A stretch of 64,000 nt of DNA, taken from IMG/VR virus record IMGVR_UViG_3300030041_000010; one strand, written 5' to 3'. Shown here piece after piece: positions 1 through 64,000 of this stretch; positions within the stretch are counted from its first letter, which is position 1; every line of letters begins with the position of its first letter. Source of the stretch: a virus. Under the pieces are notes generated by a model. That model was not told where the DNA came from and searched no databases. It saw nothing but the letters and a program-made list of their open reading frames with translations. The translations under genes were made by a program, and so were the position numbers.

Positions 1-1
1 T

Positions 2-3000
2 TTTGGCCTTGGAGCATACTTCAACACAACTTCAGGGCTCCTTGAGGTGGATGCTGATGTTGCTGTGCTTCTCGGCAATCTGCAAGCGTCAGGGACACCA
101 GTTGCTACCCCTTTGCAGTATCAGTGGACAACAGGCGACGGGACTATTGTACTTAGCGGAGGGGGTACTCTATCCAGCACATCAGCCACCTATAGCATCG
201 CATCGACCACCTCTACCGGGGCAGTTCATCTTCAAATTCTGGATGCCCACGGAGCACCTGTCACGAGTGGGCTTAAGACTGTAAACTTCAATGAACTTGG
301 ACCGAGTGGGATGAGTTCCAGTTGGCTCACCACGGCTGCTATAAAAGTGGGAGTCACACCTCCGTTTGGGTCAACGCCAAGTAAGGTGGTTGGATACGCG
401 GGTCAGACTTTAACCATCACTTTGGCCTCTCCTGATGGCTTCAATTCTTCAGAGACTTTGTACTTTACAGTTAGTGCAGGAGGGCAGTCCTCGATAGAAA
501 CGGCGCTTGCCAGCCCAACCATTACAAACACGGGCCTGTCCATTGATTCAGGTGTACCTACCACTACAGTATCTTTCCAGTTCCCCTCTGGCACCGCTAT
601 TGGCAACAAATGGGCGTTGCAGATTTCTGCCTCGAATGTGCCATCAGGATCACCCACTCGTCAAGGGTATACTCAGGTCTTGTTTGAATGCTTGGGTAAC
701 ACCCCCTTGGTGGTCGGCGGGGTATCTTCTACGCTCAACACATCCACTGGCACTAACATTTCTCCAATTCAATTGTCGGCAACAAACGCTTTAACTAGTG
801 CCACAGTTGCAGCCACGTACGAGTTAATTGGTGGCTCGGAGTTTGGTACTGGTGTTCTCGGGGCACCTGATGGTTTGTACATCAACACTTCGAATCAGAT
901 TGCGGGTAACGCCCTCACCCCCGGTGTTTACAAGTTTGTTGTAGCGGCGACAGCAGCAGGTTATCAGCGTAGTTATAGTAATGTCGTTACCATGACAGTC
1001 ACTCAAGTGGCTTCTCAACTCCAGATTACGAACCCCACATCATCGGTCGGTTCGGTTCAGGACAATACCACATTTACGATTTCTTGGGGGACAACAGGGA
1101 CTCCATCGGCCCTATATCTCGCAAAGGGGTTTCCCACATCCACCTCGATAGTCACGGTGACTAGCGACACTTCCGCTGTTGTTCAACAGGTGGGATCATC
1201 TGTGTACAGTGTCTATGGAACGAGCTATTACGGTACCTCTTACTCGGTGCCTTTGGCTGTTATTTCCAGTTCCATCGCTCAGGCAACAAACCTTCTACCA
1301 GCCCCGACCATCGCTGTTATTGACGAGAACTATGAGCTTACGGCAAACTGGCAACCCTACACGGTAAATGGAGCGTACACCGCATATTCAGGGTGGAACA
1401 TAACGCTACAAACTCCACCGTCTGTTGGTACTTTGATTACGGTATTCAACACCGGCCTTGAAAATGGTGGCACAGCATCCGCTCGTGTGTTTGAAGAGGG
1501 GTTAGGGGTTGGTGACTATGCCATGAATATGACGGCTCTGACCGCCAACTCTTCCATCGCGCTCAACTCAAACCCATGGGACTCAAGTCATGTATTCCCT
1601 GCTTCTATACAAGCCGCAAACCTCACGCTTAGCAGTACAAATCTGCTGCTTGGACAGACTCTGACCATCACGCTAAACCCAAACTACGATGTCGCGGGTT
1701 CGTGGCAAGTTTTGTTCCCTGATAACACTTCGACCGGGTGGTTGCCACTTAGCACACGTTCTGTTGCGAAGTCATTCAATATCTCCGGCGCTTTGGACGT
1801 TGTGGTTCAAACTCAAAATGATTTTAGTACAGCAAACCCTCCGGTAAAGCTACGTCGGCAGTTTACACAGCAGATTTATGTGGTTGACCAACAGTACAAC
1901 CCCGGTGCCACTACGCAGAACAATTTAACCGGCACGCTTGGTATCGGCGGTAGCAATGGTTTTGAAATTGTAAATGCCTCAGGCGGCTTAGCTACGCCCC
2001 AGCCGTATGAGGTGATCGTTCGTTCTATCGCTCGCGATACAGTCACTAATGAACTCAAACTGATGGTTGCCACGTCACGATTCTCTAATGCCAGTTCGTT
2101 GCTCAACACCATGGCGATTGATGTGTTCCCGATGATGGGTCGTCCACATGCCAAGGAATTGATCGACCCTATTTACGTTCTTGAGGTTAACTCAGCCACT
2201 TCATCCTCTCCTGTGGCTATCACTACAATCACCTTGCCATCAACCTCTTATGTTGGTAAGCCGATGCAAGAGTTTAAAATGCAAGCATCTGGTGGCACCT
2301 TAGGTTACAGTTGGTTTGCTACTGGTTTGCCTCCGGGGCTCAAGATGAATGTGGATGGTACGATTAGTGGAACCCCGACAGCACTCGGTGCGTTCCCTGT
2401 CACCTTCGCTTGCATGGATAGTAGCAGCCCTGCGTATATTGCAGAAACCACTCTGACATTTACAATTCCAACCGATTTGCTTATTGTTGCTAACCTTCCT
2501 CTCCCCACTGCGGTTGTGGGGACAAGGTATCCCGGCACTCTCACTCAAATTTCAAATACTGGTGGGTTGGCCCCTTACACTTGGGAGATTGTGGCGGGGG
2601 CTCTTCCGGTTGGCATGACCATCGACCCTAATTTGGGGGTGTTAGGGGGCGTCCCCTGCACTTATACCTCAGAGTTTCCTGAATCAGGATACACCGAGAC
2701 TTATAATTTCGTTGTGCAGGTTACGGATGCCATTAGCGCGAAGGCATCGAGTAACTTCAGCATGAGTCTAGCTCCTGCCGCTCTTGCTTTCGGTCCGGTT
2801 GACCAGCCAGTCATCTCTGCGAGTGAGCAGTACAAGTTGGCTGTTCCGGTGTATGGAGGTCACTATCCATACACACTAAGCTCCCCCACAGACTCCGGGG
2901 TCACTCTTGTTAATGGTCAGGTCGAATTCATCGTTAGCCCCACAACCTCGGCTGTTGGTACACTGGCCTCGTTCAATGCCACAGTGCTTGATAGCAGCGG

Positions 3001-5740
3001 GACTATTCCCGCTCCTGTTGCCCACGGGCCTGTTCAGTACCGAGTGAAAACCCCGGTTAGTGCGGTGTATATTCCTCAAGCGTTTTTTGATAATTTTTGG
3101 GGTTCAGGAGACACCACATCTATAACTCATGATGTCATCGGCAGTCTGTCCGGATTCTCAATTCAACCAAGCACTACGACTTTAAGTGATGGCTTAACAC
3201 TAACTATCACTGGCTCGGGCTCACCGGCTGCAACAGTCTCCGGTCCGCCTACGTCGTCTCTAAACATTCAGGTACCTGTTCAGCTTCCAATCCTTCAGGG
3301 TAGCAGTCAGGTGGCAACCGTCACTCGTGAATACACTCTGCTGTCGCATAGTGGAACAAGCAGCATTGGGACGGTACAATGCAACACCCGTCCGTATATT
3401 GTTGGGGGTTTTGTGGGATTGAATCCACTCAAGCCTTGGTTCAACTCTCCAACAGTTAATCTCGCGGGTCTCACAGCCCGTGTTCAACTTGGCTCATCAC
3501 TGCCCACGGGTCTTTCGTTTGATTCCAACACCATGTTGATCTATGGTGTCCTCGGCGCGATAGCCACCGGCCAGAGCATCATTGAGTACATTGACATTAA
3601 CAGTGTTATTCAAGGCACAGTGACCATTGTATGGGACACTCAAAACAATGCTTTTCAACTCACCGACAACATTGTGGATGGACAAACGCAGACAGCTATC
3701 ACGGCGGGGGCAAGCACCATCTCTACCTCTACCCCTGTTACTGTATGCACTGTCTATCGTGGCCGTCTACCTATTGGACTCTCTTTATTGGTTGATCCTT
3801 CAGGTAACTTTGTTTCAATTGTGGGAACGCCCACTGAGGCGGGGTACTTCGATATTTGGTTCCGCCTCACCACATCTAGTGGTAAGTCGGCCACCTTATA
3901 TCATCGCCTCTTTGTCGATTACATTAACCCACTGGTCATTCTGACTTCATCATTGCCAACGGCAGTTACAGGTCAGCCGTACGATGGGGGATCGTTCCAG
4001 CTTCAAGGCTTTGGGGGTATTCCCTTCTCTCCCCCGGCTCAGCCGTACACATGGTCGATTACATCCACACCCGCAGGTATGTCATTCAGTACCAGCACAG
4101 GTACGCTGTCTGGAACCCCCACGGGCGGGGCTTCCACTACAACCCTTGGTTTCACTGTCACTGATTCAAGAGGTGTAACGGCATCACGCTCTATACCCTT
4201 CACCATCGTCAACGCTGTTACCATTCAAACAACAGTGTTGCCTACAATTCAGATAGGTGTTCCTTATTCTTTTCAGGTTGTCGCAGTCGGCGGCACAACG
4301 CCATATAACTGGACATGCGCTCAGCTTCCCCTTTCCGGTATTTCTATCAATGCGTCCACCGGGGTCATTTCGGGTACAACCTCAAGCATTATTACTGTTA
4401 CGTCCATCACCGTCGTAGTTCAGGACAGTAGTCTAGGCACCGCTTCAAAGCCTTTCGCACTTCAGACAGGGGCTCAGGGTGGTATGTCCATTGATGCATC
4501 AGGTGTTGGTGTAATCGACCGTGGCGCTCCTTATCAAGGGAATTTGAGGGCAGTGGGCACCGCACCTGTCCCCTATCTTCCTGTGTCGTGGCGTGTTGAT
4601 TTGAGCAGCCCAAACCCCCTCCCGACTGGCCTCACGTTACAGGCCAATTCGGCTGACCAAGGGGTGACAGCTATTATCTCAGGTTCGACCACCTCTGTAT
4701 TAACCTCTTACCCTGTGATTATCTCTGCGACTGACGCTATTGGAAATCCAGCCTCGATAACGCTTTCTCTTAACACAGCGTCTACCCTTCACATAACCAC
4801 AACCTCTTTACCACAAGGTGTTGTGTCATTGAGCTATAACGGGGGAACACCGTACCAGTTGACTGCCGCAGGATATAACACACCATTTACTTGGAGCGTC
4901 ATATCGAGCACGCCAACTTCATTCCCTTATACGTTATCCTCCTCAGGGGCAATCTCTGGCACCAGCGGTTCAGCGTTTAATGGCAGCGTCGTTTTCCAAG
5001 TGGCAGATAGTTTAAGCCCCACTGATATAGACCAAGTTACCCTTGGCCTCATTGTCTCGGCGTCTACTCTACAAATCACAACTAACTCTCCGTTAGCTCA
5101 GGGGACAGCAGGAGTCTCATACACTGCACCTTTGGCGGCAACAGGTGGGGTTCCATCCTACACGTGGGCGGTCTCCCCAGTATCAGCCAACTCGCTTCCA
5201 TCAGGGTTGAGTCTGGCAACAAGCACCGGGATAATTTCTGGGGCTACAAGTCAAGTTGGCACAAAGGTTATCACTTTCCGCGTAACTGACAGTATTGGGT
5301 CTTATGTAGATAAAGCTTTGTCGTTGACTTTCATCAGTGGTCTTACACTGTATACGGGAATTGATTACACAGATAGTCTATCAACTAACTATCTTGGGTT
5401 TATTGATACCGGCAACACCGCATCTGTCAACCCTCGTCCTAACTACTCGTTTTATGTGGTGGCAACAGGGGTAATCACAACGAGTATGTCAGCTTTGCAA
5501 GGGGGTATCTCGATCAGCAACTCCGGGTTTACAGCCACGGTGGTGTCGCTGACGGGTGGTGTTGCTTATATCAGCATCTCTGGCCCTTTCTCTTCGGGAG
5601 CTACTGGAGATAACTCATTTGGAATTACGGTAGTGGATTCTGGTGTAACAGTTACTGGAACCTTTAAGTGGATGGTATATAGCGATGGGACTCTGCGTGC
5701 CGCCGCGACCAACACATTCCCGACGCAACTTACTAGTTAA
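2..5740 (+). CDS. Giant Thr/Ser-rich virion protein with many putative Ig-like (He_PIG-type) repeats; 5' end lies outside the window
   Basis: Frame is open from base 2. Recurrent ITTxxLP...G..PYTW...LPxGL....G.ISGTPT modules; sits upstream of baseplate genes. Confidence 0.8.
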   Translation, partial: FGLGAYFNTTSGLLEVDADVAVLLGNLQASGTPVATPLQYQWTTGDGTIVLSGGGTLSSTSATYSIASTTSTGAVHLQILDAHGAPVTSGLKTVNFNELGPSGMSSSWLTTAAIKVGVTPPFGSTPSKVVGYAGQTLTITLASPDGFNSSETLYFTVSAGGQSSIETALASPTITNTGLSIDSGVPTTTVSFQFPSGTAIGNKWALQISASNVPSGSPTRQGYTQVLFECLGNTPLVVGGVSSTLNTSTGTNISPIQLSATNALTSATVAATYELIGGSEFGTGVLGAPDGLYINTSNQIAGNALTPGVYKFVVAATAAGYQRSYSNVVTMTVTQVASQLQITNPTSSVGSVQDNTTFTISWGTTGTPSALYLAKGFPTSTSIVTVTSDTSAVVQQVGSSVYSVYGTSYYGTSYSVPLAVISSSIAQATNLLPAPTIAVIDENYELTANWQPYTVNGAYTAYSGWNITLQTPPSVGTLITVFNTGLENGGTASARVFEEGLGVGDYAMNMTALTANSSIALNSNPWDSSHVFPASIQAANLTLSSTNLLLGQTLTITLNPNYDVAGSWQVLFPDNTSTGWLPLSTRSVAKSFNISGALDVVVQTQNDFSTANPPVKLRRQFTQQIYVVDQQYNPGATTQNNLTGTLGIGGSNGFEIVNASGGLATPQPYEVIVRSIARDTVTNELKLMVATSRFSNASSLLNTMAIDVFPMMGRPHAKELIDPIYVLEVNSATSSSPVAITTITLPSTSYVGKPMQEFKMQASGGTLGYSWFATGLPPGLKMNVDGTISGTPTALGAFPVTFACMDSSSPAYIAETTLTFTIPTDLLIVANLPLPTAVVGTRYPGTLTQISNTGGLAPYTWEIVAGALPVGMTIDPNLGVLGGVPCTYTSEFPESGYTETYNFVVQVTDAISAKASSNFSMSLAPAALAFGPVDQPVISASEQYKLAVPVYGGHYPYTLSSPTDSGVTLVNGQVEFIVSPTTSAVGTLASFNATVLDSSGTIPAPVAHGPVQYRVKTPVSAVYIPQAFFDNFWGSGDTTSITHDVIGSLSGFSIQPSTTTLSDGLTLTITGSGSPAATVSGPPTSSLNIQVPVQLPILQGSSQVATVTREYTLLSHSGTSSIGTVQCNTRPYIVGGFVGLNPLKPWFNSPTVNLAGLTARVQLGSSLPTGLSFDSNTMLIYGVLGAIATGQSIIEYIDINSVIQGTVTIVWDTQNNAFQLTDNIVDGQTQTAITAGASTISTSTPVTVCTVYRGRLPIGLSLLVDPSGNFVSIVGTPTEAGYFDIWFRLTTSSGKSATLYHRLFVDYINPLVILTSSLPTAVTGQPYDGGSFQLQGFGGIPFSPPAQPYTWSITSTPAGMSFSTSTGTLSGTPTGGASTTTLGFTVTDSRGVTASRSIPFTIVNAVTIQTTVLPTIQIGVPYSFQVVAVGGTTPYNWTCAQLPLSGISINASTGVISGTTSSIITVTSITVVVQDSSLGTASKPFALQTGAQGGMSIDASGVGVIDRGAPYQGNLRAVGTAPVPYLPVSWRVDLSSPNPLPTGLTLQANSADQGVTAIISGSTTSVLTSYPVIISATDAIGNPASITLSLNTASTLHITTTSLPQGVVSLSYNGGTPYQLTAAGYNTPFTWSVISSTPTSFPYTLSSSGAISGTSGSAFNGSVVFQVADSLSPTDIDQVTLGLIVSASTLQITTNSPLAQGTAGVSYTAPLAATGGVPSYTWAVSPVSANSLPSGLSLATSTGIISGATSQVGTKVITFRVTDSIGSYVDKALSLTFISGLTLYTGIDYTDSLSTNYLGFIDTGNTASVNPRPNYSFYVVATGVITTSMSALQGGISISNSGFTATVVSLTGGVAYISISGPFSSGATGDNSFGITVVDSGVTVTGTFKWMVYSDGTLRAAATNTFPTQLTS

Positions 5741-5754
5741 GAGGTATATTAAAA

Positions 5755-7974
5755 ATGGGTACTCAATACGAAACAGTCACAGTCACGGTAGGAGGGGTTA
5801 ACCCACAAACTATCACTGTATCGGTGCCGGTAAATACTTCCACAGGCACTGGATCAGCCACGTTCTCCTACACTGGGGCTCACGGGGGTACTGACACTCT
5901 TAGTGGAAGTGGGACCATCGCAGGAACTGCCTATACCTCGAACTCGGCTGAGGTGAGTTGGCAGGGCACAAATGGACAGATTCAAATTGGCCCGGTCACG
6001 GCCTATATGTGGAATGACTCAAATACGGTCACCGCTATTCAGAACTACCCTAAGTTCAACCCGGCTGACCCGGCAGTCACATCTTTGGGCATCCAATCAG
6101 GCTTAGCCTCCAGTAATGGCAACGGGTTGGCGGTTCTTTCTACCAGCTATGGGTATGTTGGCTCAGCGGTAGGTAACTCCTTGGTCCTTGACGCGGGAGG
6201 GATTGGTAATAGTAACCCCCTCACTTGGGAGACTCTGACTGCCACTGGTGGTATTGTAGGATCGACCAGCCCTTTCCCTTCTGTAAGCACTAACTTTAAT
6301 GCGGTGTTTTTGTGCAACATAATTGTTCCGACCGCTGGAACACACACTATTAACGTGCAAAACAAGCACCAAGTGTTAGTGGGTATTGGTGGACTATTCG
6401 GCGGCACGCCCTTTGCTTCGGCTCCGTTTTATTCCACAGGGAGTAACATCCCACCCGCAGGTCAGACAATGACCGCATATAGCGGCTTCCCGCTTTTGCC
6501 ATGGTTTCCATACAACAACATCTCCTATCCGGAACCTGTTACTTCAATTAGCGTCAACTTCCCTTCAGCGGGTATCTATCCGATGGAAGTTGATTATGAC
6601 TACTGGTACCACAGCGGACGTACTATGTGCCTCAGTTTTGACAACGCGACCACATCATTCGGGGGTAATAGTGTACCCACCAACTACCCGGTAACCACCA
6701 GTGTTGTCACTCCTCCTCCTGCCAGCACCCCTTCTGGTGTTCTTACAATCACCCCGGCTGGTGGAGTTACCAACTTCCAGTTTACGGGAAGCCCAATCAC
6801 TCTGACGGTTAACATATCAGGGGTTACGTATACCTCGAAATCATACTGCCCTGTGCTTGAAGGAACCAGTGGTAATTTGCTTTTGTACAACAGCGCATCC
6901 AGCAGCACTTACACATTTCAGACCTATAATGGAAACTCGGTTAATAAAACAGCGTATGCCCCGGTCGGATTCCAGCTATCCTCGGCGGATAACAATGCCT
7001 ATCAGGGATTATTTGGTGTGTCGTATAACGGCTCTGACTTCTCGTTGAATTACAATGGGACTACGGCCAACTCAACTAGTGCATCCCGCGTGCTTTCCAC
7101 TAGCTTGATCGTCACGGCGGATGATGTTGCTTGGTTCAACAACTCGAACAACTCTTTCGACCTCTTTGTTCCAGCGGGTTCAACGGGGGGGAACACCTTT
7201 AATTTCGAGGTGGATTATATGAACAATCCTTCAGTGGCATCCATCTCACCTACTACAATTACAGCCAATGGGAATAGCTATACGTTAGTTATCTCACTGA
7301 GTAAGGCGTTTTCACCTCAGCAGCAGGGAGCGTTTGGTACAGGAAACACAGTCAATTGTAGTTGCTCGATTACCGGCGCTACCTCAACCGGAAGCCCTTC
7401 TCCTAACTTAGATTCCGGTGGGTGGCTTACAGGGTGGAACGTACCCTTTACTGCCCCCTTAGCCACATCAAATCAGACCTTGACTGTTAGCCTCACTGTG
7501 TCGGGGACTCTCACTTACCTTAGTGGCGACACGTTTGTGACTAACACTATCACTTATATTAGTGGGAATGTTGGGACTATAACAGCAAATGGTTCCACGT
7601 ATTTGCCTCCTAGTGCTCAGAGTTTTTCTGTCTCGCCATCTGGCCCTACCTATCCATATACCACTACGTCAGTTACTGCAACCGCAACTGTGTTTACAGT
7701 AGCCACAAATGATTCAGTGACTTGTATTTTCAAATACCAACCAGTTGGAGCCTCGGGTTCAGGGACTATCGGAACGGGAAGTCAAACATCCTCCATTCCA
7801 GCCACTATAGGTTCTACTGCTGGTTATCTGCAAACATTCACCTTTACATTCAACCCTAATTCGTTTCTTGGCGACCCAGCAGGTAACTATCTTGGGTTTA
7901 CCGCGACTGACAACGTAAGTGGTCTAACTTGTAGCTACACTTCGACTACGGTATACACCGTAACACATCCTTAA
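5755..7974 (+). CDS. Beta-rich virion/adhesin protein, possible PA14-like domain
   Basis: 739 aa, T/S/G-rich; segment FPSAGIYPMEVDYDYW resembles the PA14 core; SD GAGG upstream. Confidence 0.55.
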   Translation: MGTQYETVTVTVGGVNPQTITVSVPVNTSTGTGSATFSYTGAHGGTDTLSGSGTIAGTAYTSNSAEVSWQGTNGQIQIGPVTAYMWNDSNTVTAIQNYPKFNPADPAVTSLGIQSGLASSNGNGLAVLSTSYGYVGSAVGNSLVLDAGGIGNSNPLTWETLTATGGIVGSTSPFPSVSTNFNAVFLCNIIVPTAGTHTINVQNKHQVLVGIGGLFGGTPFASAPFYSTGSNIPPAGQTMTAYSGFPLLPWFPYNNISYPEPVTSISVNFPSAGIYPMEVDYDYWYHSGRTMCLSFDNATTSFGGNSVPTNYPVTTSVVTPPPASTPSGVLTITPAGGVTNFQFTGSPITLTVNISGVTYTSKSYCPVLEGTSGNLLLYNSASSSTYTFQTYNGNSVNKTAYAPVGFQLSSADNNAYQGLFGVSYNGSDFSLNYNGTTANSTSASRVLSTSLIVTADDVAWFNNSNNSFDLFVPAGSTGGNTFNFEVDYMNNPSVASISPTTITANGNSYTLVISLSKAFSPQQQGAFGTGNTVNCSCSITGATSTGSPSPNLDSGGWLTGWNVPFTAPLATSNQTLTVSLTVSGTLTYLSGDTFVTNTITYISGNVGTITANGSTYLPPSAQSFSVSPSGPTYPYTTTSVTATATVFTVATNDSVTCIFKYQPVGASGSGTIGTGSQTSSIPATIGSTAGYLQTFTFTFNPNSFLGDPAGNYLGFTATDNVSGLTCSYTSTTVYTVTHP

Positions 7975-7993
7975 TTAGGAGAAATACGACAGT

Positions 7994-8689
7994 ATGTCCG
8001 ATAGTTTCGTGTATGCGTACGCACACCCACCGTTCAATTTTTTAGGGCACTTCTCAGCTAGTCAGTGGAGTGCCTTTCAGTCTTGGGTGTCTGATCGTCA
8101 AAATAACTTCGCACCCATCTCCCAGTTCTATCAGATTCGAGCCCAACAGCTTAGAAAAACTGCGGGAGTGTTGGAACAGTATTACAACACGTTGAACGAT
8201 CAACACCTTGCACCTACCTTTTCCAAAACTCTTTGGAAGCCGGGGCAATACGGCCACTTCGCTTACCCCTATGATAACGACCATCTTCCCATGGTGATGA
8301 TGAGTAAGGTTAAGACCAGATTCAAGGACATGCTTCAACGGGATGAAGAGGCTGTGTTTCACATGAATCAGGTGCGGTGTCTAATCGAGAAGAATGAGGA
8401 TATGGCTCAGCACGCTCATGATTTCATCCAACCGGCGAACTCGACCTCGAATAATGATTCTCCTGAGACACTTCAGCCTCTGTTGGCAAAAATCAACAGT
8501 TATTTCTCGAAACCTGAGTACGTAGCCGTTCTAGTAGATGACATTAACAGTTTGTACAAGGGTCAACCGTATTTCCGTGTCCATCAAGCCGATACCCCAA
8601 CTACTTGGGAGTTAGAACAGATGATGCATACTGACCCCTCATTGGGAATGCCAATCAATATCAAGGAACAAGGAGCCGTCGAAACTTAA
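7994..8689 (+). CDS. Hypothetical protein in the baseplate cluster
   Basis: 231-aa ORF with SD AGGAG; stop overlaps the next start. Confidence 0.6.
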   Translation: MSDSFVYAYAHPPFNFLGHFSASQWSAFQSWVSDRQNNFAPISQFYQIRAQQLRKTAGVLEQYYNTLNDQHLAPTFSKTLWKPGQYGHFAYPYDNDHLPMVMMSKVKTRFKDMLQRDEEAVFHMNQVRCLIEKNEDMAQHAHDFIQPANSTSNNDSPETLQPLLAKINSYFSKPEYVAVLVDDINSLYKGQPYFRVHQADTPTTWELEQMMHTDPSLGMPINIKEQGAVET

Positions 8690-9465
8690 TGAGTTATGAT
8701 TTCAACATTCGGTTGGCTCCATGTGACCATCAACAGTCATTTGAGAGATATGTTATTGATTGGGAAGATTTTATGACGCTGCATGTTGCTAGTAATGTGG
8801 TCATGAACATGCGTGCCCCAATTAACGGCGTCAATCAGGTCGAGGTGTATATCGGAGGCCAACTCATTCAACCGAATGATCTAACCTATGGGTACAAAAT
8901 CACCCCTGACATTAACCGGGTCCAGACCGACAACCCTAACCAGTTCTACAAAATCATGTTTAACAAACCGATTCGTTGGTATGTGCCTCTTATTGAGGTT
9001 TCTTACATCACGGTCAAGAACTTTTGTTTGAAATGTGGGACAGCAGGGCAGTTGAATGATATTAAGCCAGCCAGCAATGGGTCGGTTATCCATACGGTCG
9101 GCACCGATAAAATGGTTCAACGGGTGTTGAAGATGGTACTAACCTCTCAGTGTGGGTTCTACCCCCAATTCACCTGTCCAATTAAGAGTTATGTGGGTAA
9201 AAGATTTGGGGTGACAATCACAGATGCGGACGTTTCGAATCAAGTTATGACGGCTCTTCAGAATCTGAAAAGTATTCAATCGGCTCAAAGGACTGTGCAG
9301 CATCTCGACCCGCAAGAGATGTTAAAAGATATACAAAACCTGCAAACTACTACAGTTGATCCGACTTCTATTTCCATTGCGGCAGACTTAACCTCTTATG
9401 GTACGCCAAATGCGACCTCCGTGAGCTTTGCCTTAACCACGTCATCCCAGTTAGTAGGTCAATAA
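8689..9465 (+). CDS. Baseplate wedge protein with gp25-like C-terminal domain
   Basis: KMVQRVLKMVLT...YPQF resembles gp25/GPW; directly precedes the baseplate J-like gene. Confidence 0.6.
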   Translation: MSYDFNIRLAPCDHQQSFERYVIDWEDFMTLHVASNVVMNMRAPINGVNQVEVYIGGQLIQPNDLTYGYKITPDINRVQTDNPNQFYKIMFNKPIRWYVPLIEVSYITVKNFCLKCGTAGQLNDIKPASNGSVIHTVGTDKMVQRVLKMVLTSQCGFYPQFTCPIKSYVGKRFGVTITDADVSNQVMTALQNLKSIQSAQRTVQHLDPQEMLKDIQNLQTTTVDPTSISIAADLTSYGTPNATSVSFALTTSSQLVGQ

Positions 9466-12400
9466 ATGCCAACACCTAATGTCACATTAACGGCTCTTAC
9501 ATCAGTGACCCCTGTTCTGCCCACACCGACGCAGGGGCAGACAAGCTCTATCTCTGTCGATACAACGGCTCTGCCATACATCATCTACGCGGATGCAAAT
9601 ACAAGTCAGGTTGAAGTCCTCGCATACAACCAGACCACCTATAACAAAGACCCTCTTTTGGTGAATGGACAGAACCAATTTGGTGGCACCATAACCATCA
9701 ATCCCACACAAGGTGACTTCACCGTTCAGATTCTCGGTAGAAACTACGACCCAACCGCCCCTTCTTGGGCGGCGGCGACAACCTACGCTCTCAATTTTCG
9801 ATTGGTTGACCCTAATGGTTATGTTCAGGTTGTTACTACAGCGGGAGTTTCGGGGTCAACAATTCCAAGTTTCAACACAACAGTTGGTGACTCTACAACT
9901 GACAATGGCGTAGTGTGGGAGAACCTTGGTTACATCTCCATCACCCCTACCCTGAAGTTTCTCCTACTCCCGTACGTCAGTGGCTCAGGGGCTCTTATTG
10001 GCCCTCCTTCGGCTGTACGTTCTTACATGGCACAAAATATCTGTCGTGTTGAATGGTTGGAACCGACCTATCCCGGAACTATCGGAACTCGCGTCATGTT
10101 GTCCACTGATCCAAATGGCATCAATCCCATTTACACCCAGTATGGGGGGATTGTGCCACCTTCGCAACTAAGTAGATCAGATACGTCAGTGTTGGCTACT
10201 CAGTCAGCAACTGCTTATGACGGCACGGCGGGAACTCAAACCATAACGACGGTCAATACAGTTCAGCAGAACAACTATAACTACGTGGATGTTCCACAAA
10301 CAGATGTTGGTGGCGCGGACATCTTCTATGCGATGCTTTCCACGGTTATTCAAGACCCCAGCACACAAGCTATCTTTGAATCACAACAGAACGGCCCGGT
10401 TACATGTGGTTATGTAAACCTCAAACTTGTACAGCTTACCGATTTCCTTGCACTACAACGTAAAGAAGACATAGCCGGAAGGATGATTACGCAGGTCAAT
10501 CGCAATTACCCTAATTTAGACCTGTCCCCACGCTCAGAGCTTCGTGATCTTATGGTTGATCCAGTAGCGATTGAACTCTCTAATATGAGTGTTCGAGAGT
10601 GGTTCTCGCGGGTTAGTCGATCCGTTTCGGGTCTTGCTCAAATTGATAATGCCAGCGGTAACGGCATCAGCGACCCATTCAACTCGTCTCCTGTGAAGCA
10701 GCAAATTTCTCGTGCGTATGGATTAAACCCCACCGACACTCAAACATTTATTGACAGTCAGTTTGATGTACTTGGTGAGCGTGCTGGTCTCAGCCGCCTT
10801 GGTGCAACTTCTTCGGTTGTAACCATCACGTTCTACACATACGTCAAACCAACTTCTTCGGTGGTGTTTCCTACCGGCCTCATTGTTTCTACAATAGCTG
10901 ACGCACAGACTTCAGCTTTAAATTTTGTGACAACCGGCTCCGCCAGTATAGCGACAAGCTCTACTAACACGTATTACAACCCGGTCAATGGTTGGTGGGC
11001 ACTAAGCGTACCAGCCTCTTGCCAATCCGCAGGAAGTAACACAAACGTAGGGTCTGGAACAATCAATAATCTTGGCTCTGGAGCCCCTTCAGGATGGTAC
11101 TGCACAAATTTGGTGGCAGCGGCATTCGGACAGGATAGAGAAATTAACTCCAGCTTTGCCTCTCGTATCATAACCCGGTCGGTAACAGGGGTGGATTCAG
11201 GTACACGTAACGGATACCTTACCACAGCACTTGAAACCCCCGGAATAACCTCCGCAGTTGTGGTTGCGGCGGGGGCGACTGAGATGCTCCGTGACTGGGA
11301 TTCAATTCGTCAAAAGCATGTGTATGGTTGTGTGGATATTTATACGAGAGGTATCAGCTTCTCTGAGCAGGATGAAGTGGTTGGGTTTCAATATAAGAAC
11401 ACTGGCACGTTTGGGACTCCTACAACGTACATCACACTAAACTCGTTTAATAGGAACACGCTAAGTGCTCAGATTCCAAATTTTGCCTCTCTTCTATACC
11501 CCCTGTACCAAGGAGTGCAGCTTCTTGTCACCGGATCAAATGGGAGTTTTTATCTTGGCCTAGAGAATGCTCAATTCGATAATGTGGGGGGCTATATTAT
11601 ATTGAATCCGAACGATCTGGCCTACCAAATTGTCGGCGACCCACTATCTCAGATTTCTATTCCTTTGGTACTCAATGGAGCACCCGCGACAAATAGGGCG
11701 GCTATTTCCAATCTATCTACCCAATCAGGAAGCACGACCTACCAATTGTTGGCAAGATACCAATCTCCTCTCACTGACGCCCCAGCGTTTCAACCAGTGG
11801 TTGCGGTGAACTCTGTTATTGGTCAGGCCAGTCAAACAGGTACAGTGGCGTCTAATCTCATCGACTTAATCCACACCTCTGATTTCTTGTTGAATGGTGG
11901 GTCTAATCAGGCTGGAGATTTTGTCAATGTATCAACCACCGCCACTGCTTCGACTACAAAGACAATAACCGCAGTCAGTGGTAGTTTTGTAACGATTGAT
12001 TCAGGTATGAGTCTAACAGTGGACATTAACGGGAATCTTGGTAACGTGGTTTCAGTTCTTTCTAGTGACCAATCCACCTTATATGGCTTTGGTACAGACT
12101 ACGCTCTTGCTTCTATAGGAGCCTACCACACCTATGGCATTAAACCACTTCAAGTTACTGTGCAGGTCACAGCGATTCAGATTCTAGGGACATCAAGTCA
12201 GGCAGTTTTTACATGCAATAACTTGTTCGGGGTCGGAGCTACTGTCACTGTTAACAATTTAACCACACCTGAATTGGCGACCCTGTTCCCCTCCTCCACC
12301 GTTTTGACGGTGACTTCTTCAAATGGTTCGTCTTTCACAGTAACGTTCACATCAAGTTTGAACACAACCCCGATTGCAACAACCGGCACAGTTGCAGGAA

Positions 12401-13653
12401 GTACAATTCAGAACAACCAGCAAATTCTAGTTACTTACAACAAGTTTGAAGTTGCTGAAAATTTGACGTTTGTATCGGGAGAGTCTCAGACTCTATCAGG
12501 CACGGCATTCTCTACGTTGAACAACCAAGGATTTGTGTATAACACGTGGCTCCCTGAGAGTTACGGGAACACCACCCTTACGTTGGATGGGGCAACGTTA
12601 AATTCAGATGGAACGGTGAACCTATCACTATCCACTGGGCTTGTAGGGGCGCTGATCCCACATGATAATCGTTACATCAAGGTGACATATAACGGCACTG
12701 TGATGGTAGAAAATCAAGACTATGTTCTTGTTGTAGCCGCAGTTTCTGGCACAGCAGCCATTGCTCGGTCGGCTGCAAACATCGGCACTACCCGTATTCC
12801 TGATGGGGCGGCTGTAAGCGTGTCTTACTTCATTACTGAGGCGTTCACATTTGCTACTGAATATCCAGCCTTTGTGGAAATCCTCGCTAATCAGATTGCA
12901 ACCACTAAGCACGCAGCAGCAGATGTTCTTGTGAAAGCAATGGTGGCCAACCCGGTCGATGTTTCTATGACAGTGACTTTACAGGCGAATGCTTCGGCGG
13001 ATGTTGTCGATCCCATTATCCGCAGTACCATAGACCTCGTATTGGATAATGCGAATGCCTCTCTTTATCAGTCAGAAATTGTTCAGCAGGTCATGGGAGT
13101 AACCGGAGTACAGACGGTCAATCTTCCTCTGACTAAGTGTGCCAAGAGTGATGGCTCCTACGACATTGGTGTGGTTATTCCGACTGGAACCACGTGGATT
13201 CCATTGTCTTCAGACCCGGCGTTCGCGGGAAGCACAACGCCAGCCAATAGTTTCATTACACAGAAGCCAGTTCTTCCAGATAGCACAATGCCCTCGGGTG
13301 GTACACCTGAAGCCTTTGTTGGCCTCCTATATCAGGGTCAGGCATACACTCGTACAAATTCGATTCAACAGTTCCTTACCACGGCTGCAACTCCGGCGAC
13401 GTTGTCCTCAGCCGGTTCTTTTTACATTATCGGAACCAATGACCGAATCAATGCGACGACAGCTTTGAGTTCGGCGTATAACCAAAAAGTCATTGTCACG
13501 GTTCCGGCTACTGTAAAGAATCCTTCCCTTCTCTCATTTTTCGTGACCTACCAAGTTTACGGAGCAGGCGGGGCTAGTGACATTATTTTATCTAGCACCG
13601 AGTACGTCACCCCCGGAAACGTCACAATCTCGTATATAACTAACGGTAACTAA
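9466..13653 (+). CDS. Baseplate J-like (wedge) protein, enlarged
   Basis: DLSPRSELRDLMVDP, G.DRE.NSSFASRI, GT..GY...ALE.PGI and GCVDIY are typical J-like motifs. Confidence 0.75.
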   Translation: MPTPNVTLTALTSVTPVLPTPTQGQTSSISVDTTALPYIIYADANTSQVEVLAYNQTTYNKDPLLVNGQNQFGGTITINPTQGDFTVQILGRNYDPTAPSWAAATTYALNFRLVDPNGYVQVVTTAGVSGSTIPSFNTTVGDSTTDNGVVWENLGYISITPTLKFLLLPYVSGSGALIGPPSAVRSYMAQNICRVEWLEPTYPGTIGTRVMLSTDPNGINPIYTQYGGIVPPSQLSRSDTSVLATQSATAYDGTAGTQTITTVNTVQQNNYNYVDVPQTDVGGADIFYAMLSTVIQDPSTQAIFESQQNGPVTCGYVNLKLVQLTDFLALQRKEDIAGRMITQVNRNYPNLDLSPRSELRDLMVDPVAIELSNMSVREWFSRVSRSVSGLAQIDNASGNGISDPFNSSPVKQQISRAYGLNPTDTQTFIDSQFDVLGERAGLSRLGATSSVVTITFYTYVKPTSSVVFPTGLIVSTIADAQTSALNFVTTGSASIATSSTNTYYNPVNGWWALSVPASCQSAGSNTNVGSGTINNLGSGAPSGWYCTNLVAAAFGQDREINSSFASRIITRSVTGVDSGTRNGYLTTALETPGITSAVVVAAGATEMLRDWDSIRQKHVYGCVDIYTRGISFSEQDEVVGFQYKNTGTFGTPTTYITLNSFNRNTLSAQIPNFASLLYPLYQGVQLLVTGSNGSFYLGLENAQFDNVGGYIILNPNDLAYQIVGDPLSQISIPLVLNGAPATNRAAISNLSTQSGSTTYQLLARYQSPLTDAPAFQPVVAVNSVIGQASQTGTVASNLIDLIHTSDFLLNGGSNQAGDFVNVSTTATASTTKTITAVSGSFVTIDSGMSLTVDINGNLGNVVSVLSSDQSTLYGFGTDYALASIGAYHTYGIKPLQVTVQVTAIQILGTSSQAVFTCNNLFGVGATVTVNNLTTPELATLFPSSTVLTVTSSNGSSFTVTFTSSLNTTPIATTGTVAGSTIQNNQQILVTYNKFEVAENLTFVSGESQTLSGTAFSTLNNQGFVYNTWLPESYGNTTLTLDGATLNSDGTVNLSLSTGLVGALIPHDNRYIKVTYNGTVMVENQDYVLVVAAVSGTAAIARSAANIGTTRIPDGAAVSVSYFITEAFTFATEYPAFVEILANQIATTKHAAADVLVKAMVANPVDVSMTVTLQANASADVVDPIIRSTIDLVLDNANASLYQSEIVQQVMGVTGVQTVNLPLTKCAKSDGSYDIGVVIPTGTTWIPLSSDPAFAGSTTPANSFITQKPVLPDSTMPSGGTPEAFVGLLYQGQAYTRTNSIQQFLTTAATPATLSSAGSFYIIGTNDRINATTALSSAYNQKVIVTVPATVKNPSLLSFFVTYQVYGAGGASDIILSSTEYVTPGNVTISYITNGN

Positions 13654-13662
13654 AGGATGTAA

Positions 13663-16281
13663 ATGGCTTCACCTCTATACAATTCGCAGGGGGCATGGGT
13701 ATCCACGACTCAGTATAACTACCTAGATGCGGTAACCTATGGTAGGTCTAGTTACATTTGCACCGCTTCGGGTTCTCTAAATCAGGAACCTTCCCTGTCG
13801 CCGTCAGTATGGGTTCAAATGCCAGAGGTAACCCAAGAAGACCAATACTATTTGAAGAGCAGGGAAGACCTCTTACAATACGAGGACGCCCGGTATCAAT
13901 CCCTAATCAACGCGATGGCGAACTACTATACTACACGTAATGACCAGAGTGTTTGGGGGTCGTTCTTACGCGCAGTTTCCATGGAGTTGGCTCGTATTGA
14001 GTATATGTACTCGTACGATGTGGTTACAAAAAACCCCAAATATTTAACCCCTCCGGACATCAAACGTGAGTATGCTAACCCCCTGTTTGTAACAGGTAAT
14101 TTTCAGCAGTTGTCTCAGTTTGATTCGGGGGCGTTTGGTTCCTCATTCGGTCAATGGGTGTCGGATAGAGGGGTTATTCTAAACGAGGCAATCCTCGATA
14201 GTAATGGGAATGTTCAAATAGCGACCACCCCCGGTCAGACAGGGTTAACTGAGCCCCTGTGGGCGGTCACCACAGGCGGTACTACGACGGATGGCTCCGT
14301 AGTATGGACGAGCGGTGGCGTCGCACCCAGCACGCTTGCATACCCAAACGGGTATCGTGATATGCTCATCGACCTTCTCGCGGCCTATCAGGAAGGTGCC
14401 ACGGTTAAATCCATTCAGGATGTCATTTATGCTTACACGGGGAAAGACATTATAGTAGAGGAACTCTACAAGCAGATTGGAAATGGGTTTTACGATCAGA
14501 GTTATCGAAACACGGTGACCGTAAGTGTCAATGTTGGAGGCGATGATCCCTTCACTGATGTAGAGAGTCTACAAGAGTTACAACAGATTACAAATTCCCT
14601 GTATGGTGCAGTTGACCTCGCTAAACCAGCCCATGTTGGCGTCGAGTTCGCCACCATTTTTGGGGCGGATGAAAACATTGATTGTTTTATCAGCCCTCGA
14701 TACCTGACACAGGCTCAACTAAATGTGGTGGCCGAAAGTCAACAGCAATACTACAGCCTCATAGCGTATGTTTCAGCCCCACTTGCGTGGTCTCCTGACA
14801 CCCATTATGCTTTGAACACCATTATTCAGGACTCCAATGGGTACCTTCAAAAAGTCACGACCGCTGGAACTTCTGATTCAGTGGCACCGGGATGGACGAC
14901 CGTTCTCGACGCCGTTACTTCAGACGGTCAGGTGGTTTGGACAAATATAGGAACCCCTGTAATTGCATGGATAGCAGACACTAACTACGTTGCAGGTAGC
15001 CTTCTTCAGGACAGTAATGGAAACATCCAACTCGCGACAACGGGAGGGGTCTCTGGCTCCTCTACACCAAGCTGGAACTCAAGTCTTCAGGGAACTGTCA
15101 CAGATGGTGGAGTGACGTGGATCAACATCGGCACTCCGCAAATTACAACGACAGCATACACTGCCTTGTCATCTTCACAAAAACCCTATTATCAAGGGTA
15201 CTATCAAGATGTAAATTGCGTGGGTTCGGGCATCAATGACACACTTCGAATAATTATCCAGCAATATGAAGAGCCACCATACAACCCTATGTTGTATCAA
15301 GCGCCTATCGTCGTCGTTGGCAACCCGAACACTACACTCGCTTCTTATGGGCGTCAGATGTTCACTCCGTTGAGCCAAACAAATTGGCAGACGTTACAGG
15401 GCAGTCCACAGGTGTGGGATAGTTCGATCACATACCCCAAGGGTGCGCTTGTGCGTGCTGTGAGTGTCTCAACCTCCGGTAGTTTTAGTGATGGTGTATG
15501 GACACCGGGCGGGTGGCAGTTATATCGTGCTTTGAAAAGCAATGAGAATAACAACCCATTAACACAAACAACCGACTGGGCTCCCTTGGTTGGTATCGAG
15601 GGACAGTTTGCCCCTTCTGTATATCAAGCGTACTATCAGGCAGCAAATGGTCAGTATGTGGCGGGTATTCAACCGTGGAACCCAACGACTTCGTTTTATA
15701 CGGGGCAGTACGCTATTGATAACAGCGGCAATCTGGAGCTTGCTGTCGTCGGGGGAACCACCTCTCCAACAGTCAATGTGGCGAACGCCCCGAACGCAGT
15801 GGTGATTTCAGGCAACGTCCTTACTTTAATGCTGTCGAGTGGGTTAGCCAGTATGGGGCTTGTAGCCGGGGTCAGCAGTCTGACCATCTACAACTTTTCA
15901 TTCGCGACTTTTCTGAACGGTTTGACATTGCCAGTTGTTGCGATTAACACAACATCCAGTCCAAACACTGTTTCATTGACTTACACTCATGCAAACTACA
16001 ACTCTGATTTGCAGAACGAAAGCAACGCCTCTATCCGTGTCGGGTTCAGCACGTCAACAAGTGTACCAACCTATGATGGAACGGTTCTGTGGGAATACCT
16101 TGGCTCCAACTACCTCAACACCCCAGCCAAGTGGATTCAGGTGGTTGATTCTACCAATAATCCGACTTCCGAAGTCTCTAATTGGGATGTAAATCACCCC
16201 ATGGGGTTACTCTCACCCAGAACTGACCTTTGTTGGGAAATCAGTGGGGGGGATTTTTTCCAGTCATATACGTACGAATAG
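13663..16281 (+). CDS. Baseplate/tail protein with repeated carbohydrate-binding-like modules
   Basis: Repeats W..xT.Y...DSNG..Q..TT.G.SG...P.W......TDG.V.W; also GAT..SI...IY and KPAHV motifs of tail/baseplate proteins. Confidence 0.6.
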   Translation: MASPLYNSQGAWVSTTQYNYLDAVTYGRSSYICTASGSLNQEPSLSPSVWVQMPEVTQEDQYYLKSREDLLQYEDARYQSLINAMANYYTTRNDQSVWGSFLRAVSMELARIEYMYSYDVVTKNPKYLTPPDIKREYANPLFVTGNFQQLSQFDSGAFGSSFGQWVSDRGVILNEAILDSNGNVQIATTPGQTGLTEPLWAVTTGGTTTDGSVVWTSGGVAPSTLAYPNGYRDMLIDLLAAYQEGATVKSIQDVIYAYTGKDIIVEELYKQIGNGFYDQSYRNTVTVSVNVGGDDPFTDVESLQELQQITNSLYGAVDLAKPAHVGVEFATIFGADENIDCFISPRYLTQAQLNVVAESQQQYYSLIAYVSAPLAWSPDTHYALNTIIQDSNGYLQKVTTAGTSDSVAPGWTTVLDAVTSDGQVVWTNIGTPVIAWIADTNYVAGSLLQDSNGNIQLATTGGVSGSSTPSWNSSLQGTVTDGGVTWINIGTPQITTTAYTALSSSQKPYYQGYYQDVNCVGSGINDTLRIIIQQYEEPPYNPMLYQAPIVVVGNPNTTLASYGRQMFTPLSQTNWQTLQGSPQVWDSSITYPKGALVRAVSVSTSGSFSDGVWTPGGWQLYRALKSNENNNPLTQTTDWAPLVGIEGQFAPSVYQAYYQAANGQYVAGIQPWNPTTSFYTGQYAIDNSGNLELAVVGGTTSPTVNVANAPNAVVISGNVLTLMLSSGLASMGLVAGVSSLTIYNFSFATFLNGLTLPVVAINTTSSPNTVSLTYTHANYNSDLQNESNASIRVGFSTSTSVPTYDGTVLWEYLGSNYLNTPAKWIQVVDSTNNPTSEVSNWDVNHPMGLLSPRTDLCWEISGGDFFQSYTYE

Positions 16282-16289
16282 GAGAGATA

Positions 16290-17468
16290 GTGCCGAAAGG
16301 AGTAAAACTTACGAGAGAGGAGTTCATTAAAAGGGCTCAGCTAAAACATGGGTTCAAGTACGCTTATGGAAACACGCAGTATGTGAACGGTAAAACCCGA
16401 GTCATAATTACGTGTTTTAAGCATGGAGATTTTATACAGAGAGCAAATCACCATCTTGATGGAAGGGGGTGCAGACACTGTAGTATTTCAGCCTCGTCCA
16501 CCACTCAATCCAATTTCATTGAAAAAGCTAAAGAGCGGCATGGTAATGCATACTCCTACACTAAAACTAGATATTTGTCGGCTCTGACTAGGGTTTCAAT
16601 AACGTGTAGAGTTCATGGAGATTTCGAGCAAACACCCCATAGTCACCTTCAAGGTTCTGGGTGCCCCCAATGTGGTCATGATGCATCTTCTAAAGCCAGA
16701 AGTGCCACCTTAGAGAGTTTCATACAGAGAGCTACGATAGCACATGGGTGTATATACTCTTATTCAAATGCTATCTATATCAACGACTGCACCAAAGTTT
16801 TCATCACATGCCCCGAACATGGTGACTTTGAGCAGACCCCAAATAACCACCTTAAAGGGCAGGGATGTCCTAAGTGTGGGAGGGGTAAAGCCGAAGAATC
16901 ACGTCGTTTAAACTTGGAAGAGTTTATTAGACAGGCCAATCGAGAACACAAAGGAAGGTACACGTATCAGAACTCGGTATACACGGGGGCTCTAATAAAA
17001 CTATCTATCACATGTCCAACCCACGGGGATTACAAGCAGAGCCCGGATAAACACATGAGAGGTCAAGGTTGCCCGAAGTGTAAAGAGTCCAGAGGGGAGC
17101 GTTCCATTCGTAATGTTCTGGATTCGATTACAGCTTGTTATCAGCCGCAATACAAGTTTTTAGAGTGTAGAGATAGACATCCCTTACCTTTTGATTTTGC
17201 ATTAATGAAGTCAGGGGTTGTGGTGGGGTTGATTGAGTATCATGGGCAGCAACATTACACACCAGTCCGATTTTTCGGAATATCGAAAGAAAGGGCTGCA
17301 ATAGCTTTCGGAGGCGTTCAAAAGAGAGACTACATAAAAGAACGATTCACCGCAGACAAAGGTATTCCGCTGCTGGTCGTACCTCACTGGGAATTCGCCA
17401 CCATTAAGTCAAGGGTGGTCCGTTTTGTCAACCAATCCTGTAGTTTTTGCCTAGCGGAATCTAAGTAG
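16290..17468 (+). CDS. Homing-endonuclease-like protein: four tandem Zn-binding repeats plus C-terminal PD-(D/E)XK/Vsr-like nuclease
   Basis: Repeats ITC..HGDF.Q.P..HL.G.GCP.C; C-terminal LPFDF...IEYHGQQHY...RD..K. GTG start after GGAG. Confidence 0.75.
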   Translation: MPKGVKLTREEFIKRAQLKHGFKYAYGNTQYVNGKTRVIITCFKHGDFIQRANHHLDGRGCRHCSISASSTTQSNFIEKAKERHGNAYSYTKTRYLSALTRVSITCRVHGDFEQTPHSHLQGSGCPQCGHDASSKARSATLESFIQRATIAHGCIYSYSNAIYINDCTKVFITCPEHGDFEQTPNNHLKGQGCPKCGRGKAEESRRLNLEEFIRQANREHKGRYTYQNSVYTGALIKLSITCPTHGDYKQSPDKHMRGQGCPKCKESRGERSIRNVLDSITACYQPQYKFLECRDRHPLPFDFALMKSGVVVGLIEYHGQQHYTPVRFFGISKERAAIAFGGVQKRDYIKERFTADKGIPLLVVPHWEFATIKSRVVRFVNQSCSFCLAESK

Positions 17469-17476
17469 AGAACATT

Positions 17477-20380
17477 ATGAGCAAGCACTTCCACAAATCC
17501 TCCGCTATTACCTCGGACTTTCCTGCATTCGATGAGTTTTCGGCTGCGTACGACGTACTCAACCTCAGTGAGGACTACGATTGGTATGCTAATGATGCCG
17601 AGGATTTTGTTGACGGGTTTAATGAGATGACACCCGATGAGAAGTATAAGGCGGTCACCGGCCTTGTTTCAGCTAAGGTACAGGACTATTACGACCAACT
17701 GGTGGATTTTTATGAGGGTATGGCTTTTCCCGCAACCCTTTATCGTGTTGTCGCTCTATCCAAGATAGAAGCTCTTCGTATGGAAAACATCGGAGAATCA
17801 TGGACGTGGGATGAGCACTCAGCCGAGGAGTTCCTTCCCGGTAATCATGGGCGATTCATGTTGAAGGCCAGCGTACCTTACGAATCGGTGGACTGGCATG
17901 AGACATTGAAGTTGAATTTGGATAGAGGTATAGGCGAGGTTGAAAACGAAGTTCGACTTAAGTTCGACGCCCCAATGGAGCTTGTAGCCTACCGTAGCAA
18001 AAGTACGAAAGAGTGGACACCTATTGCTAAGATGGTTACCGCCAACAATAAGACTGCATACCTATCTCCCGCTACGGGAACACTGGACATTTCGGTTATC
18101 CGAGATTCACGCCCCTATGCAACCATTTCCCTAGACCTCGGAATTCCCAATTTTACTGTGTTTTCTTTGAAGTTTCCCCTTGTGGAAGATAAGCCAGCCA
18201 CGATGAGTGAACTTGTTGCTGAAGGGGTTCATGTGTTGTTGGATGAGATGTCAGCTTTCATGCTTTCCCTTGGCTTTGAAGAGAAAATCATTGTGCATAT
18301 CTACGCCACCGTCCTAACTTGCTTCAAAGGCATGACCGGCGAAGCTGACTCCAGCAAGTCCCAGTCGGCTATCAGCAAAGACCCGACAGTGAAGACCTTC
18401 GAAGGCACGTTCAAGCTGCCCATGGAGTTTGTCAATGAGACCTACGACAAGGTAGTTACCGCCGCTGGAAAGAACATCAAGCGACCACCAGTCCATCGTC
18501 ATCTGGAACTCACTTACGAGAAGCCATCAAAGACAACCGTCAACGAGGCACGCACAGTCATTAAAAACTTCCGTAACCGTAGCCTTAAATCCCAACCTAG
18601 TCCCTTGTACATTATTGTGTACGATTCGATGGGCAGGGCAAGAGGGACAATCCCCTTCGGGCCGAACTTTAAGAATCAACTGCTGAATCAGGTGTATAAG
18701 AAGGCGTCAGTCGAGTTCACTCCTACCGTAAAATTCGACAATGACATTGAGATGAAAATGACCAACGCTGAGGGCATCCCCAAAAGTATCTTTGTGGGTG
18801 ATGAAAAGTATACCCCGGTCGCAACCGTAAGTGACGACATGGCTCTTTATTCAAACGAGAAAGACGAATATGTTGTCAAGTTCACAGATGGTCGCTGTGT
18901 TGCTTTCACTGATTTCCCTTCTGTTGGAGAATTGAGGGATGATAACTACCCAGTTCCAACCATCTATACGAATTGGAAGATGCTACCCAAAGAAGAAGTG
19001 CCAGAATCCTCCGATGATGGGGAGGCGGTTGATGCGCGTGGCACGGAAGTTATCGAGGGCACCGAGATAGAAACTGACCCAGTGGCCGACCTTAAGGCTG
19101 ATGACGATAAGAACGAGCAGCTTGAGGAAGGGGTGGATGAATTACCTGAGGGTCAGGAGAAGACTTCAGCGGTTAAAGCACAGCGGTACACCGTGGTTTG
19201 TAAAGCATTTCGTATGATGGGCGCACCCATCAAGAACTGGAATAGCGGGGCTGAACACGTCCGTCTTATTGATGCTACAAATGAACGAGCCGCAAAACGA
19301 GAGGCGCTGTTAGACCTTAAGAACTCTTATTCCTTTGCAAACATTGAGTTCAAGGTGGTCTGGTGCTACCCGGCAGCAGAAACAAAGACCTCCGGTTGGC
19401 GGGAAGATTATCGCGGTCAGACGAAGAAACCTCACGGCATGTCCAGCCAGTCTTGGCAAGCTATTCAGCGTCAGTTGAAGGAAGAAGAAAAGAAGTTTGA
19501 CCCCGACCAGTACATAGACCCCTTGACAAACTTGTGGGGTAAGTTAAAACCATCTGAGCGTAAAAGATTGGTGAGTGTGCTCAAAAAACCCACCAACAAG
19601 ACATGGAATGATGCGTACTCTATCATTATCCGTGACACGGGTATGGTATCCCTCTGGCAAGCGGTTATCGCGGTCGATCCTTTCTTTCCACGTCGTGGGC
19701 CTTCATACACAAGTGGGGAGGCTGAACGTGAACGAGTGTGGGAAAAAATTCCTTCTCGCGAAACCCTTATCAAAGCTTTGCAATACGCAAATCCGGTTAA
19801 GCACGAGAAGAAGCCTGATTCTGATTACGACAAGGATTTTATGAAGGCCCTTGGCATCATGAGTAGTAAGAAAGCCGATCATATTGACGATAATGGTTAC
19901 TGGGCTGGAGCCGGTGGTGGTGCTTCAGGTATCCTCCCCATCTGCACTACAACGGGCCGCGTTTGCCTTGCATGGCGTAGTGGCTGGGTGCATGAGGGCA
20001 ATTGCTGGGGAACCATCGGTGGAGCTATTCAGCAAGGCATGTCCCCCGGTGAGAGTGCCAAGAAGGAGATGCAGGAGGAGGTTGGCTACCACGGAAGCAT
20101 CCGGCTCATTCCCTCCTTCGTTTTCACTCATGGGAAATTCAAGTATTACAACTTCCTCGGTCTTGTGGCGTCGGAGTTTAGTCTCAACCCCATGGAAGGT
20201 GGCTCCAGCAATCTTCAATTTACGGACGAGACTGACGCCATCGCGTGGTTCACATGGGATGACCTGCAAAACGACATTAGAAATAACCCCAGCGACTATC
20301 ACTCCGGCGTGCTTAAACTATTGCAACAATCTGGTGACCAAATTCGTGAAATCTGCGAAGCAGCTAGTAATAAAGGTTAG
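17477..20380 (+). CDS. Multidomain protein: N-terminal ART-like (R-S-E) domain and C-terminal Nudix hydrolase
   Basis: LYR...GESWT...ENEV motif; Nudix box GGAIQQGMSPGESAKKEMQEEVG. Confidence 0.65.
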   Translation: MSKHFHKSSAITSDFPAFDEFSAAYDVLNLSEDYDWYANDAEDFVDGFNEMTPDEKYKAVTGLVSAKVQDYYDQLVDFYEGMAFPATLYRVVALSKIEALRMENIGESWTWDEHSAEEFLPGNHGRFMLKASVPYESVDWHETLKLNLDRGIGEVENEVRLKFDAPMELVAYRSKSTKEWTPIAKMVTANNKTAYLSPATGTLDISVIRDSRPYATISLDLGIPNFTVFSLKFPLVEDKPATMSELVAEGVHVLLDEMSAFMLSLGFEEKIIVHIYATVLTCFKGMTGEADSSKSQSAISKDPTVKTFEGTFKLPMEFVNETYDKVVTAAGKNIKRPPVHRHLELTYEKPSKTTVNEARTVIKNFRNRSLKSQPSPLYIIVYDSMGRARGTIPFGPNFKNQLLNQVYKKASVEFTPTVKFDNDIEMKMTNAEGIPKSIFVGDEKYTPVATVSDDMALYSNEKDEYVVKFTDGRCVAFTDFPSVGELRDDNYPVPTIYTNWKMLPKEEVPESSDDGEAVDARGTEVIEGTEIETDPVADLKADDDKNEQLEEGVDELPEGQEKTSAVKAQRYTVVCKAFRMMGAPIKNWNSGAEHVRLIDATNERAAKREALLDLKNSYSFANIEFKVVWCYPAAETKTSGWREDYRGQTKKPHGMSSQSWQAIQRQLKEEEKKFDPDQYIDPLTNLWGKLKPSERKRLVSVLKKPTNKTWNDAYSIIIRDTGMVSLWQAVIAVDPFFPRRGPSYTSGEAERERVWEKIPSRETLIKALQYANPVKHEKKPDSDYDKDFMKALGIMSSKKADHIDDNGYWAGAGGGASGILPICTTTGRVCLAWRSGWVHEGNCWGTIGGAIQQGMSPGESAKKEMQEEVGYHGSIRLIPSFVFTHGKFKYYNFLGLVASEFSLNPMEGGSSNLQFTDETDAIAWFTWDDLQNDIRNNPSDYHSGVLKLLQQSGDQIREICEAASNKG

Positions 20381-20389
20381 AGGGGATTT

Positions 20390-20608
20390 ATGTTTACTCA
20401 AGTTGAATTGATTTCCACAAAAGATGAAGTAGCCGTTTATTGGCTTGACCACAACCTAGATGAACACAAAGCACTTCGTGCCGGTCTTGGTGTGAAGATC
20501 GTTGAGGCCGATTCGTACTGGCGGATTAACCGGATTTTTATGACGCTGAAAAATCTAGCTGACTTGCCGGTTAAACATCGTATCGGTACGGTCATCGAAT
20601 TGAATTAA
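20390..20608 (+). CDS. Hypothetical protein
   Basis: 72 aa with SD GAGGGG. Confidence 0.55.
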   Translation: MFTQVELISTKDEVAVYWLDHNLDEHKALRAGLGVKIVEADSYWRINRIFMTLKNLADLPVKHRIGTVIELN

Positions 20609-20623
20609 AAGGGAGTAACCTAG

Positions 20624-21259
20624 ATGCTTAAAGAAACCATGGACGCTCACTATCCCCACCTCCACATTCGTGTGTCACGTGAGGATACAGGTGAGGTTTT
20701 GTATAAGGAAGACAACACCATTGTGAATGTTGTGAAGTGGCTTTTTTCGAGACTCATGGCGAACGTCAACCCCACTGATCCCTCCCCCCCTTATGTCCTC
20801 GGCCATGAGCCGTTGTATTCGGTGTGGGGTCTTGCCCTTGGTGCCGGTTCACCCACGTGGGCTCCTGAGACACAACCACAGGAAACCCCGGTTCAGACGG
20901 CTCTTGTCCAAGAGTTTATACGCAAGCCTCTCTCGGCCATCAACTATGTTCAGCCGAACAATAATGGGGGCTGGACATCCATTAACACCTTGTCAACCTA
21001 CGTTGACTTTGAGTGTGTTGTGAATGCGACAACCGACAACATCACACAGAGCATTCGCGAGATGGGACTCATTGGTGGTGGGAGCGTATCTCAGTCTACA
21101 AACATGCAGACCGCCCCTTACTTCACGGGTAACATTTCCAATTACGCGAATGTGACGGCTGCTCAAAACACAGTGAATCTCATCAACTACAAGACGTTAC
21201 CACCGCTCCTGCTCCCACCCGGCGTGAACATCATTTTCAGTTGGGTACTTAGCTTCTGA
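20624..21259 (+). CDS. Tail-collar/baseplate-associated structural protein
   Basis: NTIVN...LALGAG...IREMGL...FSWVLSF pattern typical of tail-fibre attachment proteins. Confidence 0.55.
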   Translation: MLKETMDAHYPHLHIRVSREDTGEVLYKEDNTIVNVVKWLFSRLMANVNPTDPSPPYVLGHEPLYSVWGLALGAGSPTWAPETQPQETPVQTALVQEFIRKPLSAINYVQPNNNGGWTSINTLSTYVDFECVVNATTDNITQSIREMGLIGGGSVSQSTNMQTAPYFTGNISNYANVTAAQNTVNLINYKTLPPLLLPPGVNIIFSWVLSF

Positions 21260-21306
21260 CCTGTGAAATTTCTTGACTTCTCAGTATTAAGTAGGGAGGT
21301 CAAGAA

Positions 21307-22200
21307 ATGTTCATTTATGTCATCACCAACAAAGTTACGAGCAAGATTTACATTGGCCAACACAAAGGTGCGAATCTAAGACAGTACCTTCAGAAAAAGT
21401 TTTATTGGGCTCGTGTTCAAAAGACAGGTTCTTCCTACCTGTTCAACGCAATGAGAAAACACCCGTACCCCGCTGATTGGTCAATTGAACCACTCATGGA
21501 AGGTATCGAGACTAAAGAAGAACTTGACCGTTTAGAGACTCTTCTCATCGCTTTGTACGACACTCGTAATCCTGAAGTGGGGTACAACATCTGTCGCGGT
21601 GGCGAGGGACGCACAGAGAAGGGCTGGCACCATAAGCCGGAAACTATCAAGAAAATAACAGACGCGAACATGGGTAGGCAGCTATACCCTAGAACCCCTG
21701 AAAATGAAGCTATTCGCATAGCTGCATGGCAGAAATATGTGGACGATAAGATTGCCTCCGGTGAGTATCACACGCCTGAAACTCTTGAAAAGTTAAAAGC
21801 TGTCAGAGCCCATCAAGATGAAGCTCACCGTCTCGAAGCCTACCGCAGATTTGAATCTGAACACGGTACAGAACGTCGTAAAAGGGCCGCAGCAACCCAC
21901 ACTGGCATGAAACACCAAATGTCCCCTGAAGGTCACCTCGCTATCAGTGAAGCCTTCAAGAGGAGTTCAGCAAAACGGTGGGGTACCCATTCCATCATAG
22001 GTCAGACCTTCGAACGTCTCACTGTGGAATCAGAAGCGGGGCGTAACAAGCGGGGTCTCATCCAATGGAATTGTCGTTGCATTTGCGGCGGCACTGCGAT
22101 AGCAACAACCACGCTCCTTCGTACTAAGCACAAGAAAAGCTGTGGATGTTTGGCAAAAGAACTCGCATTGGCAAATTTACGGGTATTAAACTCTAGGTAG
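21307..22200 (+). CDS. GIY-YIG homing endonuclease
   Basis: MFIYVITN...KIYIGQ, GYNI..GGEG, C-terminal WNCRCICG...KSCGC. Confidence 0.85.
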   Translation: MFIYVITNKVTSKIYIGQHKGANLRQYLQKKFYWARVQKTGSSYLFNAMRKHPYPADWSIEPLMEGIETKEELDRLETLLIALYDTRNPEVGYNICRGGEGRTEKGWHHKPETIKKITDANMGRQLYPRTPENEAIRIAAWQKYVDDKIASGEYHTPETLEKLKAVRAHQDEAHRLEAYRRFESEHGTERRKRAAATHTGMKHQMSPEGHLAISEAFKRSSAKRWGTHSIIGQTFERLTVESEAGRNKRGLIQWNCRCICGGTAIATTTLLRTKHKKSCGCLAKELALANLRVLNSR

Positions 22201-22206
22201 GTGCTC

Positions 22207-22536
22207 ATGAAGATTCGTCTGGAGACTCGCTGCGGATGCACGAAAGAGTTGGAAATTCCCGCACTGGTTCCAACTTTCAATGCACCCCTAGTATTGCAGC
22301 CGGTTATTCATGAGCCGGAGCAGAAGGCTACACTGGCTGACATTCATCGTACTTTTGAGTGTACGTGGGTAGAAGAAAACGGTGTGGTGATGGCTCACAA
22401 CAGCCTTGTGCTTCAGAATCTCCAGAGGCGACCAGCCGACACGGCGACTCTGTGCAATGTCCTCTGCGTCATCAAGGACGGGTATAACCCCTTTGTTTTC
22501 AATAATTTACAAACAAAAGAAATATGGGCTCCTTAG
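22207..22536 (+). CDS. Hypothetical protein
   Basis: ORF with SD AGGTAGG. Confidence 0.45.
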   Translation: MKIRLETRCGCTKELEIPALVPTFNAPLVLQPVIHEPEQKATLADIHRTFECTWVEENGVVMAHNSLVLQNLQRRPADTATLCNVLCVIKDGYNPFVFNNLQTKEIWAP

Positions 22537-22730
22537 ACATGAAACAGATTCCTTGCTCAGGACCGGGTTGTAGCAAAGTGTTCACTAACCATGAAACTGA
22601 CCTACCCCGAGGCGTCAAGTTGATAGAAGTTCCCGACGAGTATCAAGGGAAAGCTTACTGCTCCATTGAGTGCAAGGTTTATGACGACAGTGGAGTTTAC
22701 GGGATTACGGTGATTGAAGTGAGAGACTAG
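22524..22730 (+). CDS. Small Zn-finger-like protein
   Basis: CSGPGC...YCSIEC. Confidence 0.5.
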   Translation: MGSLDMKQIPCSGPGCSKVFTNHETDLPRGVKLIEVPDEYQGKAYCSIECKVYDDSGVYGITVIEVRD

Positions 22731-23210
22731 ATGGGAAACCCTGAAAATATCTTGGCAGTCCGTATCGGCCCGACAGAGCAGTTGGGTATGGGCGTTGACA
22801 CTGGCCTCCGGGCGGTGCTGGCTGTCAATTTTATTCGGGCGGATGTCCAATCTTACACTTGCTATGGTCAGTCTCTGTATATGATTCATTACGACGTGGG
22901 GCAACTCACGGTACAGGATTCGTTCGCGTTCTTCTGTCGGCAGTTTTACAATAAGTCTTTCGAGTGGGATCAGCTAAGTGCCCCTCCGCCTAATCCCCTC
23001 CTTCAAAACTCTCGCGTTTACCTCATTCCCGTGCCTCAAGCCCCTCCTCCGGTAGCCATAGGTATGATGACCCTCCTCTCTTCGGGTTATGACCCTCTTA
23101 AGGGTTTCTGGCTTCAGTTTGAGGGGAGTTTTGACCTCACCTGTCCTCTTTTCAAGGGGTTTACAGGGGTCAACAGGAACATCCCGAATTACCAAATTAG
23201 AATCGGCTAG
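22731..23210 (+). CDS. Hypothetical protein
   Basis: 159-aa ORF directly after the previous stop. Confidence 0.5.
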   Translation: MGNPENILAVRIGPTEQLGMGVDTGLRAVLAVNFIRADVQSYTCYGQSLYMIHYDVGQLTVQDSFAFFCRQFYNKSFEWDQLSAPPPNPLLQNSRVYLIPVPQAPPPVAIGMMTLLSSGYDPLKGFWLQFEGSFDLTCPLFKGFTGVNRNIPNYQIRIG

Positions 23211-23277
23211 ATTAGCCTCGAAATTCCCTCAAAAACACCCCTAAATTCAACTATCGAAGCCATTGTAGGGGGTTCCT

Positions 23278-23889
23278 ATGGCATTGAACTGGCGAGGCGC
23301 ATGGAGTGCGGGGTTAACGTATCAAGTTAATGATGTGGTGTTTTATCTTACAGCGTCTTACGTCGCTGTGGACATCAACACCAACCATGCTCCGATACAA
23401 GCTAACATTGGATCATATTGGGAAACATTTGCGGTTGGGGCACAGGGAGCCCAAGGCTCCCAAGGTATTCAAGGTGCCACAGGCGTTGCGGGGGCTACTG
23501 GAGCAACCGGAGCCACAGGCAGCACAGGAGCTACCGGCCAAGGCTTTACATGGCGTAATGCGTGGTCTTCTGTTGTCACTTACAATGCCTATGATTGTGT
23601 TTCCTATACAAACGGTAACTCCTACATCTGTATCTCCAGCAGTGTCCTTGACATCATTCCCGGAACGGATGGGTCTAAGTGGAATCTTCTTGCTCAAGGA
23701 ACCGTTGGAGTAGCGGCATCCCAAACCTACAGCGTAGCAGGGACGGCTCTTCCAGCGGCATCGGGACTAACTGGAGCACGGGCGTTTGTCAGTGATGCTA
23801 CAGCCAATACGTTTGGCACAGCCTATACGGGCAGTGGAAGTCATACTGTGCCTGTGTGGTGTGACGGTACAACTTGGTACATCGGGTAA
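23278..23889 (+). CDS. Collagen-like fibre protein with carbohydrate-binding-like modules
   Basis: Run of G-X-Y triplets (GAQGAQGSQGIQGATG...) flanked by W.GAW....Y..ND.V modules. Confidence 0.75.
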   Translation: MALNWRGAWSAGLTYQVNDVVFYLTASYVAVDINTNHAPIQANIGSYWETFAVGAQGAQGSQGIQGATGVAGATGATGATGSTGATGQGFTWRNAWSSVVTYNAYDCVSYTNGNSYICISSSVLDIIPGTDGSKWNLLAQGTVGVAASQTYSVAGTALPAASGLTGARAFVSDATANTFGTAYTGSGSHTVPVWCDGTTWYIG

Positions 23890-23899
23890 GAAGGTAAAA

Positions 23900-26017
23900 A
23901 TGTACAACCCCCTTTTAACGAAGAACGCCAAGAATCGCTTCTCATATCCTGACGCCGACTACTGGGAGGCGAAGGTGGGTCCGAAGAGCATGTCTAAGGT
24001 CTACCTCGACAAGTATCGTGGTGGTCTATTTGATGGCGGCAAGGATTTCCCTCAGGCTATGCGTGACTATGTGAAAAATACAGTGTTCGCCTCTGTGACG
24101 GCCTCCTCTACGATGAATTCCGATGCCGATAAATTTTTGTACGGCATCGCAAAAGCAATCGGCGGTCGGTTGATTTCGAGCACTACGATACCCTCCTACA
24201 TCGAAACCCCTAACGGGATGCTGATTCACCTCAATGTTGAAGAAGGGGGGTTGGCAACCTTCTGGAATGAACAGACCACCAATGAATCAAATGCATTCCC
24301 AATGGATGACCTAGATGCGGCCATCGAAGCGGCTCGGTCGATTTTACCGATTCCCAAATTACCCTCACGGAAGAGGAATTTGATGGATGACCTCTTTAAC
24401 CCGAAGAAGCCTCGCAAGGCTCCTCTGTTTACTAAAGAGGATAAAACCTTTCTGCATAGTGTTGGTATCAAAGCATCCCTTAAACCTGTATGGGATAGAG
24501 CAATCAATGCTGGAATGCTTCAGTTTGCTTCCAATCGTTACACCTTCACTAAGGATGCCAGTGTTGCAATTCGCTCTGGCCTCAAGGACAGCGTTGTACG
24601 AGTCAACTGTGCTTTGAACCGGCTCCACATTCCGAAGCGTGCCTCAGCCCATGAGGCTGCGGTGAAGGAGATGGCATGGACAGTGGTCACCAGTAATCGC
24701 AAGCTGGATAAAATGGGACGCCTTGCAAAGAAAGCAGCGAATGCTACTCATATCCTCTATGATGCCGGTCCAACAAGCTACACAGTTCGTGTCATGCGAG
24801 GGAACAGCACTATTGATGAGTACAACGGAGGCAACTCCCCTTTTGATTCCACGAGTCAATTCAATCGCACAAATGACGACGCTATTGAATACCGGCGACT
24901 GCTTGAACTCGCTGAGCAAACCGCCAAAGAGTATGCAGTGGAATATGGTGTGCCTGAAAATATGATTGACCATGATGAAGACCTCATGGCAGAAGAACGT
25001 GAGGAAGCTGGCATGGATTTTACGACAGAAGATAAGGATGAACTCCGCTCGATGGGTATTAAGGGATCAAAAGACCGTCAAGCATCAGCTAAGCCAAAAT
25101 GCCCTCACTGCGGTGCATCCAAGTATGTGCTTATGCCCACCGATTTTGAAACCGCCAAGTGCAGCGAGTGTGGCAAGAATTGGGATCATGGCATTGTTCC
25201 GGGCATCAATGACCCTAGTGATAAGACCGCCTCAAGCTCCAAGAAAACATTGAAGCTAACCAGTAAGTTCCTGCAACCTAAAAAGGGTGAATTCACACCT
25301 GAAGAAGCCAAGGAATTTCAAGAGCAGAATCAGGGCAGCAAGATAGAACTCAACAAGGGAGCATCATGGGAAGATGGATTGTCTAATGAAGACTGTCCAC
25401 TGCCAGACCGCGACCGCTGCAACACAACTGACGCTGATACATGCTGCGGCGGCGGTTTTGCTTATGATGACAAACGTAACTGGGTTGGTGTCCCCTGCCC
25501 ATGCAAGGACTGCCACCCACCCCTGATGGGAACCGACCATCCGCACGCTGAATTTATCAAGAAGAAATTCGAACAGGTGAGCAGCCAGAAAACTGCCAAC
25601 GTGTACAGGGTTGAGAAGGGCGGAGATGGGGAATGGTACATCCGTGGTCTCAAGGAAGGTGACAGCCCGGACACGTTTATCATGCCCGGTATGAATCACT
25701 CTATTCGTAATCCTAAAGGGTTGACTCAAGGGGTTTACGAAGAAATTTATGCTGAACTACAAACCAATGACAATCTCAAAGAAGGGGACATATTTGAAAC
25801 TCCTGTTGGTCAGTTCATTTGTCAAGGATTTCACGTCCTGCCCCTTGATGATACGGCGAAGGCCGCGCTCAAAGAGGTTGATGAGCAGTACCAGTGTGTT
25901 ACCTGTGGCTGTGACCAAGGCGACCATCGTGTGACCCATGATGGGGAGTTCACTGATTACATGGAATGCAAGAACCATCCGAATGAATGTAGGGAATTCA
26001 AGAAGCAAGTTGGGTAA
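23900..26017 (+). CDS. Multidomain cargo-like protein with Zn ribbons and K-x-A linkers
   Basis: ATG after AAGG; CPHCG..CSECG ribbons; repeated linker motifs. Confidence 0.6.
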   Translation: MYNPLLTKNAKNRFSYPDADYWEAKVGPKSMSKVYLDKYRGGLFDGGKDFPQAMRDYVKNTVFASVTASSTMNSDADKFLYGIAKAIGGRLISSTTIPSYIETPNGMLIHLNVEEGGLATFWNEQTTNESNAFPMDDLDAAIEAARSILPIPKLPSRKRNLMDDLFNPKKPRKAPLFTKEDKTFLHSVGIKASLKPVWDRAINAGMLQFASNRYTFTKDASVAIRSGLKDSVVRVNCALNRLHIPKRASAHEAAVKEMAWTVVTSNRKLDKMGRLAKKAANATHILYDAGPTSYTVRVMRGNSTIDEYNGGNSPFDSTSQFNRTNDDAIEYRRLLELAEQTAKEYAVEYGVPENMIDHDEDLMAEEREEAGMDFTTEDKDELRSMGIKGSKDRQASAKPKCPHCGASKYVLMPTDFETAKCSECGKNWDHGIVPGINDPSDKTASSSKKTLKLTSKFLQPKKGEFTPEEAKEFQEQNQGSKIELNKGASWEDGLSNEDCPLPDRDRCNTTDADTCCGGGFAYDDKRNWVGVPCPCKDCHPPLMGTDHPHAEFIKKKFEQVSSQKTANVYRVEKGGDGEWYIRGLKEGDSPDTFIMPGMNHSIRNPKGLTQGVYEEIYAELQTNDNLKEGDIFETPVGQFICQGFHVLPLDDTAKAALKEVDEQYQCVTCGCDQGDHRVTHDGEFTDYMECKNHPNECREFKKQVG

Positions 26018-26029
26018 GAGAGGTTAACG

Positions 26030-27337
26030 ATGGCTTTTACATCTAAGCTCCTTAAGAAAGCGTGGGAAGGTGAGCGGTTCTCCTACTTTGGTATGGAGTT
26101 CAACGTCGAAAAAGCGGAGCAAATAATCGCTTCAAACCCCCGTCCCCCACAGAAGGCCCCTAAAACATTTCTTGAGGCGTTCGTTGGCACGCAGGAGCAG
26201 GATAAGAAGGAAGAGGAAGAAGGTAGCTTCAGCATGTTCAATGTGGGGTTGAACCGGAACCATGTTCAAGAAGTTGATGAGAACAAGCCGGGAATCATAG
26301 CTGCGATTGCTTACAAGCCGACAAAGGGATACCCCGAGACCAAAACTAACTTCATCCTCATTGATGGCAACCATCGAGCGAAGAAGCGTCTTCGGATGGG
26401 GTTGGATGACATGGAGGTTTATGTGCTGACGCCTGAAGAAAGCTGGCAGGTCATGGCACCCTACACCTACGCTGGTTTGTTAAAGAACCTTGTCAATCCA
26501 AGTCAGAAGCCAGCCAAGCCGCGTACTCCAAAACCAAAATCAGATAAACCCAGCAAGGCTGATGCACGAAGAGCCGACCTGCAAGCTCGTCTTGACTTCA
26601 TCAATACGAACTACGTTCCCGGTCGTGCTCGTGCAACCATGGAAGCGTATCTCGAAAAGTTCGGGGAGCCAATGTGGAATGATGTCTTCTTTGAAGAGAA
26701 GCAATATCTTGAGTCGGAGCTTAAGAAGAAAAAGGGAGCGTTTGTTCACGACCCCAACAACACCAGCCCTCCCATCGTTGAGCATAAGCAGTATTACGCT
26801 GTTGAACAAAAAGGAAACCGAGTGTCGGAGGTAGGCACCTATGACCAATGTGTAGATTGGTTGAACGCTCACTCGGGTTTTGTGCGACCGTACAACGATA
26901 AAGGTTGGAAGAGAAAAGGCTATTCCATAATCCCTGTCGAAAACGAAATCCCTCCTATTTCTTTCAGCGATGAAGATAGGGCATGGATGGAGGCTATGGG
27001 TATTCGGCAAGCTAAGAAAGCATACTGGGATGAAGAGGAAGATGATTATCGAGGCTGTATTGGTGATTACACATTCGCTACAAATTGTGTAAGCTCTGAC
27101 GGCGAATCCATCATTGACATGGTAGACATAAGCCGGGAAGTGTCTTACAACCTCATTAAGAAGCACTGTAAGGGGTTGCGTCGGTGGGAGGCGGAGCAGG
27201 GTTACTTGAAAGATGGCTCCCGAGGGCTCACACTTCGGAATGATTATGCGGTGTCCTTTTATAAGAGCAAGTACCGGGGTCAGGATTGTTACTACGTCAA
27301 ATGGTCGGGTATTGAGTGGGTTTGGGTGAAGCGATGA
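26030..27337 (+). CDS. Multidomain protein with N-terminal ParB/Srx-like domain
   Basis: ILIDGNHR motif; SD GAGG. Confidence 0.6.
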   Translation: MAFTSKLLKKAWEGERFSYFGMEFNVEKAEQIIASNPRPPQKAPKTFLEAFVGTQEQDKKEEEEGSFSMFNVGLNRNHVQEVDENKPGIIAAIAYKPTKGYPETKTNFILIDGNHRAKKRLRMGLDDMEVYVLTPEESWQVMAPYTYAGLLKNLVNPSQKPAKPRTPKPKSDKPSKADARRADLQARLDFINTNYVPGRARATMEAYLEKFGEPMWNDVFFEEKQYLESELKKKKGAFVHDPNNTSPPIVEHKQYYAVEQKGNRVSEVGTYDQCVDWLNAHSGFVRPYNDKGWKRKGYSIIPVENEIPPISFSDEDRAWMEAMGIRQAKKAYWDEEEDDYRGCIGDYTFATNCVSSDGESIIDMVDISREVSYNLIKKHCKGLRRWEAEQGYLKDGSRGLTLRNDYAVSFYKSKYRGQDCYYVKWSGIEWVWVKR

Positions 27338-27350
27338 AAGCGAGGGTGTA

Positions 27351-28687
27351 ATGAAATTCATAGCCAAATTCTTGACCGCTGCATTCCAAGACCCCTTTCT
27401 CAAGAAGGCTCTACCCTTGAACACTGATTTTGATAATTACATTGAGAGGAAGCCACAAAACTTAAAAACAGGGGCTACCAAGACGGCTCTGCCCCAGTCT
27501 CATCGTATCAGTCTGCAAGATGCCCAAGACCGCAAGCTGTTCGGTCCCGTATACCATGGCACAACGTCGGCAGGTCGTAAGGCTATCGACACAGGGGGTT
27601 TCAAGATATTCGAAGGTGAAGAGGGTTCGGGGGACATTCGCAATGGCTATCGCGGCAACCAAGCTTACAGTCTCAAGCACCCCGGCGTTCCTGCCCTGTT
27701 CATCACCTTGGTTATGGTGTATATTTTACGACCAGCCAGAGCGTAGCCAAGATGTTTAATGAGAATTCCACCAAAGGGATGAAGACTTACTATCTCAATG
27801 TGTCTAACTGCGAAACTATTAACTTCGCCGTCCCTCACACCATGATGAATTGGTGGATTAAGAATGGCTATGACCCTGAGTTAGCTAAGAAAGACCGGGT
27901 AGCTGCAACTAAGAAAATGACTGAGCATTTAAAGTCTCAGTGGGATGCGGTATGGTTCAGGGGTCAGGGACTTCGTAAGTTTCTCGATGGCGACCAAATT
28001 TGTGTGTATGACCCGAGTCGAGTCTACGAGATTGACCCCACACTTTCCAAGCCCGGAGACATCGGCTCCAAGGTTCGTCGGAAATCTGATGGAATGAAGG
28101 GTGTTATCCGCAGGGTTCGAAACCTTGAGCCTGAACAATCGCGACTCTACCATGGCGGAACGAAACGACTCCTCGAAGTCAAATGGCAGAAGGGGTTGGA
28201 TTACAACGTTAAAGATTCGGATGTGGACTTCCTAGAATCCCGCGTCCCATACAAGACGGCATCAGGTGGTCTCGTTGCGAAGCTTACCGCTTTCCGCCCT
28301 CAGCTTGCCGCCATTGCTCAAAGGATATATGACGAATGGGATGCATCCGATGAGGACTACGGAGATGCTGAGGTTGGCTTCGGTGGCATCTGTCATCTCA
28401 TTGCGGATGGATGGCAAGACCTACTAATCAACCAAGGATACGCCGCCACCACGTGGACACACTCTGATGTACAACATGTCAGCCTCATGGTGTGGGAATA
28501 CGAGAACGAAGATGAGAATGGTCAGTCCGAAGTTGTAGATGTGGATTTGAATCCTTACACATATGAGACTGGCGGGGGCTTCGAGTGGAAGAAGATACCA
28601 AATGTAACTATCGACCCAAGTGACATCACGTTTTATCGGCAGTTTATGAGCCCGGAGAATCTCGAAGCCTTACAAGAAGGGTATTAG
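27351..28687 (+). pseudogene. ADP-ribosyltransferase-like multidomain gene split by a -1 frameshift near 27695
   Basis: YHGT is in frame 1; its partner LGYGVYFT is in the -1 frame, contiguous with ORF 27752..28687. Confidence 0.6.
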
Positions 28688-28689
28688 AC

Positions 28690-28926
28690 ATGATGGGTAT
28701 AGGCTGGAGTGTAGCTGTCTTCGTTTGGTTGATGGGCATGTGGCAAACCTACCGCGTCAATCAGGCCATCATTGAAATCGAGTATCGCGAAACCATGAAC
28801 AACGACCGAACATTTTTCGTCATGGTCTGCCTCTATTCCATGTTGACCATCGTGCTCTGGCCGGTTGTGCAGTTGTTCTCCATGCAGCACGCCTTCTCTC
28901 ACAGTGGCGAGGGTGAAGAAGAATAG
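28690..28926 (+). CDS. Small membrane protein
   Basis: Two hydrophobic segments. Confidence 0.5.
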   Translation: MMGIGWSVAVFVWLMGMWQTYRVNQAIIEIEYRETMNNDRTFFVMVCLYSMLTIVLWPVVQLFSMQHAFSHSGEGEEE

Positions 28927-28956
28927 TTGACAAAGTTTTTCGAATACGGGTATTAT
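28927..28956 (+). promoter_or_regulatory. Sigma70-type promoter for the tmRNA
   Basis: TTGACA-N18-TATTAT immediately upstream of the acceptor piece. Confidence 0.65.
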
Positions 28957-28962
28957 TTGTAC

Positions 28963-29324
28963 ATGGTTGTTTGTCCCGCAAGGGACTGAAGACGTTCTAA
29001 ACGACATTCGGACGTGGGTCCGACTCCCACCACATCCACCAAGTTTGGTTTCATTGTTTCACCTTGGGTGTGTCACGGTTTCGACGGGTGTTCAGGCGGA
29101 AGCGGTCTACAACTCGTTTTAGTATACCTGTTCGTTCTCCGGGGAGCCGGAGAGGGTCAGCGATTCCACGCAATACGGTGGATGGCATGGCCTATACGGG
29201 AATGCAACAAAAATAAATGCGGAAACTCCTGCATACGCAATGGCTGCTTAATAACCAGCCCTGCCAAGGTTGACAGTTACCTTGTTCCCAGTCCTGTCTA
29301 GGGTGAGGCCGCGAAAGCGGCCTC
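28963..29324 (+). ncRNA. ssrA: Circularly permuted (two-piece) tmRNA; tag (A)ETPAYAMAA
   Basis: T-arm plus CACATCC-ACCA (ends 29041) lies upstream of GGGTGTG...TTCGAC (starts 29066). G3.U70 pair. Resume codon GCG 29219 after ATAAAT; TAA TAA at 29249-29254. Outer ends are approximate. Confidence 0.9.
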
Positions 29325-29340
29325 TGCCGATTAGGAGTCT

Positions 29341-29583
29341 ATGTCTCGCAGAACTCACACAACCAGAACCCGTCTTAATAATTCACACTACCCTTCATTT
29401 CAAGTGCATTGGATTGAGGATGAGGACTATGGTGGCTGGACCGGCGTGGCTCAAATCTGGAGTGATGGCAATACTAAAGATGGCGGTGAGCACAAGATCT
29501 TCGTAAGCTTTTTTTCGATATCGGAGACTGCGTGTCTTTTCTCCACAATGGAGAGAGTCTCCAAGGTAGTGACACCGAGGTGA
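29341..29583 (+). CDS. Hypothetical protein
   Basis: SD AGGAG, 80 aa. Confidence 0.5.
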   Translation: MSRRTHTTRTRLNNSHYPSFQVHWIEDEDYGGWTGVAQIWSDGNTKDGGEHKIFVSFFSISETACLFSTMERVSKVVTPR

Positions 29584-29590
29584 AACTGAC

Positions 29591-29809
29591 ATGCCGACAC
29601 GCTATATCAAACCCGAGGGCGACCGTAAGCTTGAGTTCTGGAAGACATATCGCGGCGGTCAGCACAGCGAGTTTGTAAATGTTCCGGCAGATTGGGACGA
29701 GAGCGATATTCAGGAAGAACTCGAAGACTGGTGCCGGTTCGAACTTCACAACAGTGAGTTCATGCGGTACGGCTGGAACGACGAAAAAGATTTTGGTAGT
29801 AGGAGCTAG
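29591..29809 (+). CDS. Hypothetical protein
   Basis: SD GAGGTG, 72 aa. Confidence 0.55.
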   Translation: MPTRYIKPEGDRKLEFWKTYRGGQHSEFVNVPADWDESDIQEELEDWCRFELHNSEFMRYGWNDEKDFGSRS

Positions 29810-29810
29810 A

Positions 29811-29987
29811 ATGAAAATTGAAATCGAACTTGACTTTAACGACCTCATGTTGTTGGGTGCAAATGGAACCATTCAAAAAGGAGATTCGACGGTGACTATC
29901 AACCGTCCTGTTCTCCCTGAAATTGAAGGGGGTAAGGTTATTTTCAGACTTGATAACACCGACCCCCGGTCTTCCGAATTCCGCTAG
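29811..29987 (+). CDS. Hypothetical protein
   Basis: SD AGGAG; begins MKIEIELDF. Confidence 0.5.
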   Translation: MKIEIELDFNDLMLLGANGTIQKGDSTVTINRPVLPEIEGGKVIFRLDNTDPRSSEFR

Positions 29988-30628
29988 GCTGCATACTGCA
30001 ACGCTGTCTCAACTATCTCTCGGTTGCACTCTAACCAACCCACGAGTGTGTTGCAGCGGCTGCAAAGCAAGCCCCTCGCACACTCACCACATGACCCCTC
30101 TCCTGCACAGCATCTATGGTCGTGGTCTAAGCACAACACCCGGCCCTCTTCGGGCGGTGTGTGGCAGATGGCACACCCTCCGTTTTGCTTTTGCAGTGTG
30201 GTTGTGTACCATTCGTACGGAAGGTGGTGCGACCTTTCAAAGTTCTGTTCTCGGCAGCATTGCCTACATGAGCCGCGCTTCCCGGTGTGGAACGCCGATT
30301 GTGGAAGAAATGATTTATGCCTCGCACACCAGCGGTTGCCTTTGTTACTTTCACAATCTTCAGCCGACACTCCGTGTTTTGCCAATTTACTCAGTCGAAG
30401 TTTAAGTTTGTGGTTTTCGGATTTACTTACTAGAGGCCCTCCGCGCCCTCTGACGATGTTGGAAGTATCAAGACCCAACTCTTCTATGGTTTTCCAGAAT
30501 GTGCGGTGGTTCCCGGTACCATTGGTTAGTCCAAATTTATGAAGAATTTGACAAACATGAGTGGACTCGGTAATAATCGTTTGTAGTTCAACTGGAGTTA
30601 CAGATTTCAAAGTAGCATATTTTTGCAC
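29984..30628 (-). CDS. Endonuclease VII-family (HNH-like) homing endonuclease
   Basis: QNGGCAIC...LDHDH...RGLLCSRCNTLVG. Confidence 0.85.
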   Translation of the reverse strand: MQKYATLKSVTPVELQTIITESTHVCQILHKFGLTNGTGNHRTFWKTIEELGLDTSNIVRGRGGPLVSKSENHKLKLRLSKLAKHGVSAEDCESNKGNRWCARHKSFLPQSAFHTGKRGSCRQCCREQNFERSHHLPYEWYTTTLQKQNGGCAICHTPPEEGRVLCLDHDHRCCAGEGSCGECARGLLCSRCNTLVGWLECNREIVETALQYAA

Positions 30629-30654
30629 GGTAGCCTCAAGGAGGGGCTAAATGT

Positions 30655-31023
30655 ATGACCTAGCTGAATGACCCCTACATCTATGTATTTGTTAGACAAG
30701 ATTTTCCCAAAGATAATCTTGCCCAACAGATAGTCCAATCCAACCACGCCACTTTCGAGATGGCAAAACGACTCACCGACTACAATGAAACACCTTCGGT
30801 TGTCCTCATCGGTATCCCCGACAAGTCATCCCTTGAAGCCGTAGCCGCTAGGCTCACGCGCTATGGTATCGCATTCGAGGCTTTTTATGAGCCTGACTAC
30901 GACCTTGGCCTCACCGCTATCGCCACATACCCCATCACTAATAAGAAGCAGCGTCGTGCTCTTGGTACGTACAAGCTTTGGTCTCCACAGGAATCAACTC
31001 TCCTGTTACAGGAGGCGGCATAA
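30655..31023 (+). CDS. Pth2-like peptidyl-tRNA hydrolase with an in-frame TAG at codon 3
   Basis: SD AAGGAGG, then ATG ACC TAG CTG AAT...; YIYVFVRQD...QQIVQSNHA...FYEPD...LTAIAT resembles Pth2-like proteins. Confidence 0.65.
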
Positions 31024-31379
31024 TGGCTATTCAATGCTCCATCAAAGGGTGCCCTAACGATAAGGCTTGGGCGATTGTCAGCGACAAAGCTGTCCATCGC
31101 ATTACCTTCAGCAAGGCGCTTGCCGACCACGCTGTGAAGCTTTCCAGCCTTCCCTATCATGTGGAGCGTGTCTCCATCAGGGAAGGCAGCAAGGAGCTTC
31201 AGAAGGGTGAGGTCTCATCCACCGGGCTCTATGCCATCATCGACCGCAGGAAGGGCAAGATACTCCGCGTGGCTCTCCATCAGACTATCGCTGAGATTCT
31301 CGCCGCCGACTACAAGAACCGTAAAGTCACGGAAGCTTTCATCATCCGTGAAAGAGAGGAGGTTGCCTGTGCAGCCTAA
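31023..31379 (+). CDS. Hypothetical protein with an internal duplication
   Basis: SD GGAGG; WAIV...RITFSKALA and YAII...RVALHQTIA. Confidence 0.5.
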   Translation: MAIQCSIKGCPNDKAWAIVSDKAVHRITFSKALADHAVKLSSLPYHVERVSIREGSKELQKGEVSSTGLYAIIDRRKGKILRVALHQTIAEILAADYKNRKVTEAFIIREREEVACAA

Positions 31380-31878
31380 CGAAGTTGTACGCCTTATTGA
31401 ACCATCAGAGCCCCTCGTAGCCACCGACGAGGATATGGCGAGAAACACTCGTCTTATGGATATAGCCAAAGAAGGCTATGTCATTATCATCAAGAAGCCG
31501 AACGACGACAAGCTTTACGGGCCGGTCGAGAACTCATTCAGTCTTGGTGTGGAACCAAACCGTACGTTTCTCTACTGGTCGAGCGTCCGCTGGAACCTTG
31601 ACGCTTGGACTTGGGCTAACCGGGACTTCGAGAAGGGTAAGCAGAACAACCCCGACTGGGAGTACACCATTTACAAGGCCATGGACGAGAACCTTCCGGT
31701 GGTCATCAACTGGAATGTGTGGCTCGATGCCCACATGCCTTCCGACAAGACGTTGAGTGGGGTTAAAAGCACCTACGATTCACGTAATCTCAAGTTCACG
31801 TTGAAGGGTGAAGCAGCGGACAAGCAGAAGTTAGCACATGCTCAGTCCATGAGAGTCACGACGTATCCACTGGTCTAA
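31369..31878 (+). CDS. Hypothetical protein
   Basis: GTG start after GGAGG. Confidence 0.55.
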   Translation: MQPNEVVRLIEPSEPLVATDEDMARNTRLMDIAKEGYVIIIKKPNDDKLYGPVENSFSLGVEPNRTFLYWSSVRWNLDAWTWANRDFEKGKQNNPDWEYTIYKAMDENLPVVINWNVWLDAHMPSDKTLSGVKSTYDSRNLKFTLKGEAADKQKLAHAQSMRVTTYPLV

Positions 31879-31890
31879 GGAGTTAATGAC

Positions 31891-32364
31891 ATGAGTACAC
31901 AAGTTGAACTTCTTGTTCGTACAGACGCTCTTCGTAAAATTCTTGAAGAAGAGCCCGAGGTCAAACTTAAGCTTCAGAACATGGCTATCGAAAAGATTGC
32001 CGAGGAGCTTAAGCGTAAAGCCCAAACCATCTCTCTTGCTCAGTTTGAGTTGGAGATGCAGTCCACCATTCGGAAGTCCATCGCCGAATTCAACAAGAGC
32101 ATCACCAGCACGTACAAGTTCCCTCCCGAGGCCAAGGCTATCATTGAGTCCCTCGTCAAGGAAGCTGTACAGACGTACTTCAAGGCCGAAGTCACCCGGT
32201 GGGAGAAGGCCGTCAATGAGTTCTTCGCCGCCAAGCAAGCCGAATCCGACCGGCTTACCGAGGCGAAGGTATTTGAGGCCATCGAAAAGATGCGTCCCGC
32301 CATCAAACAACAGGCTCGTGAGGAGTTCATCGCTACTCTCGAAGCCGTGAAGGGTAAGGCATGA
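31891..32364 (+). CDS. Coiled-coil hypothetical protein
   Basis: SD AAGGAG; E/K/A-rich. Confidence 0.6.
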   Translation: MSTQVELLVRTDALRKILEEEPEVKLKLQNMAIEKIAEELKRKAQTISLAQFELEMQSTIRKSIAEFNKSITSTYKFPPEAKAIIESLVKEAVQTYFKAEVTRWEKAVNEFFAAKQAESDRLTEAKVFEAIEKMRPAIKQQAREEFIATLEAVKGKA

Positions 32365-32999
32365 AGAGCAAGGAACTTATAAGGTTGTTACAAGAAGAAG
32401 ACCCCAGTGGGGAGGTTGAAGTCAGCGTGGGCAACCGTGACATTTTCAGCCTCCACACGGAGCCAAGTTATTGGGATGGTCGAGCCCAATTACTTATCAG
32501 AGACTACAGTAAAGACCCGTATTACAACGTAGTGGGAGCCAAGTATACGTCAAGGGGCAGCAAGGTAGTCATCACCGCCATGGGTGTAACTGATGCCATC
32601 TTGAACAATCCCGATTTGCCGGTGGACTACTCTGAGGTTGGTAACGAGGACACGGCAAAGCGATACCGTGAAACCGACGACAAAACCCGCGAGGAAATAC
32701 GCAACATTGAACTCAAGGTGGAGATGGAAGCATTTCACAACTGGGTCAAGAAAAAAATGGATGAGATTCGTCCCGGAGAAGACTGTCGTTTTGAAGCAGA
32801 CCAGTTTTATCGGCACGCCCCACTAAGCCCGAAAGACCCGGTGAAGGACTTGCCGCCGAAGAAGGGAAGCGACGGATACATGTGGCGTCCAAGCTGGAAT
32901 GAATGCCGCGAGGCCATGTGGGAGGACACGATTGAAGTGTACTGGGGGCTTGGCGTTGGCATCCGGAAGAAAGTCGAGGGGCAGACGACCGAAGTCTGA
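32361..32999 (+). CDS. Hypothetical protein
   Basis: ATGA overlap with the upstream gene; 212 aa. Confidence 0.6.
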   Translation: MKSKELIRLLQEEDPSGEVEVSVGNRDIFSLHTEPSYWDGRAQLLIRDYSKDPYYNVVGAKYTSRGSKVVITAMGVTDAILNNPDLPVDYSEVGNEDTAKRYRETDDKTREEIRNIELKVEMEAFHNWVKKKMDEIRPGEDCRFEADQFYRHAPLSPKDPVKDLPPKKGSDGYMWRPSWNECREAMWEDTIEVYWGLGVGIRKKVEGQTTEV

Positions 33000-33111
33000 C
33001 GCAGGGGGCTGCGTCAAATCTGCCCCCGTCCCTGCTGTGATACGGTGAAAGGATAGAAGCCCGTATCCAGCATCATTCAAACTGTAGCACAACGAAGAAG
33101 GAGTTACAAAC

Positions 33112-33285
33112 ATGACGTAGGATATGGAAAACAGCAAAATCCTCGCCGAGGCGGTTCTCAAAGCATTCGTACAACACGACAAAGGGAAACACACCTGTTG
33201 CCGCTTTTGTAAGGTGTGGTTGCACTGGGAAGACCATGACAGTGAATGCCCTGTGCTACTCGCTCAAAGCGTCAGCAGGAGCTAA
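33112..33285 (+). CDS. Small Cys/His Zn-binding protein with an in-frame TAG at codon 3
   Basis: SD AAGGAG, then ATG ACG TAG GAT ATG GAA...; CCRFC...H...CP. Confidence 0.55.
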
Positions 33286-33906
33286 ATGGTTGTTCAGGTA
33301 GACCTGATACCAGTCTGTGGATATTTCCCGCTGTGCCTCTTGTAGAGTCATGGTGTGGGTGACACATACCTGATGGTGTAGCCAGTTCTCCACAGCGTCC
33401 TTCGCGTGGGCTCCGGGCACGCCATCAGCCGGATTGTACGGCTGGATGAACAGGTTTTTAATGTCGTCGGCACCACCTAGTTCAAGAGAATCGATATGGT
33501 CAACCTCGCAGGATTCAATTCGCTGCTGGCCGGATGCGGTGGTGCGGCTGGTTGGAGCACAGATACCCTCGTGTGGAGCCACCCCATAGGCACGGTACAC
33601 TTCCATCTTCATCGCTTCGGTGGTGTGCCTGAACTCTTTGGTGCTGGTGCTGCATACTTCATCCGCAGTGACGCCGGGGCGGAGCATACCGGGAGAGATG
33701 TTAGGATTGGGTAGGAGTACCTGTCCATGATGGTAGAACCTACCCGGACCGGGGCCGACATCGTTTATTGTCAGCCTTTGACGTTTTTCAGTCGGGGCGG
33801 TTTGAAAGTGCATTTTAAGCAGAGGGTGAAAGAGAAACCAAAGGGTTATCAGAGTTAAGGCTGTGGTGATTAACCATAATTTTAATAGAACCCATAATCT
33901 CTTCAT
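33256..33906 (-). CDS. Membrane-anchored/secreted HNH-like protein
   Basis: N-terminal hydrophobic helix; EVDHIDSLELGGADDIKNL...KDAVEN. Confidence 0.65.
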   Translation of the reverse strand: MKRLWVLLKLWLITTALTLITLWFLFHPLLKMHFQTAPTEKRQRLTINDVGPGPGRFYHHGQVLLPNPNISPGMLRPGVTADEVCSTSTKEFRHTTEAMKMEVYRAYGVAPHEGICAPTSRTTASGQQRIESCEVDHIDSLELGGADDIKNLFIQPYNPADGVPGAHAKDAVENWLHHQVCVTHTMTLQEAQREISTDWYQVYLNNHLAPADALSE

Positions 33907-33933
33907 GGGTAAAGTATACAGTATTAGGTGAGC

Positions 33934-34314
33934 ATGAACAAAACTTTCATCTCGAAGACTACCCGGCTGTTAACTCAGGTAAAGGAAGCCCACAAGCGGT
34001 GGAATAGTCTGGATGTGCGATTAGCCAAGTTGAAGAGGGAGTGTAACCACCGCAACCCGGAGGGGGTACTATGGGTGAAAACCAAGCGGCAAGCAAAGCA
34101 GGGGTCTCTCCCGGCACGTACTTACAAGGTTTGTGCAATTTGTGGCGAAGACGTGTTTAACGATTGCTACGGTCGTCCGGTGTCGGTCTGGAACCACCTT
34201 GACATCCCGGACTGGCGTAAACAAGAGATAACCAAACTTGTGCTGGAATACAAAAGGTTGACGCCAAAAACCCGCTGCATTCCAATCCCACCAAAAATTA
34301 GTAGCCAAAACTGA
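33934..34314 (+). CDS. Hypothetical protein (probably leaderless)
   Basis: TATTAG 6 nt upstream of ATG; CxH...CAICG. Confidence 0.5.
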   Translation: MNKTFISKTTRLLTQVKEAHKRWNSLDVRLAKLKRECNHRNPEGVLWVKTKRQAKQGSLPARTYKVCAICGEDVFNDCYGRPVSVWNHLDIPDWRKQEITKLVLEYKRLTPKTRCIPIPPKISSQN

Positions 34315-34340
34315 GGCTGAGTATGTACTATGTACTAAGT

Positions 34341-34417
34341 GCCCCCGTAGCTCAACTGGTTAGAGTGACGGTCTCTAAAACCGGAGGTTGTGGGTTCGAG
34401 TCCCTCCGGGGGCACCA
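34341..34417 (+). tRNA. tRNA with CUA anticodon (amber suppressor), copy 1
   Basis: GCCCCCG/CGGGGGC acceptor, anticodon loop CTCTAAA, T-loop TTCGAGT, ACCA end. Confidence 0.85.
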
Positions 34418-34471
34418 AAGGTGTGAGGGTGGTGATGGTCACGATGAACGAAGACAAAGGGCACTGTAACC

Positions 34472-34780
34472 ATGAGTGAAGTGAAGCGGGAATTTCAAAT
34501 CGTGATGTATGGCAACCGTGATTGGCAACGGGTGCTTGTCCTCCTCACGGAGGGGGAACTCATCGACTTTCAGCGTCTTCTGTCCAAGCTGGTAGATGAT
34601 GGCACTATCACCGGCTACAATACCTTTCGTCCCGATGTACCTGCTCAAGGGTATAAAAAGGCTGTGGAGACACTCATCAAGGTTCTTGGTGAGCATAATA
34701 GCCCTGATTGGTTGAATGCGGATTTCACTATCCCGCTCGATGTAGAGGAAGGACTGCAATGGAAACCGCTAAATCTATAG
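34472..34780 (+). CDS. Hypothetical protein
   Basis: 102-aa ORF. Confidence 0.5.
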   Translation: MSEVKREFQIVMYGNRDWQRVLVLLTEGELIDFQRLLSKLVDDGTITGYNTFRPDVPAQGYKKAVETLIKVLGEHNSPDWLNADFTIPLDVEEGLQWKPLNL

Positions 34781-35004
34781 GATGGGGAGGTGTGCATCAC
34801 CCCCTCCCGGTGTTTGGAACTCCGGCTGAAATTGTACAGAGAGTCACCGAACATCTAGCTAGGGCAGGTTCATGCCGTGCATGGTTTGGAAACGACCACG
34901 ATACGATTGTAGGTGCCAGAATTAACGCTGGTGGCCGACTGGAAATTGAATTGGTGTATGGGTATTGGGTGGAAGCACCTAATCCTCGAATTGAGTTGCT
35001 CTGA
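34759..35004 (+). CDS. Hypothetical protein
   Basis: SD GGAAGG. Confidence 0.45.
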   Translation: METAKSIGWGGVHHPLPVFGTPAEIVQRVTEHLARAGSCRAWFGNDHDTIVGARINAGGRLEIELVYGYWVEAPNPRIELL

Positions 35005-35054
35005 CATGCCAACGATTCAGATAAACGCCGACGAAGTAAAACGCATTAAGTAAT

Positions 35055-35132
35055 GCGCCCGTAGCTCAGTTGGCTAGAGCGGGGGTCTCTAAAGCCCTGT
35101 CAGCGTGGGTTCAAGTCCCACCGGGCGCACCA
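35055..35132 (+). tRNA. tRNA with CUA anticodon (amber suppressor), copy 2
   Basis: GCGCCCG/CGGGCGC acceptor, GGGGT-CTCTAAA-GCCCT anticodon arm, TTCAAGT, ACCA. Confidence 0.85.
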
Positions 35133-35185
35133 TTAAGCGTCGTATTGTGATACACTGTTCATGGCTTCTCTAAGAAGGTAAGGTT

Positions 35186-35368
35186 ATGAATGAGAAAGTA
35201 ATTCAAATGCTTTCCGATAGAGAACGGGCGGCAAACGAACTGGAGACGCTTTACTGTCCTGTTTGTTTTAAGCCCATGTCACTACATCCGCCACAACAGG
35301 CTTTCCGCTGCTTGCATAGCTTGGCGGCGAAAGAGAAACGTAAATTTGAGGAGTCTTTAATCAAATGA
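35186..35368 (+). CDS. Small Zn-finger-like protein
   Basis: CPVC...H...C motif; SD AAGG. Confidence 0.5.
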   Translation: MNEKVIQMLSDRERAANELETLYCPVCFKPMSLHPPQQAFRCLHSLAAKEKRKFEESLIK

Positions 35369-35469
35369 ATCGCAGAGGGTTTCTTGCACTGACCGGCATG
35401 GCCGCACTAAGTACGGCTGTAGTCCTTCAGCCTGTTTCAGTCGCACCCAGCTTGCTATCAGTGCTGTAA
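35365..35469 (+). CDS. Tat-signal-like peptide, possibly a frameshifted gene continuing to 35590
   Basis: MNRRGFLALTGMAA; SD GAGGAG. Confidence 0.45.
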   Translation: MNRRGFLALTGMAALSTAVVLQPVSVAPSLLSVL

Positions 35470-35884
35470 CCCAAAGACTGGCAAAACACCTATGCATTTG
35501 AAGAACCGGGCTGAGTGGGAAGAGCACTACCTTGCTCATCATCTCGCCGAGGACGAACCGGAACTTTATATGCTGTGGAAAAATAATTGAAAGTTTGTGT
35601 TTGAAAATCAACTTTCAATGGTATTATGTAGACAGTGGTGGTTAAACACCGCTGAGACCGGGGAGGTAGAGTAAAATCTACGTTCCCGACCATGCCGGGT
35701 TAGTGGGCAACTATTATCCCGGCTCCATCGGGGGGTTTGGTGAAATATCTGGGCTCCCCGACCAAAAAGGCTAATCCCTAAGACTCGAAGTACCAGAAGT
35801 GGGAAACAGGGTTTATAAAGAGCAGGTTTACCTCCGGCCTAAGCATTAAGTTTCTTGAACATGTAACAAAGAAGGAAATCGTAC

Positions 35885-35971
35885 ATGCGTCTGACGAGCC
35901 AAACACGAATTACTACCACAACGCAAACCAGCGGTGGCGGTATCGTAGTGTCTGGCACGGAATTCGACTAA
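35885..35971 (+). CDS. Thr-rich attenuator leader peptide MRLTSQTRITTTTQTSGGGIVVSGTEFD
   Basis: SD AAGGA; 8 of 28 codons are Thr, including consecutive ACT ACC ACA ACG. Confidence 0.75.
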   Translation: MRLTSQTRITTTTQTSGGGIVVSGTEFD

Positions 35972-36001
35972 AACAAGAGTCAAATCCAACTAGACGCAAA
36001 C

Positions 36002-36036
36002 GAGCCGCCCAACACCGGGGCGGCTTTAGTGTTTTT
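36002..36036 (+). terminator. Attenuator terminator hairpin
   Basis: GAGCCGCCC/GGGCGGCTT stem followed by a T-rich tract; its 5' arm overlaps the antiterminator. Confidence 0.7.
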
Positions 36037-36047
36037 GGGGGTAAATC

Positions 36048-36437
36048 ATGGCGAGTTTTGAAGAACATTGTCAGGACTGTTATAGGCTTTTATCTGACCG
36101 TTGCGAAAACGTGAACCGTTGGATGGACGATTGTTTCAAGCAGTTCGGTCCCTTGCACCGATTTGCCCGACATCACTGGCGTGGGGTTGATGAAGCGGAG
36201 CAGTTGTTTGGGGCTCTCGGTCGTAAGGCGGCGATAGTTCATATCCTGAAGGACTGTGGACAGGTGCCAAAGGCGAGGGAATGGGCAGACGGCCAGAGTG
36301 TTGACAGCCTCGGCATGAAGCCCGGTGGGAAGTTTAACGGTCACTGGGAGCCGGAGCAGTTCGATAAGGTCGCCTGTGGTCACGTGGGTTTGGATAACCT
36401 GATGCTCAAGGCTCGTTATCAGGCGAGGGCATCGTGA
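36048..36437 (+). CDS. His-rich conserved phage protein (DUF6915-like)
   Basis: H...WMD...HRFARHH..G...AEQLFG...HILKDCG. Confidence 0.55.
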   Translation: MASFEEHCQDCYRLLSDRCENVNRWMDDCFKQFGPLHRFARHHWRGVDEAEQLFGALGRKAAIVHILKDCGQVPKAREWADGQSVDSLGMKPGGKFNGHWEPEQFDKVACGHVGLDNLMLKARYQARAS

Positions 36438-36694
36438 GTATCGAAGACATTATCAGTCAACTCCGGGCTGAAAGAAAAGATGTACGCGGAGATGGATTTG
36501 GATACGCGGGGTCGTTAATCTCCGCGTACAAGAAAGCAATCACGGCTCTCGAAGAGTTGCAGGAGAAGTTGAAAGAGACTCCTCCACCAGCAGAGGTTGA
36601 GAGTTTGAAAGCGGCTAACCCTGATTGCTTTGGATTCGGCAGTGACAACACCGCCGAGTGTAAATGCCGCAAAGTTTTTGCGCCTTTCGCCTAG
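36434..36694 (+). CDS. Hypothetical protein
   Basis: GTGA overlap with the upstream gene. Confidence 0.45.
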   Translation: MSIEDIISQLRAERKDVRGDGFGYAGSLISAYKKAITALEELQEKLKETPPPAEVESLKAANPDCFGFGSDNTAECKCRKVFAPFA

Positions 36695-36754
36695 CGGCTA
36701 GGGCCTCCGACCGATTATCGGATGACCAGAGTTCGAGTCTCTGAGGGCGCACCA
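36680..36754 (+). tRNA. Atypical tRNA, nominal anticodon GAT (Ile?), loop CCGATTA
   Basis: GCGCCTT/AGGGCGC acceptor, TCCGA/TCGGA anticodon stem, TTCGAGT, ACCA; C33 and U37 are non-canonical. Confidence 0.65.
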
Positions 36755-36759
36755 AGTTT

Positions 36760-36914
36760 GGGCTTGCTGTGGTCAGGCACGTAGGGAGAAAACCGGCACT
36801 CAGAGTCGGCAAGGTACGCGACCTTGCTTTATGTCTGAGATGGGAAACCGAAAGGTATTGCCCTTCAGGAAGACCTCATGCGTAGAGGCGGTTCAACTCC
36901 GCCCAAGTCCATCA
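36760..36914 (+). ncRNA. 155-nt tRNA-Ala/tmRNA-like RNA with a large structured insert
   Basis: GGGCTTG/CAAGTCC acceptor with G3.U70 and A73; T-arm GGCGG-TTCAACT-CCGCC; no anticodon arm. Confidence 0.65.
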
Positions 36915-36923
36915 AGTGGGTAA

Positions 36924-36998
36924 GCCCGTATGGCTCAGTGGTAGCGCAGTCGCTTGATAAGCGAAAGGTCGTTGGTTCGATCCCAACTACGGGCACCA
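36924..36998 (+). tRNA. tRNA-Ile(GAT)
   Basis: Cloverleaf, loop TTGATAA, ACCA. Confidence 0.85.
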
Positions 36999-37124
36999 AG
37001 TAAAATATGCGGCATGTCGTGAGTTTGTAGCTGGTAAGAATGCCGACATGTCGTGGGCTCAGAAGAAAGAGCCGAAGAAAAAGAAACACGCTTTGCCAAG
37101 TGGCGAGGCAACACAGGGTTGATT

Positions 37125-37224
37125 TTCCGTATGACTGAGGGTGGCGTAAACCACACTGTTGTCAGAACTCAAAATGGTTTTTACGGATCATGCGAGTTCG
37201 TAGGTTCGACTCCGACTACGGAAC
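37125..37224 (+). ncRNA. tRNA-like RNA with enlarged arms
   Basis: TTCCGTA/TACGGAA acceptor, T-loop TTCGACT, inner stems TGAC/GTCA and GAACTC/GAGTTC. Confidence 0.45.
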
Positions 37225-37235
37225 GAATTTGAAAT

Positions 37236-37318
37236 GCCACGGTGGCACAGCGGCGACTGCAACGGTTCCGTAAACCGTCACACCAACATCGGGGGTTCGA
37301 GTCCCTCCCGTGGCCCCA
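37236..37318 (+). tRNA. tRNA-Thr(CGT)
   Basis: GCCACGG/CCGTGGC acceptor, loop TCCGTAA (C33), long variable loop, CCA. Confidence 0.75.
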
Positions 37319-37322
37319 AGTT

Positions 37323-37625
37323 ATGAAGATGTACATCCTAATTCGCGAGGTGGTACCTGTGGGCAAGGCGGTACTAATCTCTGCACATGCCTCGCTGGCG
37401 TGCTACCTGAAGTTTAAGGAACGGCCTGAGATGCAGACATGGGTGAGTAGTCAATTCTTTAAGGTTGTATGTACTGTAACTGACGCAGAATTTGAACGGG
37501 CAAAGACCGAGGCTGACAACGTGGTATTGACGGAATCCACGTTGGAAAATGTAGAGGTTGCTGTAGCTTTCTGTCCTCGGGAAGAATATCCGAAGATGTT
37601 TAAGTTTTTGCGGTTGTGGAAATAG
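37323..37625 (+). CDS. Pth2-like peptidyl-tRNA hydrolase
   Basis: MKMYILIR...AHASLA...W...F.KVVC.V...L.LW. Confidence 0.7.
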   Translation: MKMYILIREVVPVGKAVLISAHASLACYLKFKERPEMQTWVSSQFFKVVCTVTDAEFERAKTEADNVVLTESTLENVEVAVAFCPREEYPKMFKFLRLWK

Positions 37626-37696
37626 GGGTGATGGCGACGGTAGTCTAGCTGCCTTTGAAGCAGTGAATGAGGGTTCGACTCCCTCCGCCCCTGCCA
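37624..37696 (+). tRNA. tRNA-Gln(TTG)
   Basis: GCTGC-CTTTGAA-GCAGT anticodon arm, TTCGACT, GCCA. Confidence 0.8.
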
Positions 37697-37709
37697 AGTT
37701 TAGGTTTAT

Positions 37710-37786
37710 GCCAACGTAGCTCAGATGGTCAGAGCGGCAGTTTTGTAAACTGCGGGTCGGGGGTTCGATGCCCTCCGTTGGCTCCA
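37710..37786 (+). tRNA. tRNA-Thr(TGT)
   Basis: GCCAACG/CGTTGGC acceptor, loop TTTGTAA, TCCA. Confidence 0.88.
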
Positions 37787-37799
37787 GTTTAGTTGTTTT

Positions 37800-37875
37800 G
37801 CAGATGTAGCATAGCGGTCAATGCGCCTCCCTTGTAACGAGGACGCCGTCAGTTCGAATCTGACCATCTGCTCCA
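37800..37875 (+). tRNA. tRNA-Thr(TGT), second divergent copy
   Basis: GCAGATG/CATCTGC acceptor, loop CTTGTAA, TCCA. Confidence 0.85.
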
Positions 37876-38012
37876 GTTTGAGGTACGATATGAGAGTTAT
37901 CAGCATCGCGTTGTACCGATTTGCTCAGGCGCTGTCTTACGTTCTACCTGAGTCGATATGGGAACCAGTGACCTATCCAATCGACCGATTGCGTTGGTGG
38001 TTCGAAAAACAT

Positions 38013-38088
38013 GCACCTGTCGTCTAGTGGCTCAGGACTCCTCCTTGGTATGGAGGGTACAGGGGTTCAAATCCCCTCGGGTGCTCCA
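38013..38088 (+). tRNA. tRNA-Thr(GGT)
   Basis: GCACCTG/CGGGTGC acceptor, CCTCC-TTGGTAT-GGAGG, TCCA. Confidence 0.85.
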
Positions 38089-38109
38089 ATTTTATGGTAT
38101 TGTTCTTCT

Positions 38110-38328
38110 ATGAGTACATTGACGTGGGAAGAACGAAACCAGCGGATTAAAAAGGAACAGCTTACTGAAGAAGAGTTGGGGACTTTAGTAGGCTGTGCTG
38201 TAACCGGAGTGCGGAGATTCTGGGGTCATGGAGCAGAGTATGAAATCCGCTTCGATGATGGTCGAACGCTCTACATTACCAAGAGCGACTACACCAACGA
38301 TGTAGTTTGCATGTTCAAAGAGTTTTAA
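38110..38328 (+). CDS. Hypothetical protein (probably leaderless)
   Basis: TGGTATTGT 6 nt before ATG. Confidence 0.5.
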   Translation: MSTLTWEERNQRIKKEQLTEEELGTLVGCAVTGVRRFWGHGAEYEIRFDDGRTLYITKSDYTNDVVCMFKEF

Positions 38329-38618
38329 GCTACGAGTCGTGGCTCCAGTTTCCGTATTAGTGAGTATTAGTGAGTACGAGGTACTGACTAAATGGGTAAG
38401 AAAGTTGAAAAGGGGTTGTGTTGGGAGTTGGATGATTCGGAGTGTGATATCAACGCCCCCTCACCGCATTTCACGGATGACAGTAGCGAACGTGAGAACG
38501 ACTATCTGTACGGGACGTTTCCCGTGCTGATTCCTAAGAGGCCACCTTCAAGGTTGCAACCTCCGAAGGAACCAAAAGAGTAAATCGCGCAATATAAGTG
38601 GCGCGATTCAGGTTTTAA

Positions 38619-38798
38619 TTGCGTGATTCGGAATCGCGCCATAACGCCGCTTGTGGCAAGCAAGCCACTTGGGTTCGTCACACGCAGTTTGCCGGTACTC
38701 ATCCTTTCTGCACTGAGTGTGCAAAGAAGGAAGATGATTTTGGTGAAGAGTCCAGCTATGTGGTTTGGGAGGAGCTTTTACATGAAGTTGCTCAGTAG
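38619..38798 (+). CDS. Small Zn-finger-like protein (below the ORF-track cutoff)
   Basis: CGKQATW...PFCTECAKKE; start codon uncertain. Confidence 0.45.
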   Translation: MRDSESRHNAACGKQATWVRHTQFAGTHPFCTECAKKEDDFGEESSYVVWEELLHEVAQ

Positions 38799-38972
38799 TT
38801 GGTTCTTCTTCGTGCCTCCATTCACGATCCTGCCTCGGTGGAAGTTGGCAGTTATGCGTCAGTGGCTGTGGAGGTATCAGAGGTATACACAGCCGGGAGT
38901 TCGTGGATGTCCTATGAATGGGGATGCTTTCGGTTGTATCGGATTTTGGATGAGGAAGCTTGTCAATTTTAG

Positions 38973-39048
38973 GCCGGAGTAGCTCAGTTGTTAGAGCGCC
39001 GTCTTGGTAAGACGGAGGTCACGGGTTAGAACCCCGTCTCTGGCTCCA
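38973..39048 (+). tRNA. tRNA-Thr(GGT), second divergent copy
   Basis: GCCGGAG/CTCTGGC acceptor, CCGTC-TTGGTAA-GACGG; atypical D and T loops. Confidence 0.8.
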
Positions 39049-39275
39049 AATCTTGAAAGGGGATTCCATTGAAGCCTCCTCTTGGTTCAATTCTGAACTA
39101 AAGCCATCAATATCACGGCTTACTGTATCCAAATCAGACCCGCTAATTAAAGCAGTATACCAACGGATATGTCTGTACATTAGTTCGGGGTTTAAGAGTG
39201 TCCGATGGACGCGCAGTTGTTGAAAAATAACTGGGCTTTGGTGAAAGCACGATTTGTAGCTGAAGGGTTTTGTTA

Positions 39276-39872
39276 ATGGAACAGTATCCGAGTATCGAAG
39301 GCAGTTCAAAGGCCCCCCTTGGTGAGGCGGGTCTTGCCTTCTACAAGTATGACGGCTCGAACCTCAGGTGGGAGTGGAACCCCAAGAAGGGGTGGTTCAA
39401 GTTTGGCACCCGCACCCAACTGTTCGATAAGTCGGAGCCGTTATTTGGTCAGGCCATTCCCCTTTTTATGCAGATGGGCGATGAGATTGTCCATCGTGTG
39501 AAAAGTGTTGAACGACAACCGCAACGCATTACAGCTTACACGGAATTCTTCGGCGAGAGCAGTTTCGCCGGGAGCCATATTCTGGAAGAGCCGAAGCAAC
39601 TCAAGTTGTTCGATGTGTACTTGTTCAAGAAGGGGTTAATGAAGCCCCGACAGTTTGTGAAGACCTTTGGTGGTTTGCCTTATGTAGCGGAAGTGGTTTA
39701 CGATGGCAACATCAACCAATCATTTGTTCAGGGGGTCCGGGCTGGAGAGTATCCAGTTTGGGAGGGGGTCGTCTGCAAGGGCGACAACTTCATGTTCAAG
39801 GTGAAGACCGATGCCTACTTGAGGAAGCTGCGGCAGGTATACCCGCAGCGATGGAATCAGTTTTGGGAGTGA
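39276..39872 (+). CDS. RNA ligase-family nucleotidyltransferase
   Basis: Motifs KYDGSN, EFFG, LFDV, EGVV, FKVK. Confidence 0.75.
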   Translation: MEQYPSIEGSSKAPLGEAGLAFYKYDGSNLRWEWNPKKGWFKFGTRTQLFDKSEPLFGQAIPLFMQMGDEIVHRVKSVERQPQRITAYTEFFGESSFAGSHILEEPKQLKLFDVYLFKKGLMKPRQFVKTFGGLPYVAEVVYDGNINQSFVQGVRAGEYPVWEGVVCKGDNFMFKVKTDAYLRKLRQVYPQRWNQFWE

Positions 39873-39874
39873 GC

Positions 39875-40171
39875 ATGGTAAGAAACTGGTGCAATTCAAG
39901 GTTCAAGGACAAGACGACAGAGTACCTCATGGACCTGTATGGTCAACCTTCGCGTGGCGAACTTTCAGGGTTTTCTTTCGTCATGCTTCGTGTGGACATC
40001 GGGGATGAAGTCTACGCCCGGTTCAATGAGCACATGAATCAAATCGGGATGCATGACTTCATGGTGGACGTGGAAGAGCGTTGGCAGAGACTACGTGCTG
40101 AACGACAGAAGCGGATGGAAAAGGGTCGCACTTTAGTCAAGCGACTACACTTTGGAATCCCCGCTGAATGA
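39875..40171 (+). CDS. Hypothetical protein
   Basis: ATG after GGAG. Confidence 0.5.
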   Translation: MVRNWCNSRFKDKTTEYLMDLYGQPSRGELSGFSFVMLRVDIGDEVYARFNEHMNQIGMHDFMVDVEERWQRLRAERQKRMEKGRTLVKRLHFGIPAE

Positions 40172-40183
40172 GTATTAGTCTGC

Positions 40184-40504
40184 ATGGCGATTGAAGTAAC
40201 AAATGCGGATTTTGAATCGGTGGTTATCCAGTCCACGATTCCAGTCATCGTTGATTTTTGGGCAGGATGGTGCAGCCCATGCAAGCAGTTAGCACCCACA
40301 ATCGAAGCCCTCGCTGAGAAATACGCCGGTCGCGTGAAGGTTGTCAAGGCAGATGTTGACAAAAACAGCAAGGCGGTTGCAGACTACGGTATCCGCAGTA
40401 TCCCCACTCTGGTGTGGTTCAAGGGGGATAAGGACGAGGTTATCGCTGTGGGATTCAGGACGCAGGAGCGACTTGAAAGTTTGCTGAACGAACGACTCAA
40501 ATAG
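40184..40504 (+). CDS. trxA: Thioredoxin
   Basis: VIVDFWAGWCSPCK...GIRSIPTL. Confidence 0.9.
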   Translation: MAIEVTNADFESVVIQSTIPVIVDFWAGWCSPCKQLAPTIEALAEKYAGRVKVVKADVDKNSKAVADYGIRSIPTLVWFKGDKDEVIAVGFRTQERLESLLNERLK

Positions 40505-40513
40505 AGGTTTGCA

Positions 40514-40714
40514 ATGAAACTTGATTTGCAATCGGCTTCGCGTAAGCCTGACTTTTGGTGGAAAAATCCTATCCTTGTGATGACCCTCGGTCTGATAGCC
40601 ATCGTCTTCGGGGTCTTCGTCCACAACCCGGCTGGTGAGCATATTGCCAATATCGGGACATACGTTCTCGCAGCCGGGATTGTGGTTTGGATACTCAGGC
40701 TGAGACGTTCATGA
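40514..40714 (+). CDS. Small two-helix membrane protein
   Basis: Two hydrophobic segments; SD GAGG. Confidence 0.5.
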   Translation: MKLDLQSASRKPDFWWKNPILVMTLGLIAIVFGVFVHNPAGEHIANIGTYVLAAGIVVWILRLRRS

Positions 40715-41013
40715 AGATGTACATTCTAATCCGGGATGCTGTTCCACCGGGTCTTGCCGTAGTAGCCGCTGCCCATGCGTCATTGGCGTGCTACCTGAGA
40801 TTTCAAGACCACCCGGACATGAAGAAGTGGTTGGAAGGACCGTTCTACAAGGCGGTCTGCAAGGTCTCTGATGGCGAGTTTGAAAAGGCCAAGGAAGAGC
40901 GAGACCATGTGGTGCTCACCGAGTCGGCATGGTTGGTTCAGGAAACAGCGATTGCATTCGTGCCCCGTGAAGAGTATCCGAAGATGTTCAAGTTTCTGAG
41001 GTTGTACAAATGA
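40711..41013 (+). CDS. Pth2-like peptidyl-tRNA hydrolase, paralog of 37323..37625
   Basis: Shares MKMYILIR, AHASLACYL and PREEYPKMFKFLRL. Confidence 0.7.
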   Translation: MKMYILIRDAVPPGLAVVAAAHASLACYLRFQDHPDMKKWLEGPFYKAVCKVSDGEFEKAKEERDHVVLTESAWLVQETAIAFVPREEYPKMFKFLRLYK

Positions 41014-41273
41014 ATCGCAGGTCGTTTCTTAAAAGTTTTTTCGTAGTCGCGGGTGTTGCAACGGTCGCACCTGAGATGCTGCTACCTAAGTCAGACTCGA
41101 TTACCGAGGAGATTGGGTCTCTCTGCTATAACCCCATGACTGTTGGACAGATGGCGGCTGGATTTGCGATGATTCAAAAGCATGATTTCGTACCGTCATA
41201 CATGTTCGTGCATCCTCGGGTGTACAAGGAATTCGGTGGTGTGTTTGTTCATTGCTCTCGTTACGAGGATTAA
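41010..41273 (+). CDS. Small protein with a Tat-like signal
   Basis: MNRRSFLKSFFVVAGVA. Confidence 0.55.
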   Translation: MNRRSFLKSFFVVAGVATVAPEMLLPKSDSITEEIGSLCYNPMTVGQMAAGFAMIQKHDFVPSYMFVHPRVYKEFGGVFVHCSRYED

Positions 41274-41349
41274 CCATTCCGGGTTCGTTTTGGGAGCGAT
41301 AATAGTGGCTGAGTGCGTATTGAATAAAAAGAAGGTTTATGGAGATTAT

Positions 41350-41529
41350 ATGGCAAAGGTCATTCAAGTTGAGATTCCAAGAAGTACCATACAAGAGTTG
41401 AACGGCGACGGAGCTTTTGCTCACAACCTGTACAACGCCATCCTTGAAGCAGAAGCCACTGGCAAGGTAGTTGAAGTGCCGGTCGGAGAAGCTCGGAAGA
41501 GGGCACAAGTAGCTATCGTGGAGGGCTAA
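41350..41529 (+). CDS. Hypothetical protein
   Basis: SD GGAG. Confidence 0.5.
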   Translation: MAKVIQVEIPRSTIQELNGDGAFAHNLYNAILEAEATGKVVEVPVGEARKRAQVAIVEG

Positions 41530-41969
41530 TGCCTCAAGGTGCGTTCAGAACCGTCTGGTTCATAGAAAAGTGGGCGATTAAAATCCCTCGGTCACCTGAA
41601 GGCTTGAAAGCCAATCAACGTGAAGTTGCCAAGTGGCGAAGCATTGGGAACACCATCTTTGACTACCCCGGTGGCAACATTCGATTATGTCCTATTGTGT
41701 TCTCCCTTCCATTTGGTTTCGCTGTGGTCATGCGTCGAGCCAAATTGCTACCTCCCAACTACTTCGCCGACTTGAAGACTTTTACCAGAACCCAATTTCT
41801 GTTCCACACCGTTCGACAGAACATCATGGACACGGATTACCTAAAGGCAAGCAACTATGGTTTCCTTGACGGTACTTTAGTTGTGTTGGATTATGCTGGT
41901 CTTGATGGCACAGAAAATGGAATTATGGTAAAAGTTAAGTACGACACCAAAGATTGGGGTCGGTGGTAG
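41529..41969 (+). CDS. Minimal protein-kinase-like protein
   Basis: GAFRTV..AIKIP...NQRE...VVMRRA...D...SNYG...VVLDYA. Confidence 0.55.
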   Translation: MPQGAFRTVWFIEKWAIKIPRSPEGLKANQREVAKWRSIGNTIFDYPGGNIRLCPIVFSLPFGFAVVMRRAKLLPPNYFADLKTFTRTQFLFHTVRQNIMDTDYLKASNYGFLDGTLVVLDYAGLDGTENGIMVKVKYDTKDWGRW

Positions 41970-41991
41970 TATTATCACGTGAGGCATCTAC

Positions 41992-42570
41992 ATGTACAAA
42001 CCATACGTTCCGAACGAGAGAGTAGTTGATCGAGCGGTAGAGTTGTGGAAACGGACTCTTCTTCAGGCTCCGACTTTTGACAATGGGGCACACGATCTAC
42101 CGAACATGTTTGCCAGCGCACTGGCGACAGGTCTGGCAAACAAAAGCAAAGCAACTCCTGAGCAGCTTGAGGCGTTCGGCGAGAAGCTGAAATACTTCCT
42201 GATGAATGAGCTTTCCTTGGAGGAGATTAAAGGAGAGCCTGAGCCTGAAAATTGTTATAAGTCCCTCCACAACAGTGTGGGGGTAGATTACCATCCGGAC
42301 ACTGTGTTGAGCGCGGCTGCAAACGCTGCGGGAATCAGCACCAACCTCTTCCCATGGAAGACCAACATGAGCATCAATGTGGATTATGTGGCCTTCGGGG
42401 TGGGCTACTGTGCTCCATGGGATTACCACTACCCGTTGAAGAACGGTCGTTGGTTGATTACGCGACTCTCTGGTGAGGACATCAACAAGGTGATTGACTA
42501 CGTGGAGGGTGAGACCCCAGCGTTCACTGTGGAGGCCCCTCCTTCTCTGGCTCTGGTGGTGGCGGAATGA
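41992..42570 (+). CDS. Conserved hypothetical phage protein
   Basis: FDNG...VDYHPD..L..AA...FPWKT.M pattern. Confidence 0.6.
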   Translation: MYKPYVPNERVVDRAVELWKRTLLQAPTFDNGAHDLPNMFASALATGLANKSKATPEQLEAFGEKLKYFLMNELSLEEIKGEPEPENCYKSLHNSVGVDYHPDTVLSAAANAAGISTNLFPWKTNMSINVDYVAFGVGYCAPWDYHYPLKNGRWLITRLSGEDINKVIDYVEGETPAFTVEAPPSLALVVAE

Positions 42571-42746
42571 ACTGCCCCGAATGTCAGACAGAGTTGATCG
42601 ACAATACATGTACGATCTACTGTATGAAATGTGGGTACTACACCGGCCAGACACCTGTCACATGGGCACAGACTCAGGCGAATTTTGCCGCTATTGGTTT
42701 AAATGTTCAGAGGTTCAATCCGCTACTCGATTGTTGGGAAGAATAA

Positions 42747-42820
42747 TCCGGGCTCGTTCAATGGTAGGACAACGGACTTTGACTCCGTGAATTGAAGTTC
42801 GAATCTTCAGCCCGGAGCCA
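42747..42820 (+). tRNA. tRNA-Gln(TTG)
   Basis: TCCGGGC/GCCCGGA acceptor, loop CTTTGAC, GCCA. Confidence 0.9.
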
Positions 42821-42961
42821 ATAATTGAAAGGTTTTTTGTATGATTACTTGGCCTGAATTTTGGGGTATCATCGGTTGCACTGCAATCATGACAACTGTA
42901 ACCTACTGGTTGTCGAAAAAATAATTGGTTGCTTTTGATTTTTTGTGGTATTGTATACCTT

Positions 42962-43029
42962 GAGTCGGCTATTGCAGCCCTTCCTTCTACATCTATTGGA
43001 CAGAGCTTAGGTCTGCTGCTCTCCGACTC
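42962..43029 (+). ncRNA. Structured repeat RNA, copy 1 (Y-RNA-like)
   Basis: GAGTCGG/CCGACTC closing stem; CTATT/TGCTCT loop; GCAG/CTGC; CCT/AGG. Confidence 0.7.
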
Positions 43030-43066
43030 GCAAATTTTGAGTGTTGTTGATTGCACTCATCAAGTA

Positions 43067-43149
43067 GAACCGGCTATTGCAACCCTTCCTTCTCACTTAA
43101 TAACCCCCGCAAGGGGATTACCGATAACAGGTTTGCTGCTTTCCGGTTC
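43067..43149 (+). ncRNA. Structured repeat RNA, copy 2
   Basis: GAACCGG/CCGGTTC; GCAA/TTGC; inner CCCC-GCAA-GGGG hairpin. Confidence 0.7.
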
Positions 43150-43154
43150 ATAAC

Positions 43155-43240
43155 ATAGGTTGGCTATTGGAGCCCTTCCTTCTAAAAATCAGAGCCGCAA
43201 GGCTCACTTCGAGAATCAGGTCTCCTGCTTTCCAACCTAT
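43155..43240 (+). ncRNA. Structured repeat RNA, copy 3
   Basis: ATAGGTTGG/CCAACCTAT; GGAG/CTCC; inner GAGCC-GCAA-GGCTC hairpin. Confidence 0.7.
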
Positions 43241-43251
43241 ACTGAAAGGTA

Positions 43252-45468
43252 ATGTCCATGTCTGTACAGTCCATTGTTTTGCGTCGTTCGAACAAGGTTA
43301 TACTCCCGGTTCGGAACACCGTGTTTGTAGCCAAGTCCCCTGTGTCTCAGGCCCTTGTTGCTACTTTCAATCTGAACATTCAGTCTCTCGGCTACACCCT
43401 ATCTGCCGATGCAATCAAGGCTATCTTGAAGTTGGGTGTGACCTCGGCCACTCTTGTGTTTGATGAAGTCCTGTCGAGCCTCAAGGAAATCAAAGGCGTA
43501 CGCAGTTACAGGCCCATGTACCCGAACTTTCCGAAGCAGGTCATCGAGGCTTTGGATGCAGAACTGTACCTCAACGCGACGATGCACTATTTCAGCTTCT
43601 TGCTGGTTGACCTCACGGGTGACTCCAACAAGATTTGGTTGCCGAAGTATGCGAAGGATAAGCGTGAGCCACTTGACGAGAAGATTGAACTGCGTGTGCT
43701 CGGCGTGGCCGACAAGGTGGCTGTTGACATCCTGACCGACCGTATCGCTACGAGCAACACATCCCTCTCAGCATCGGACAAGGACGACTTGCGTACACTG
43801 CTTACCAGTGGGTATGGGCGGAACATTGACGACATGCTTTCGCGGATTAGCAACAAAGAGAACCTCGCCTTCGTGAGTTCCATCATCTTGTCGTCGGGAT
43901 CAGCAACTGACATCACTCCATATTTCCGCACGGCCACCGACATCCTACGTTTGGCGACCGCGATGAGTGGTGGTGACGTGTCGCTTAAGGACGACTCCAA
44001 GTTCAAGAAGTTCAAAAACTCAGAGCGTCGGTTCTTACTTGGCCTGTTGGAGCCTATCGGTAACAAGGTTGAGGACATGCTCCGCTGGCGCGAGCGTTGG
44101 GTGCGTCTTGGTCATCCACTGCATCCGGGTGAGTCTGCTAAGCGGTTTCCGACCACGGCTCGGGCGTTCACCATTCTCCGTAACAATGAACATGTGGACA
44201 CGTTCCGCACACAGGTGGAGTCCGCTGTTCGCTCCGGACATGTACTTCAGGCTGTGACGCTGTTGACTCAGCATCCGGGTGAGTTCGCTCGTCGGCTCGA
44301 CCACGTGTTACGTCAAGCCCCCAACGCTCACACCCAGCTTCGTGTTGTTGATGCTTTTTTGTCAGTGGCTCACGAGGTCTCAACCCCGGTTCTGTTGCAG
44401 GTACTCGCTCACTTTGAGCATCGTGATGAAACTGACCTGCGTGTTGTGTTCCCGAAGGGGAACGTGGCGAAGGTTATGTCTCTGGATAAGCCCTTGGCGA
44501 AGCTGCCAAAGATAATCACTAATGCTGTCTCTGTTGGTATCGAGTCAGTCCTGTTGTCTCGTTTCTCAGCATTGCCGGATATGGGTAAAGTATATCTCGA
44601 CCCGGCATTGCAGGATGTTCTCTTACCGTTCTCGCAGCGTTCGGCCAACAAGGCTCTCCGCACCTTGGTGCGTGGCTCCAAGTTGTCCTTCGGTGACGAG
44701 AAAAACACCATTCGTTTCTTCATCTGGTGGAAAGACGAAGATAAGTCCGATAATAGCTTCGACAACGGACGGGTTGACCTTGACCTCTCGGCGTGTGCCT
44801 ATGATGAGAATTGGGTGAGCATGGGAGCGGTGACGTATTACAACATGCGTGAGCAGTACGCAGTTCACAGCGGTGATATCACTTCGGCACCGAAAGGCGC
44901 GAGTGAGTTCATCGACGTGGATATTGCGGGGGCTGTTAAGGCTGGTGCGCGTTACATCGTTCAGACGGTTCACAGCTTCACCGGCCAGAAGTTCTCTGAC
45001 GTGCCGGAGGCTCTCGCTGGATTCATGCTTCGTGATAAGCCCCAGTCTGGTGAGGTATACGACCCTCGTACTGTTGTTGACCGGGCGGATGTGACGACCG
45101 AGGCCACCTCTGTTGTGCCGATGATTATCGACATCGTTGACCGCAAGGTTATTTGGGTTGATGCAGCGATGACAACTGGAGGTAGCCGTGGTTACCGTTA
45201 TTTCTCTCGTGGCAACAACGTAGCTTCAACCCGTGGTACAATTGAATTGTTGGGTAAGGCGTTCACCAACATTCACAAGCCGACTCTGTACAGGTTGTTA
45301 AGTCTCCACGCAGCCGTGCGTGGTGAAGTAGTAGCTACCAAGGAAGAGGCGGATGTGGTGTTTTCGGTGGAAGCCGGTACTCCTTTTGAACTCGACCGCA
45401 TCGCTTCCGAGTTCATGGCAGACGCCGTAAAGGAATCTGCTGTGAAGCGGGAGGCGGTGGCAGTCTAA
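43252..45468 (+). CDS. ROT/TROVE-like helical protein with a C-terminal TerD-like domain
   Basis: YPNFP.QV, TATDILRLA..MSGG, HPGEFARRLD; TerD-like VDLDLSA...HSGDITSAP.GASEFIDVD. Confidence 0.75.
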   Translation: MSMSVQSIVLRRSNKVILPVRNTVFVAKSPVSQALVATFNLNIQSLGYTLSADAIKAILKLGVTSATLVFDEVLSSLKEIKGVRSYRPMYPNFPKQVIEALDAELYLNATMHYFSFLLVDLTGDSNKIWLPKYAKDKREPLDEKIELRVLGVADKVAVDILTDRIATSNTSLSASDKDDLRTLLTSGYGRNIDDMLSRISNKENLAFVSSIILSSGSATDITPYFRTATDILRLATAMSGGDVSLKDDSKFKKFKNSERRFLLGLLEPIGNKVEDMLRWRERWVRLGHPLHPGESAKRFPTTARAFTILRNNEHVDTFRTQVESAVRSGHVLQAVTLLTQHPGEFARRLDHVLRQAPNAHTQLRVVDAFLSVAHEVSTPVLLQVLAHFEHRDETDLRVVFPKGNVAKVMSLDKPLAKLPKIITNAVSVGIESVLLSRFSALPDMGKVYLDPALQDVLLPFSQRSANKALRTLVRGSKLSFGDEKNTIRFFIWWKDEDKSDNSFDNGRVDLDLSACAYDENWVSMGAVTYYNMREQYAVHSGDITSAPKGASEFIDVDIAGAVKAGARYIVQTVHSFTGQKFSDVPEALAGFMLRDKPQSGEVYDPRTVVDRADVTTEATSVVPMIIDIVDRKVIWVDAAMTTGGSRGYRYFSRGNNVASTRGTIELLGKAFTNIHKPTLYRLLSLHAAVRGEVVATKEEADVVFSVEAGTPFELDRIASEFMADAVKESAVKREAVAV

Positions 45469-45534
45469 AGTTTCTTGACTATCACCCTCTAATTAGAGGG
45501 GCTATTGAAGCCCTTCCTACTAAGGGCGATAGTC

Positions 45535-46158
45535 ATGGTATTTTACACGGTATACAGAACTCAGAACATCACAAACGGCAGGTATTACTTCGGCGTCCAC
45601 AAGACTAGGAACCCGTATGATGGGTACCTTGGGTCGGGAAAAGTGCTCCGGACTGCGGTTAAAAAGTATGGTGAATCCTCGTTCATCAAGAACATATGTT
45701 TTGTCTTCGACAACCCTGAAGACGCTTTCTCCAAAGAGTTTGAATTGATTGAATCGTATCGCGAAGACCCGTTGTGCTATAACCTGAGACAAGGGGGTAG
45801 CGGGGGTTTCGACTACATCAATCAGGCGGGGCTATCACCGGGATTTAACTACATAAATGCCAACGGACTGGCTGCTGACAACAGGTTAAACCCTAAGCGA
45901 ATTGAAGCGGTCAGGGCATGTTTGGTGGCACACCCGCGCTCTCACCCTTGTTCAGAAGAAACAAAACTCAAGTTACGGAAGGCTTTGGAAGGTCGGATAT
46001 TGGGTGAACGTACCCAAGAGACCAGAGAGAAGATACGAGCCGCAAACAAAGGCAAGGTTCTATCTGAGGAGACTAAAGAAAAAATACGACAATCTCGATT
46101 AAATCGTGGTATTATTAGACATTGCGCGGCTATTGGAGCCCTTCCTTCTAAAAATTGA
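45535..46158 (+). CDS. GIY-YIG (Seg-like) homing endonuclease with NUMOD3-like repeats
   Basis: YTVYRTQN...YYFGVH...YLGSG, YNL..GG.GG, SEETK.KI repeats. Confidence 0.85.
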   Translation: MVFYTVYRTQNITNGRYYFGVHKTRNPYDGYLGSGKVLRTAVKKYGESSFIKNICFVFDNPEDAFSKEFELIESYREDPLCYNLRQGGSGGFDYINQAGLSPGFNYINANGLAADNRLNPKRIEAVRACLVAHPRSHPCSEETKLKLRKALEGRILGERTQETREKIRAANKGKVLSEETKEKIRQSRLNRGIIRHCAAIGALPSKN

Positions 46159-46197
46159 CCGATAATCAAACTAAAAGGTCTCCTGCTCTCCGCCAAT
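46121..46197 (+). ncRNA. Structured repeat RNA, copy 4
   Basis: GCGG-CTATT-GGAG-C-CCT...AGG-T-CTCC-TGCTCT-CCGC; has its own TGGTATTAT box upstream. Confidence 0.7.
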
Positions 46198-46204
46198 ACC
46201 ATCG

Positions 46205-46231
46205 AAACCCCCAAGTAAACTTGGGGGTTTT
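46205..46231 (+). terminator. Intrinsic terminator
   Basis: AAACCCCCAAG-TAAA-CTTGGGGGTTTT. Confidence 0.75.
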
Positions 46232-46450
46232 AACAAAACCTTGTATTAGCTATTGAGGGCCTCATGCTTCTTCCTAGCCAGAACAGTTCTGAAACAGTTC
46301 GCTTCTATGTGAAGTCGAGCAATGGTGTGTATCTGGAGTCAAAGATATTCGTTAATCAAGAAGATGCTGAGTTAGAAATGAAAAAGGAATTCTGGCAGGG
46401 CAGGGAACCTTGCGTTGTGCGGATTACCACCCTTGAAGAAGTTGTTTTAC

Positions 46451-46810
46451 ATGGAGAATAAATGTATCGAACCAAACAAGGACTATGATTGTGCTTGTGC
46501 CATAATGTGGCCTGACGATGAACTCGCCAGCCATTGCCGGTGCGTATGTCATACTCGGATTGAGGAGGATGCTTGGATCACCCAGAAGGCGGCAGAAGAG
46601 GATGGAGCATTTATCGCAGCGGGGCATATCGGCTTTTCCGCGATGTTTGCTCAGATGAAATCCCGCTGTTCTCAAGTCCAACTCCCTTTGAAGCGTAGCA
46701 GTGAGCCTTGGTGGTTCATGCTCGTCGCAGCCGCAATCTCGTTTGGGATAACGATAGGGTTTTTGTTACTGGCGTTGGGTGTTATTTACTTCGCTGCGAG
46801 GCCACACTAA
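46451..46810 (+). CDS. Cys-rich protein with a C-terminal transmembrane helix
   Basis: CACA...CRCVCH; hydrophobic C-terminus. Confidence 0.45.
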   Translation: MENKCIEPNKDYDCACAIMWPDDELASHCRCVCHTRIEEDAWITQKAAEEDGAFIAAGHIGFSAMFAQMKSRCSQVQLPLKRSSEPWWFMLVAAAISFGITIGFLLLALGVIYFAARPH

Positions 46811-47148
46811 TGCCACTAAAAGACAAGCAAGAAGTTCTTGAAGGCATCGCCTTCGGTCTTAACAAAGATGATTCATTTATTATGGGGTCATACATTACCT
46901 TCCGTAGGGAGTGGGCACAGGAAGTCGGCAAAGTTACCAAGATTTGGGTTGTGAACGAGGGGAAACTCCTTCACGGAACTATACTTGGTCAAGTAAGGTG
47001 GTTCCCCCGTTGGCGTAAGTATGGGTTATTCACCGAGGGCGGCATGGTGTTCGAGGAGACCTGCCTTCGAGAAATTGGCTACTTCTGTGAAACGGCTACA
47101 AAGATTCATAAGGCAGCTTTAAAAGAGAGAAAAGCAGCATCAGCATAG
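46810..47148 (+). CDS. Hypothetical protein
   Basis: LG.VRWF.RWRKY...F...CLREI pattern; TAATG overlap. Confidence 0.55.
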   Translation: MPLKDKQEVLEGIAFGLNKDDSFIMGSYITFRREWAQEVGKVTKIWVVNEGKLLHGTILGQVRWFPRWRKYGLFTEGGMVFEETCLREIGYFCETATKIHKAALKERKAASA

Positions 47149-47393
47149 AAGGTGCTATGGAAATTGATGATCGTAAGTTCGCTGCATTCATTCGGTATTA
47201 TGGCCGGAAAGCGTTTGAAGAGGGTGATGAGGATGCGTATATTCGCTATCCCTTTGAAGGCATGGGTACAGACTCCAAAGACTATTCGAGTTCTTCCTGC
47301 GGACACTTTGCAAGTGGATGGTGTTGAAAGTCCCACTGTGGTTTTTATAGCGTTTGTTGATAAGACTGAAGCTGAGACATAGTATTAGTCTAC

Positions 47394-50180
47394 ATGCAAC
47401 TGAATGAAGAACAGATAGCCGCAGTAGAACACCCACTCGGGCAACCAGCTTGTCTCATCGCCGGAGCCGGATCAGGCAAGACTCGCGTTCTTACCGAAAG
47501 AGTAAAATGGCTTATCGCTCAAGGGATTCCACCTAGAAAGATAGCGGCGATAACCTTTACTAATAAGGCCGCAAACGAATTATTAGACCGGCTTCAACTT
47601 GATGGTGCCTCCTTCGATGTCCCCAAAGTATCCACCATTCACTCTATTGCCCTCTCAGCGATACGCCGTGACCCGGTTGGTTTTGGTCTCCAGCAAAAGG
47701 TGACACCGCTGGACGATTATGACCAGAGTCAGATGATTCGCCGGATTGTAGAACGGACGGTTGATGTTAAGGAAAAAGGTATCAGCCTTGGTTCTTATGT
47801 GTATGGTTTCCTTGATAAGGTGGGCTATCACCGCGCTCGGGGTCTCGGGTTTTGTGTGGACTACACCGATGAGGTTCACGAGCAAGCGTTGGTTGCCCAC
47901 GCAGGGCACCACGCTCTTGAGCCGTTTGATTTGCAGATTTGGAAGCTGTACGAAGCTGAAAAACAATCTTGTGGTTCGATAGATTTTGACGACATGCTTT
48001 GCCTGTTTAACCGTCGCTGTGAGCAAGACTCAGCATGGAGAGCCCAACTACAGAAGGCATTTGATGTTGTGCTGGTTGATGAGGCACAGGACTTGTCTGT
48101 TCCGCAGTGGGGGGTAGTTAACGGGCTTCTCGCTCCGGCTAATCCAAACCTAATGACGGTGGGAGATTTGAGCCAGTGCCAACCTCCGGGAACTAAGGTT
48201 AAGGTCACTACCTCCCTTTCAAGGGGTAGCGTCAAATCAAGGTTCGAATTGCGTAACATCGAAGATTTGCGCGACGGTGACTTAGTTCCTACTTGGCACA
48301 AGCGTGACCAAATATCCTATCATTCAGGGCGGAAAATAAAAGTAGCCCACCGCCCCTATTCAGGGGCATTACTTAAAATCACCACTGAAACCAGTTCGAC
48401 TGAATGCACCCCCAATCACTGGAATTGGGTGAGATTCAATAAAAACACAACAGGAAAATACATGGTGTATCTCATGTATCGTTCTGATTTGGGGTTTAGA
48501 GTGGGTCTTAGCATTTTTAAGCGCAGTACAGGGAAGGGCACTACAGGTAGTTATGGGCTCTCCTCTAGGTTCACTCAAGAAAAGGCTGATAAGGCTTGGA
48601 TTTTGGGCGTCTATGACACTCGACAGGAAGCGGAAGCATGGGAAGAAATCATCTCACTAAAATATGGCATCCCTGAGTCCCTTTTTGAAGCTACAGTGTG
48701 CTGGCACAAAACTGATGAGCTAATTAGGCTAATCTTCTCTCACGCTAACCCTGAAGGGGGTCAGCGTTGCTTATCAGACCACGGTCTTATTTTTGAACAA
48801 CCGATTCTGTCTCCACGTGCAGACGGGTTTATAGGTAGAAGTTGGCGTGGGTACTTCAAAACAGCAGCGGCTAACATCCTGCCGGGATTGATGGACATCC
48901 CAATTGAGGGACGGAACAAAAGCGTACCTATTATTGCTTGTCCATCTAGGCACTATGAGGGGTTAGTCTACTCCCTAGATGTTGAAGAAGAGCACACGTA
49001 TATAGCTGATGGGTTAGTCGTAGGGAACTCCATCATGGGATTCAATGGGTCTGCACCACACCTTCTCAAGGAGTTTTCAGAGGGGTGGAGAGGGCACACA
49101 CCCATACTGTATCGTATCGCACGCAACCATCGCAGCCTTCCGCGCATCGTATATCTCGCTAACCACATTCAGTCAAAGATGACTGACACCATTCCACTCA
49201 AGATGCAAGTCTTCCGTGGTGACTCGGATAACAAGGGCACCATCGAACTAACTCGTGCTTCGATGCCCCTTGACATCGCACTGATTATCGCCGGAGAGAT
49301 TTCCAAAGATAACCAGCGTAAGAAGGATCAGATTCCATATAAAGAGAACTGCATCCTTGTTCGCAGTGCCCGTCAGATACCTGACCTTGAGAGCGCACTG
49401 GTGCGTCATCGCGTCCCCTATCAGATACGCGGGGGTCGCGGACTTCTTCAAACAGAAGAGATTCGTGATGTGCTTTCATACTTGAGGCTTGCCACCAACC
49501 CCAAAGATTTTACTGCTCTCGCTCGTGCAGTCACCGTACCCAAGACAGGTGCTGGTGATGTGACGTTGGAAAAGATTCGCAAGACGGCCAATGATAAGTT
49601 CGGCGGTGACTTGATTAAGGGCTGCACCTCTGTTGACAAGTTGTCAACGTTTGTAATGGCGTTGGAACGGTTTCAGAAGTTCGGTGACTATCCGGTTCAG
49701 GCTCTTGACCAAATCATTGACTACATGAACTATAAGAGCTATGTTTCCAACAAGTACAAGAAGGAACCCGACAAGATAAAAACCAAACTGGAAAACATCG
49801 ACCGCTTCAGGGAGCTTGTACGTGGTCTTTCCGAAGATCATAAGATGTCCACTGAAGACCTTGTATTCCAACTTACTATCGACCGGGCACGTGAGGATGA
49901 CAAGGATGGTATGGTCACGGTGTCCACTATCCACTCGGCAAAGGGGCTGGAGTGGCGGAGGGTTTATGTGACGAATGTAGTTGAAGGTAGTTTACCTCAT
50001 CGGTTTTCAATGGGGAGTGAGGCCGAAATTGAGGAGGAGCGCAGACTTTGGTACGTGGCCGTGACTCGCGCTAAAGACGCCCTCACCATTTGTGTACACT
50101 CCATGGAGCAGAACGAGAGCAACACTCGGAGAGTAACACCCAGTCGGTTCTTGTCAGAGATTGGAGTCATCAATGAGTGA
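47394..50180 (+). CDS. UvrD/PcrA-family SF1 helicase containing an intein
   Basis: AGAGSGKT, ITFTNKAA, VDEAQD, VGD..Q, STIHSAKGLEW, EERRLWYVAVTRAK. Confidence 0.92.
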   Translation: MQLNEEQIAAVEHPLGQPACLIAGAGSGKTRVLTERVKWLIAQGIPPRKIAAITFTNKAANELLDRLQLDGASFDVPKVSTIHSIALSAIRRDPVGFGLQQKVTPLDDYDQSQMIRRIVERTVDVKEKGISLGSYVYGFLDKVGYHRARGLGFCVDYTDEVHEQALVAHAGHHALEPFDLQIWKLYEAEKQSCGSIDFDDMLCLFNRRCEQDSAWRAQLQKAFDVVLVDEAQDLSVPQWGVVNGLLAPANPNLMTVGDLSQCQPPGTKVKVTTSLSRGSVKSRFELRNIEDLRDGDLVPTWHKRDQISYHSGRKIKVAHRPYSGALLKITTETSSTECTPNHWNWVRFNKNTTGKYMVYLMYRSDLGFRVGLSIFKRSTGKGTTGSYGLSSRFTQEKADKAWILGVYDTRQEAEAWEEIISLKYGIPESLFEATVCWHKTDELIRLIFSHANPEGGQRCLSDHGLIFEQPILSPRADGFIGRSWRGYFKTAAANILPGLMDIPIEGRNKSVPIIACPSRHYEGLVYSLDVEEEHTYIADGLVVGNSIMGFNGSAPHLLKEFSEGWRGHTPILYRIARNHRSLPRIVYLANHIQSKMTDTIPLKMQVFRGDSDNKGTIELTRASMPLDIALIIAGEISKDNQRKKDQIPYKENCILVRSARQIPDLESALVRHRVPYQIRGGRGLLQTEEIRDVLSYLRLATNPKDFTALARAVTVPKTGAGDVTLEKIRKTANDKFGGDLIKGCTSVDKLSTFVMALERFQKFGDYPVQALDQIIDYMNYKSYVSNKYKKEPDKIKTKLENIDRFRELVRGLSEDHKMSTEDLVFQLTIDRAREDDKDGMVTVSTIHSAKGLEWRRVYVTNVVEGSLPHRFSMGSEAEIEEERRLWYVAVTRAKDALTICVHSMEQNESNTRRVTPSRFLSEIGVINE
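48177..49028 (+). mobile_element. Intein (284 aa) in helicase motif III
   Basis: VGDLSQ|CQPPGT...TPNH...VYSLDVEEEHTYIADGLVVGN|SIMGF; removal restores VGD.xQSI.GF. Confidence 0.88.
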
Positions 50181-50406
50181 TTGGGTTCCTCTAAAAGAGC
50201 GTAAACCAAACCATGACCAAGTTGTGCTGGTCTGGTGGCCTAATGCCCCCGACGAACACCAGTGCTTCAAGGCTCGATTTTGTCGTCATGACAAGCGCAG
50301 AAAGGGTTATTTTGATTGCTCTGAATTCGAGGATGTCTACTGGACGCTGGCGAACGAAGAGGCCACCCATTGGATGCCGTTACCCCAAGGTCCAAAAAAA
50401 AATTAG
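50173..50406 (+). CDS. DUF551-like small protein
   Basis: WVPLKERKP...VLV...THWMPLP. Confidence 0.7.
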   Translation: MSDWVPLKERKPNHDQVVLVWWPNAPDEHQCFKARFCRHDKRRKGYFDCSEFEDVYWTLANEEATHWMPLPQGPKKN

Positions 50407-50451
50407 GGGGAAAAGTATCCAGAGTTAGACTGGTTCAGGTATACTACGTAC

Positions 50452-50715
50452 ATGAGCTACTTCGAGATGGACGAGAACCTCACATCCGAACAACTTCAGG
50501 CTATGCGTAAGTGGGCGAACCTTTATGGTCGCACATGGAAGTCGAAACTCCGCGATGCTTGGATGACCGGCGACTATGCTGGTTTCGAGGGTAGCAATTT
50601 TCTTCAGCAGCTTCGCAACGCCTACGGCCCCTCTTGGCTCATACACTTCAATCTTTCAGTAGTGGAACGGATGCATCTTCCTTCGGCGCGGTTAGTGAGG
50701 GATTCCTATGCCTGA
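50452..50715 (+). CDS. Hypothetical protein
   Basis: GRTWKSKL..AW..G...LQQLRN.YGPSWL. Confidence 0.55.
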   Translation: MSYFEMDENLTSEQLQAMRKWANLYGRTWKSKLRDAWMTGDYAGFEGSNFLQQLRNAYGPSWLIHFNLSVVERMHLPSARLVRDSYA

Positions 50716-50829
50716 GTTTTTAATCGTTGACATGCACACCCATATCGACCCCCATGAAGAGTTGGAAGCAATGGTCGGCCACGACATGAAAATCATCCCC
50801 ATTACATTGGGGTTGGAAGAGGAAGATTG

Positions 50830-51774
50830 ATGCAAAAACCCAGTTATGGTGTACTCGTCGCCCGGTGCCAAGTGCATGAATTGCATGAAGGGCATCTCTG
50901 GTTGTTCAACGAAGTCAAGGCACGTAACTCGCGTGTCATTATTTTCCTTGGCGTCAAACCAATCGGAGCCACTTACAAGAACCCTCTTGACTTCGAGACC
51001 CGCAGGGCGATGATTCAAGCAATTCCCGCCTACAAGGATTTCAATATCCTTCCACTTCCCGACATGCCGACCGATGAAGCGTGGTCGAAGGTTCTGGATG
51101 GTCGCATCCGTGAACTTTGTGATTATGGCGAAGTGACGCTATACGGCTCTCGTGATTCTTTCACAAAGCACTACACCGGCTCGTTTACGCCCGTTGAACT
51201 GACCATGCCACACGACCTTCGCAGCATCAATGGTACGGAGATTCGGGCTGGCCTCACTAATCAAATCATTGCCTCCGCCGACTTCCGGGCCGGGGTCATT
51301 CATGCCATCACCAATCTCCGTCCGCAGGTCAAGGCGACCGTGGACATCGTGATTACCACCGAGACCCTGCTATCGTGGTCGCATCCCGGCCCTGACGCCG
51401 CTAGGTTGACGCGGTTCTTTCTCCTCGGCCAGAAGCCCGGTGAAACGTGCTGGCGCTTCATCGGGGGTTTCTCAGAGCCCACCACACCTTCCTACGAATT
51501 CGATGCGGCTCGTGAAGCCATGGAAGAGACCGGCTTGCCGATTGAAGACCTGAAGTATATTGGCTCAACTCTGGTTCCGGACTGGCGTTGGGCAGGGGAG
51601 CCCGACCAAATCAAGACGCTCGTTTTTGTTGGAACGTCCATGACCATGGGGGGTAAGGCCAACGACGACATCGCCAAGGTGAAGTGGGTTAAGGCCAGCG
51701 AACTCTCCGAGTCGTTGTTCAGTGATGTTCACAAACCCATTTGGCACATCGTCAAAAAGCACTTCAATCTGTAA
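50830..51774 (+). CDS. Bifunctional NMN adenylyltransferase / Nudix hydrolase (NadM-Nudix)
   Basis: ARCQ..HEGH, KNPLDF.TR, NGTEIR; Nudix GGF...AAREAMEETG. Confidence 0.85.
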   Translation: MQKPSYGVLVARCQVHELHEGHLWLFNEVKARNSRVIIFLGVKPIGATYKNPLDFETRRAMIQAIPAYKDFNILPLPDMPTDEAWSKVLDGRIRELCDYGEVTLYGSRDSFTKHYTGSFTPVELTMPHDLRSINGTEIRAGLTNQIIASADFRAGVIHAITNLRPQVKATVDIVITTETLLSWSHPGPDAARLTRFFLLGQKPGETCWRFIGGFSEPTTPSYEFDAAREAMEETGLPIEDLKYIGSTLVPDWRWAGEPDQIKTLVFVGTSMTMGGKANDDIAKVKWVKASELSESLFSDVHKPIWHIVKKHFNL

Positions 51775-51786
51775 AGGGGGCAACAT

Positions 51787-53223
51787 ATGGCACTTTCGAA
51801 ATTGTCGCAAGAGTTTGATGGTAGGGGAGACCTGTACAAATACTCCCACTGGCGGATGTACCCACCGGGCGCTCGACGCCTTGAATCGTACCTCGAATGC
51901 CGCATCGGTGCGAAGTATCACAAGACCGTGCCCTTTGGTCTCCAGTACATCTTGGAGGAATACTTCACCGGCAAGCGCCTTTCGAAGGATGGCATTCTTC
52001 GTCGCCAGTGGAAGATTGACCAAATGATGGGACCGGGAACCTTCAACATCAAGGGTTGGCTGGATATGCTCGAAGCACACGATGGCGCTCTACCCATTCG
52101 CATCAAAGCGATTCCTGAGGGCACCGTATTGGACAACTCCAACGCTCTGCTGGTGCTCGAAAGCGTTGACGACCGTTTCATCTGGTTCAACAACTTCGCT
52201 GAAACTGCCATTATGCAGTCGTGGTATCCCACCACCGTCGCCTCGGCTCAGTTCGCCAAGCGACAGATGTTCCTCGAATTCCTGTACAAGACAGGCGACC
52301 CCGGTCTCATCGACTACAAGTGGGTGGACTTTGGCTATCGTGGTGTGTCTTCGCAGGAGTCAGCGGCTCTTGGTGGTGCGGCTCACTTGCTCAGCTTCAA
52401 ATCGAGCGACACGATGATTGCAGACGACTTCGTGGAAGCCTACTACCCCGATTTAACCGGCGCTCCACACACGGTGAAGATGGGCAGCGTTCCAGCCTCG
52501 GAGCACTCCACGACAACCTCGTGGGGCAAGGAAAACGAGCCTCGTGCTATCGGCAACATTCTGGAAGCGTACCCCACAGGTATTGTCTCCATTGTTGGCG
52601 ACTCGTACGACTACGAGAACTTTGTTCGCGCCATCATCGGTGGTAAGTATCGCGACAGCATCCTTCGCCGTGAAGGTGTGGTTGTGGTTCGCCCAGACTC
52701 TGGTGACCCGGCCACGATGGTCCTTCGCTCCTGCCAGTGGTTGGAAGAAAATTTTGGTGCCGATTACAACGACAAGGGCTACAAAGTTCTCAACAAGCAC
52801 GTTCGTGTCATTCAAGGTGATGGCATTGACTACGACTCCGCTTACGAGATTCTTGCCACACTGGAGCGTTCCAAATACTCGCTGGACAACCTTACCCTCG
52901 GTGAGGGTGGCGGAGCACTCCAGAAGGTCAACCGTGACACACAGCGCACTGCTCTGAAAGCGTCGGCCATCGACATTGAAGGGGTGTGGCACGATGTGTT
53001 CAAAGACCCCAAGACCGACCCCGGCAAGGCATCGAAGGCCGGTCACCTCGCGGTAGTCTGTGTGAATGGGGTATACCGCACCATCCCCAAGCAGGAAGGT
53101 ATCACCTACCCGCAGGATTGCTTGGTTCCTGTGTTCGATACTGGAAAGATTCTGAAGCGTTATGGCTTCGATGAAGTTCGGACTCGGGTTGTGGCAAACG
53201 ACGGAACGGCGGAAGACTTTTAA
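51787..53223 (+). CDS. nadV: Nicotinamide phosphoribosyltransferase (NAMPT)
   Basis: DLYKYSH, WYPTTVAS, DFGYRG, PASEHS, VRPDSGDP, IQGDG, KDPKTDPGK.SK.G. Confidence 0.92.
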   Translation: MALSKLSQEFDGRGDLYKYSHWRMYPPGARRLESYLECRIGAKYHKTVPFGLQYILEEYFTGKRLSKDGILRRQWKIDQMMGPGTFNIKGWLDMLEAHDGALPIRIKAIPEGTVLDNSNALLVLESVDDRFIWFNNFAETAIMQSWYPTTVASAQFAKRQMFLEFLYKTGDPGLIDYKWVDFGYRGVSSQESAALGGAAHLLSFKSSDTMIADDFVEAYYPDLTGAPHTVKMGSVPASEHSTTTSWGKENEPRAIGNILEAYPTGIVSIVGDSYDYENFVRAIIGGKYRDSILRREGVVVVRPDSGDPATMVLRSCQWLEENFGADYNDKGYKVLNKHVRVIQGDGIDYDSAYEILATLERSKYSLDNLTLGEGGGALQKVNRDTQRTALKASAIDIEGVWHDVFKDPKTDPGKASKAGHLAVVCVNGVYRTIPKQEGITYPQDCLVPVFDTGKILKRYGFDEVRTRVVANDGTAEDF

Positions 53224-54135
53224 CTATGAGATTTCAATTGCACAGAAACCCGCAGCTTAGTTTTACACGGTTACCGGACACTACGGTGCTCCGTGCTCTC
53301 GGTGTAAATCGCATTTTAAGTGTCGGGTTTCTGACAATTGGATGGTGGTGGAAAGTATGACTTGGAGTTGGAGTGAAGCAGGCGAAATGACGGAAGAGAT
53401 AAAAGCAAAGATCGATAGCCTAGATCGCTATGAGATGTGCCGCATATGGCGTTATGCTGCCAGTGGGCACTCTTTATTACAAGGCGAAGCGGGAGACTAC
53501 TTCAAGACGCGGCTGTATGATCTAGGGGGCTTTAGTCCTGAAATTAGCAAATCACTTGGATGGGATCACCAAAGATATGTATGATGATGTGTGGGTGGAG
53601 ATGACGGCATCCCCTGATATAGGCTTTTTGGGTTGGATTCATTTCCGCAATGAAAGCATCCCCACTCTCTTGAAAAGAGTCAAGGAGTATCGCAATGGAT
53701 AACAAGAGGGCGGAAGTAGCTCGGCTTCTTAATGACCTCAAAGAGGCCAAAGGTAACCAAGAGAAACTCATGGCCGCATCGGCTCTCCTCGCTGACTTGG
53801 GGCTCATTCCCAACACCCCGCAGATGAAACTCAGGTGGATGAATCAATAGGGACTTACGTAGTTAACTCGGCAAATCAAGAGATGATAGAACTAGATAAA
53901 GGTGAGGTGTTCAGATGAGTATGAGATGGATCGATGGCGAAGGAATGACAACACAAAACATCGAAATCGAAACGGATGTTGTGGACACGACGGATTGTCC
54001 TAAATGTGGCAGTGTTGCTGGTGAGGGTTGCGGTTTCTGGAATCGCGCAATGAATGTGACGTGGGTTAGACCGCACAGTGTCCGCGTCGAACTGTATTTG
54101 CAATCAAACCCTTCGATGACTCAGTATTAAGTAGC

Positions 54136-54879
54136 ATGAGCCAAGAGCTACTCAAGGGTACAGTATACTGGCGTGAAATTAGAAGCAGCCTATTCGTACA
54201 CAATGAAAAATGGGATGAAACTGTCAAGCGGCTCCCTGAGCTATTGAATTCAGGGATCGTCTATAAGTCCCTCCAAACTGTTGACCAACTCCTTGCCTCC
54301 GGGTTGCATGGTGTAGGTACAATTGGAAACAAGAAGATTGAAGTCACCCCGGACAAATACATACTCCTCGACACCGCTCCTCTTTTTGAAGGAGTTTACA
54401 CCACAGAGAATTTGTTCCTTCAGTGGATGTATCAGTTTTGCATCATTGAAACCCTCGCTTCTCACCTTAATGCCACCCCGCTGCCGGAGTGGAACCCTAC
54501 TTTCATAACTCTGTTTGAAGACAAGCTGCATGTGATGACCTACATCGCGGCACTTATTCTTCTGTATGAAGAGGGTCAGTTTAAAGCTGTAGTAACCGAT
54601 GATAATTTTCAATCCACCAAGATTCACGTGCGAAACAAGGTGCAGGAGTTGACCAGTACCATATACTCCAAATGTGCTGAGTATGGTGAAAGTTTCCGTC
54701 GTCATGGTGTGCAAGGTACTTTGCCTCGGCTGTGGGACAAGATAGCCCGATATGCCCAACTCTCGGCACTGGGTCGGGATGCAAAATATGAACCCAAGTT
54801 GGACTCGGCCAGAGATTTACTTGGGTATTGTATTATTGCATGGAGTTTAATCCATGAATTGGATGAGGATAATACATGA
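54136..54879 (+). CDS. Protein with a C-terminal DUF1599/nucleotide-modification-associated domain
   Basis: K..EYGESF...G...RLWDKIAR...DS.RDLLGY.II. Confidence 0.6.
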   Translation: MSQELLKGTVYWREIRSSLFVHNEKWDETVKRLPELLNSGIVYKSLQTVDQLLASGLHGVGTIGNKKIEVTPDKYILLDTAPLFEGVYTTENLFLQWMYQFCIIETLASHLNATPLPEWNPTFITLFEDKLHVMTYIAALILLYEEGQFKAVVTDDNFQSTKIHVRNKVQELTSTIYSKCAEYGESFRRHGVQGTLPRLWDKIARYAQLSALGRDAKYEPKLDSARDLLGYCIIAWSLIHELDEDNT

Positions 54880-55169
54880 GCTATACGCCAATCAATTCAA
54901 AAGCCCCCTCGGTTGCAACACTTCGCAAGCTGTTTAAGGCCAACCCTGAGTTGGCTCCCATGGCTCCTTATATTGGGGGTGGGCTCAAGGCAGTGAACTA
55001 TGCCTTCAATGTTCTTGACGCAGCCAAGACAGTTGCGGCTCCTCGCGGTATTGAAATCGCAGCTATTGAAATTCATGCCAAGAATGAAACCAGCAAGAAA
55101 GCCGTAGGCGAAATCGCGGTCGCTAATTTTATCCTAGATGCTCTTAAGCAGAAACTTGGTTTGTCATGA
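54876..55169 (+). CDS. Hypothetical protein
   Basis: SD GAGG; ATGA overlap. Confidence 0.5.
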   Translation: MSYTPINSKAPSVATLRKLFKANPELAPMAPYIGGGLKAVNYAFNVLDAAKTVAAPRGIEIAAIEIHAKNETSKKAVGEIAVANFILDALKQKLGLS

Positions 55170-55594
55170 AGACACACTGCAAGCTACTCGATGACATGGG
55201 GCTTGTATTTATCGGCAACGGTGCAATGGGCTATGGGATGGAACATGGTGCCCTGCGATGGGCTCCTGATTGGGTTAAACGGGCCATCTGTAGGGTATGG
55301 AATAAGGTGCATTGCGCCTACGCTGGTCATGACCAATTTGGATATGAGGCATATACCAGCCACGTTATATTCGGTGCTCCGGTATGCATTAACTGTTGTT
55401 CCAAGCTGAAGATTGACGGGCGGCACCCCACTCCAGAAGAGATTACAGTTCACAATGAATTGTGCAGGAAGAACATGGAAGAATCAGAAGCTAAGTGGCG
55501 TCTGGAACACCCGGAGGATGCGGCTGAACATGACCGGCTGATGGCTGAGATGGATGCCAATATAGAAACATGGCTGGCAGAAGCCGACGACTAA
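55166..55594 (+). CDS. Hypothetical protein
   Basis: ATGA overlap; 142 aa. Confidence 0.5.
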   Translation: MKTHCKLLDDMGLVFIGNGAMGYGMEHGALRWAPDWVKRAICRVWNKVHCAYAGHDQFGYEAYTSHVIFGAPVCINCCSKLKIDGRHPTPEEITVHNELCRKNMEESEAKWRLEHPEDAAEHDRLMAEMDANIETWLAEADD

Positions 55595-55658
55595 GTGAAA
55601 AAATTCCTTCTTTTCAAGAATTACGCTACCGGGTTCTTAGAAGAGGGGAATACTTCGC

Positions 55659-56654
55659 ATGGTTACACTTACACAGGGAAAAACTTTAGGCTCAGGCGAC
55701 CTGAACTTTTTAGTTAGGGACATTAGCGGAGCCCTTATAGACCCAGCCCTGATTACTTACAGCATATTTCAGGTATCATCTCAAATTCCTGTCAAGGTTC
55801 GTGGGGCGTATGAGTACGACACTCTACAGCCTCAGAACCTCCTACAGCCTACGTACACACCTCAGAACGCTGTCTTGGTGGGTCAGCCCCGAATGGTGCC
55901 CTCCAGAGCCTCTCAGGGGGCTTATTGGGTCAATATTACCATCCCTACGATGTGGAATGGTGTGTATCGGCTGGTTTGGTATCTAACTCAATATAAGGAT
56001 CAGCCAGAGAATCAGGCATTTGAAGACTTTGTCGTCCAAAACGTGGACCCGGCATCGAACTCTTTTGAAGCCCCTTCTTCCATTATTGCCCAAGCTCCCA
56101 TCACGACAAACAAATACGCCCCGGCCATTATGTACGTTCGGGAACTCATCTCCGATGAAAACCCCGACCGCAATTACCACTTTCGTCCGCCGACGCCGGG
56201 TAAGGTCGTCGCCGGGTACACTACTCGCGTGGGGTACATCTGGCTTGATTCCACTATTCTTCGAATGCTTGACATTTCCATTTCTAAACTGAATACGTGG
56301 AACATCAAAAACTACTGGAATTGGACACTCGATACTATTCCAATTGACTGGGGTCGGTGTGCGGCTATTGGGGCAGCATCATCTTGCTTACTCAAGGAAG
56401 GCGCACGTTGGGCTGCTGACGAGTTCAGCTACAGTCTGAACGGCGTGTCTCTCGACATCAACAAGGCCAACTTGTATCAATCCCTTGGACAGACATATCA
56501 ACAGGAGTTTAATGAGTGGGCTCCTCTCATCACGGCTAACAGACCGTTCAGTGCGGGTCTCAGACAACAGAGATGGTTGCTAGGCGCTTTAGCTTGGTTA
56601 GCTATTCTTATCCCTCCTTTAGTTTCTGCGTTTGTCAGCAGTAGTGGTTGCTAG
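55659..56654 (+). CDS. Probable head-tail adaptor/neck protein
   Basis: First gene of a late block; FSYSLNGVSLDI.K...Y pattern; context before the sheath. Confidence 0.5.
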   Translation: MVTLTQGKTLGSGDLNFLVRDISGALIDPALITYSIFQVSSQIPVKVRGAYEYDTLQPQNLLQPTYTPQNAVLVGQPRMVPSRASQGAYWVNITIPTMWNGVYRLVWYLTQYKDQPENQAFEDFVVQNVDPASNSFEAPSSIIAQAPITTNKYAPAIMYVRELISDENPDRNYHFRPPTPGKVVAGYTTRVGYIWLDSTILRMLDISISKLNTWNIKNYWNWTLDTIPIDWGRCAAIGAASSCLLKEGARWAADEFSYSLNGVSLDINKANLYQSLGQTYQQEFNEWAPLITANRPFSAGLRQQRWLLGALAWLAILIPPLVSAFVSSSGC

Positions 56655-56698
56655 ACTTCAAAACGAAAATTTTCACCTTTATTTAGGTGTGAAGAATT

Positions 56699-58000
56699 AT
56701 GATTCAACAGCTTCTTGTAATGAACAGTTCGTATATTGGCTCCCGTGACCTTTGGTGGATGGATGATGAGAAAGCCACGAAAGGTTACAACATCTATCGA
56801 GCTTTTGACTACCCGGTGAACTGGGTGAAGCTGAACGCTGCCCCATGGTCAGGTCATTTCTACCGCGACCAAGTGACTCTACAGCAGGTCACCTACACTG
56901 TGCAGGATTCTGATTGGCGGGATAAAGGCACGTTGGGTAAATGGGTGTTTCAGATTCCTGACATCCCCTACGCCGACGTGGATAAAGGCCGTCCGTATGT
57001 CTCTAACAACCCTCAGGATGTTCAGGTGATTTTGGATGGGACGACCATCGTCACTCCGGTGCAAGTGCAAGGGCTCGACCGAACCGTCTGGCTTCAGGCC
57101 GACAATGAACTCAAGCCGGGAGGTTACGTCTCAGACTTGGCTCCGGTGAGCACAGACGTTGTCTGGCGGACAGATTATTCAGGAATTCAAACCTTCCAAG
57201 TTGTCTACAACAAGCTGGCTAATTATGTGGACATTTACAGCGGAATGGTTCGTACGTTTTACACCATAGTTCCGGTAGGTGCCACTGGGGAGCTTCATAA
57301 ACCCGGAATCCCCGGCTCCAAGGTGGTCAACAGTCAAGAGGTTGATGAAATAACGTGGGAGTATGCGGAGATGGTACGCCGCAACGAGTGGTTATTCGAG
57401 CAGGTTGGTGAGCCAGCGTATGTGATGTTCCGCAAAACTCGCGGTGAGTTGTGTGGTTGCCGTGGTCCCGAGACTGGCTTGGGAGCAGCCCGGACAGGAT
57501 GCCCGATTTGTTTTGAGGTCGGTATTGTTGGCGGCTACTACGGGCCGTATGACCTTCTTTATGTTCCACCAGATTCCGCTATCACTCGTGAGCTAGATGA
57601 GGGCGGCGGTATCAAAGCGACTCGTGATAGCAAAAGCTATTTGACTCGAACTCCTATTATTCAGGATGGTGATCTTATCATTCGTCGCACGGGCGACCGG
57701 ATGGTGGTGCATAGTGTCACGTATAAGTCCCCTCGTGGCATCCTCTTGCAGCAGGATTTTAACACTGAATTGCTGAAATGGGGCGACACCCGATACCTTA
57801 TCCCTCTCAATACAGGCTTACCTACTTTGTACGACCCTGTTGTGAATAGAAATCCATTCCAAGGTCTTGACCCTAATAACCTTAATGGAAACGGGGAACC
57901 CCTTTATGACGCCCGTGTTCAGCCGGGTAAACCTGTATGGGAGAATCAGGCCGAGATTCCAATTGGTCGGACGGTAACGTTCGGACGTATAATGTCGTGA
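56699..58000 (+). CDS. Probable head-closure/neck protein
   Basis: L.EQVGE...R..RGELCGC...CPICF.VG..GGY typical of large myovirus neck proteins. Confidence 0.6.
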   Translation: MIQQLLVMNSSYIGSRDLWWMDDEKATKGYNIYRAFDYPVNWVKLNAAPWSGHFYRDQVTLQQVTYTVQDSDWRDKGTLGKWVFQIPDIPYADVDKGRPYVSNNPQDVQVILDGTTIVTPVQVQGLDRTVWLQADNELKPGGYVSDLAPVSTDVVWRTDYSGIQTFQVVYNKLANYVDIYSGMVRTFYTIVPVGATGELHKPGIPGSKVVNSQEVDEITWEYAEMVRRNEWLFEQVGEPAYVMFRKTRGELCGCRGPETGLGAARTGCPICFEVGIVGGYYGPYDLLYVPPDSAITRELDEGGGIKATRDSKSYLTRTPIIQDGDLIIRRTGDRMVVHSVTYKSPRGILLQQDFNTELLKWGDTRYLIPLNTGLPTLYDPVVNRNPFQGLDPNNLNGNGEPLYDARVQPGKPVWENQAEIPIGRTVTFGRIMS

Positions 58001-58089
58001 CCCCTAGAATTTCTCAACTATGACTCCCTACTACAGGAAGTATCCCAGCACGGCGTTTGTCGATTTCCACTCCGACAAAGCTAAGAAGT

Positions 58090-58683
58090 ATGAATACGGC
58101 CCCTGTATCAGTCACACCTTGGGATTTAGAGCTTGTGGAAAATGAAGGAACAAAACCTATGACCGCTACCGCTTCGATGATTGAAAATTTGGCTAAGACT
58201 GCACGCATCCTGTGTGAAGACGAAGAAGTAAACTCTGACTCTACACTTCAAGCGATTGTTGGCGACCCGTCAGACTCTCGTTCTTCCACGTTTGTCCAGT
58301 TCAAGCCGAATCCCGGCACTATGCAACTCCCCAACCCGCTATCTCCGATTGAAGGGGATGAGATTTTCTTTGCGTATATGATTCCCGGCTCCCGCTTTCA
58401 ATCTCATGATGGTTCCGAGTGGATGATTCAGAACTATGTTAACCCAGATGAGATTGAGATTTACAATGTATGGTACCCATCGGTTCAACCCATTGTATCT
58501 CTCAATGACGTTCGCCGTTCCATTCATCAGTGGACTAGCCCGATAACACAGACGGTACCGCCTCCACCTCCGGGTGTCGATTACGGTGCTCTGCCTGTCA
58601 AGATTGTTGACGGGCCTGAGCGTTATGGTGCTGGCGACCAGATTACCGACTATCAGAAAAATGACGGTGGCGGTGGCTGGTAA
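58090..58683 (+). CDS. Hypothetical protein
   Basis: ORF in the late block. Confidence 0.5.
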   Translation: MNTAPVSVTPWDLELVENEGTKPMTATASMIENLAKTARILCEDEEVNSDSTLQAIVGDPSDSRSSTFVQFKPNPGTMQLPNPLSPIEGDEIFFAYMIPGSRFQSHDGSEWMIQNYVNPDEIEIYNVWYPSVQPIVSLNDVRRSIHQWTSPITQTVPPPPPGVDYGALPVKIVDGPERYGAGDQITDYQKNDGGGGW

Positions 58684-59049
58684 ATGGGTGCCTTGGGCAA
58701 AAAACTCCGCACAATAGAAGGCGGCATTCTCGCTTTTTGTTGCCCCGGTTGTGAGGAGTGCCATGGTGTAAGTGTAAGCGGGGATCACCCTGTATGGGGG
58801 TGGAATGGGAGCGTGGATGCTCCTACTTTCACCCCCAGTATTTTGGTGCGTTCGGGACATTATGCTCCGAATGGTGTTACCAATAGCTGCTGGTGTACCT
58901 ATGACGCGGAGCACCCGGATCATCCCTCTGGTTTCAAATGCAAGGTGTGCCACAGTTTTGTAACAGATGGGAAGATTCAGTTCCTCTCCGATAGTACGCA
59001 CAAGCTTTCTGGACAGACTGTAGAGATTCCTGACTGGGATACGTGGTAA
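58684..59049 (+). CDS. DUF6527-like Zn-binding protein
   Basis: CPGC..CH...W.WNG....PTFTPSI...CHSFVTDGKIQFLSDSTH. Confidence 0.7.
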   Translation: MGALGKKLRTIEGGILAFCCPGCEECHGVSVSGDHPVWGWNGSVDAPTFTPSILVRSGHYAPNGVTNSCWCTYDAEHPDHPSGFKCKVCHSFVTDGKIQFLSDSTHKLSGQTVEIPDWDTW

Positions 59050-59081
59050 CTTAACTTTCCTCCTCTAGGGTAGAGGCGTCT

Positions 59082-59543
59082 GTGTTCATATACAAAGTCA
59101 CCAATAAGCTAAATGGTAAGGTCTACATCGGGAAGACTGTGCGTCCAGTTGACGTGCGGTGGGCACAGCATCTTTGGTTTGCTAAGATGGGTGGCGGGTG
59201 TCCTTATCTGGGTGCAGCCATACGTAAGTATGGTTCAGAGGCGTTTGAAGTAGAGCAACTAATTCAAGCTATAAGTGAAGACGAACTAAATAAGATGGAG
59301 AAGGGGTTCATCCAACAGTTTCAGTCGTACCGCCGAGAGTTAGGTTACAACTTGACTTTGGGACAAAAGATACAAAATGCAAACTCTAAGACTTATGAAT
59401 TTCTGTCCCCGACGGGGGGCACAGTTGTCATTACTAACTTGAAGGCATTTTGTCTGGAACAGGGGCTAAATGCTTCTCACATGAATTCAACCTATCATGG
59501 AAGTCGTAAACAGCACAAGGGGTGGACAAGATGCTCGATTTAA
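59082..59543 (+). CDS. Short GIY-YIG homing endonuclease
   Basis: FIYKVTN..NGKVYIGKT...AIRKYG...GYNLT; C-terminal HKGW. Confidence 0.8.
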   Translation: MFIYKVTNKLNGKVYIGKTVRPVDVRWAQHLWFAKMGGGCPYLGAAIRKYGSEAFEVEQLIQAISEDELNKMEKGFIQQFQSYRRELGYNLTLGQKIQNANSKTYEFLSPTGGTVVITNLKAFCLEQGLNASHMNSTYHGSRKQHKGWTRCSI

Positions 59544-61156
59544 CTGGGGCTAACCTCGTATCGTACCTCATGCGTGTTATTCGGGACTCTGTATCTCGAA
59601 ATCCAAGGTTTAATCAATCCCTCGGTGAAGTTACATTCCAATCTAACAACATGATTCAGTATCGCGATGTGCAGATTACTGTTCGTGATGTTAGCACCTC
59701 CGGTAATAGACTCAGCCCCGATTATTTTGTTTGTAATCAGTATGGTAGAGCCCTTGTTGCCAAGGTTGAAAACAAAGAAGGTACCTTCATTGAGTGGATT
59801 AAGGAAACGGATGTCACGGGGCAAACCCCGGTCTCCGGAGTCTACTATTTCAACGTCAATGCGGTGAATGAAAAGACCAACGATGTTGATTTAACGATCC
59901 ATAAGTTCCGCTGGGTTGAAGGCAAATATTACAATGCAGTCGGCTCTATCGCTTACCTGAAAAGTGGCATTGACGGTACCACTCTCACCGCCAAAGATTT
60001 GGCAACAGGGGACACCGTCGCCATCGAAGGGTTTGTAAATTATGTCATTCTTACCGTCCCGACTCAAACCCTTCAACTCTATTATGCCGACGATACCCCT
60101 CTTGTTCCTATGACAGATTTTTGGTACCAACGAGCCAGTTCAGAGGTGATTATTCAAAGCACATTGGGAGGTGCGGAAGTAGCCAACATTCCCGGCCAGT
60201 GGGTGTCTTTCACATTGTTCGATCAAGACAATTATCAGCTTCAAAAAAACAGGGATTGGCAGTATTTCGGAAAAGGGTTCATTCAGTTAGGTCAGTGGAG
60301 CCCAGCGGGGAGCACCATCACGGCGAACATTGTTCAGAAGGTTGACCCCTCAACTGTATCAGGTACCAACCCAGAGAATATCCTTCATCTTGGTGTCGGC
60401 CCTAACGAAAGTCTAGCCCCCGGACAAGTGTTCATCCATACAACTGAGGGTGACTGGTACGATGCAACGGTCAACGCCGATGGCACGGTAACGCTGCCCC
60501 AACTCCTCAAACCCGGTGAGTGGGTTCGTTGGGAGGTTCGTATCGACGCAGGTCAAACCACCTGTCGAGGAAAGAAGTTCGCCATCAATGGGTTCTGGCA
60601 AACATACACAGACCTGCAAGGAACTCTTCAATATTATCTCGACCCCAGCACTCAACAACGTGTTGATGCTTTTCCCGGACTAGCCGTTGCCATGGGAGAC
60701 GCTGTTGTGGCCGGTGACCAAGCAGCCCTCATCGTGAGTCCAACTACAACTGAGACATATGAGGTTTATGGCTCCAAGGAGAACTTGGATTTCACACTAG
60801 ACTTTCGTTCTAATGACCTTCAGACATCCTCTGATTTAAGTGAGTTGCTCAAGCAGCAGCTTTTGATTATGCGTCGGCAGAATATGGAAGCTGATGGCAT
60901 TACTATTTTTGAGGCGCGGCGGTCGTATCGTGGTCAGCAACGTGACATGTCAGGAACTGCACCTATGTTTGTTTATAGCGTTTCCATTTCAGCTTCGGCT
61001 GATTGGAAGGTTTTTATACCCAAAGTGACCCGAGTGACCTCTTTCGAGATTAGCGATACAGCGGCTATTCCTGATTTCCAAGGGAAACTGGAGATGACGC
61101 CTCGGGTTTCGGCACTTGGCTCTACGCGATTTCAATTTATTAACCACTACTCGTGA
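59531..61156 (+). CDS. Probable tail-completion/structural protein
   Basis: Beta-rich ORF between the neck and sheath genes. Confidence 0.5.
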   Translation: MLDLTGANLVSYLMRVIRDSVSRNPRFNQSLGEVTFQSNNMIQYRDVQITVRDVSTSGNRLSPDYFVCNQYGRALVAKVENKEGTFIEWIKETDVTGQTPVSGVYYFNVNAVNEKTNDVDLTIHKFRWVEGKYYNAVGSIAYLKSGIDGTTLTAKDLATGDTVAIEGFVNYVILTVPTQTLQLYYADDTPLVPMTDFWYQRASSEVIIQSTLGGAEVANIPGQWVSFTLFDQDNYQLQKNRDWQYFGKGFIQLGQWSPAGSTITANIVQKVDPSTVSGTNPENILHLGVGPNESLAPGQVFIHTTEGDWYDATVNADGTVTLPQLLKPGEWVRWEVRIDAGQTTCRGKKFAINGFWQTYTDLQGTLQYYLDPSTQQRVDAFPGLAVAMGDAVVAGDQAALIVSPTTTETYEVYGSKENLDFTLDFRSNDLQTSSDLSELLKQQLLIMRRQNMEADGITIFEARRSYRGQQRDMSGTAPMFVYSVSISASADWKVFIPKVTRVTSFEISDTAAIPDFQGKLEMTPRVSALGSTRFQFINHYS

Positions 61157-61289
61157 CCTGTGAAATTTTTCAAGAGAGACCAAGCAAAAAGTCTACACGC
61201 AAGTGGACTTTCACTTTCAGCTATAGCAGAGCAAATAAATATGTCGATGACATTTGTCCGTCGCCATATCAAGTTTAAGGAAGGCATGT

Positions 61290-61820
61290 ATGCCAACTAA
61301 GAAAGTATATCGTTGTGAACCTTGCAACTTTGAATACGAGCACCTTTCATTTGGAACCAAGTGGGACAAAGCGGTTCCTCCTTGCTCCGTTTGTGGAAAG
61401 GCTATGACTTACGAAGAGCCGGAGATTAGCGAAGACTATGTGTACAACTGTTTGACTGAGACGTGCAAGATCACATTTAGTGTGGAGCACTTAACAGGAC
61501 AGGCACCTAAAACGTACCCATGTCCTCTGTGTAGTGTACCTGCCCCAAAGAAGCTTGAAGGTTTTGCCATCGTTCATGGGAAAACTATGAACAAGGGCGC
61601 GAGTGTGGACGTGGCGATTGGTCGATCCGCAGAGGAAAGATGGGGTCGAATTCACGAACGTAAAGCGGTTCGTGATAAGTTTCGCAAGGAAACGGGGACA
61701 CAAGCATTATCCATCACTGAAAGTAATGGACAGGTGTTTGGAAAACCTATAAAGGATGGACGTTTGGCAGAGGTTGAAGCAACATCAATGCCTAAAATTC
61801 CATTAAACAAGAATAACTAA
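61290..61820 (+). CDS. FmdB-like double Zn-ribbon protein
   Basis: MP...YRCEPC..EYE...CSVCG; second CxxxxC/CPLC. Confidence 0.6.
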   Translation: MPTKKVYRCEPCNFEYEHLSFGTKWDKAVPPCSVCGKAMTYEEPEISEDYVYNCLTETCKITFSVEHLTGQAPKTYPCPLCSVPAPKKLEGFAIVHGKTMNKGASVDVAIGRSAEERWGRIHERKAVRDKFRKETGTQALSITESNGQVFGKPIKDGRLAEVEATSMPKIPLNKNN

Positions 61821-61877
61821 GAAAAATTTGGACTTTGGTTTTCTCAGATTGAAGTCCATTTTAGACTGGAGCACCTC

Positions 61878-64000
61878 ATGGCGTTGTTTGGTTCGTATGC
61901 ACCCCCCGGAGTTTACACAAGCGTGATTATTTCAGGCGGCGGGCAGCCGCTGTTCGGTTCCGCTCGTATCCCCGTCATTATTGGTGAGGGTCAACAGTCC
62001 TTCACTCAAAACAATGTGGAACTGTTTCGTGGCTCCTCCGCAGTCGCTGATCCCCAAGCAGTCAATGAGAATCTGTCTGACCAAGTCACCGGCACAACAA
62101 ACACCTTTACCACAACTTATTTCCCTGTGGTTAACAGCGGTGGTACCGGCACAGTAACCACTGACCCCACACAGATTCAGGTAACAGTAGACGGCGTCCC
62201 AGCCACAGTAATTTCTTTGAATGGTACGACTGGTTCGTTTGTTCTGCAAGACATTCCTGCTCTAGGAAGTAACCTTGTGGCAACCTACTACTTCCTGCGT
62301 GGCGATACCCTCATCTCCAATGAGAACTTGGCCCCTCAGATTCCGGTTTTCGCCAGTCTCACTGTCTCAGGAGCTTCATCCTCTTCAATCATCCTCGGTA
62401 CAACGCTTCCCGGTGCCGTGGGTAACGAAGTCTCTCTCCAACTGGTCAGCACGGGTCCGGGTGTCACTGATTCTCTAGCAGTCTCAGGGTATGGCACCAA
62501 CACCATCGTCATCAATATTCTGAAGACAGACTCTACCACAAGGACTGTTGTTGATCTTCACAACCTTGTTGAAGCGGGTATTCTTACCCTCTCCGCTGGG
62601 TACCTTACAGCCACGACTCCGGTTGGTACTGGAGCCTTGTCCACTTTGTCTACTACTCACCTAACTGGTGGGGCTGGCCCGAACTCCAACACTCAGTTCC
62701 AAGTCCATAATCTTCCAATTGTGGATGGTACAAACGGCGGTGTTGTGACTACAAGCCCAGCAAAGGTTACCGTAAAGGTCAATGGAGTCGCGGTCGCAGT
62801 TTCGGCTGTCGATGGTGCGGCTGGTTTGGTGACTCTTGTTAACCCGGTACCTTCTACTACTTCCACCTTTACCATCACGTACTTCACAAACACCTATCAG
62901 AACACCTACGATTTGCTACCGGCTAGTAATGTTGCCAGCATCGTTGAGGTTGGCCTCGGCCCAAATCGTGCTGACTTCATTCAGGATGTGGATTACGTGT
63001 TGGGTACTGATTCGAACGGCAATCCAATTCTCAACTGGGGCGCTTCGACCTCGACTACAGTAGGAACCTCAAACTCCGCTGACACTACACCATTCGGCCC
63101 TGCCGACATCGTCACCACCTTGGTGGATGAACATGTGTACTTGCAGTTCGCTGGTACAGGCAACGGTAATACGGCGGTCTTCACACTTCCTGATGTTCCA
63201 ACAGATGGTAGTGGTTTAGACAACCCGACTGACAACCCGAATCTAATTCAGGTTTATGTTGGCACCAACCCCTACCTTGCATATCAGGCCGGTGCGGTAA
63301 AGGTTGCTCGTGTGAACGGCGCTTCGGCACAGGTCACTTTGTACAATATCCCTTCTGCTGGAAGCTATGTATATGCCAGCTACTATCGCAACACGTTGAA
63401 TGACCACAGCTACACATTGAGCGTTGTCAATGCGGCTCAGTCTGGTCAGGGCACTTACACAATTGCCAACGAGCTTGGTTATATCCTCCCTGTGGTTGCC
63501 AACAGCACCAACACGGTAGCAGCTTCCAACTTCGCAACAACCGGCATTGTCTATCCACATGCGTTCTCGGATGCATGGGACGAGCCCAATGCTCCGAATG
63601 AAACCATCACTCTGACATTCAACAATGACGGTTCGACCACCACACCCGGTGTTCAGGCATCATTGATTACGCAGGGTATCACTTTCACCGCCACTACAAC
63701 GGGGACAAGCGGCAACTCTGTAACCATCGCGTTTACTAGCGTTGGTTCTGCTGATTCGGCAGCTATCACAGGGGGTGGCACCAATGCCCTAACAGTGGAC
63801 ATCACAACATCAGGTTCTGCAACCCGTACAACTGCTCAAATTGTGGCTTTGTTTGGTACCTACCCACCAACTACAACGGGAGGTGGCATAATCACCGCGA
63901 CGGGTGGTTCATCGAGCAATGCAGCAATCGCTTCTCTTCTGCACTTGGCTGGTGGTATAAACCCAACCTCCGTCCCCTACACGCACAGCTATGCTGTTAC
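61878..64000 (+). CDS. Tail sheath protein, 3'-truncated by the window edge
   Basis: SD GGAG; MALFGSYAPPGVYT start typical of sheath proteins; absent from the ORF track, consistent with no in-frame stop before the window end. Confidence 0.8.
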   Translation, partial: MALFGSYAPPGVYTSVIISGGGQPLFGSARIPVIIGEGQQSFTQNNVELFRGSSAVADPQAVNENLSDQVTGTTNTFTTTYFPVVNSGGTGTVTTDPTQIQVTVDGVPATVISLNGTTGSFVLQDIPALGSNLVATYYFLRGDTLISNENLAPQIPVFASLTVSGASSSSIILGTTLPGAVGNEVSLQLVSTGPGVTDSLAVSGYGTNTIVINILKTDSTTRTVVDLHNLVEAGILTLSAGYLTATTPVGTGALSTLSTTHLTGGAGPNSNTQFQVHNLPIVDGTNGGVVTTSPAKVTVKVNGVAVAVSAVDGAAGLVTLVNPVPSTTSTFTITYFTNTYQNTYDLLPASNVASIVEVGLGPNRADFIQDVDYVLGTDSNGNPILNWGASTSTTVGTSNSADTTPFGPADIVTTLVDEHVYLQFAGTGNGNTAVFTLPDVPTDGSGLDNPTDNPNLIQVYVGTNPYLAYQAGAVKVARVNGASAQVTLYNIPSAGSYVYASYYRNTLNDHSYTLSVVNAAQSGQGTYTIANELGYILPVVANSTNTVAASNFATTGIVYPHAFSDAWDEPNAPNETITLTFNNDGSTTTPGVQASLITQGITFTATTTGTSGNSVTIAFTSVGSADSAAITGGGTNALTVDITTSGSATRTTAQIVALFGTYPPTTTGGGIITATGGSSSNAAIASLLHLAGGINPTSVPYTHSYAV

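Follow-up and report, generated by a model that had tools for sequence, protein, structure and literature searches.

Three neighbouring modules in a large phage: a candidate tRNA-operon attenuator, a gene with a conserved early amber codon, and a TerD-like protein beside small RNAs

Why phages carry tRNAs, and why phages using the standard code carry tRNAs of the stop-suppressor type, are open questions, and both arise at one locus of virus record IMGVR_UViG_3300030041_000010 (IMG/VR), from which a stretch of 64,000 nucleotides, referred to here as the window, was analysed. A first-pass annotation had read positions 28,963 to 46,231 as a single feedback island sensing charged tRNA-Thr. The region is rather composed of three neighbouring modules of a large phage. 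One is probably an attenuated tRNA operon, the second a gene whose amber codon the CUA tRNAs of the phage itself probably decode, and the third a TerD-like protein for which binding to the neighbouring small RNAs is predicted. All features given below lie on the plus strand. The tRNA set of this phage is described from the 64-kb stretch, with relatives standing in for the rest; no relative of the amber-containing gene was found among the genome contigs searched.

The tRNA operon and its leader

Promoter-like hexamers at 35601..35627, seen by eye with a 15-nt spacer and not called by the promoter scan, have similar counterparts in relatives and precede a 28-codon leader (35885..35971) that contains all four Thr codons in tandem together with ATT and CAA, which match the anticodons of the downstream GAU and UUG tRNAs. 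Thr, Ile and Gln account for 12 of 27 codons against 4.6 expected (p about 8e-4), and a leader of regulatory codons is kept in 7 of 7 loci. The 3' half of the leader pairs with the 5' arm of the terminator in a predicted antiterminator (35930..36016; -33.2 kcal/mol, z -4.8), and the intrinsic terminator itself (36002..36036; 9 pairs, z -5.9) is kept in all seven aligned loci. The Thr-sensing attenuator proposed earlier is thus present as leader, terminator and predicted antiterminator, with codons for Thr, Ile and Gln rather than Thr alone. The first gene past the terminator is a DUF6915 gene (36048..36437, by profile match), whereas in L005 and L007 tRNAs lie directly downstream.

The codon match, the terminator, the alternative fold and the same design before other tRNA operons point to a likely attenuator switch that turns on Ile, Thr and Gln tRNAs at shortage. 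With charged tRNA plentiful, the ribosome would reach the leader stop and cover one antiterminator half, and transcription would end at 36036; if the tRNA for Thr, Ile or Gln were cleaved, blocked or overtaxed, stalling of the ribosome at codons 6-13 would let transcription run on into the tRNA genes. The thrL and ilvL leaders of enterobacteria are leader-peptide transcription attenuators, thrL reading Thr and Ile, and the phage arrangement resembles them in having a short leader in which regulatory codons follow one another, in the antiterminator half within the 3' part of the leader, and in its G+C hairpin with a U tract. It differs in preceding tRNA genes and not biosynthetic enzymes (no amino-acid synthesis or synthetase genes stand behind the attenuator in the window), and in recurring in front of several operons, with the codons adapted to each.

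The tRNAs themselves were called as annotated at first pass, ARAGORN and Rfam agreeing on five Thr, two CUA, two GAT and two UUG (Gln) species. A GAT tRNA with an atypical loop (C33, U37; 36680..36754) and a canonical tRNA-Ile(GAU) (36924..36998), both from ARAGORN, are followed by five tRNA-Thr (CGU, two UGU, two GGU) with a tRNA-Gln(UUG) at 37624 (37236..39048; ARAGORN and Rfam), and by a second tRNA-Gln(UUG) at 42747..42820 (ARAGORN). An RNA-ligase-like gene (39276..39872) was also upheld (PHROG 548, E 1.6e-7). A further element had been called a tmRNA-like RNA; the 153-nt RNA at 36760..36912 does have an alanine-type acceptor stem (G3-U70) and a T arm like tmRNA ends, but it is not of full length with a tag frame and has no ARAGORN or Rfam match. 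Its fold z is -1.2, it was not found in relatives, and the only other holder of a 21-nt stretch of its 3' part among viral contigs is a tmRNA.

The tRNA set had been described as skewed rather than a general supplement. Relatives carry 32-61 tRNAs each in several operons, and for 15 of 16 leader-terminator units, picked by rule in six records, the best match was the unit's own tRNA set, so that the Thr skew is local to one operon among several. The observed pairing of leaders and operons was the top permutation in all five multi-unit records, including G004 with its differently grouped tRNAs; G001, G002, G003 and G005 are kin, and their units are therefore not independent. Across the 16 units the result for the antiterminator was modest: it outscored 95% of shuffles in 7 units and 90% in 12, with the leaders of other units often pairing as well. 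The picking rule missed Pro, Ser and Phe units, and for Phe tRNAs no clear leader match was seen in the relatives' units. The trn operon (L-array) of Anabaena PCC 7120 is reported to be a silent tRNA array induced by translation stress and co-regulated with an RNA ligase (PMC8421152; see also PMC10272220), as a tRNA array with an associated ligase might be here; its reported control is by promoter repeats and a repressor and is not amino-acid-specific, unlike that proposed for the phage attenuators, and the word 'leader' is absent from PMC8421152. From attenuators matched to their operons it would follow that tRNAs are supplied when particular ones run short, and these attenuators would provide ready reporters for tRNA-targeting defences.

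Between the promoter-like hexamers and the leader lies an array that the first-pass annotation did not mention, three tandem hairpins of 30-32 nt (35659..35764; z -4.8, -4.1 and -2.9), each followed by N-CCA, which are mimics of the tRNA acceptor end. Searches with loose rules gave many chance matches, and strict rules gave 0-2 scattered ones per shuffled 64 kb.

In RNA run X1, 18 contigs of at least 99% identity fall over 46.5-64 kb of the stretch, and a 281-nt contig covers 35661-35940 at a contig depth of 156.7, the remaining pieces in the list having 2.3-27.3. Neither strand nor ends nor level can be read from such contigs, which were thus not counted as evidence of attenuation, and parts left uncovered prove nothing.

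The in-frame amber codon and the suppressor-type tRNAs

Upstream of the attenuator, a sigma-70-type promoter-like site (28927..28956, 11/12) precedes a permuted, two-piece tmRNA (28949..29342; ARAGORN, and RF04321 at 73 bits), in agreement with the earlier call. A second promoter-like site from the same kind of scan (30548..30577, 11/12) precedes a Pth2-fold gene (30655..31023) having an in-frame TAG at codon 3 (30661-30663), here termed gated, in which the next ATG comes only after the first strand and a conserved Gln/His helix. Two gene starts of the form Met-Thr-TAG had been noted, and ATG-ACN-TAG with a ribosome-binding site is found at both 30655 and 33112; the latter opens a small Cys/His protein gene (33112..33285) with a possible restart within two codons and the same opening in 3 of 3 relatives. 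A tmRNA lies near the gated gene in 18 of the 26 loci with 5.5 kb of upstream sequence.

Among distinct homologues of the gated gene, 68 of 76 have an early in-frame stop, 2-13 codons from the start, and 24 of 31 clusters at 70% identity are wholly gated. The stop is kept across homologues of 30-80% identity. A purine follows it in 64 of 68 gated genes, compared with 56 of 109 ordinary TAG ends, and among the 155 short-stop starts of six records no more than two families, each with TAG, were seen in more than one genome. The gene is gated in 7 of 10 annotated records examined and the amber is shared by six cultured phages (Serratia BF, GAP32, CBB, ME3, Arash and RsoM2USA), so that it can be tested now; in CBB it is annotated as the truncated hypothetical CBB_406, and in the Serratia BF record the amber falls at about position 286,090. 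The ungated homologues of XacN1 and RAS14 have an N-terminal extension, and L108, with a normal start, is nested among gated genes in a quick tree used only to place it and L171. A weak search by words gave no longer fusions of the gated gene. Entry by frameshifting from a better-spaced ATG in another frame (30651) was rejected, since the 83% identical L123 lacks that ATG.

Three Pth2-like enzymes had been proposed in the region. Two of them, gene 2 (37323..37625; PF01981, E 4.8e-6) and gene 3 (40711..41013; 64% identical to gene 2), exceed the Pfam PTH2 cut-off and are far under the NCBIfam equivalog cut-offs. The third, the gated protein, has no Pfam or NCBIfam match and is assigned by its model (pLDDT 76), which resembles Pth2 structures 2zv3, 1rlk and 1q7s (Foldseek E 2.6e-5, TM 0.59-0.67 in the top ten), and by a profile match to 24bt (E 0.0013). 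The modelled fold is thus that of PTH2 of archaea, eukaryotes and jumbo phages, whereas the Lys and Asp-Ala-Gly-x-Thr of aligned Pth2, the Lys, Asp and Thr of which we take to be catalytic, are replaced in the 24bt alignment, and the protein is a putative hydrolase only. Pth2, RNA ligases and TROVE proteins have been described from jumbo phages as ribosome-rescue and RNA-repair genes (PMC7824862, PMC5259590), and the hydrolase given there for CBB is CBB_392, a different gene from CBB_406.

Two tRNAs with a CUA anticodon and different bodies lie downstream of the gated gene (34341..34417 and 35055..35132; ARAGORN and Rfam). A suppressor-type tRNA matching the stop occurs in 27 of 28 gated loci having at least 3 kb of downstream flank, and in L114, where the stop is TGA, a 76-nt UCA tRNA follows 36 nt behind the open frame. 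The ungated L108 has no canonical CUA tRNA in its locus and retains an oversized tRNA-like RNA, a loop of which contains CUA, while the G004 fragment (L107) is gated, yet no credible CUA tRNA was found in its 105 kb. Since CUA tRNAs are kept beside the ungated homologues in L119, L019, XacN1 and RAS14, these tRNAs have other uses or linger. Relaxed ARAGORN settings (-ps80) gave many spurious suppressor calls. The label tRNA-Pyl is ARAGORN's name for CUA, and the bodies vary in acceptor stem and discriminator; pyrrolysine was rejected as more than a label.

The conserved stop, the general lack of another start, the adjacent suppressor-type tRNA and the TGA/UCA swap together make it likely that the amber is read by the phage's own CUA tRNAs. 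A phage recoded at TAG (code 15) was rejected, as 22 of 67 long ORFs in the window stop at TAG, and a screen for internal TAG, swamped by antisense and off-frame alignments, found none in conserved genes of the window on their coding strand. In stop-codon-recoded phages a phage suppressor tRNA is reported likewise to be paired with in-frame-stop genes (bioRxiv 10.1101/2021.08.26.457843); here, by contrast, the code is standard, only one or two conserved genes are gated, the target has a Pth2 fold, the stop lies 2-13 codons from the start and the residue is not fixed. An amber inside a Pth2-fold gene was not found in the literature searched, in which supplementary tRNA tables may mention suppressor tRNAs. 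The gated gene, missed or truncated in public annotations, would offer these tRNAs a conserved target.

Readings of the amber codon

How much gated protein is made would depend on suppressor tRNA and release factor competing at the stop. The residue put in there would precede the folded part, so that its identity should not matter, in keeping with the differing bodies of the tRNAs. The purpose preferred here, if only tentatively, is a gauge of termination: as release-factor activity falls, more gated protein would be made, the suppressor tRNA would clear stalls at UAG, and the neighbouring tmRNA would clear run-off ribosomes. In prfB, frameshift autoregulation at an early in-frame stop ties output to release-factor activity. 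The gated gene could do likewise, with bypass by suppressor tRNA instead of frameshifting and a product that is no release factor.

It is also possible, and to be entertained with similar caution, that readthrough is a dose limiter or timer that senses nothing, a possibly harmful protein being kept low and delayed until the suppressor tRNA matures. All of the coupling evidence fits this equally; about a third of the ORFs end in TAG, so that suppression must be weak and output low, as such a limiter would have it; and suppressor-timed genes have been proposed for recoded phages in the preprint above. However, a weak ribosome-binding site would be a cheaper limit, and the stop has been retained through wide divergence and once exchanged together with its tRNA.

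That there is no readthrough appears improbable. The short frame would then be a minigene or coupling device, with the protein made from a non-standard start codon or left as a relic; a Val or Ile codon does follow the stop in most homologues, minigenes cause peptidyl-tRNA drop-off (PMC8012679), a possible start codon comes after the stop in 4 of 68 gated genes, and all 4 copies of the second Met-Thr-TAG gene have a restart codon that could be used. Against this, the codon after the stop varies among homologues, GTT, GTC, GGG, GAT, AAT and ACC all occurring there, and these are not a common start; the body is conserved like that of a working protein; and the TGA homologue is paired with a UCA tRNA.

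The TerD-like protein and the arrangement of the region

The third module is a 738-aa protein (43252..45468) with three Y-like small RNAs before it (42962..43240) and, behind it, a half copy, a homing-endonuclease-like gene (profile match) and a fourth full copy (45499..46196). The small RNAs of the first-pass annotation stand, and its TROVE-like protein does not: 0 of 16 members match TROVE, there is no PDB profile match, and the atlas points to TerD/SCO0854 (a single-sequence model, pLDDT 37, was too poor to judge a TROVE fold). Compensatory changes are found at 9 of 14 pairs in ten copies of the RNAs, and their core motif was recognised by eye close to 14 of the 15 homologues of the gene, to whose protein they are predicted to bind. 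Multicopy closed-stem RNAs beside one large protein gene recall Ro60 and its Y RNAs, from which this pair differs in the family of the protein and in the lack of an Rfam Y RNA match.

The feedback island proposed at first pass is retained for the attenuator and its own operon, and not for the 17 kb as a whole, where Thr was rejected as organiser. Thr precedes the amber in only 16 of 68 gated homologues; the CUA tRNAs and amber genes precede the attenuator and have a different promoter-like site in front of them; and the Thr skew belongs to one of several amino-acid-sorted operons. Co-occurrence had been suggested as a check, and in the complete relative G003 these parts assort independently: the positions are 17-19 kb for the Thr operon, 134 kb for the ligase and 205 kb for the TerD-like gene, each of the latter two moving independently of other parts, and the two later Pth2 genes, minihelix array and tmRNA-like RNA are all absent. 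A single island in which replacement, recycling and repair of tRNA-Thr are coordinated, driven by Thr-rich virion proteins, is hence very unlikely, even with five Thr tRNAs also in G005, Met-Thr-TAG in all four copies of the second gene, and neighbours of the operon that include the ligase, Pth2 gene 2 and TerD-like gene in G001 and the ligase and TerD-like gene in G005, since G003 has 3 Thr tRNAs of 61 against 5 Pro and 6 Leu, each of the other tRNA families tested comes with a leader of its own, and the four large proteins at the window's left with 10-15% Thr, of which only one has a tail-family match, a weak one, also have 10-13% Ser.

In summary, it may be speculated, with less confidence than for the termination gauge itself, that the region belongs to phages that audit the whole decoding table, by a codon-matched attenuator for each tRNA family and a stop-codon sensor, suppressor tRNA against release factor, that would switch on a peptidyl-tRNA-recycling protein. 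If so, such a phage would sense where in translation a host defence has struck and replenish only the component affected, and these sensors would also account for the orphan suppressor tRNAs that standard-code jumbo phages carry.

The amber codon of the Pth2-fold gene

The elements listed in the first-pass annotation were all found. ARAGORN and Rfam called 11 tRNAs (five Thr, two CUA, two GAT and two Gln UUG) and a permuted tmRNA in the window, two small genes passed the Pfam cut-off for PTH2, the RNA ligase (39276..39872) matched PHROG 548, and a ribosome-binding site was seen at only two Met-x-TAG strings, at 30655 and 33112, both on the + strand. The phage uses the standard code. It also carries NAD salvage genes, a known type of counter-defence kit, at 50827-53223 (nicotinamide phosphoribosyltransferase and an upstream nucleotidyltransferase-like ORF).

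The gene behind the first amber (30655..31023, + strand, TAG at codon 3) models as a PTH2 fold; its product has no Pfam match and lacks the canonical catalytic motif. Human PTRHD1, a similar Pth2-like protein, reportedly binds RNA without hydrolase activity. An in-frame TAG ahead of the first strand was present in 11 of the first 11 loci (7 distinct), and wider searches brought in 106 further loci; they also returned 33 annotated records, 10 of them inspected. The stop was tallied in 116 loci; after 6 were dropped for an unmatched N-terminus or a contig end, 76 distinct sequences remained, some near-identical, and 68 of these are gated, with a stop (TAG in 67, TGA in 1) lying 2-13 codons beyond the start, leaving 8 without one. 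Clustering at 70% identity gave 31 clusters, 24 wholly gated, 6 open and 1 mixed. The residue preceding the stop varies (Leu 22, Thr 16, His 15, Ala 6, Gln 5, Arg 2, Glu 1, Ser 1), and therefore it is the amber that is conserved and not Thr, which removes Thr from the central place proposed for it. A purine follows the stop in 64/68 gated genes, versus 56/109 ordinary TAG ends. The cultured phages BF, GAP32, CBB, RsoM2USA, ME3 and Arash are gated as well, with the gene unannotated or truncated there. In XacN1 (L200, ORF364) and RAS14 (L204) the Pth2-like domain lies, with no stop, behind a fused 170-residue domain having His-Asp motifs. At five loci (L107, L114, L115, L120 and L182) promoter-like hexamers abut the start codon of the gated gene with no clear ribosome-binding site, an arrangement that suggests leaderless mRNAs.

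Suppressor-type tRNAs and probable readthrough

From these sequences we infer that the amber is read through. With relaxed ARAGORN settings a suppressor-type tRNA was found in 27 of 28 gated loci having 3 kb downstream, in several less than 100 nt from the gated gene. Locus L114 pairs its TGA stop with a UCA tRNA of normal size, similar in body to a CUA tRNA of L182, and in L108 (a 36% complete record) the stop is lost and a canonical CUA tRNA was not found. CUA tRNAs were also found in the five gated cultured phages checked (BF, GAP32, RsoM2USA, ME3 and Arash) and in LR756511. Coupling is not strict, however: the related record G004 is gated with no visible CUA tRNA, whereas L119, L019, XacN1 and RAS14 are ungated yet carry one. 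Some genomes (L101, 7612-7930; L007; L009; L164) hold two or three CUA tRNAs with differing acceptor stems and discriminator bases, and L112 has, alongside two CUA tRNAs, a tRNA (7041-7118) whose called anticodon, UUA, would read ochre.

Among 155 starts with a short stop, only the gated Pth2-fold family and that of the small Cys/His protein at 33112..33285 (+ strand) recur. The latter keeps Met-Thr-TAG in 4/4 cases but also has a restart codon every time, which makes it no more than a candidate gated gene. A tmRNA lies near the gated gene in 18/26 loci, and release-factor-like domains are encoded elsewhere in related records G003 and G002; in G003 (134039-135021, L074) a release-factor-1-like domain adjoins the RNA ligase within the Pro tRNA operon. 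Readthrough may sense release-factor activity, or may merely limit and time the dose of the protein.

Leaders matched to tRNA operons

The leader at 35885-35971 has four consecutive Thr codons, of all four kinds, plus ATT and CAA, the codons decoded by the GAU and UUG tRNAs downstream. Each of the 7 inspected loci keeps both leader and terminator; tRNA-Ile lies directly 3' of the terminator in L005 and L007. The terminator forms in the fold of the complete RNA (z -5.9); with the stretch that a stalled ribosome would cover left out, 35930-36016 folds at -33 kcal/mol and captures the terminator's 5' arm (z -4.8).

Five related records, G001-G005, were taken whole for comparison. In three of them the tRNAs (32 called in G001, 37 in G002, 61 in G003) are arranged by amino acid, as Ile/Thr/Gln, Val/Gly/Ala/Cys/Asp/Glu, Tyr/Leu, Pro/Met and Phe operons in G001-G003, with Ser and Trp/Gln/His/Arg/Asn/Lys operons added in G003. 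A rule requiring a terminator no more than 900 nt from a tRNA, with a short ORF ahead of it, picked out 16 units in 6 records; each pairing was scored in its best frame. In 15 of these units the leader fitted its own tRNA set best, and in every record with more than one unit the true pairing ranked first among the permutations (1/6, 1/2, 1/6, 1/6 and 1/24), four of the records with units being kin. In the more distant G004 the tRNAs are grouped differently, and the leaders fit the new groups in 2/3 units. Missed by the rule were the Ser unit, where a run of seven Ser codons was seen separately, and the Pro and Phe units, the Phe unit showing no clear leader-codon match. Across the 16 units the antiterminator test was modest, exceeding 95% of shuffles in 7.

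Three CCA-ended hairpins lie between a promoter-like site and the leader in the window (35659-35764). G001 and G005 have such hairpins in arrays of four, G002-G004 have no array, and arrays of 30-nt N-CCA hairpins with differing acceptor-like stems were seen in L011 (15262-15437), L003 (14367-14506) and L001 (5521-5589). They are possibly decoys or processing marks. In 6/6 genomes (window 36680-36754; L001, L003, L005, L009, L011) the usual A37 is replaced by U37 in one member of the GAT tRNA pair, which in 5 of them also has C33; this tRNA may be a decoy, or may not need the t6A mark for decoding. A tRNA-like element at 37124-37227, with a T arm, matching ends and an enlarged middle, was not seen in relatives. 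In G003 (88355-88980) a sigma-factor-like ORF and then long structured non-coding stretches precede the Val/Gly/Ala operon.

Passengers and the two proposed regulatory devices

The 738-aa protein (43252..45468) had been labelled TROVE-like, a label that is not supported: none of 16 homologues matches that family, and the nearest labels, both under cut-off, are TerD and MXAN_6230/SCO0854. Its gene is flanked by four full small RNAs and one half copy. Over 10 copies of the small RNA 9/14 pairs covary, and the motif was recognized by eye beside 14/15 homologues. A homing-endonuclease-like gene between half and full copies (window 45499-46196; L012 12258-12952) is placed as if inserted into a small-RNA copy, and some copies carry at their tip a tRNA-like insert that is permuted, its T arm preceding the D arm (L012 9771-9870; flanks of L019, L028 and L029). 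The integrated island that had been proposed does not hold together in G003, whose Thr operon lies away from both the TerD-like gene (205 kb) and the ligase (134 kb). Among the five related records, the second and third Pth2 genes (37323..37625, 40711..41013) have a relative in G001 only, and the tmRNA-like RNA (36760..36912) is absent from all. The TerD-like gene, ligase, these two Pth2 genes and the tmRNA-like RNA count as passengers in a variable tRNA region.

Earlier papers already describe Pth2, ligase and TROVE proteins of jumbo phages (PMC7824862), tRNA arrays that stress induces and a repressor controls (PMC8421152) and, for recoded phages, suppressor tRNAs (bioRxiv 10.1101/2021.08.26.457843). 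A title-level literature search, with subscription journals outside its scope, found no publication on attenuators preceding tRNA genes or on amber-gated Pth2. In summary, the parts are genuine, the proposed centre is wrong, and the region has two candidate regulatory devices that can be tested. The predicted attenuator would serve in tRNA damage or overload, because extra tRNA would help only if tRNA, and not amino acid, were limiting.

Follow-up and report, generated by a model that had tools for sequence, protein, structure and literature searches.

The 64-kb stretch of jumbo-phage DNA analysed here (IMG/VR record IMGVR_UViG_3300030041_000010; hereafter the window) probably contains a ribosome-coupled transcription attenuator which would permit read-through into an array of Ile, Thr and Gln tRNA genes upon shortage of charged tRNAs for ACN, CAA or ATY codons. 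The sequence shows a promoter-like site, a ribosome-binding site and a leader of 28 codons, together with hairpins that overlap and tRNA genes that match the leader (Table 1), and it is likely that the phage makes the tRNAs of the array only when ribosomes slow on the matching codons. A first-pass annotation had proposed a threonine attenuator at this locus; the geometry and conservation described below uphold a ribosome-coupled attenuator before a phage tRNA array, but not its restriction to threonine, since the leader is by its codons a predicted sensor of Ile, Thr and Gln(CAA), matching the tRNA-Gln(UUG) and tRNA-Ile(GAU) genes as well.

Table 1. Positions of the attenuator elements, tRNA genes and neighbouring genes in the window.
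Feature	Position	Strand	Details
Predicted sigma-70-like promoter	35601..35627	+	TTGAAA; extended -10 TGG-TATTAT
Three CCA-ending hairpins (tRNA-end-like minihelices)	35659-35692, 35694-35727, 35729-35764	+	-18 to -19 kcal/mol each
Shine-Dalgarno-like AAGGA	35872..35876	+	8 nt 5' of leader ATG
Leader ORF	35885..35971	+	ATG 35885 to TAA 35971; 28 codons, 8 Thr
Predicted 1:2 hairpin (anti-antiterminator)	35895..35959	+	-25.2 kcal/mol; forms without leader translation
Predicted 2:3 antiterminator	35936..36009	+	captures 5' arm of terminator; about -32.3 to -32.4 kcal/mol
Intrinsic terminator-like hairpin (3:4), 9 bp	36002..36036	+	stem 36002-36026, -17.4 kcal/mol; found by terminator scan
DUF6915 protein gene	36048..36437	+	first gene after terminator; Pfam PF21866, 29.8 bits, cut-off 27
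tRNA, GAT anticodon	36680..36754	+	atypical loop (C33, U37)
tRNA-Ile(GAT)	36924..36998	+	
tRNA-Thr(CGT)	37236..37318	+	long variable arm, C33
Putative PTH2-like protein gene	37323..37625	+	partial match, 27.2 bits, cut-off 23, profile positions 1-74/115
tRNA-Gln(TTG)	37624..37696	+	
tRNA-Thr(TGT)	37710..37786	+	
tRNA-Thr(TGT)	37800..37875	+	
tRNA-Thr(GGT)	38013..38088	+	
Promoter-like site within array	38337..38373	+	matrix score 12.4 vs 7.1 for leader's promoter
tRNA-Thr(GGT)	38973..39048	+	
RNA ligase-like gene adjoining array	39276..39872	+	PHROG 548, E 2.8e-7
Second tRNA-Gln(TTG), distal	42747..42820	+	

Leader and predicted alternative hairpins

The annotated leader, with four consecutive Thr codons, was recovered intact. 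On neither strand does the window have another place where four different Thr codons follow one another as they do at ACT ACC ACA ACG (35912-35923), and runs of four ACN codons in any mix number two. The predicted sensing zone, i.e. codons 4-14 (35894-35926), consists of Thr, Gln(CAA) and Ile(ATT) codons, apart from a single AGC and a single CGA, and nine of codons 2-14 are readable by tRNAs of the array behind the leader. Given the codon use of the window, the probability of at least eight Thr among 27 codons is 0.002, and that of nine Thr/Ile(ATY)/Gln(CAA) codons among codons 2-14 is 2.5e-5, both being single-site values uncorrected for the search. On its + strand the window holds no other short amino-acid-biased ORF ahead of a terminator. 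The locus carries a short 5' ORF with a ribosome-binding site, translation of which is predicted, control codons clustered and related to what the downstream genes do, and 1:2, 2:3 and 3:4 hairpins predicted to be mutually exclusive.

The antiterminator pairing and terminator of the first-pass annotation were both reproduced, the former by folding (35930-36012, z -4.7, with none of 200 shuffles equally good) and the latter by the terminator scan, as a GC-rich stem followed by an interrupted U tail. In a folding model that assumes a 12-nt ribosome footprint, the probability of the antiterminator in nascent RNA was 0.99-1.00 with the A site at codons 1-14, 0.06 at codon 15, 0.00 at later codons and 0.01 without a ribosome. 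The proposal that a stalled ribosome frees the RNA from 35936 onward (region 2), which an advancing ribosome covers, is thus borne out in the model, with the boundary at codons 14/15. At equilibrium, the full transcript favours the terminator at nearly all ribosome positions (0.82-1.00; 0.50 at codon 13), and the switch must therefore be kinetic. Folding predicts that without a ribosome the 1:2 hairpin would form and leave the terminator free, that a ribosome at codons 1-14 would allow the antiterminator to form, and that this would be lost from codon 15. Slow decoding at codons 4-14 would hold the ribosome long enough for read-through, and the new tRNAs would speed decoding of those codons and close the switch, giving negative feedback on tRNA supply; the purpose may be block-by-block replacement of tRNA species lost during infection.

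The array, its promoters and RNA data

The tRNA genes listed by the first-pass annotation (Thr-CGT, two Thr-TGT, two Thr-GGT and two Ile-GAT) are present, but two Gln-TTG genes had been overlooked, and its Pth gene is retained as a PTH2 match that exceeds the cut-off over part of the profile. The DUF6915 gene occupies the equivalent position in a related locus (L001) and is the second gene in another (L003). Scanning of the array genes revealed no biosynthetic or synthetase gene, and comparison of the array DNA with cultured phages gave no close match, only single tRNAs. An ORF at 38432, before a hairpin within the array region (38583-38608), was considered as a second attenuator and ruled out, its competing pairing being 4.3 kcal/mol.

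Similar promoter motifs lie 5' of relatives' leaders, and a matrix built from 18 of the relatives' promoters ranks the leader's promoter seventh on the + strand of the window; a generic promoter scan of the window missed it. With the relatives' matrix, no promoter-like site scores above 3.1 in 36030-37880; beyond this, one promoter-like site ends at 37889, and that ending at 38370 may drive the last tRNA-Thr gene separately, as the distal tRNA-Gln gene may use its own promoter. The label 'Established' in the first-pass annotation was accordingly too strong, the regulation being a prediction. Minihelices lie upstream of the leader in the window, with comparable sets in L001 and L003; of the six Ile/Thr/Gln loci three have minihelices upstream, and leaders lacking them occur in the other three and in other classes. 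One metatranscriptome contains the phage of the window (21 of 21 compared pieces at least 99% alike), including a piece that spans 35661-35940 and thereby the minihelices and leader, although its contigs give no strand, ends or level and DNA carry-over is possible. RNA run X1 yielded no high-identity contig over 35941-36048 or the tRNA genes, gaps in contigs carrying no weight, and its depth figures are unfit for ranking genes.

Leaders and arrays in related phages

The first-pass annotation had suggested seeking analogous leader/tRNA pairs for other amino acids, and these were found: related jumbo phages partition their tRNAs by amino acid into six arrays, and most of these stand behind a differently spelled leader; the partition is taken from those relatives, the phage of the window having been examined over its 64-kb stretch. 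Thirty-three of 53 leader candidates head arrays of the six classes (the other 20, with 19 mixed-array candidates among them, were excluded from the matching test), and all 33 match the amino acids of their own array best; none of 100000 label shuffles did as well (best shuffle 16), although leaders are related within each class and the shuffle test therefore overstates their independence. Of the residues that precede the predicted switch point, 348 of 591 are matched; of those that follow it, 75 of 375. In one genome (G004), six leaders jointly cover all 20 amino acids. Five further distinct loci besides that of the window carry Ile/Thr/Gln-class leaders, and across these six aligned loci the terminator stem core is invariant, whereas the antiterminators, predicted in all six, are built from differing sequences and align poorly.

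A first folding control gave no discrimination (shuffles 0.98) and was superseded by a comparison of sequestration energy, which for the 33 leaders was 12.8 kcal/mol vs 6.0 kcal/mol in shuffles; 23 exceed all 20 shuffles and ten fail to, three of them clearly. A competing pairing of at least 10 kcal/mol accompanies 18 of 22 terminators lying no more than 1.25 kb upstream of a tRNA vs four of 53 others.

The match extends to individual codons. CAA occurs in all six Ile/Thr/Gln leaders and in none of the six Trp/His/Arg/Gln/Asn/Lys leaders, all of which contain CAG; CAA leaders precede Gln-UUG arrays, CAG leaders Gln-CUG arrays and TTA leaders Leu-UAA arrays. Both TTA and ATA are found in all five Ser-array leaders and in none of the 28 others, and each Ser array includes a Leu-TAA tRNA, though Ile-TAT was called in only two of the five. 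There are further exceptions: one leader (L118) has two CAG codons and an array without Gln-CTG, the rare Arg codon CGA occurs in 6/6 Ile/Thr/Gln and 5/5 Pro leaders before arrays without an Arg tRNA, and no Pro leader was found in two of eight rechecked Pro arrays.

Wider searches added little. The four-Thr-codon pattern gave 100 loci in viral contigs, none of them a leader preceding a Thr array; a tighter leader pattern returned one viral locus, the already known L001, and none in bacterial and archaeal genomes, so that no host-chromosome source was found. Searches with tRNA-Thr patterns gave no new Thr-class leader (one returned three loci, all in known contigs; another matched four of 27 records), host inference by thioredoxin was uninformative (best matches at most 52%, mixed phyla), and a NAMPT search of genomes gave three weak loci. 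Two proteins of the window have their best phage match (54% and 52%) in the cultured acidobacterial phage Tunturi_5 (PP885688.1), in which each array sits behind a matched leader and terminator. Its arrays number three rather than six, with a different partition, and own-array residues before the switch are 14/16, 21/26 and 26/39; the three terminators are at positions 231277, 239356 and 251754 of the record. Two of these leaders are unannotated and one is annotated as 'hypothetical protein' (gp308); the main text of the Tunturi_5 paper contains neither 'attenuat' nor 'leader' (PMC11924767).

Known systems and the trigger

Multivalent leader attenuators are known from enterobacterial amino-acid operons, e.g. 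thrL (Thr and Ile codons) and the ilvGMEDA leader, whilst T-box riboswitches and pheM, the attenuator of pheST, convert the level of charged tRNA into termination or antitermination of translation components; pheM and T-boxes act on synthetase or biosynthesis genes, T-boxes need no ribosome to bind tRNA, and T-boxes near tRNA genes are reported in Firmicutes. Our literature search retrieved nothing on the latter, and Rfam gave no T-box match at the locus, which resembles pheM and T-boxes in a predicted readout of charged tRNA through termination, here for tRNA genes. With thrL, ilvGMEDA and trpL it shares a short predicted leader, clustered control codons, alternative hairpins and a stalling position immediately 5' of the antiterminator arm, as in the trpL model of a translated short leader with control codons and alternative hairpins (PMC4615214). 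Unlike them it is phage-encoded and precedes tRNA genes, its codons track anticodons and not amino acids alone, and a single genome (G004) can hold a six-leader set. The earlier term 'thrL-type' hence holds as an analogy and not as family membership: the locus scores 13.4 bits (E 8.8) against a gathering score of 55 for Rfam Thr_leader RF00506, and tRNA, DUF6915 and PTH2-like genes lie downstream instead of threonine biosynthesis genes. Phage tRNAs have been proposed to offset host tRNA cleavage (PMC10264068), and some tRNAs of the window have odd anticodon loops; the main text of that paper describes no sensing or on-demand control and contains neither 'attenuat' nor 'leader'. No published account of such leader-gated phage tRNA arrays was found in our literature search.

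Alternatively, what naturally triggers this attenuator might be starvation for amino acids, above all threonine, as with biosynthetic operons, and not tRNA loss. A stalled ribosome is blind to the difference between uncharged and missing tRNA, as established for trp (PMC4615214), the arrays are grouped by amino acid, and Thr accounts for eight of the 28 leader codons. However, the two Gln anticodons belong to different arrays, a separation that the leaders reproduce, Leu-TAA is placed with Ser and TTA confined to those leaders, and a sensor of amino acids would need no such division; extra tRNA would not cure a lack of amino acid, and the scanned array genes offer no biosynthetic function. Because the match reaches codon level, we favour sensing of tRNA supply and consider starvation an unlikely trigger. 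Somewhat less likely again is that the element responds in a general way to translation speed or to the coupling of transcription with translation in infection, paced by slow CGA codons, with the codon match as mere tuning. CGA makes up 0.4% of window codons yet occurs in about 16 of the 33 leaders (6/6, 1/6, 5/5, 1/5, 0/5 and 4/6 by class), and the model predicts antitermination from any pause within codons 1-14; for one common signal, however, six differently spelled leaders matched to their own arrays would be superfluous, and the matched codons end at the switch point.

It is very improbable that the leader is a non-regulatory leftover, or its hairpin a plain terminator closing a minihelix transcript, with the tRNAs made from other promoters. 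The promoter-like sites within the array, the minihelices at half of the Ile/Thr/Gln loci and the RNA piece that covers minihelices and leader are compatible with this, but leaders occur without minihelices elsewhere, antiterminators are kept despite different sequences, and 36030-37880 is free of comparable promoter-like sites. Returning to the tRNA-sensing attenuator, we advance more tentatively, as a possibility we would rate a little short of even, that six independent leader loops covering all 20 amino acids form a codon-by-codon inventory of the tRNA pool of the infected cell, each inducing only the block whose anticodons were lost, e.g. to anticodon nucleases of the host.

Why phages carry tRNA genes, whether for codon compensation or to replace tRNAs destroyed by the host, is a long-open question. 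A codon-matched attenuator would mean that the phage gauges decoding and makes tRNAs on demand, and would add tRNA genes to the amino-acid operons known to use attenuation, here as a closed feedback loop that resolves anticodons. The question becomes directly testable as which stress opens which array, and Tunturi_5 on Tunturiibacter psychrotolerans offers a cultured phage-host pair with the same design. The leaders could double as ready-made reporters for single tRNA species; if the inventory reading is true, switching of this kind would be an inducible counter-defence, and the leaders would list the tRNA species that the phage expects to lose.

Leader, predicted folds and proposed switch

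As the first-pass annotation proposed, a leader with eight Thr codons precedes the tRNA genes, and its run of four different Thr codons has no counterpart elsewhere in the window. Nine of codons 2-14 are read by tRNAs of the array (six Thr, two CAA and one ATT; single-site p=2.5e-5, given the codon use of the window). With a folding energy of -32.4 kcal/mol (z -4.7), the antiterminator beats 200/200 shuffles, and the terminator stem was likewise located, with an interrupted U tail. The tRNAs listed in that annotation are present, but two tRNA-Gln(TTG) genes had been overlooked, and the supposed Pth gene has a partial PTH2 match only. The designation thrL-type holds for the proposed manner of working, which is like that of a multivalent leader-peptide attenuator, but not for membership of the Rfam thrL family (13.4 bits against 55); nor is the element a T-box.

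Features in the window and their coordinates
Feature	Position	Sequence	Remarks
Permuted (two-piece) tmRNA	28949-29342		own promoter-like site; relatives have one too
tRNA with CUA (amber) anticodon	34341-34417
tRNA with CUA (amber) anticodon	35055-35132
Promoter-like site	ends 35627
Three tandem hairpins	35659-35764		end in NCCA, like tRNA acceptor ends
Leader ORF	35885-35971	MRLTSQTRITTTTQTSGGGIVVSGTEFD	8 Thr codons; AAGGA 8 nt before ATG
Terminator stem	36002-36026
GAT-anticodon tRNA	36680-36754		U at position 37; loop ending GAUUA
tRNA-like element	36760-36915		acceptor-like stem, T-loop, large insert
tRNA-like element	37125-37222		acceptor-like stem, T-loop, large insert
PTH2-like short gene	37323-37625		partial match
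Promoter-like site	ends 37889		score 6.6
Promoter-like site	ends 38370		score 12.4
PTH2-like short gene	40708-41013		partial match

The nascent RNA was folded with a ribosome covering 12 nt past the first base of the A-site codon. In this folding model the antiterminator probability stays at 0.99-1.00 while the ribosome is at codons 1-14, falls to 0.06 at codon 15 and is 0.00 beyond; with the ribosome absent it is 0.01, because region 2 is then occupied by the 1:2 (anti-antiterminator) hairpin (-25.2 kcal/mol). Such a three-state layout is described for trp (PMC4615214). When the whole transcript is folded to equilibrium, the model favours the terminator at nearly all ribosome positions (0.82-1.00; 0.50 at codon 13), which means that the choice must be kinetic.

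In the probable mechanism, host ribosomes follow RNA polymerase and translate the leader. If charged tRNA is sufficient, the ribosome would pass codon 15, the antiterminator could not hold and transcription would stop near 36030; slow decoding of Thr, Gln(CAA) or Ile(ATY) codons would allow the antiterminator to form first and the tRNA genes to be transcribed, and the tRNAs so made would restore decoding of the matching codons. We consider it probable that ribosome-coupled attenuation with such feedback governs the array: its elements are seen in the sequence and their folds are predicted, and from these we infer stalling, read-through and feedback.

Matched leaders in related phages

Related genomes group their tRNA genes into arrays by amino acid, in six classes: Ile/Thr/Gln; Tyr/Leu; Pro/Met/Phe; Val/Gly/Ala/Cys/Asp/Glu; Ser with Leu-TAA; and Trp/His/Arg/Gln/Asn/Lys. 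The search for analogous leader/tRNA pairs suggested by the first-pass annotation yielded leaders matched to all six. A rule blind to leader content (a terminator at most 1.25 kb before a tRNA, and an ATG ORF of 15-50 codons ending at most 70 nt from the terminator) gave 53 distinct candidates, of which 33 were placed in the six classes by array content and 20 excluded (19 with mixed or other arrays, one inside the window's array). The own array's amino acids were the most enriched set in 33/33 leaders, equalled in 0/100000 label shuffles, a figure that overstates independence because leaders within a class are relatives. One related genome (G004) carries all six leader classes, its Pro leader being found solely by a relaxed search, which located Pro leaders at 6/8 further Pro arrays.

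In a first, probability-based structure control, shuffles scored as well as leaders. By an energy measure, the mean strength of pairing in competition with the terminator arm was 12.8 kcal/mol across the 33 leaders against 6.0 in shuffles; 23/33 exceeded all 20 of their shuffles, 27/33 were beaten by at most one, and three were clearly not above shuffles. Matched residues made up 348/591 before the predicted switch point (the codon at which the antiterminator is lost) against 75/375 after it. Across 424 kb (the window and 18 fetched regions, with 7/82 hairpins set aside as too weak), competing pairing of at least 10 kcal/mol was found at 18/22 terminators upstream of tRNA genes against 4/53 others. 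Six distinct leaders head Ile/Thr/Gln arrays (the window and related loci L001, L002/L003, L113, L118 and L121), and neither the core of the terminator stem nor a large part of the Thr/Gln run varies among them. The remaining antiterminator sequence varies by locus, yet each of the six folds a 2:3 (antiterminator) hairpin (-26 to -37 kcal/mol) predicted to take up the terminator's 5' arm.

Such a switch might sense amino-acid supply or tRNA supply; the latter is the more probable signal, mainly because leaders match arrays at codon level. CAA occurs in 6/6 Ile/Thr/Gln leaders, all with Gln-TTG in the array, and in 0/6 Trp/His/Arg-class leaders, 6/6 of which contain CAG (Gln-CTG is seen in three of their six arrays, the other three being truncated where the locus ends). 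Both TTA and ATA occur in 5/5 Ser-array leaders and 0/28 others; Leu-TAA is present in 5/5 Ser arrays and Ile-TAT was called in 2/5. As an exception, CAG is also found in 2/6 Ile/Thr/Gln leaders, and Gln-CTG is present in just one of the two arrays concerned. CGA, a rare codon present in 6/6 Ile/Thr/Gln and 5/5 Pro leaders whose arrays contain no Arg tRNA, may be a built-in pause.

The cultured acidobacterial jumbo phage Tunturi_5 (PP885688.1) has three tRNA arrays, partitioned differently from the six-class set, each preceded by a short ORF and terminator (record positions 231156, 239222 and 251573). Own-array residues before the switch point number 14/16, 21/26 and 26/39 in these leaders, respectively, against 1 and 1, 2 and 3, and 3 and 10 for the two remaining arrays in each case. 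The record annotates the third leader only, as a hypothetical protein; the paper describing the phage (PMC11924767) counts 43 tRNAs, and 'attenuat' and 'leader' do not occur in its main text.

Leader-terminator pairs also occur in more distantly related phages whose arrays are partitioned otherwise (L130, L140, L146, L150, L166, L168 and L219); by eye, the leader residues seem to fit their own arrays, and some use nearly all amino acids. A Tyr/Leu leader (L004, 4080-4166) and a Ser leader (L119, 7723-7803) from different genomes have an identical 3' half, which hints at swapping of switch modules between arrays.

Transcription of the array

The leader lies downstream of a promoter-like site and three CCA-ending hairpins, in that order. 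Two of these hairpins have C-G/A ends, and one a GCC/GGC-U end resembling the same phage's tRNA-Thr; CCA-hairpin arrays also precede the leaders of L001 (five) and L003 (four) and are absent from L113, L118 and L121. The promoter-like sites inside the array, one scoring well above the leader's promoter (7.1), count against a single operon, and therefore independent transcription is possible for the distal tRNA-Gln and for one or two tRNA-Thr genes at the end of the array.

The one RNA run found, picked out using this very stretch, contains this phage (21/21 pieces on 44000-63999 are at least 99% alike); its pieces are contigs, giving no strand, ends or level. One contig (listed depth 157) spans 35661-35940, differing from the window by a single inserted base and no mismatches, and another (listed depth 6) spans 36049-36180. 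These represent presence in an RNA library only, in which DNA is possible.

Genome setting, unusual tRNAs and significance

The window, which is part of a large phage genome, carries 11 tRNA genes and the tmRNA. Its protein genes include those for head and tail, homing endonucleases, a helicase, an RNA ligase and an NAD-salvage pair. Viral contigs as long as 456 kb encode close relatives of the ligase. Tunturi_5 is the best cultured match of two window proteins (54% and 52% identity), which suggests an Acidobacteriota host; a thioredoxin search was uninformative as to host.

The CUA tRNAs, upstream of the leader, are kept at the same place in 6/6 Ile/Thr/Gln-type genomes checked; since 8/39 of the window's long + strand frames still stop at TAG, the phage seems not to be recoded. 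Beside their CUA tRNAs, L113, L118 and L121 have small clusters of tRNA-like genes whose anticodon loops are non-canonical and which ARAGORN cannot assign; no leader was called ahead of these clusters. The U37 GAT tRNA, present as one copy beside a normal tRNA-Ile in 7/8 loci examined (the eighth shows one Ile gene only), may be something other than an ordinary tRNA-Ile. The two tRNA-like elements gave no Rfam match and no homologue in the fetched loci.

A possible link between the array and host tRNA destruction by a hypothetical nuclease rests on a hypothesis put forward in PMC10264068 that sets phage tRNAs against such destruction, on the RNA ligase-like gene beside the array and on the unusual anticodon loops. 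The feature itself is real. It would be a variant of a known mechanism, new in its target: full-text searching, mostly of recent and open-access literature, found leader-peptide attenuation of tRNA genes described in no paper. The tests made here bear on the partition into six classes, on the split at codon level and on Tunturi_5 as a cultured example, and the regulation predicted for the leader can be tested directly.
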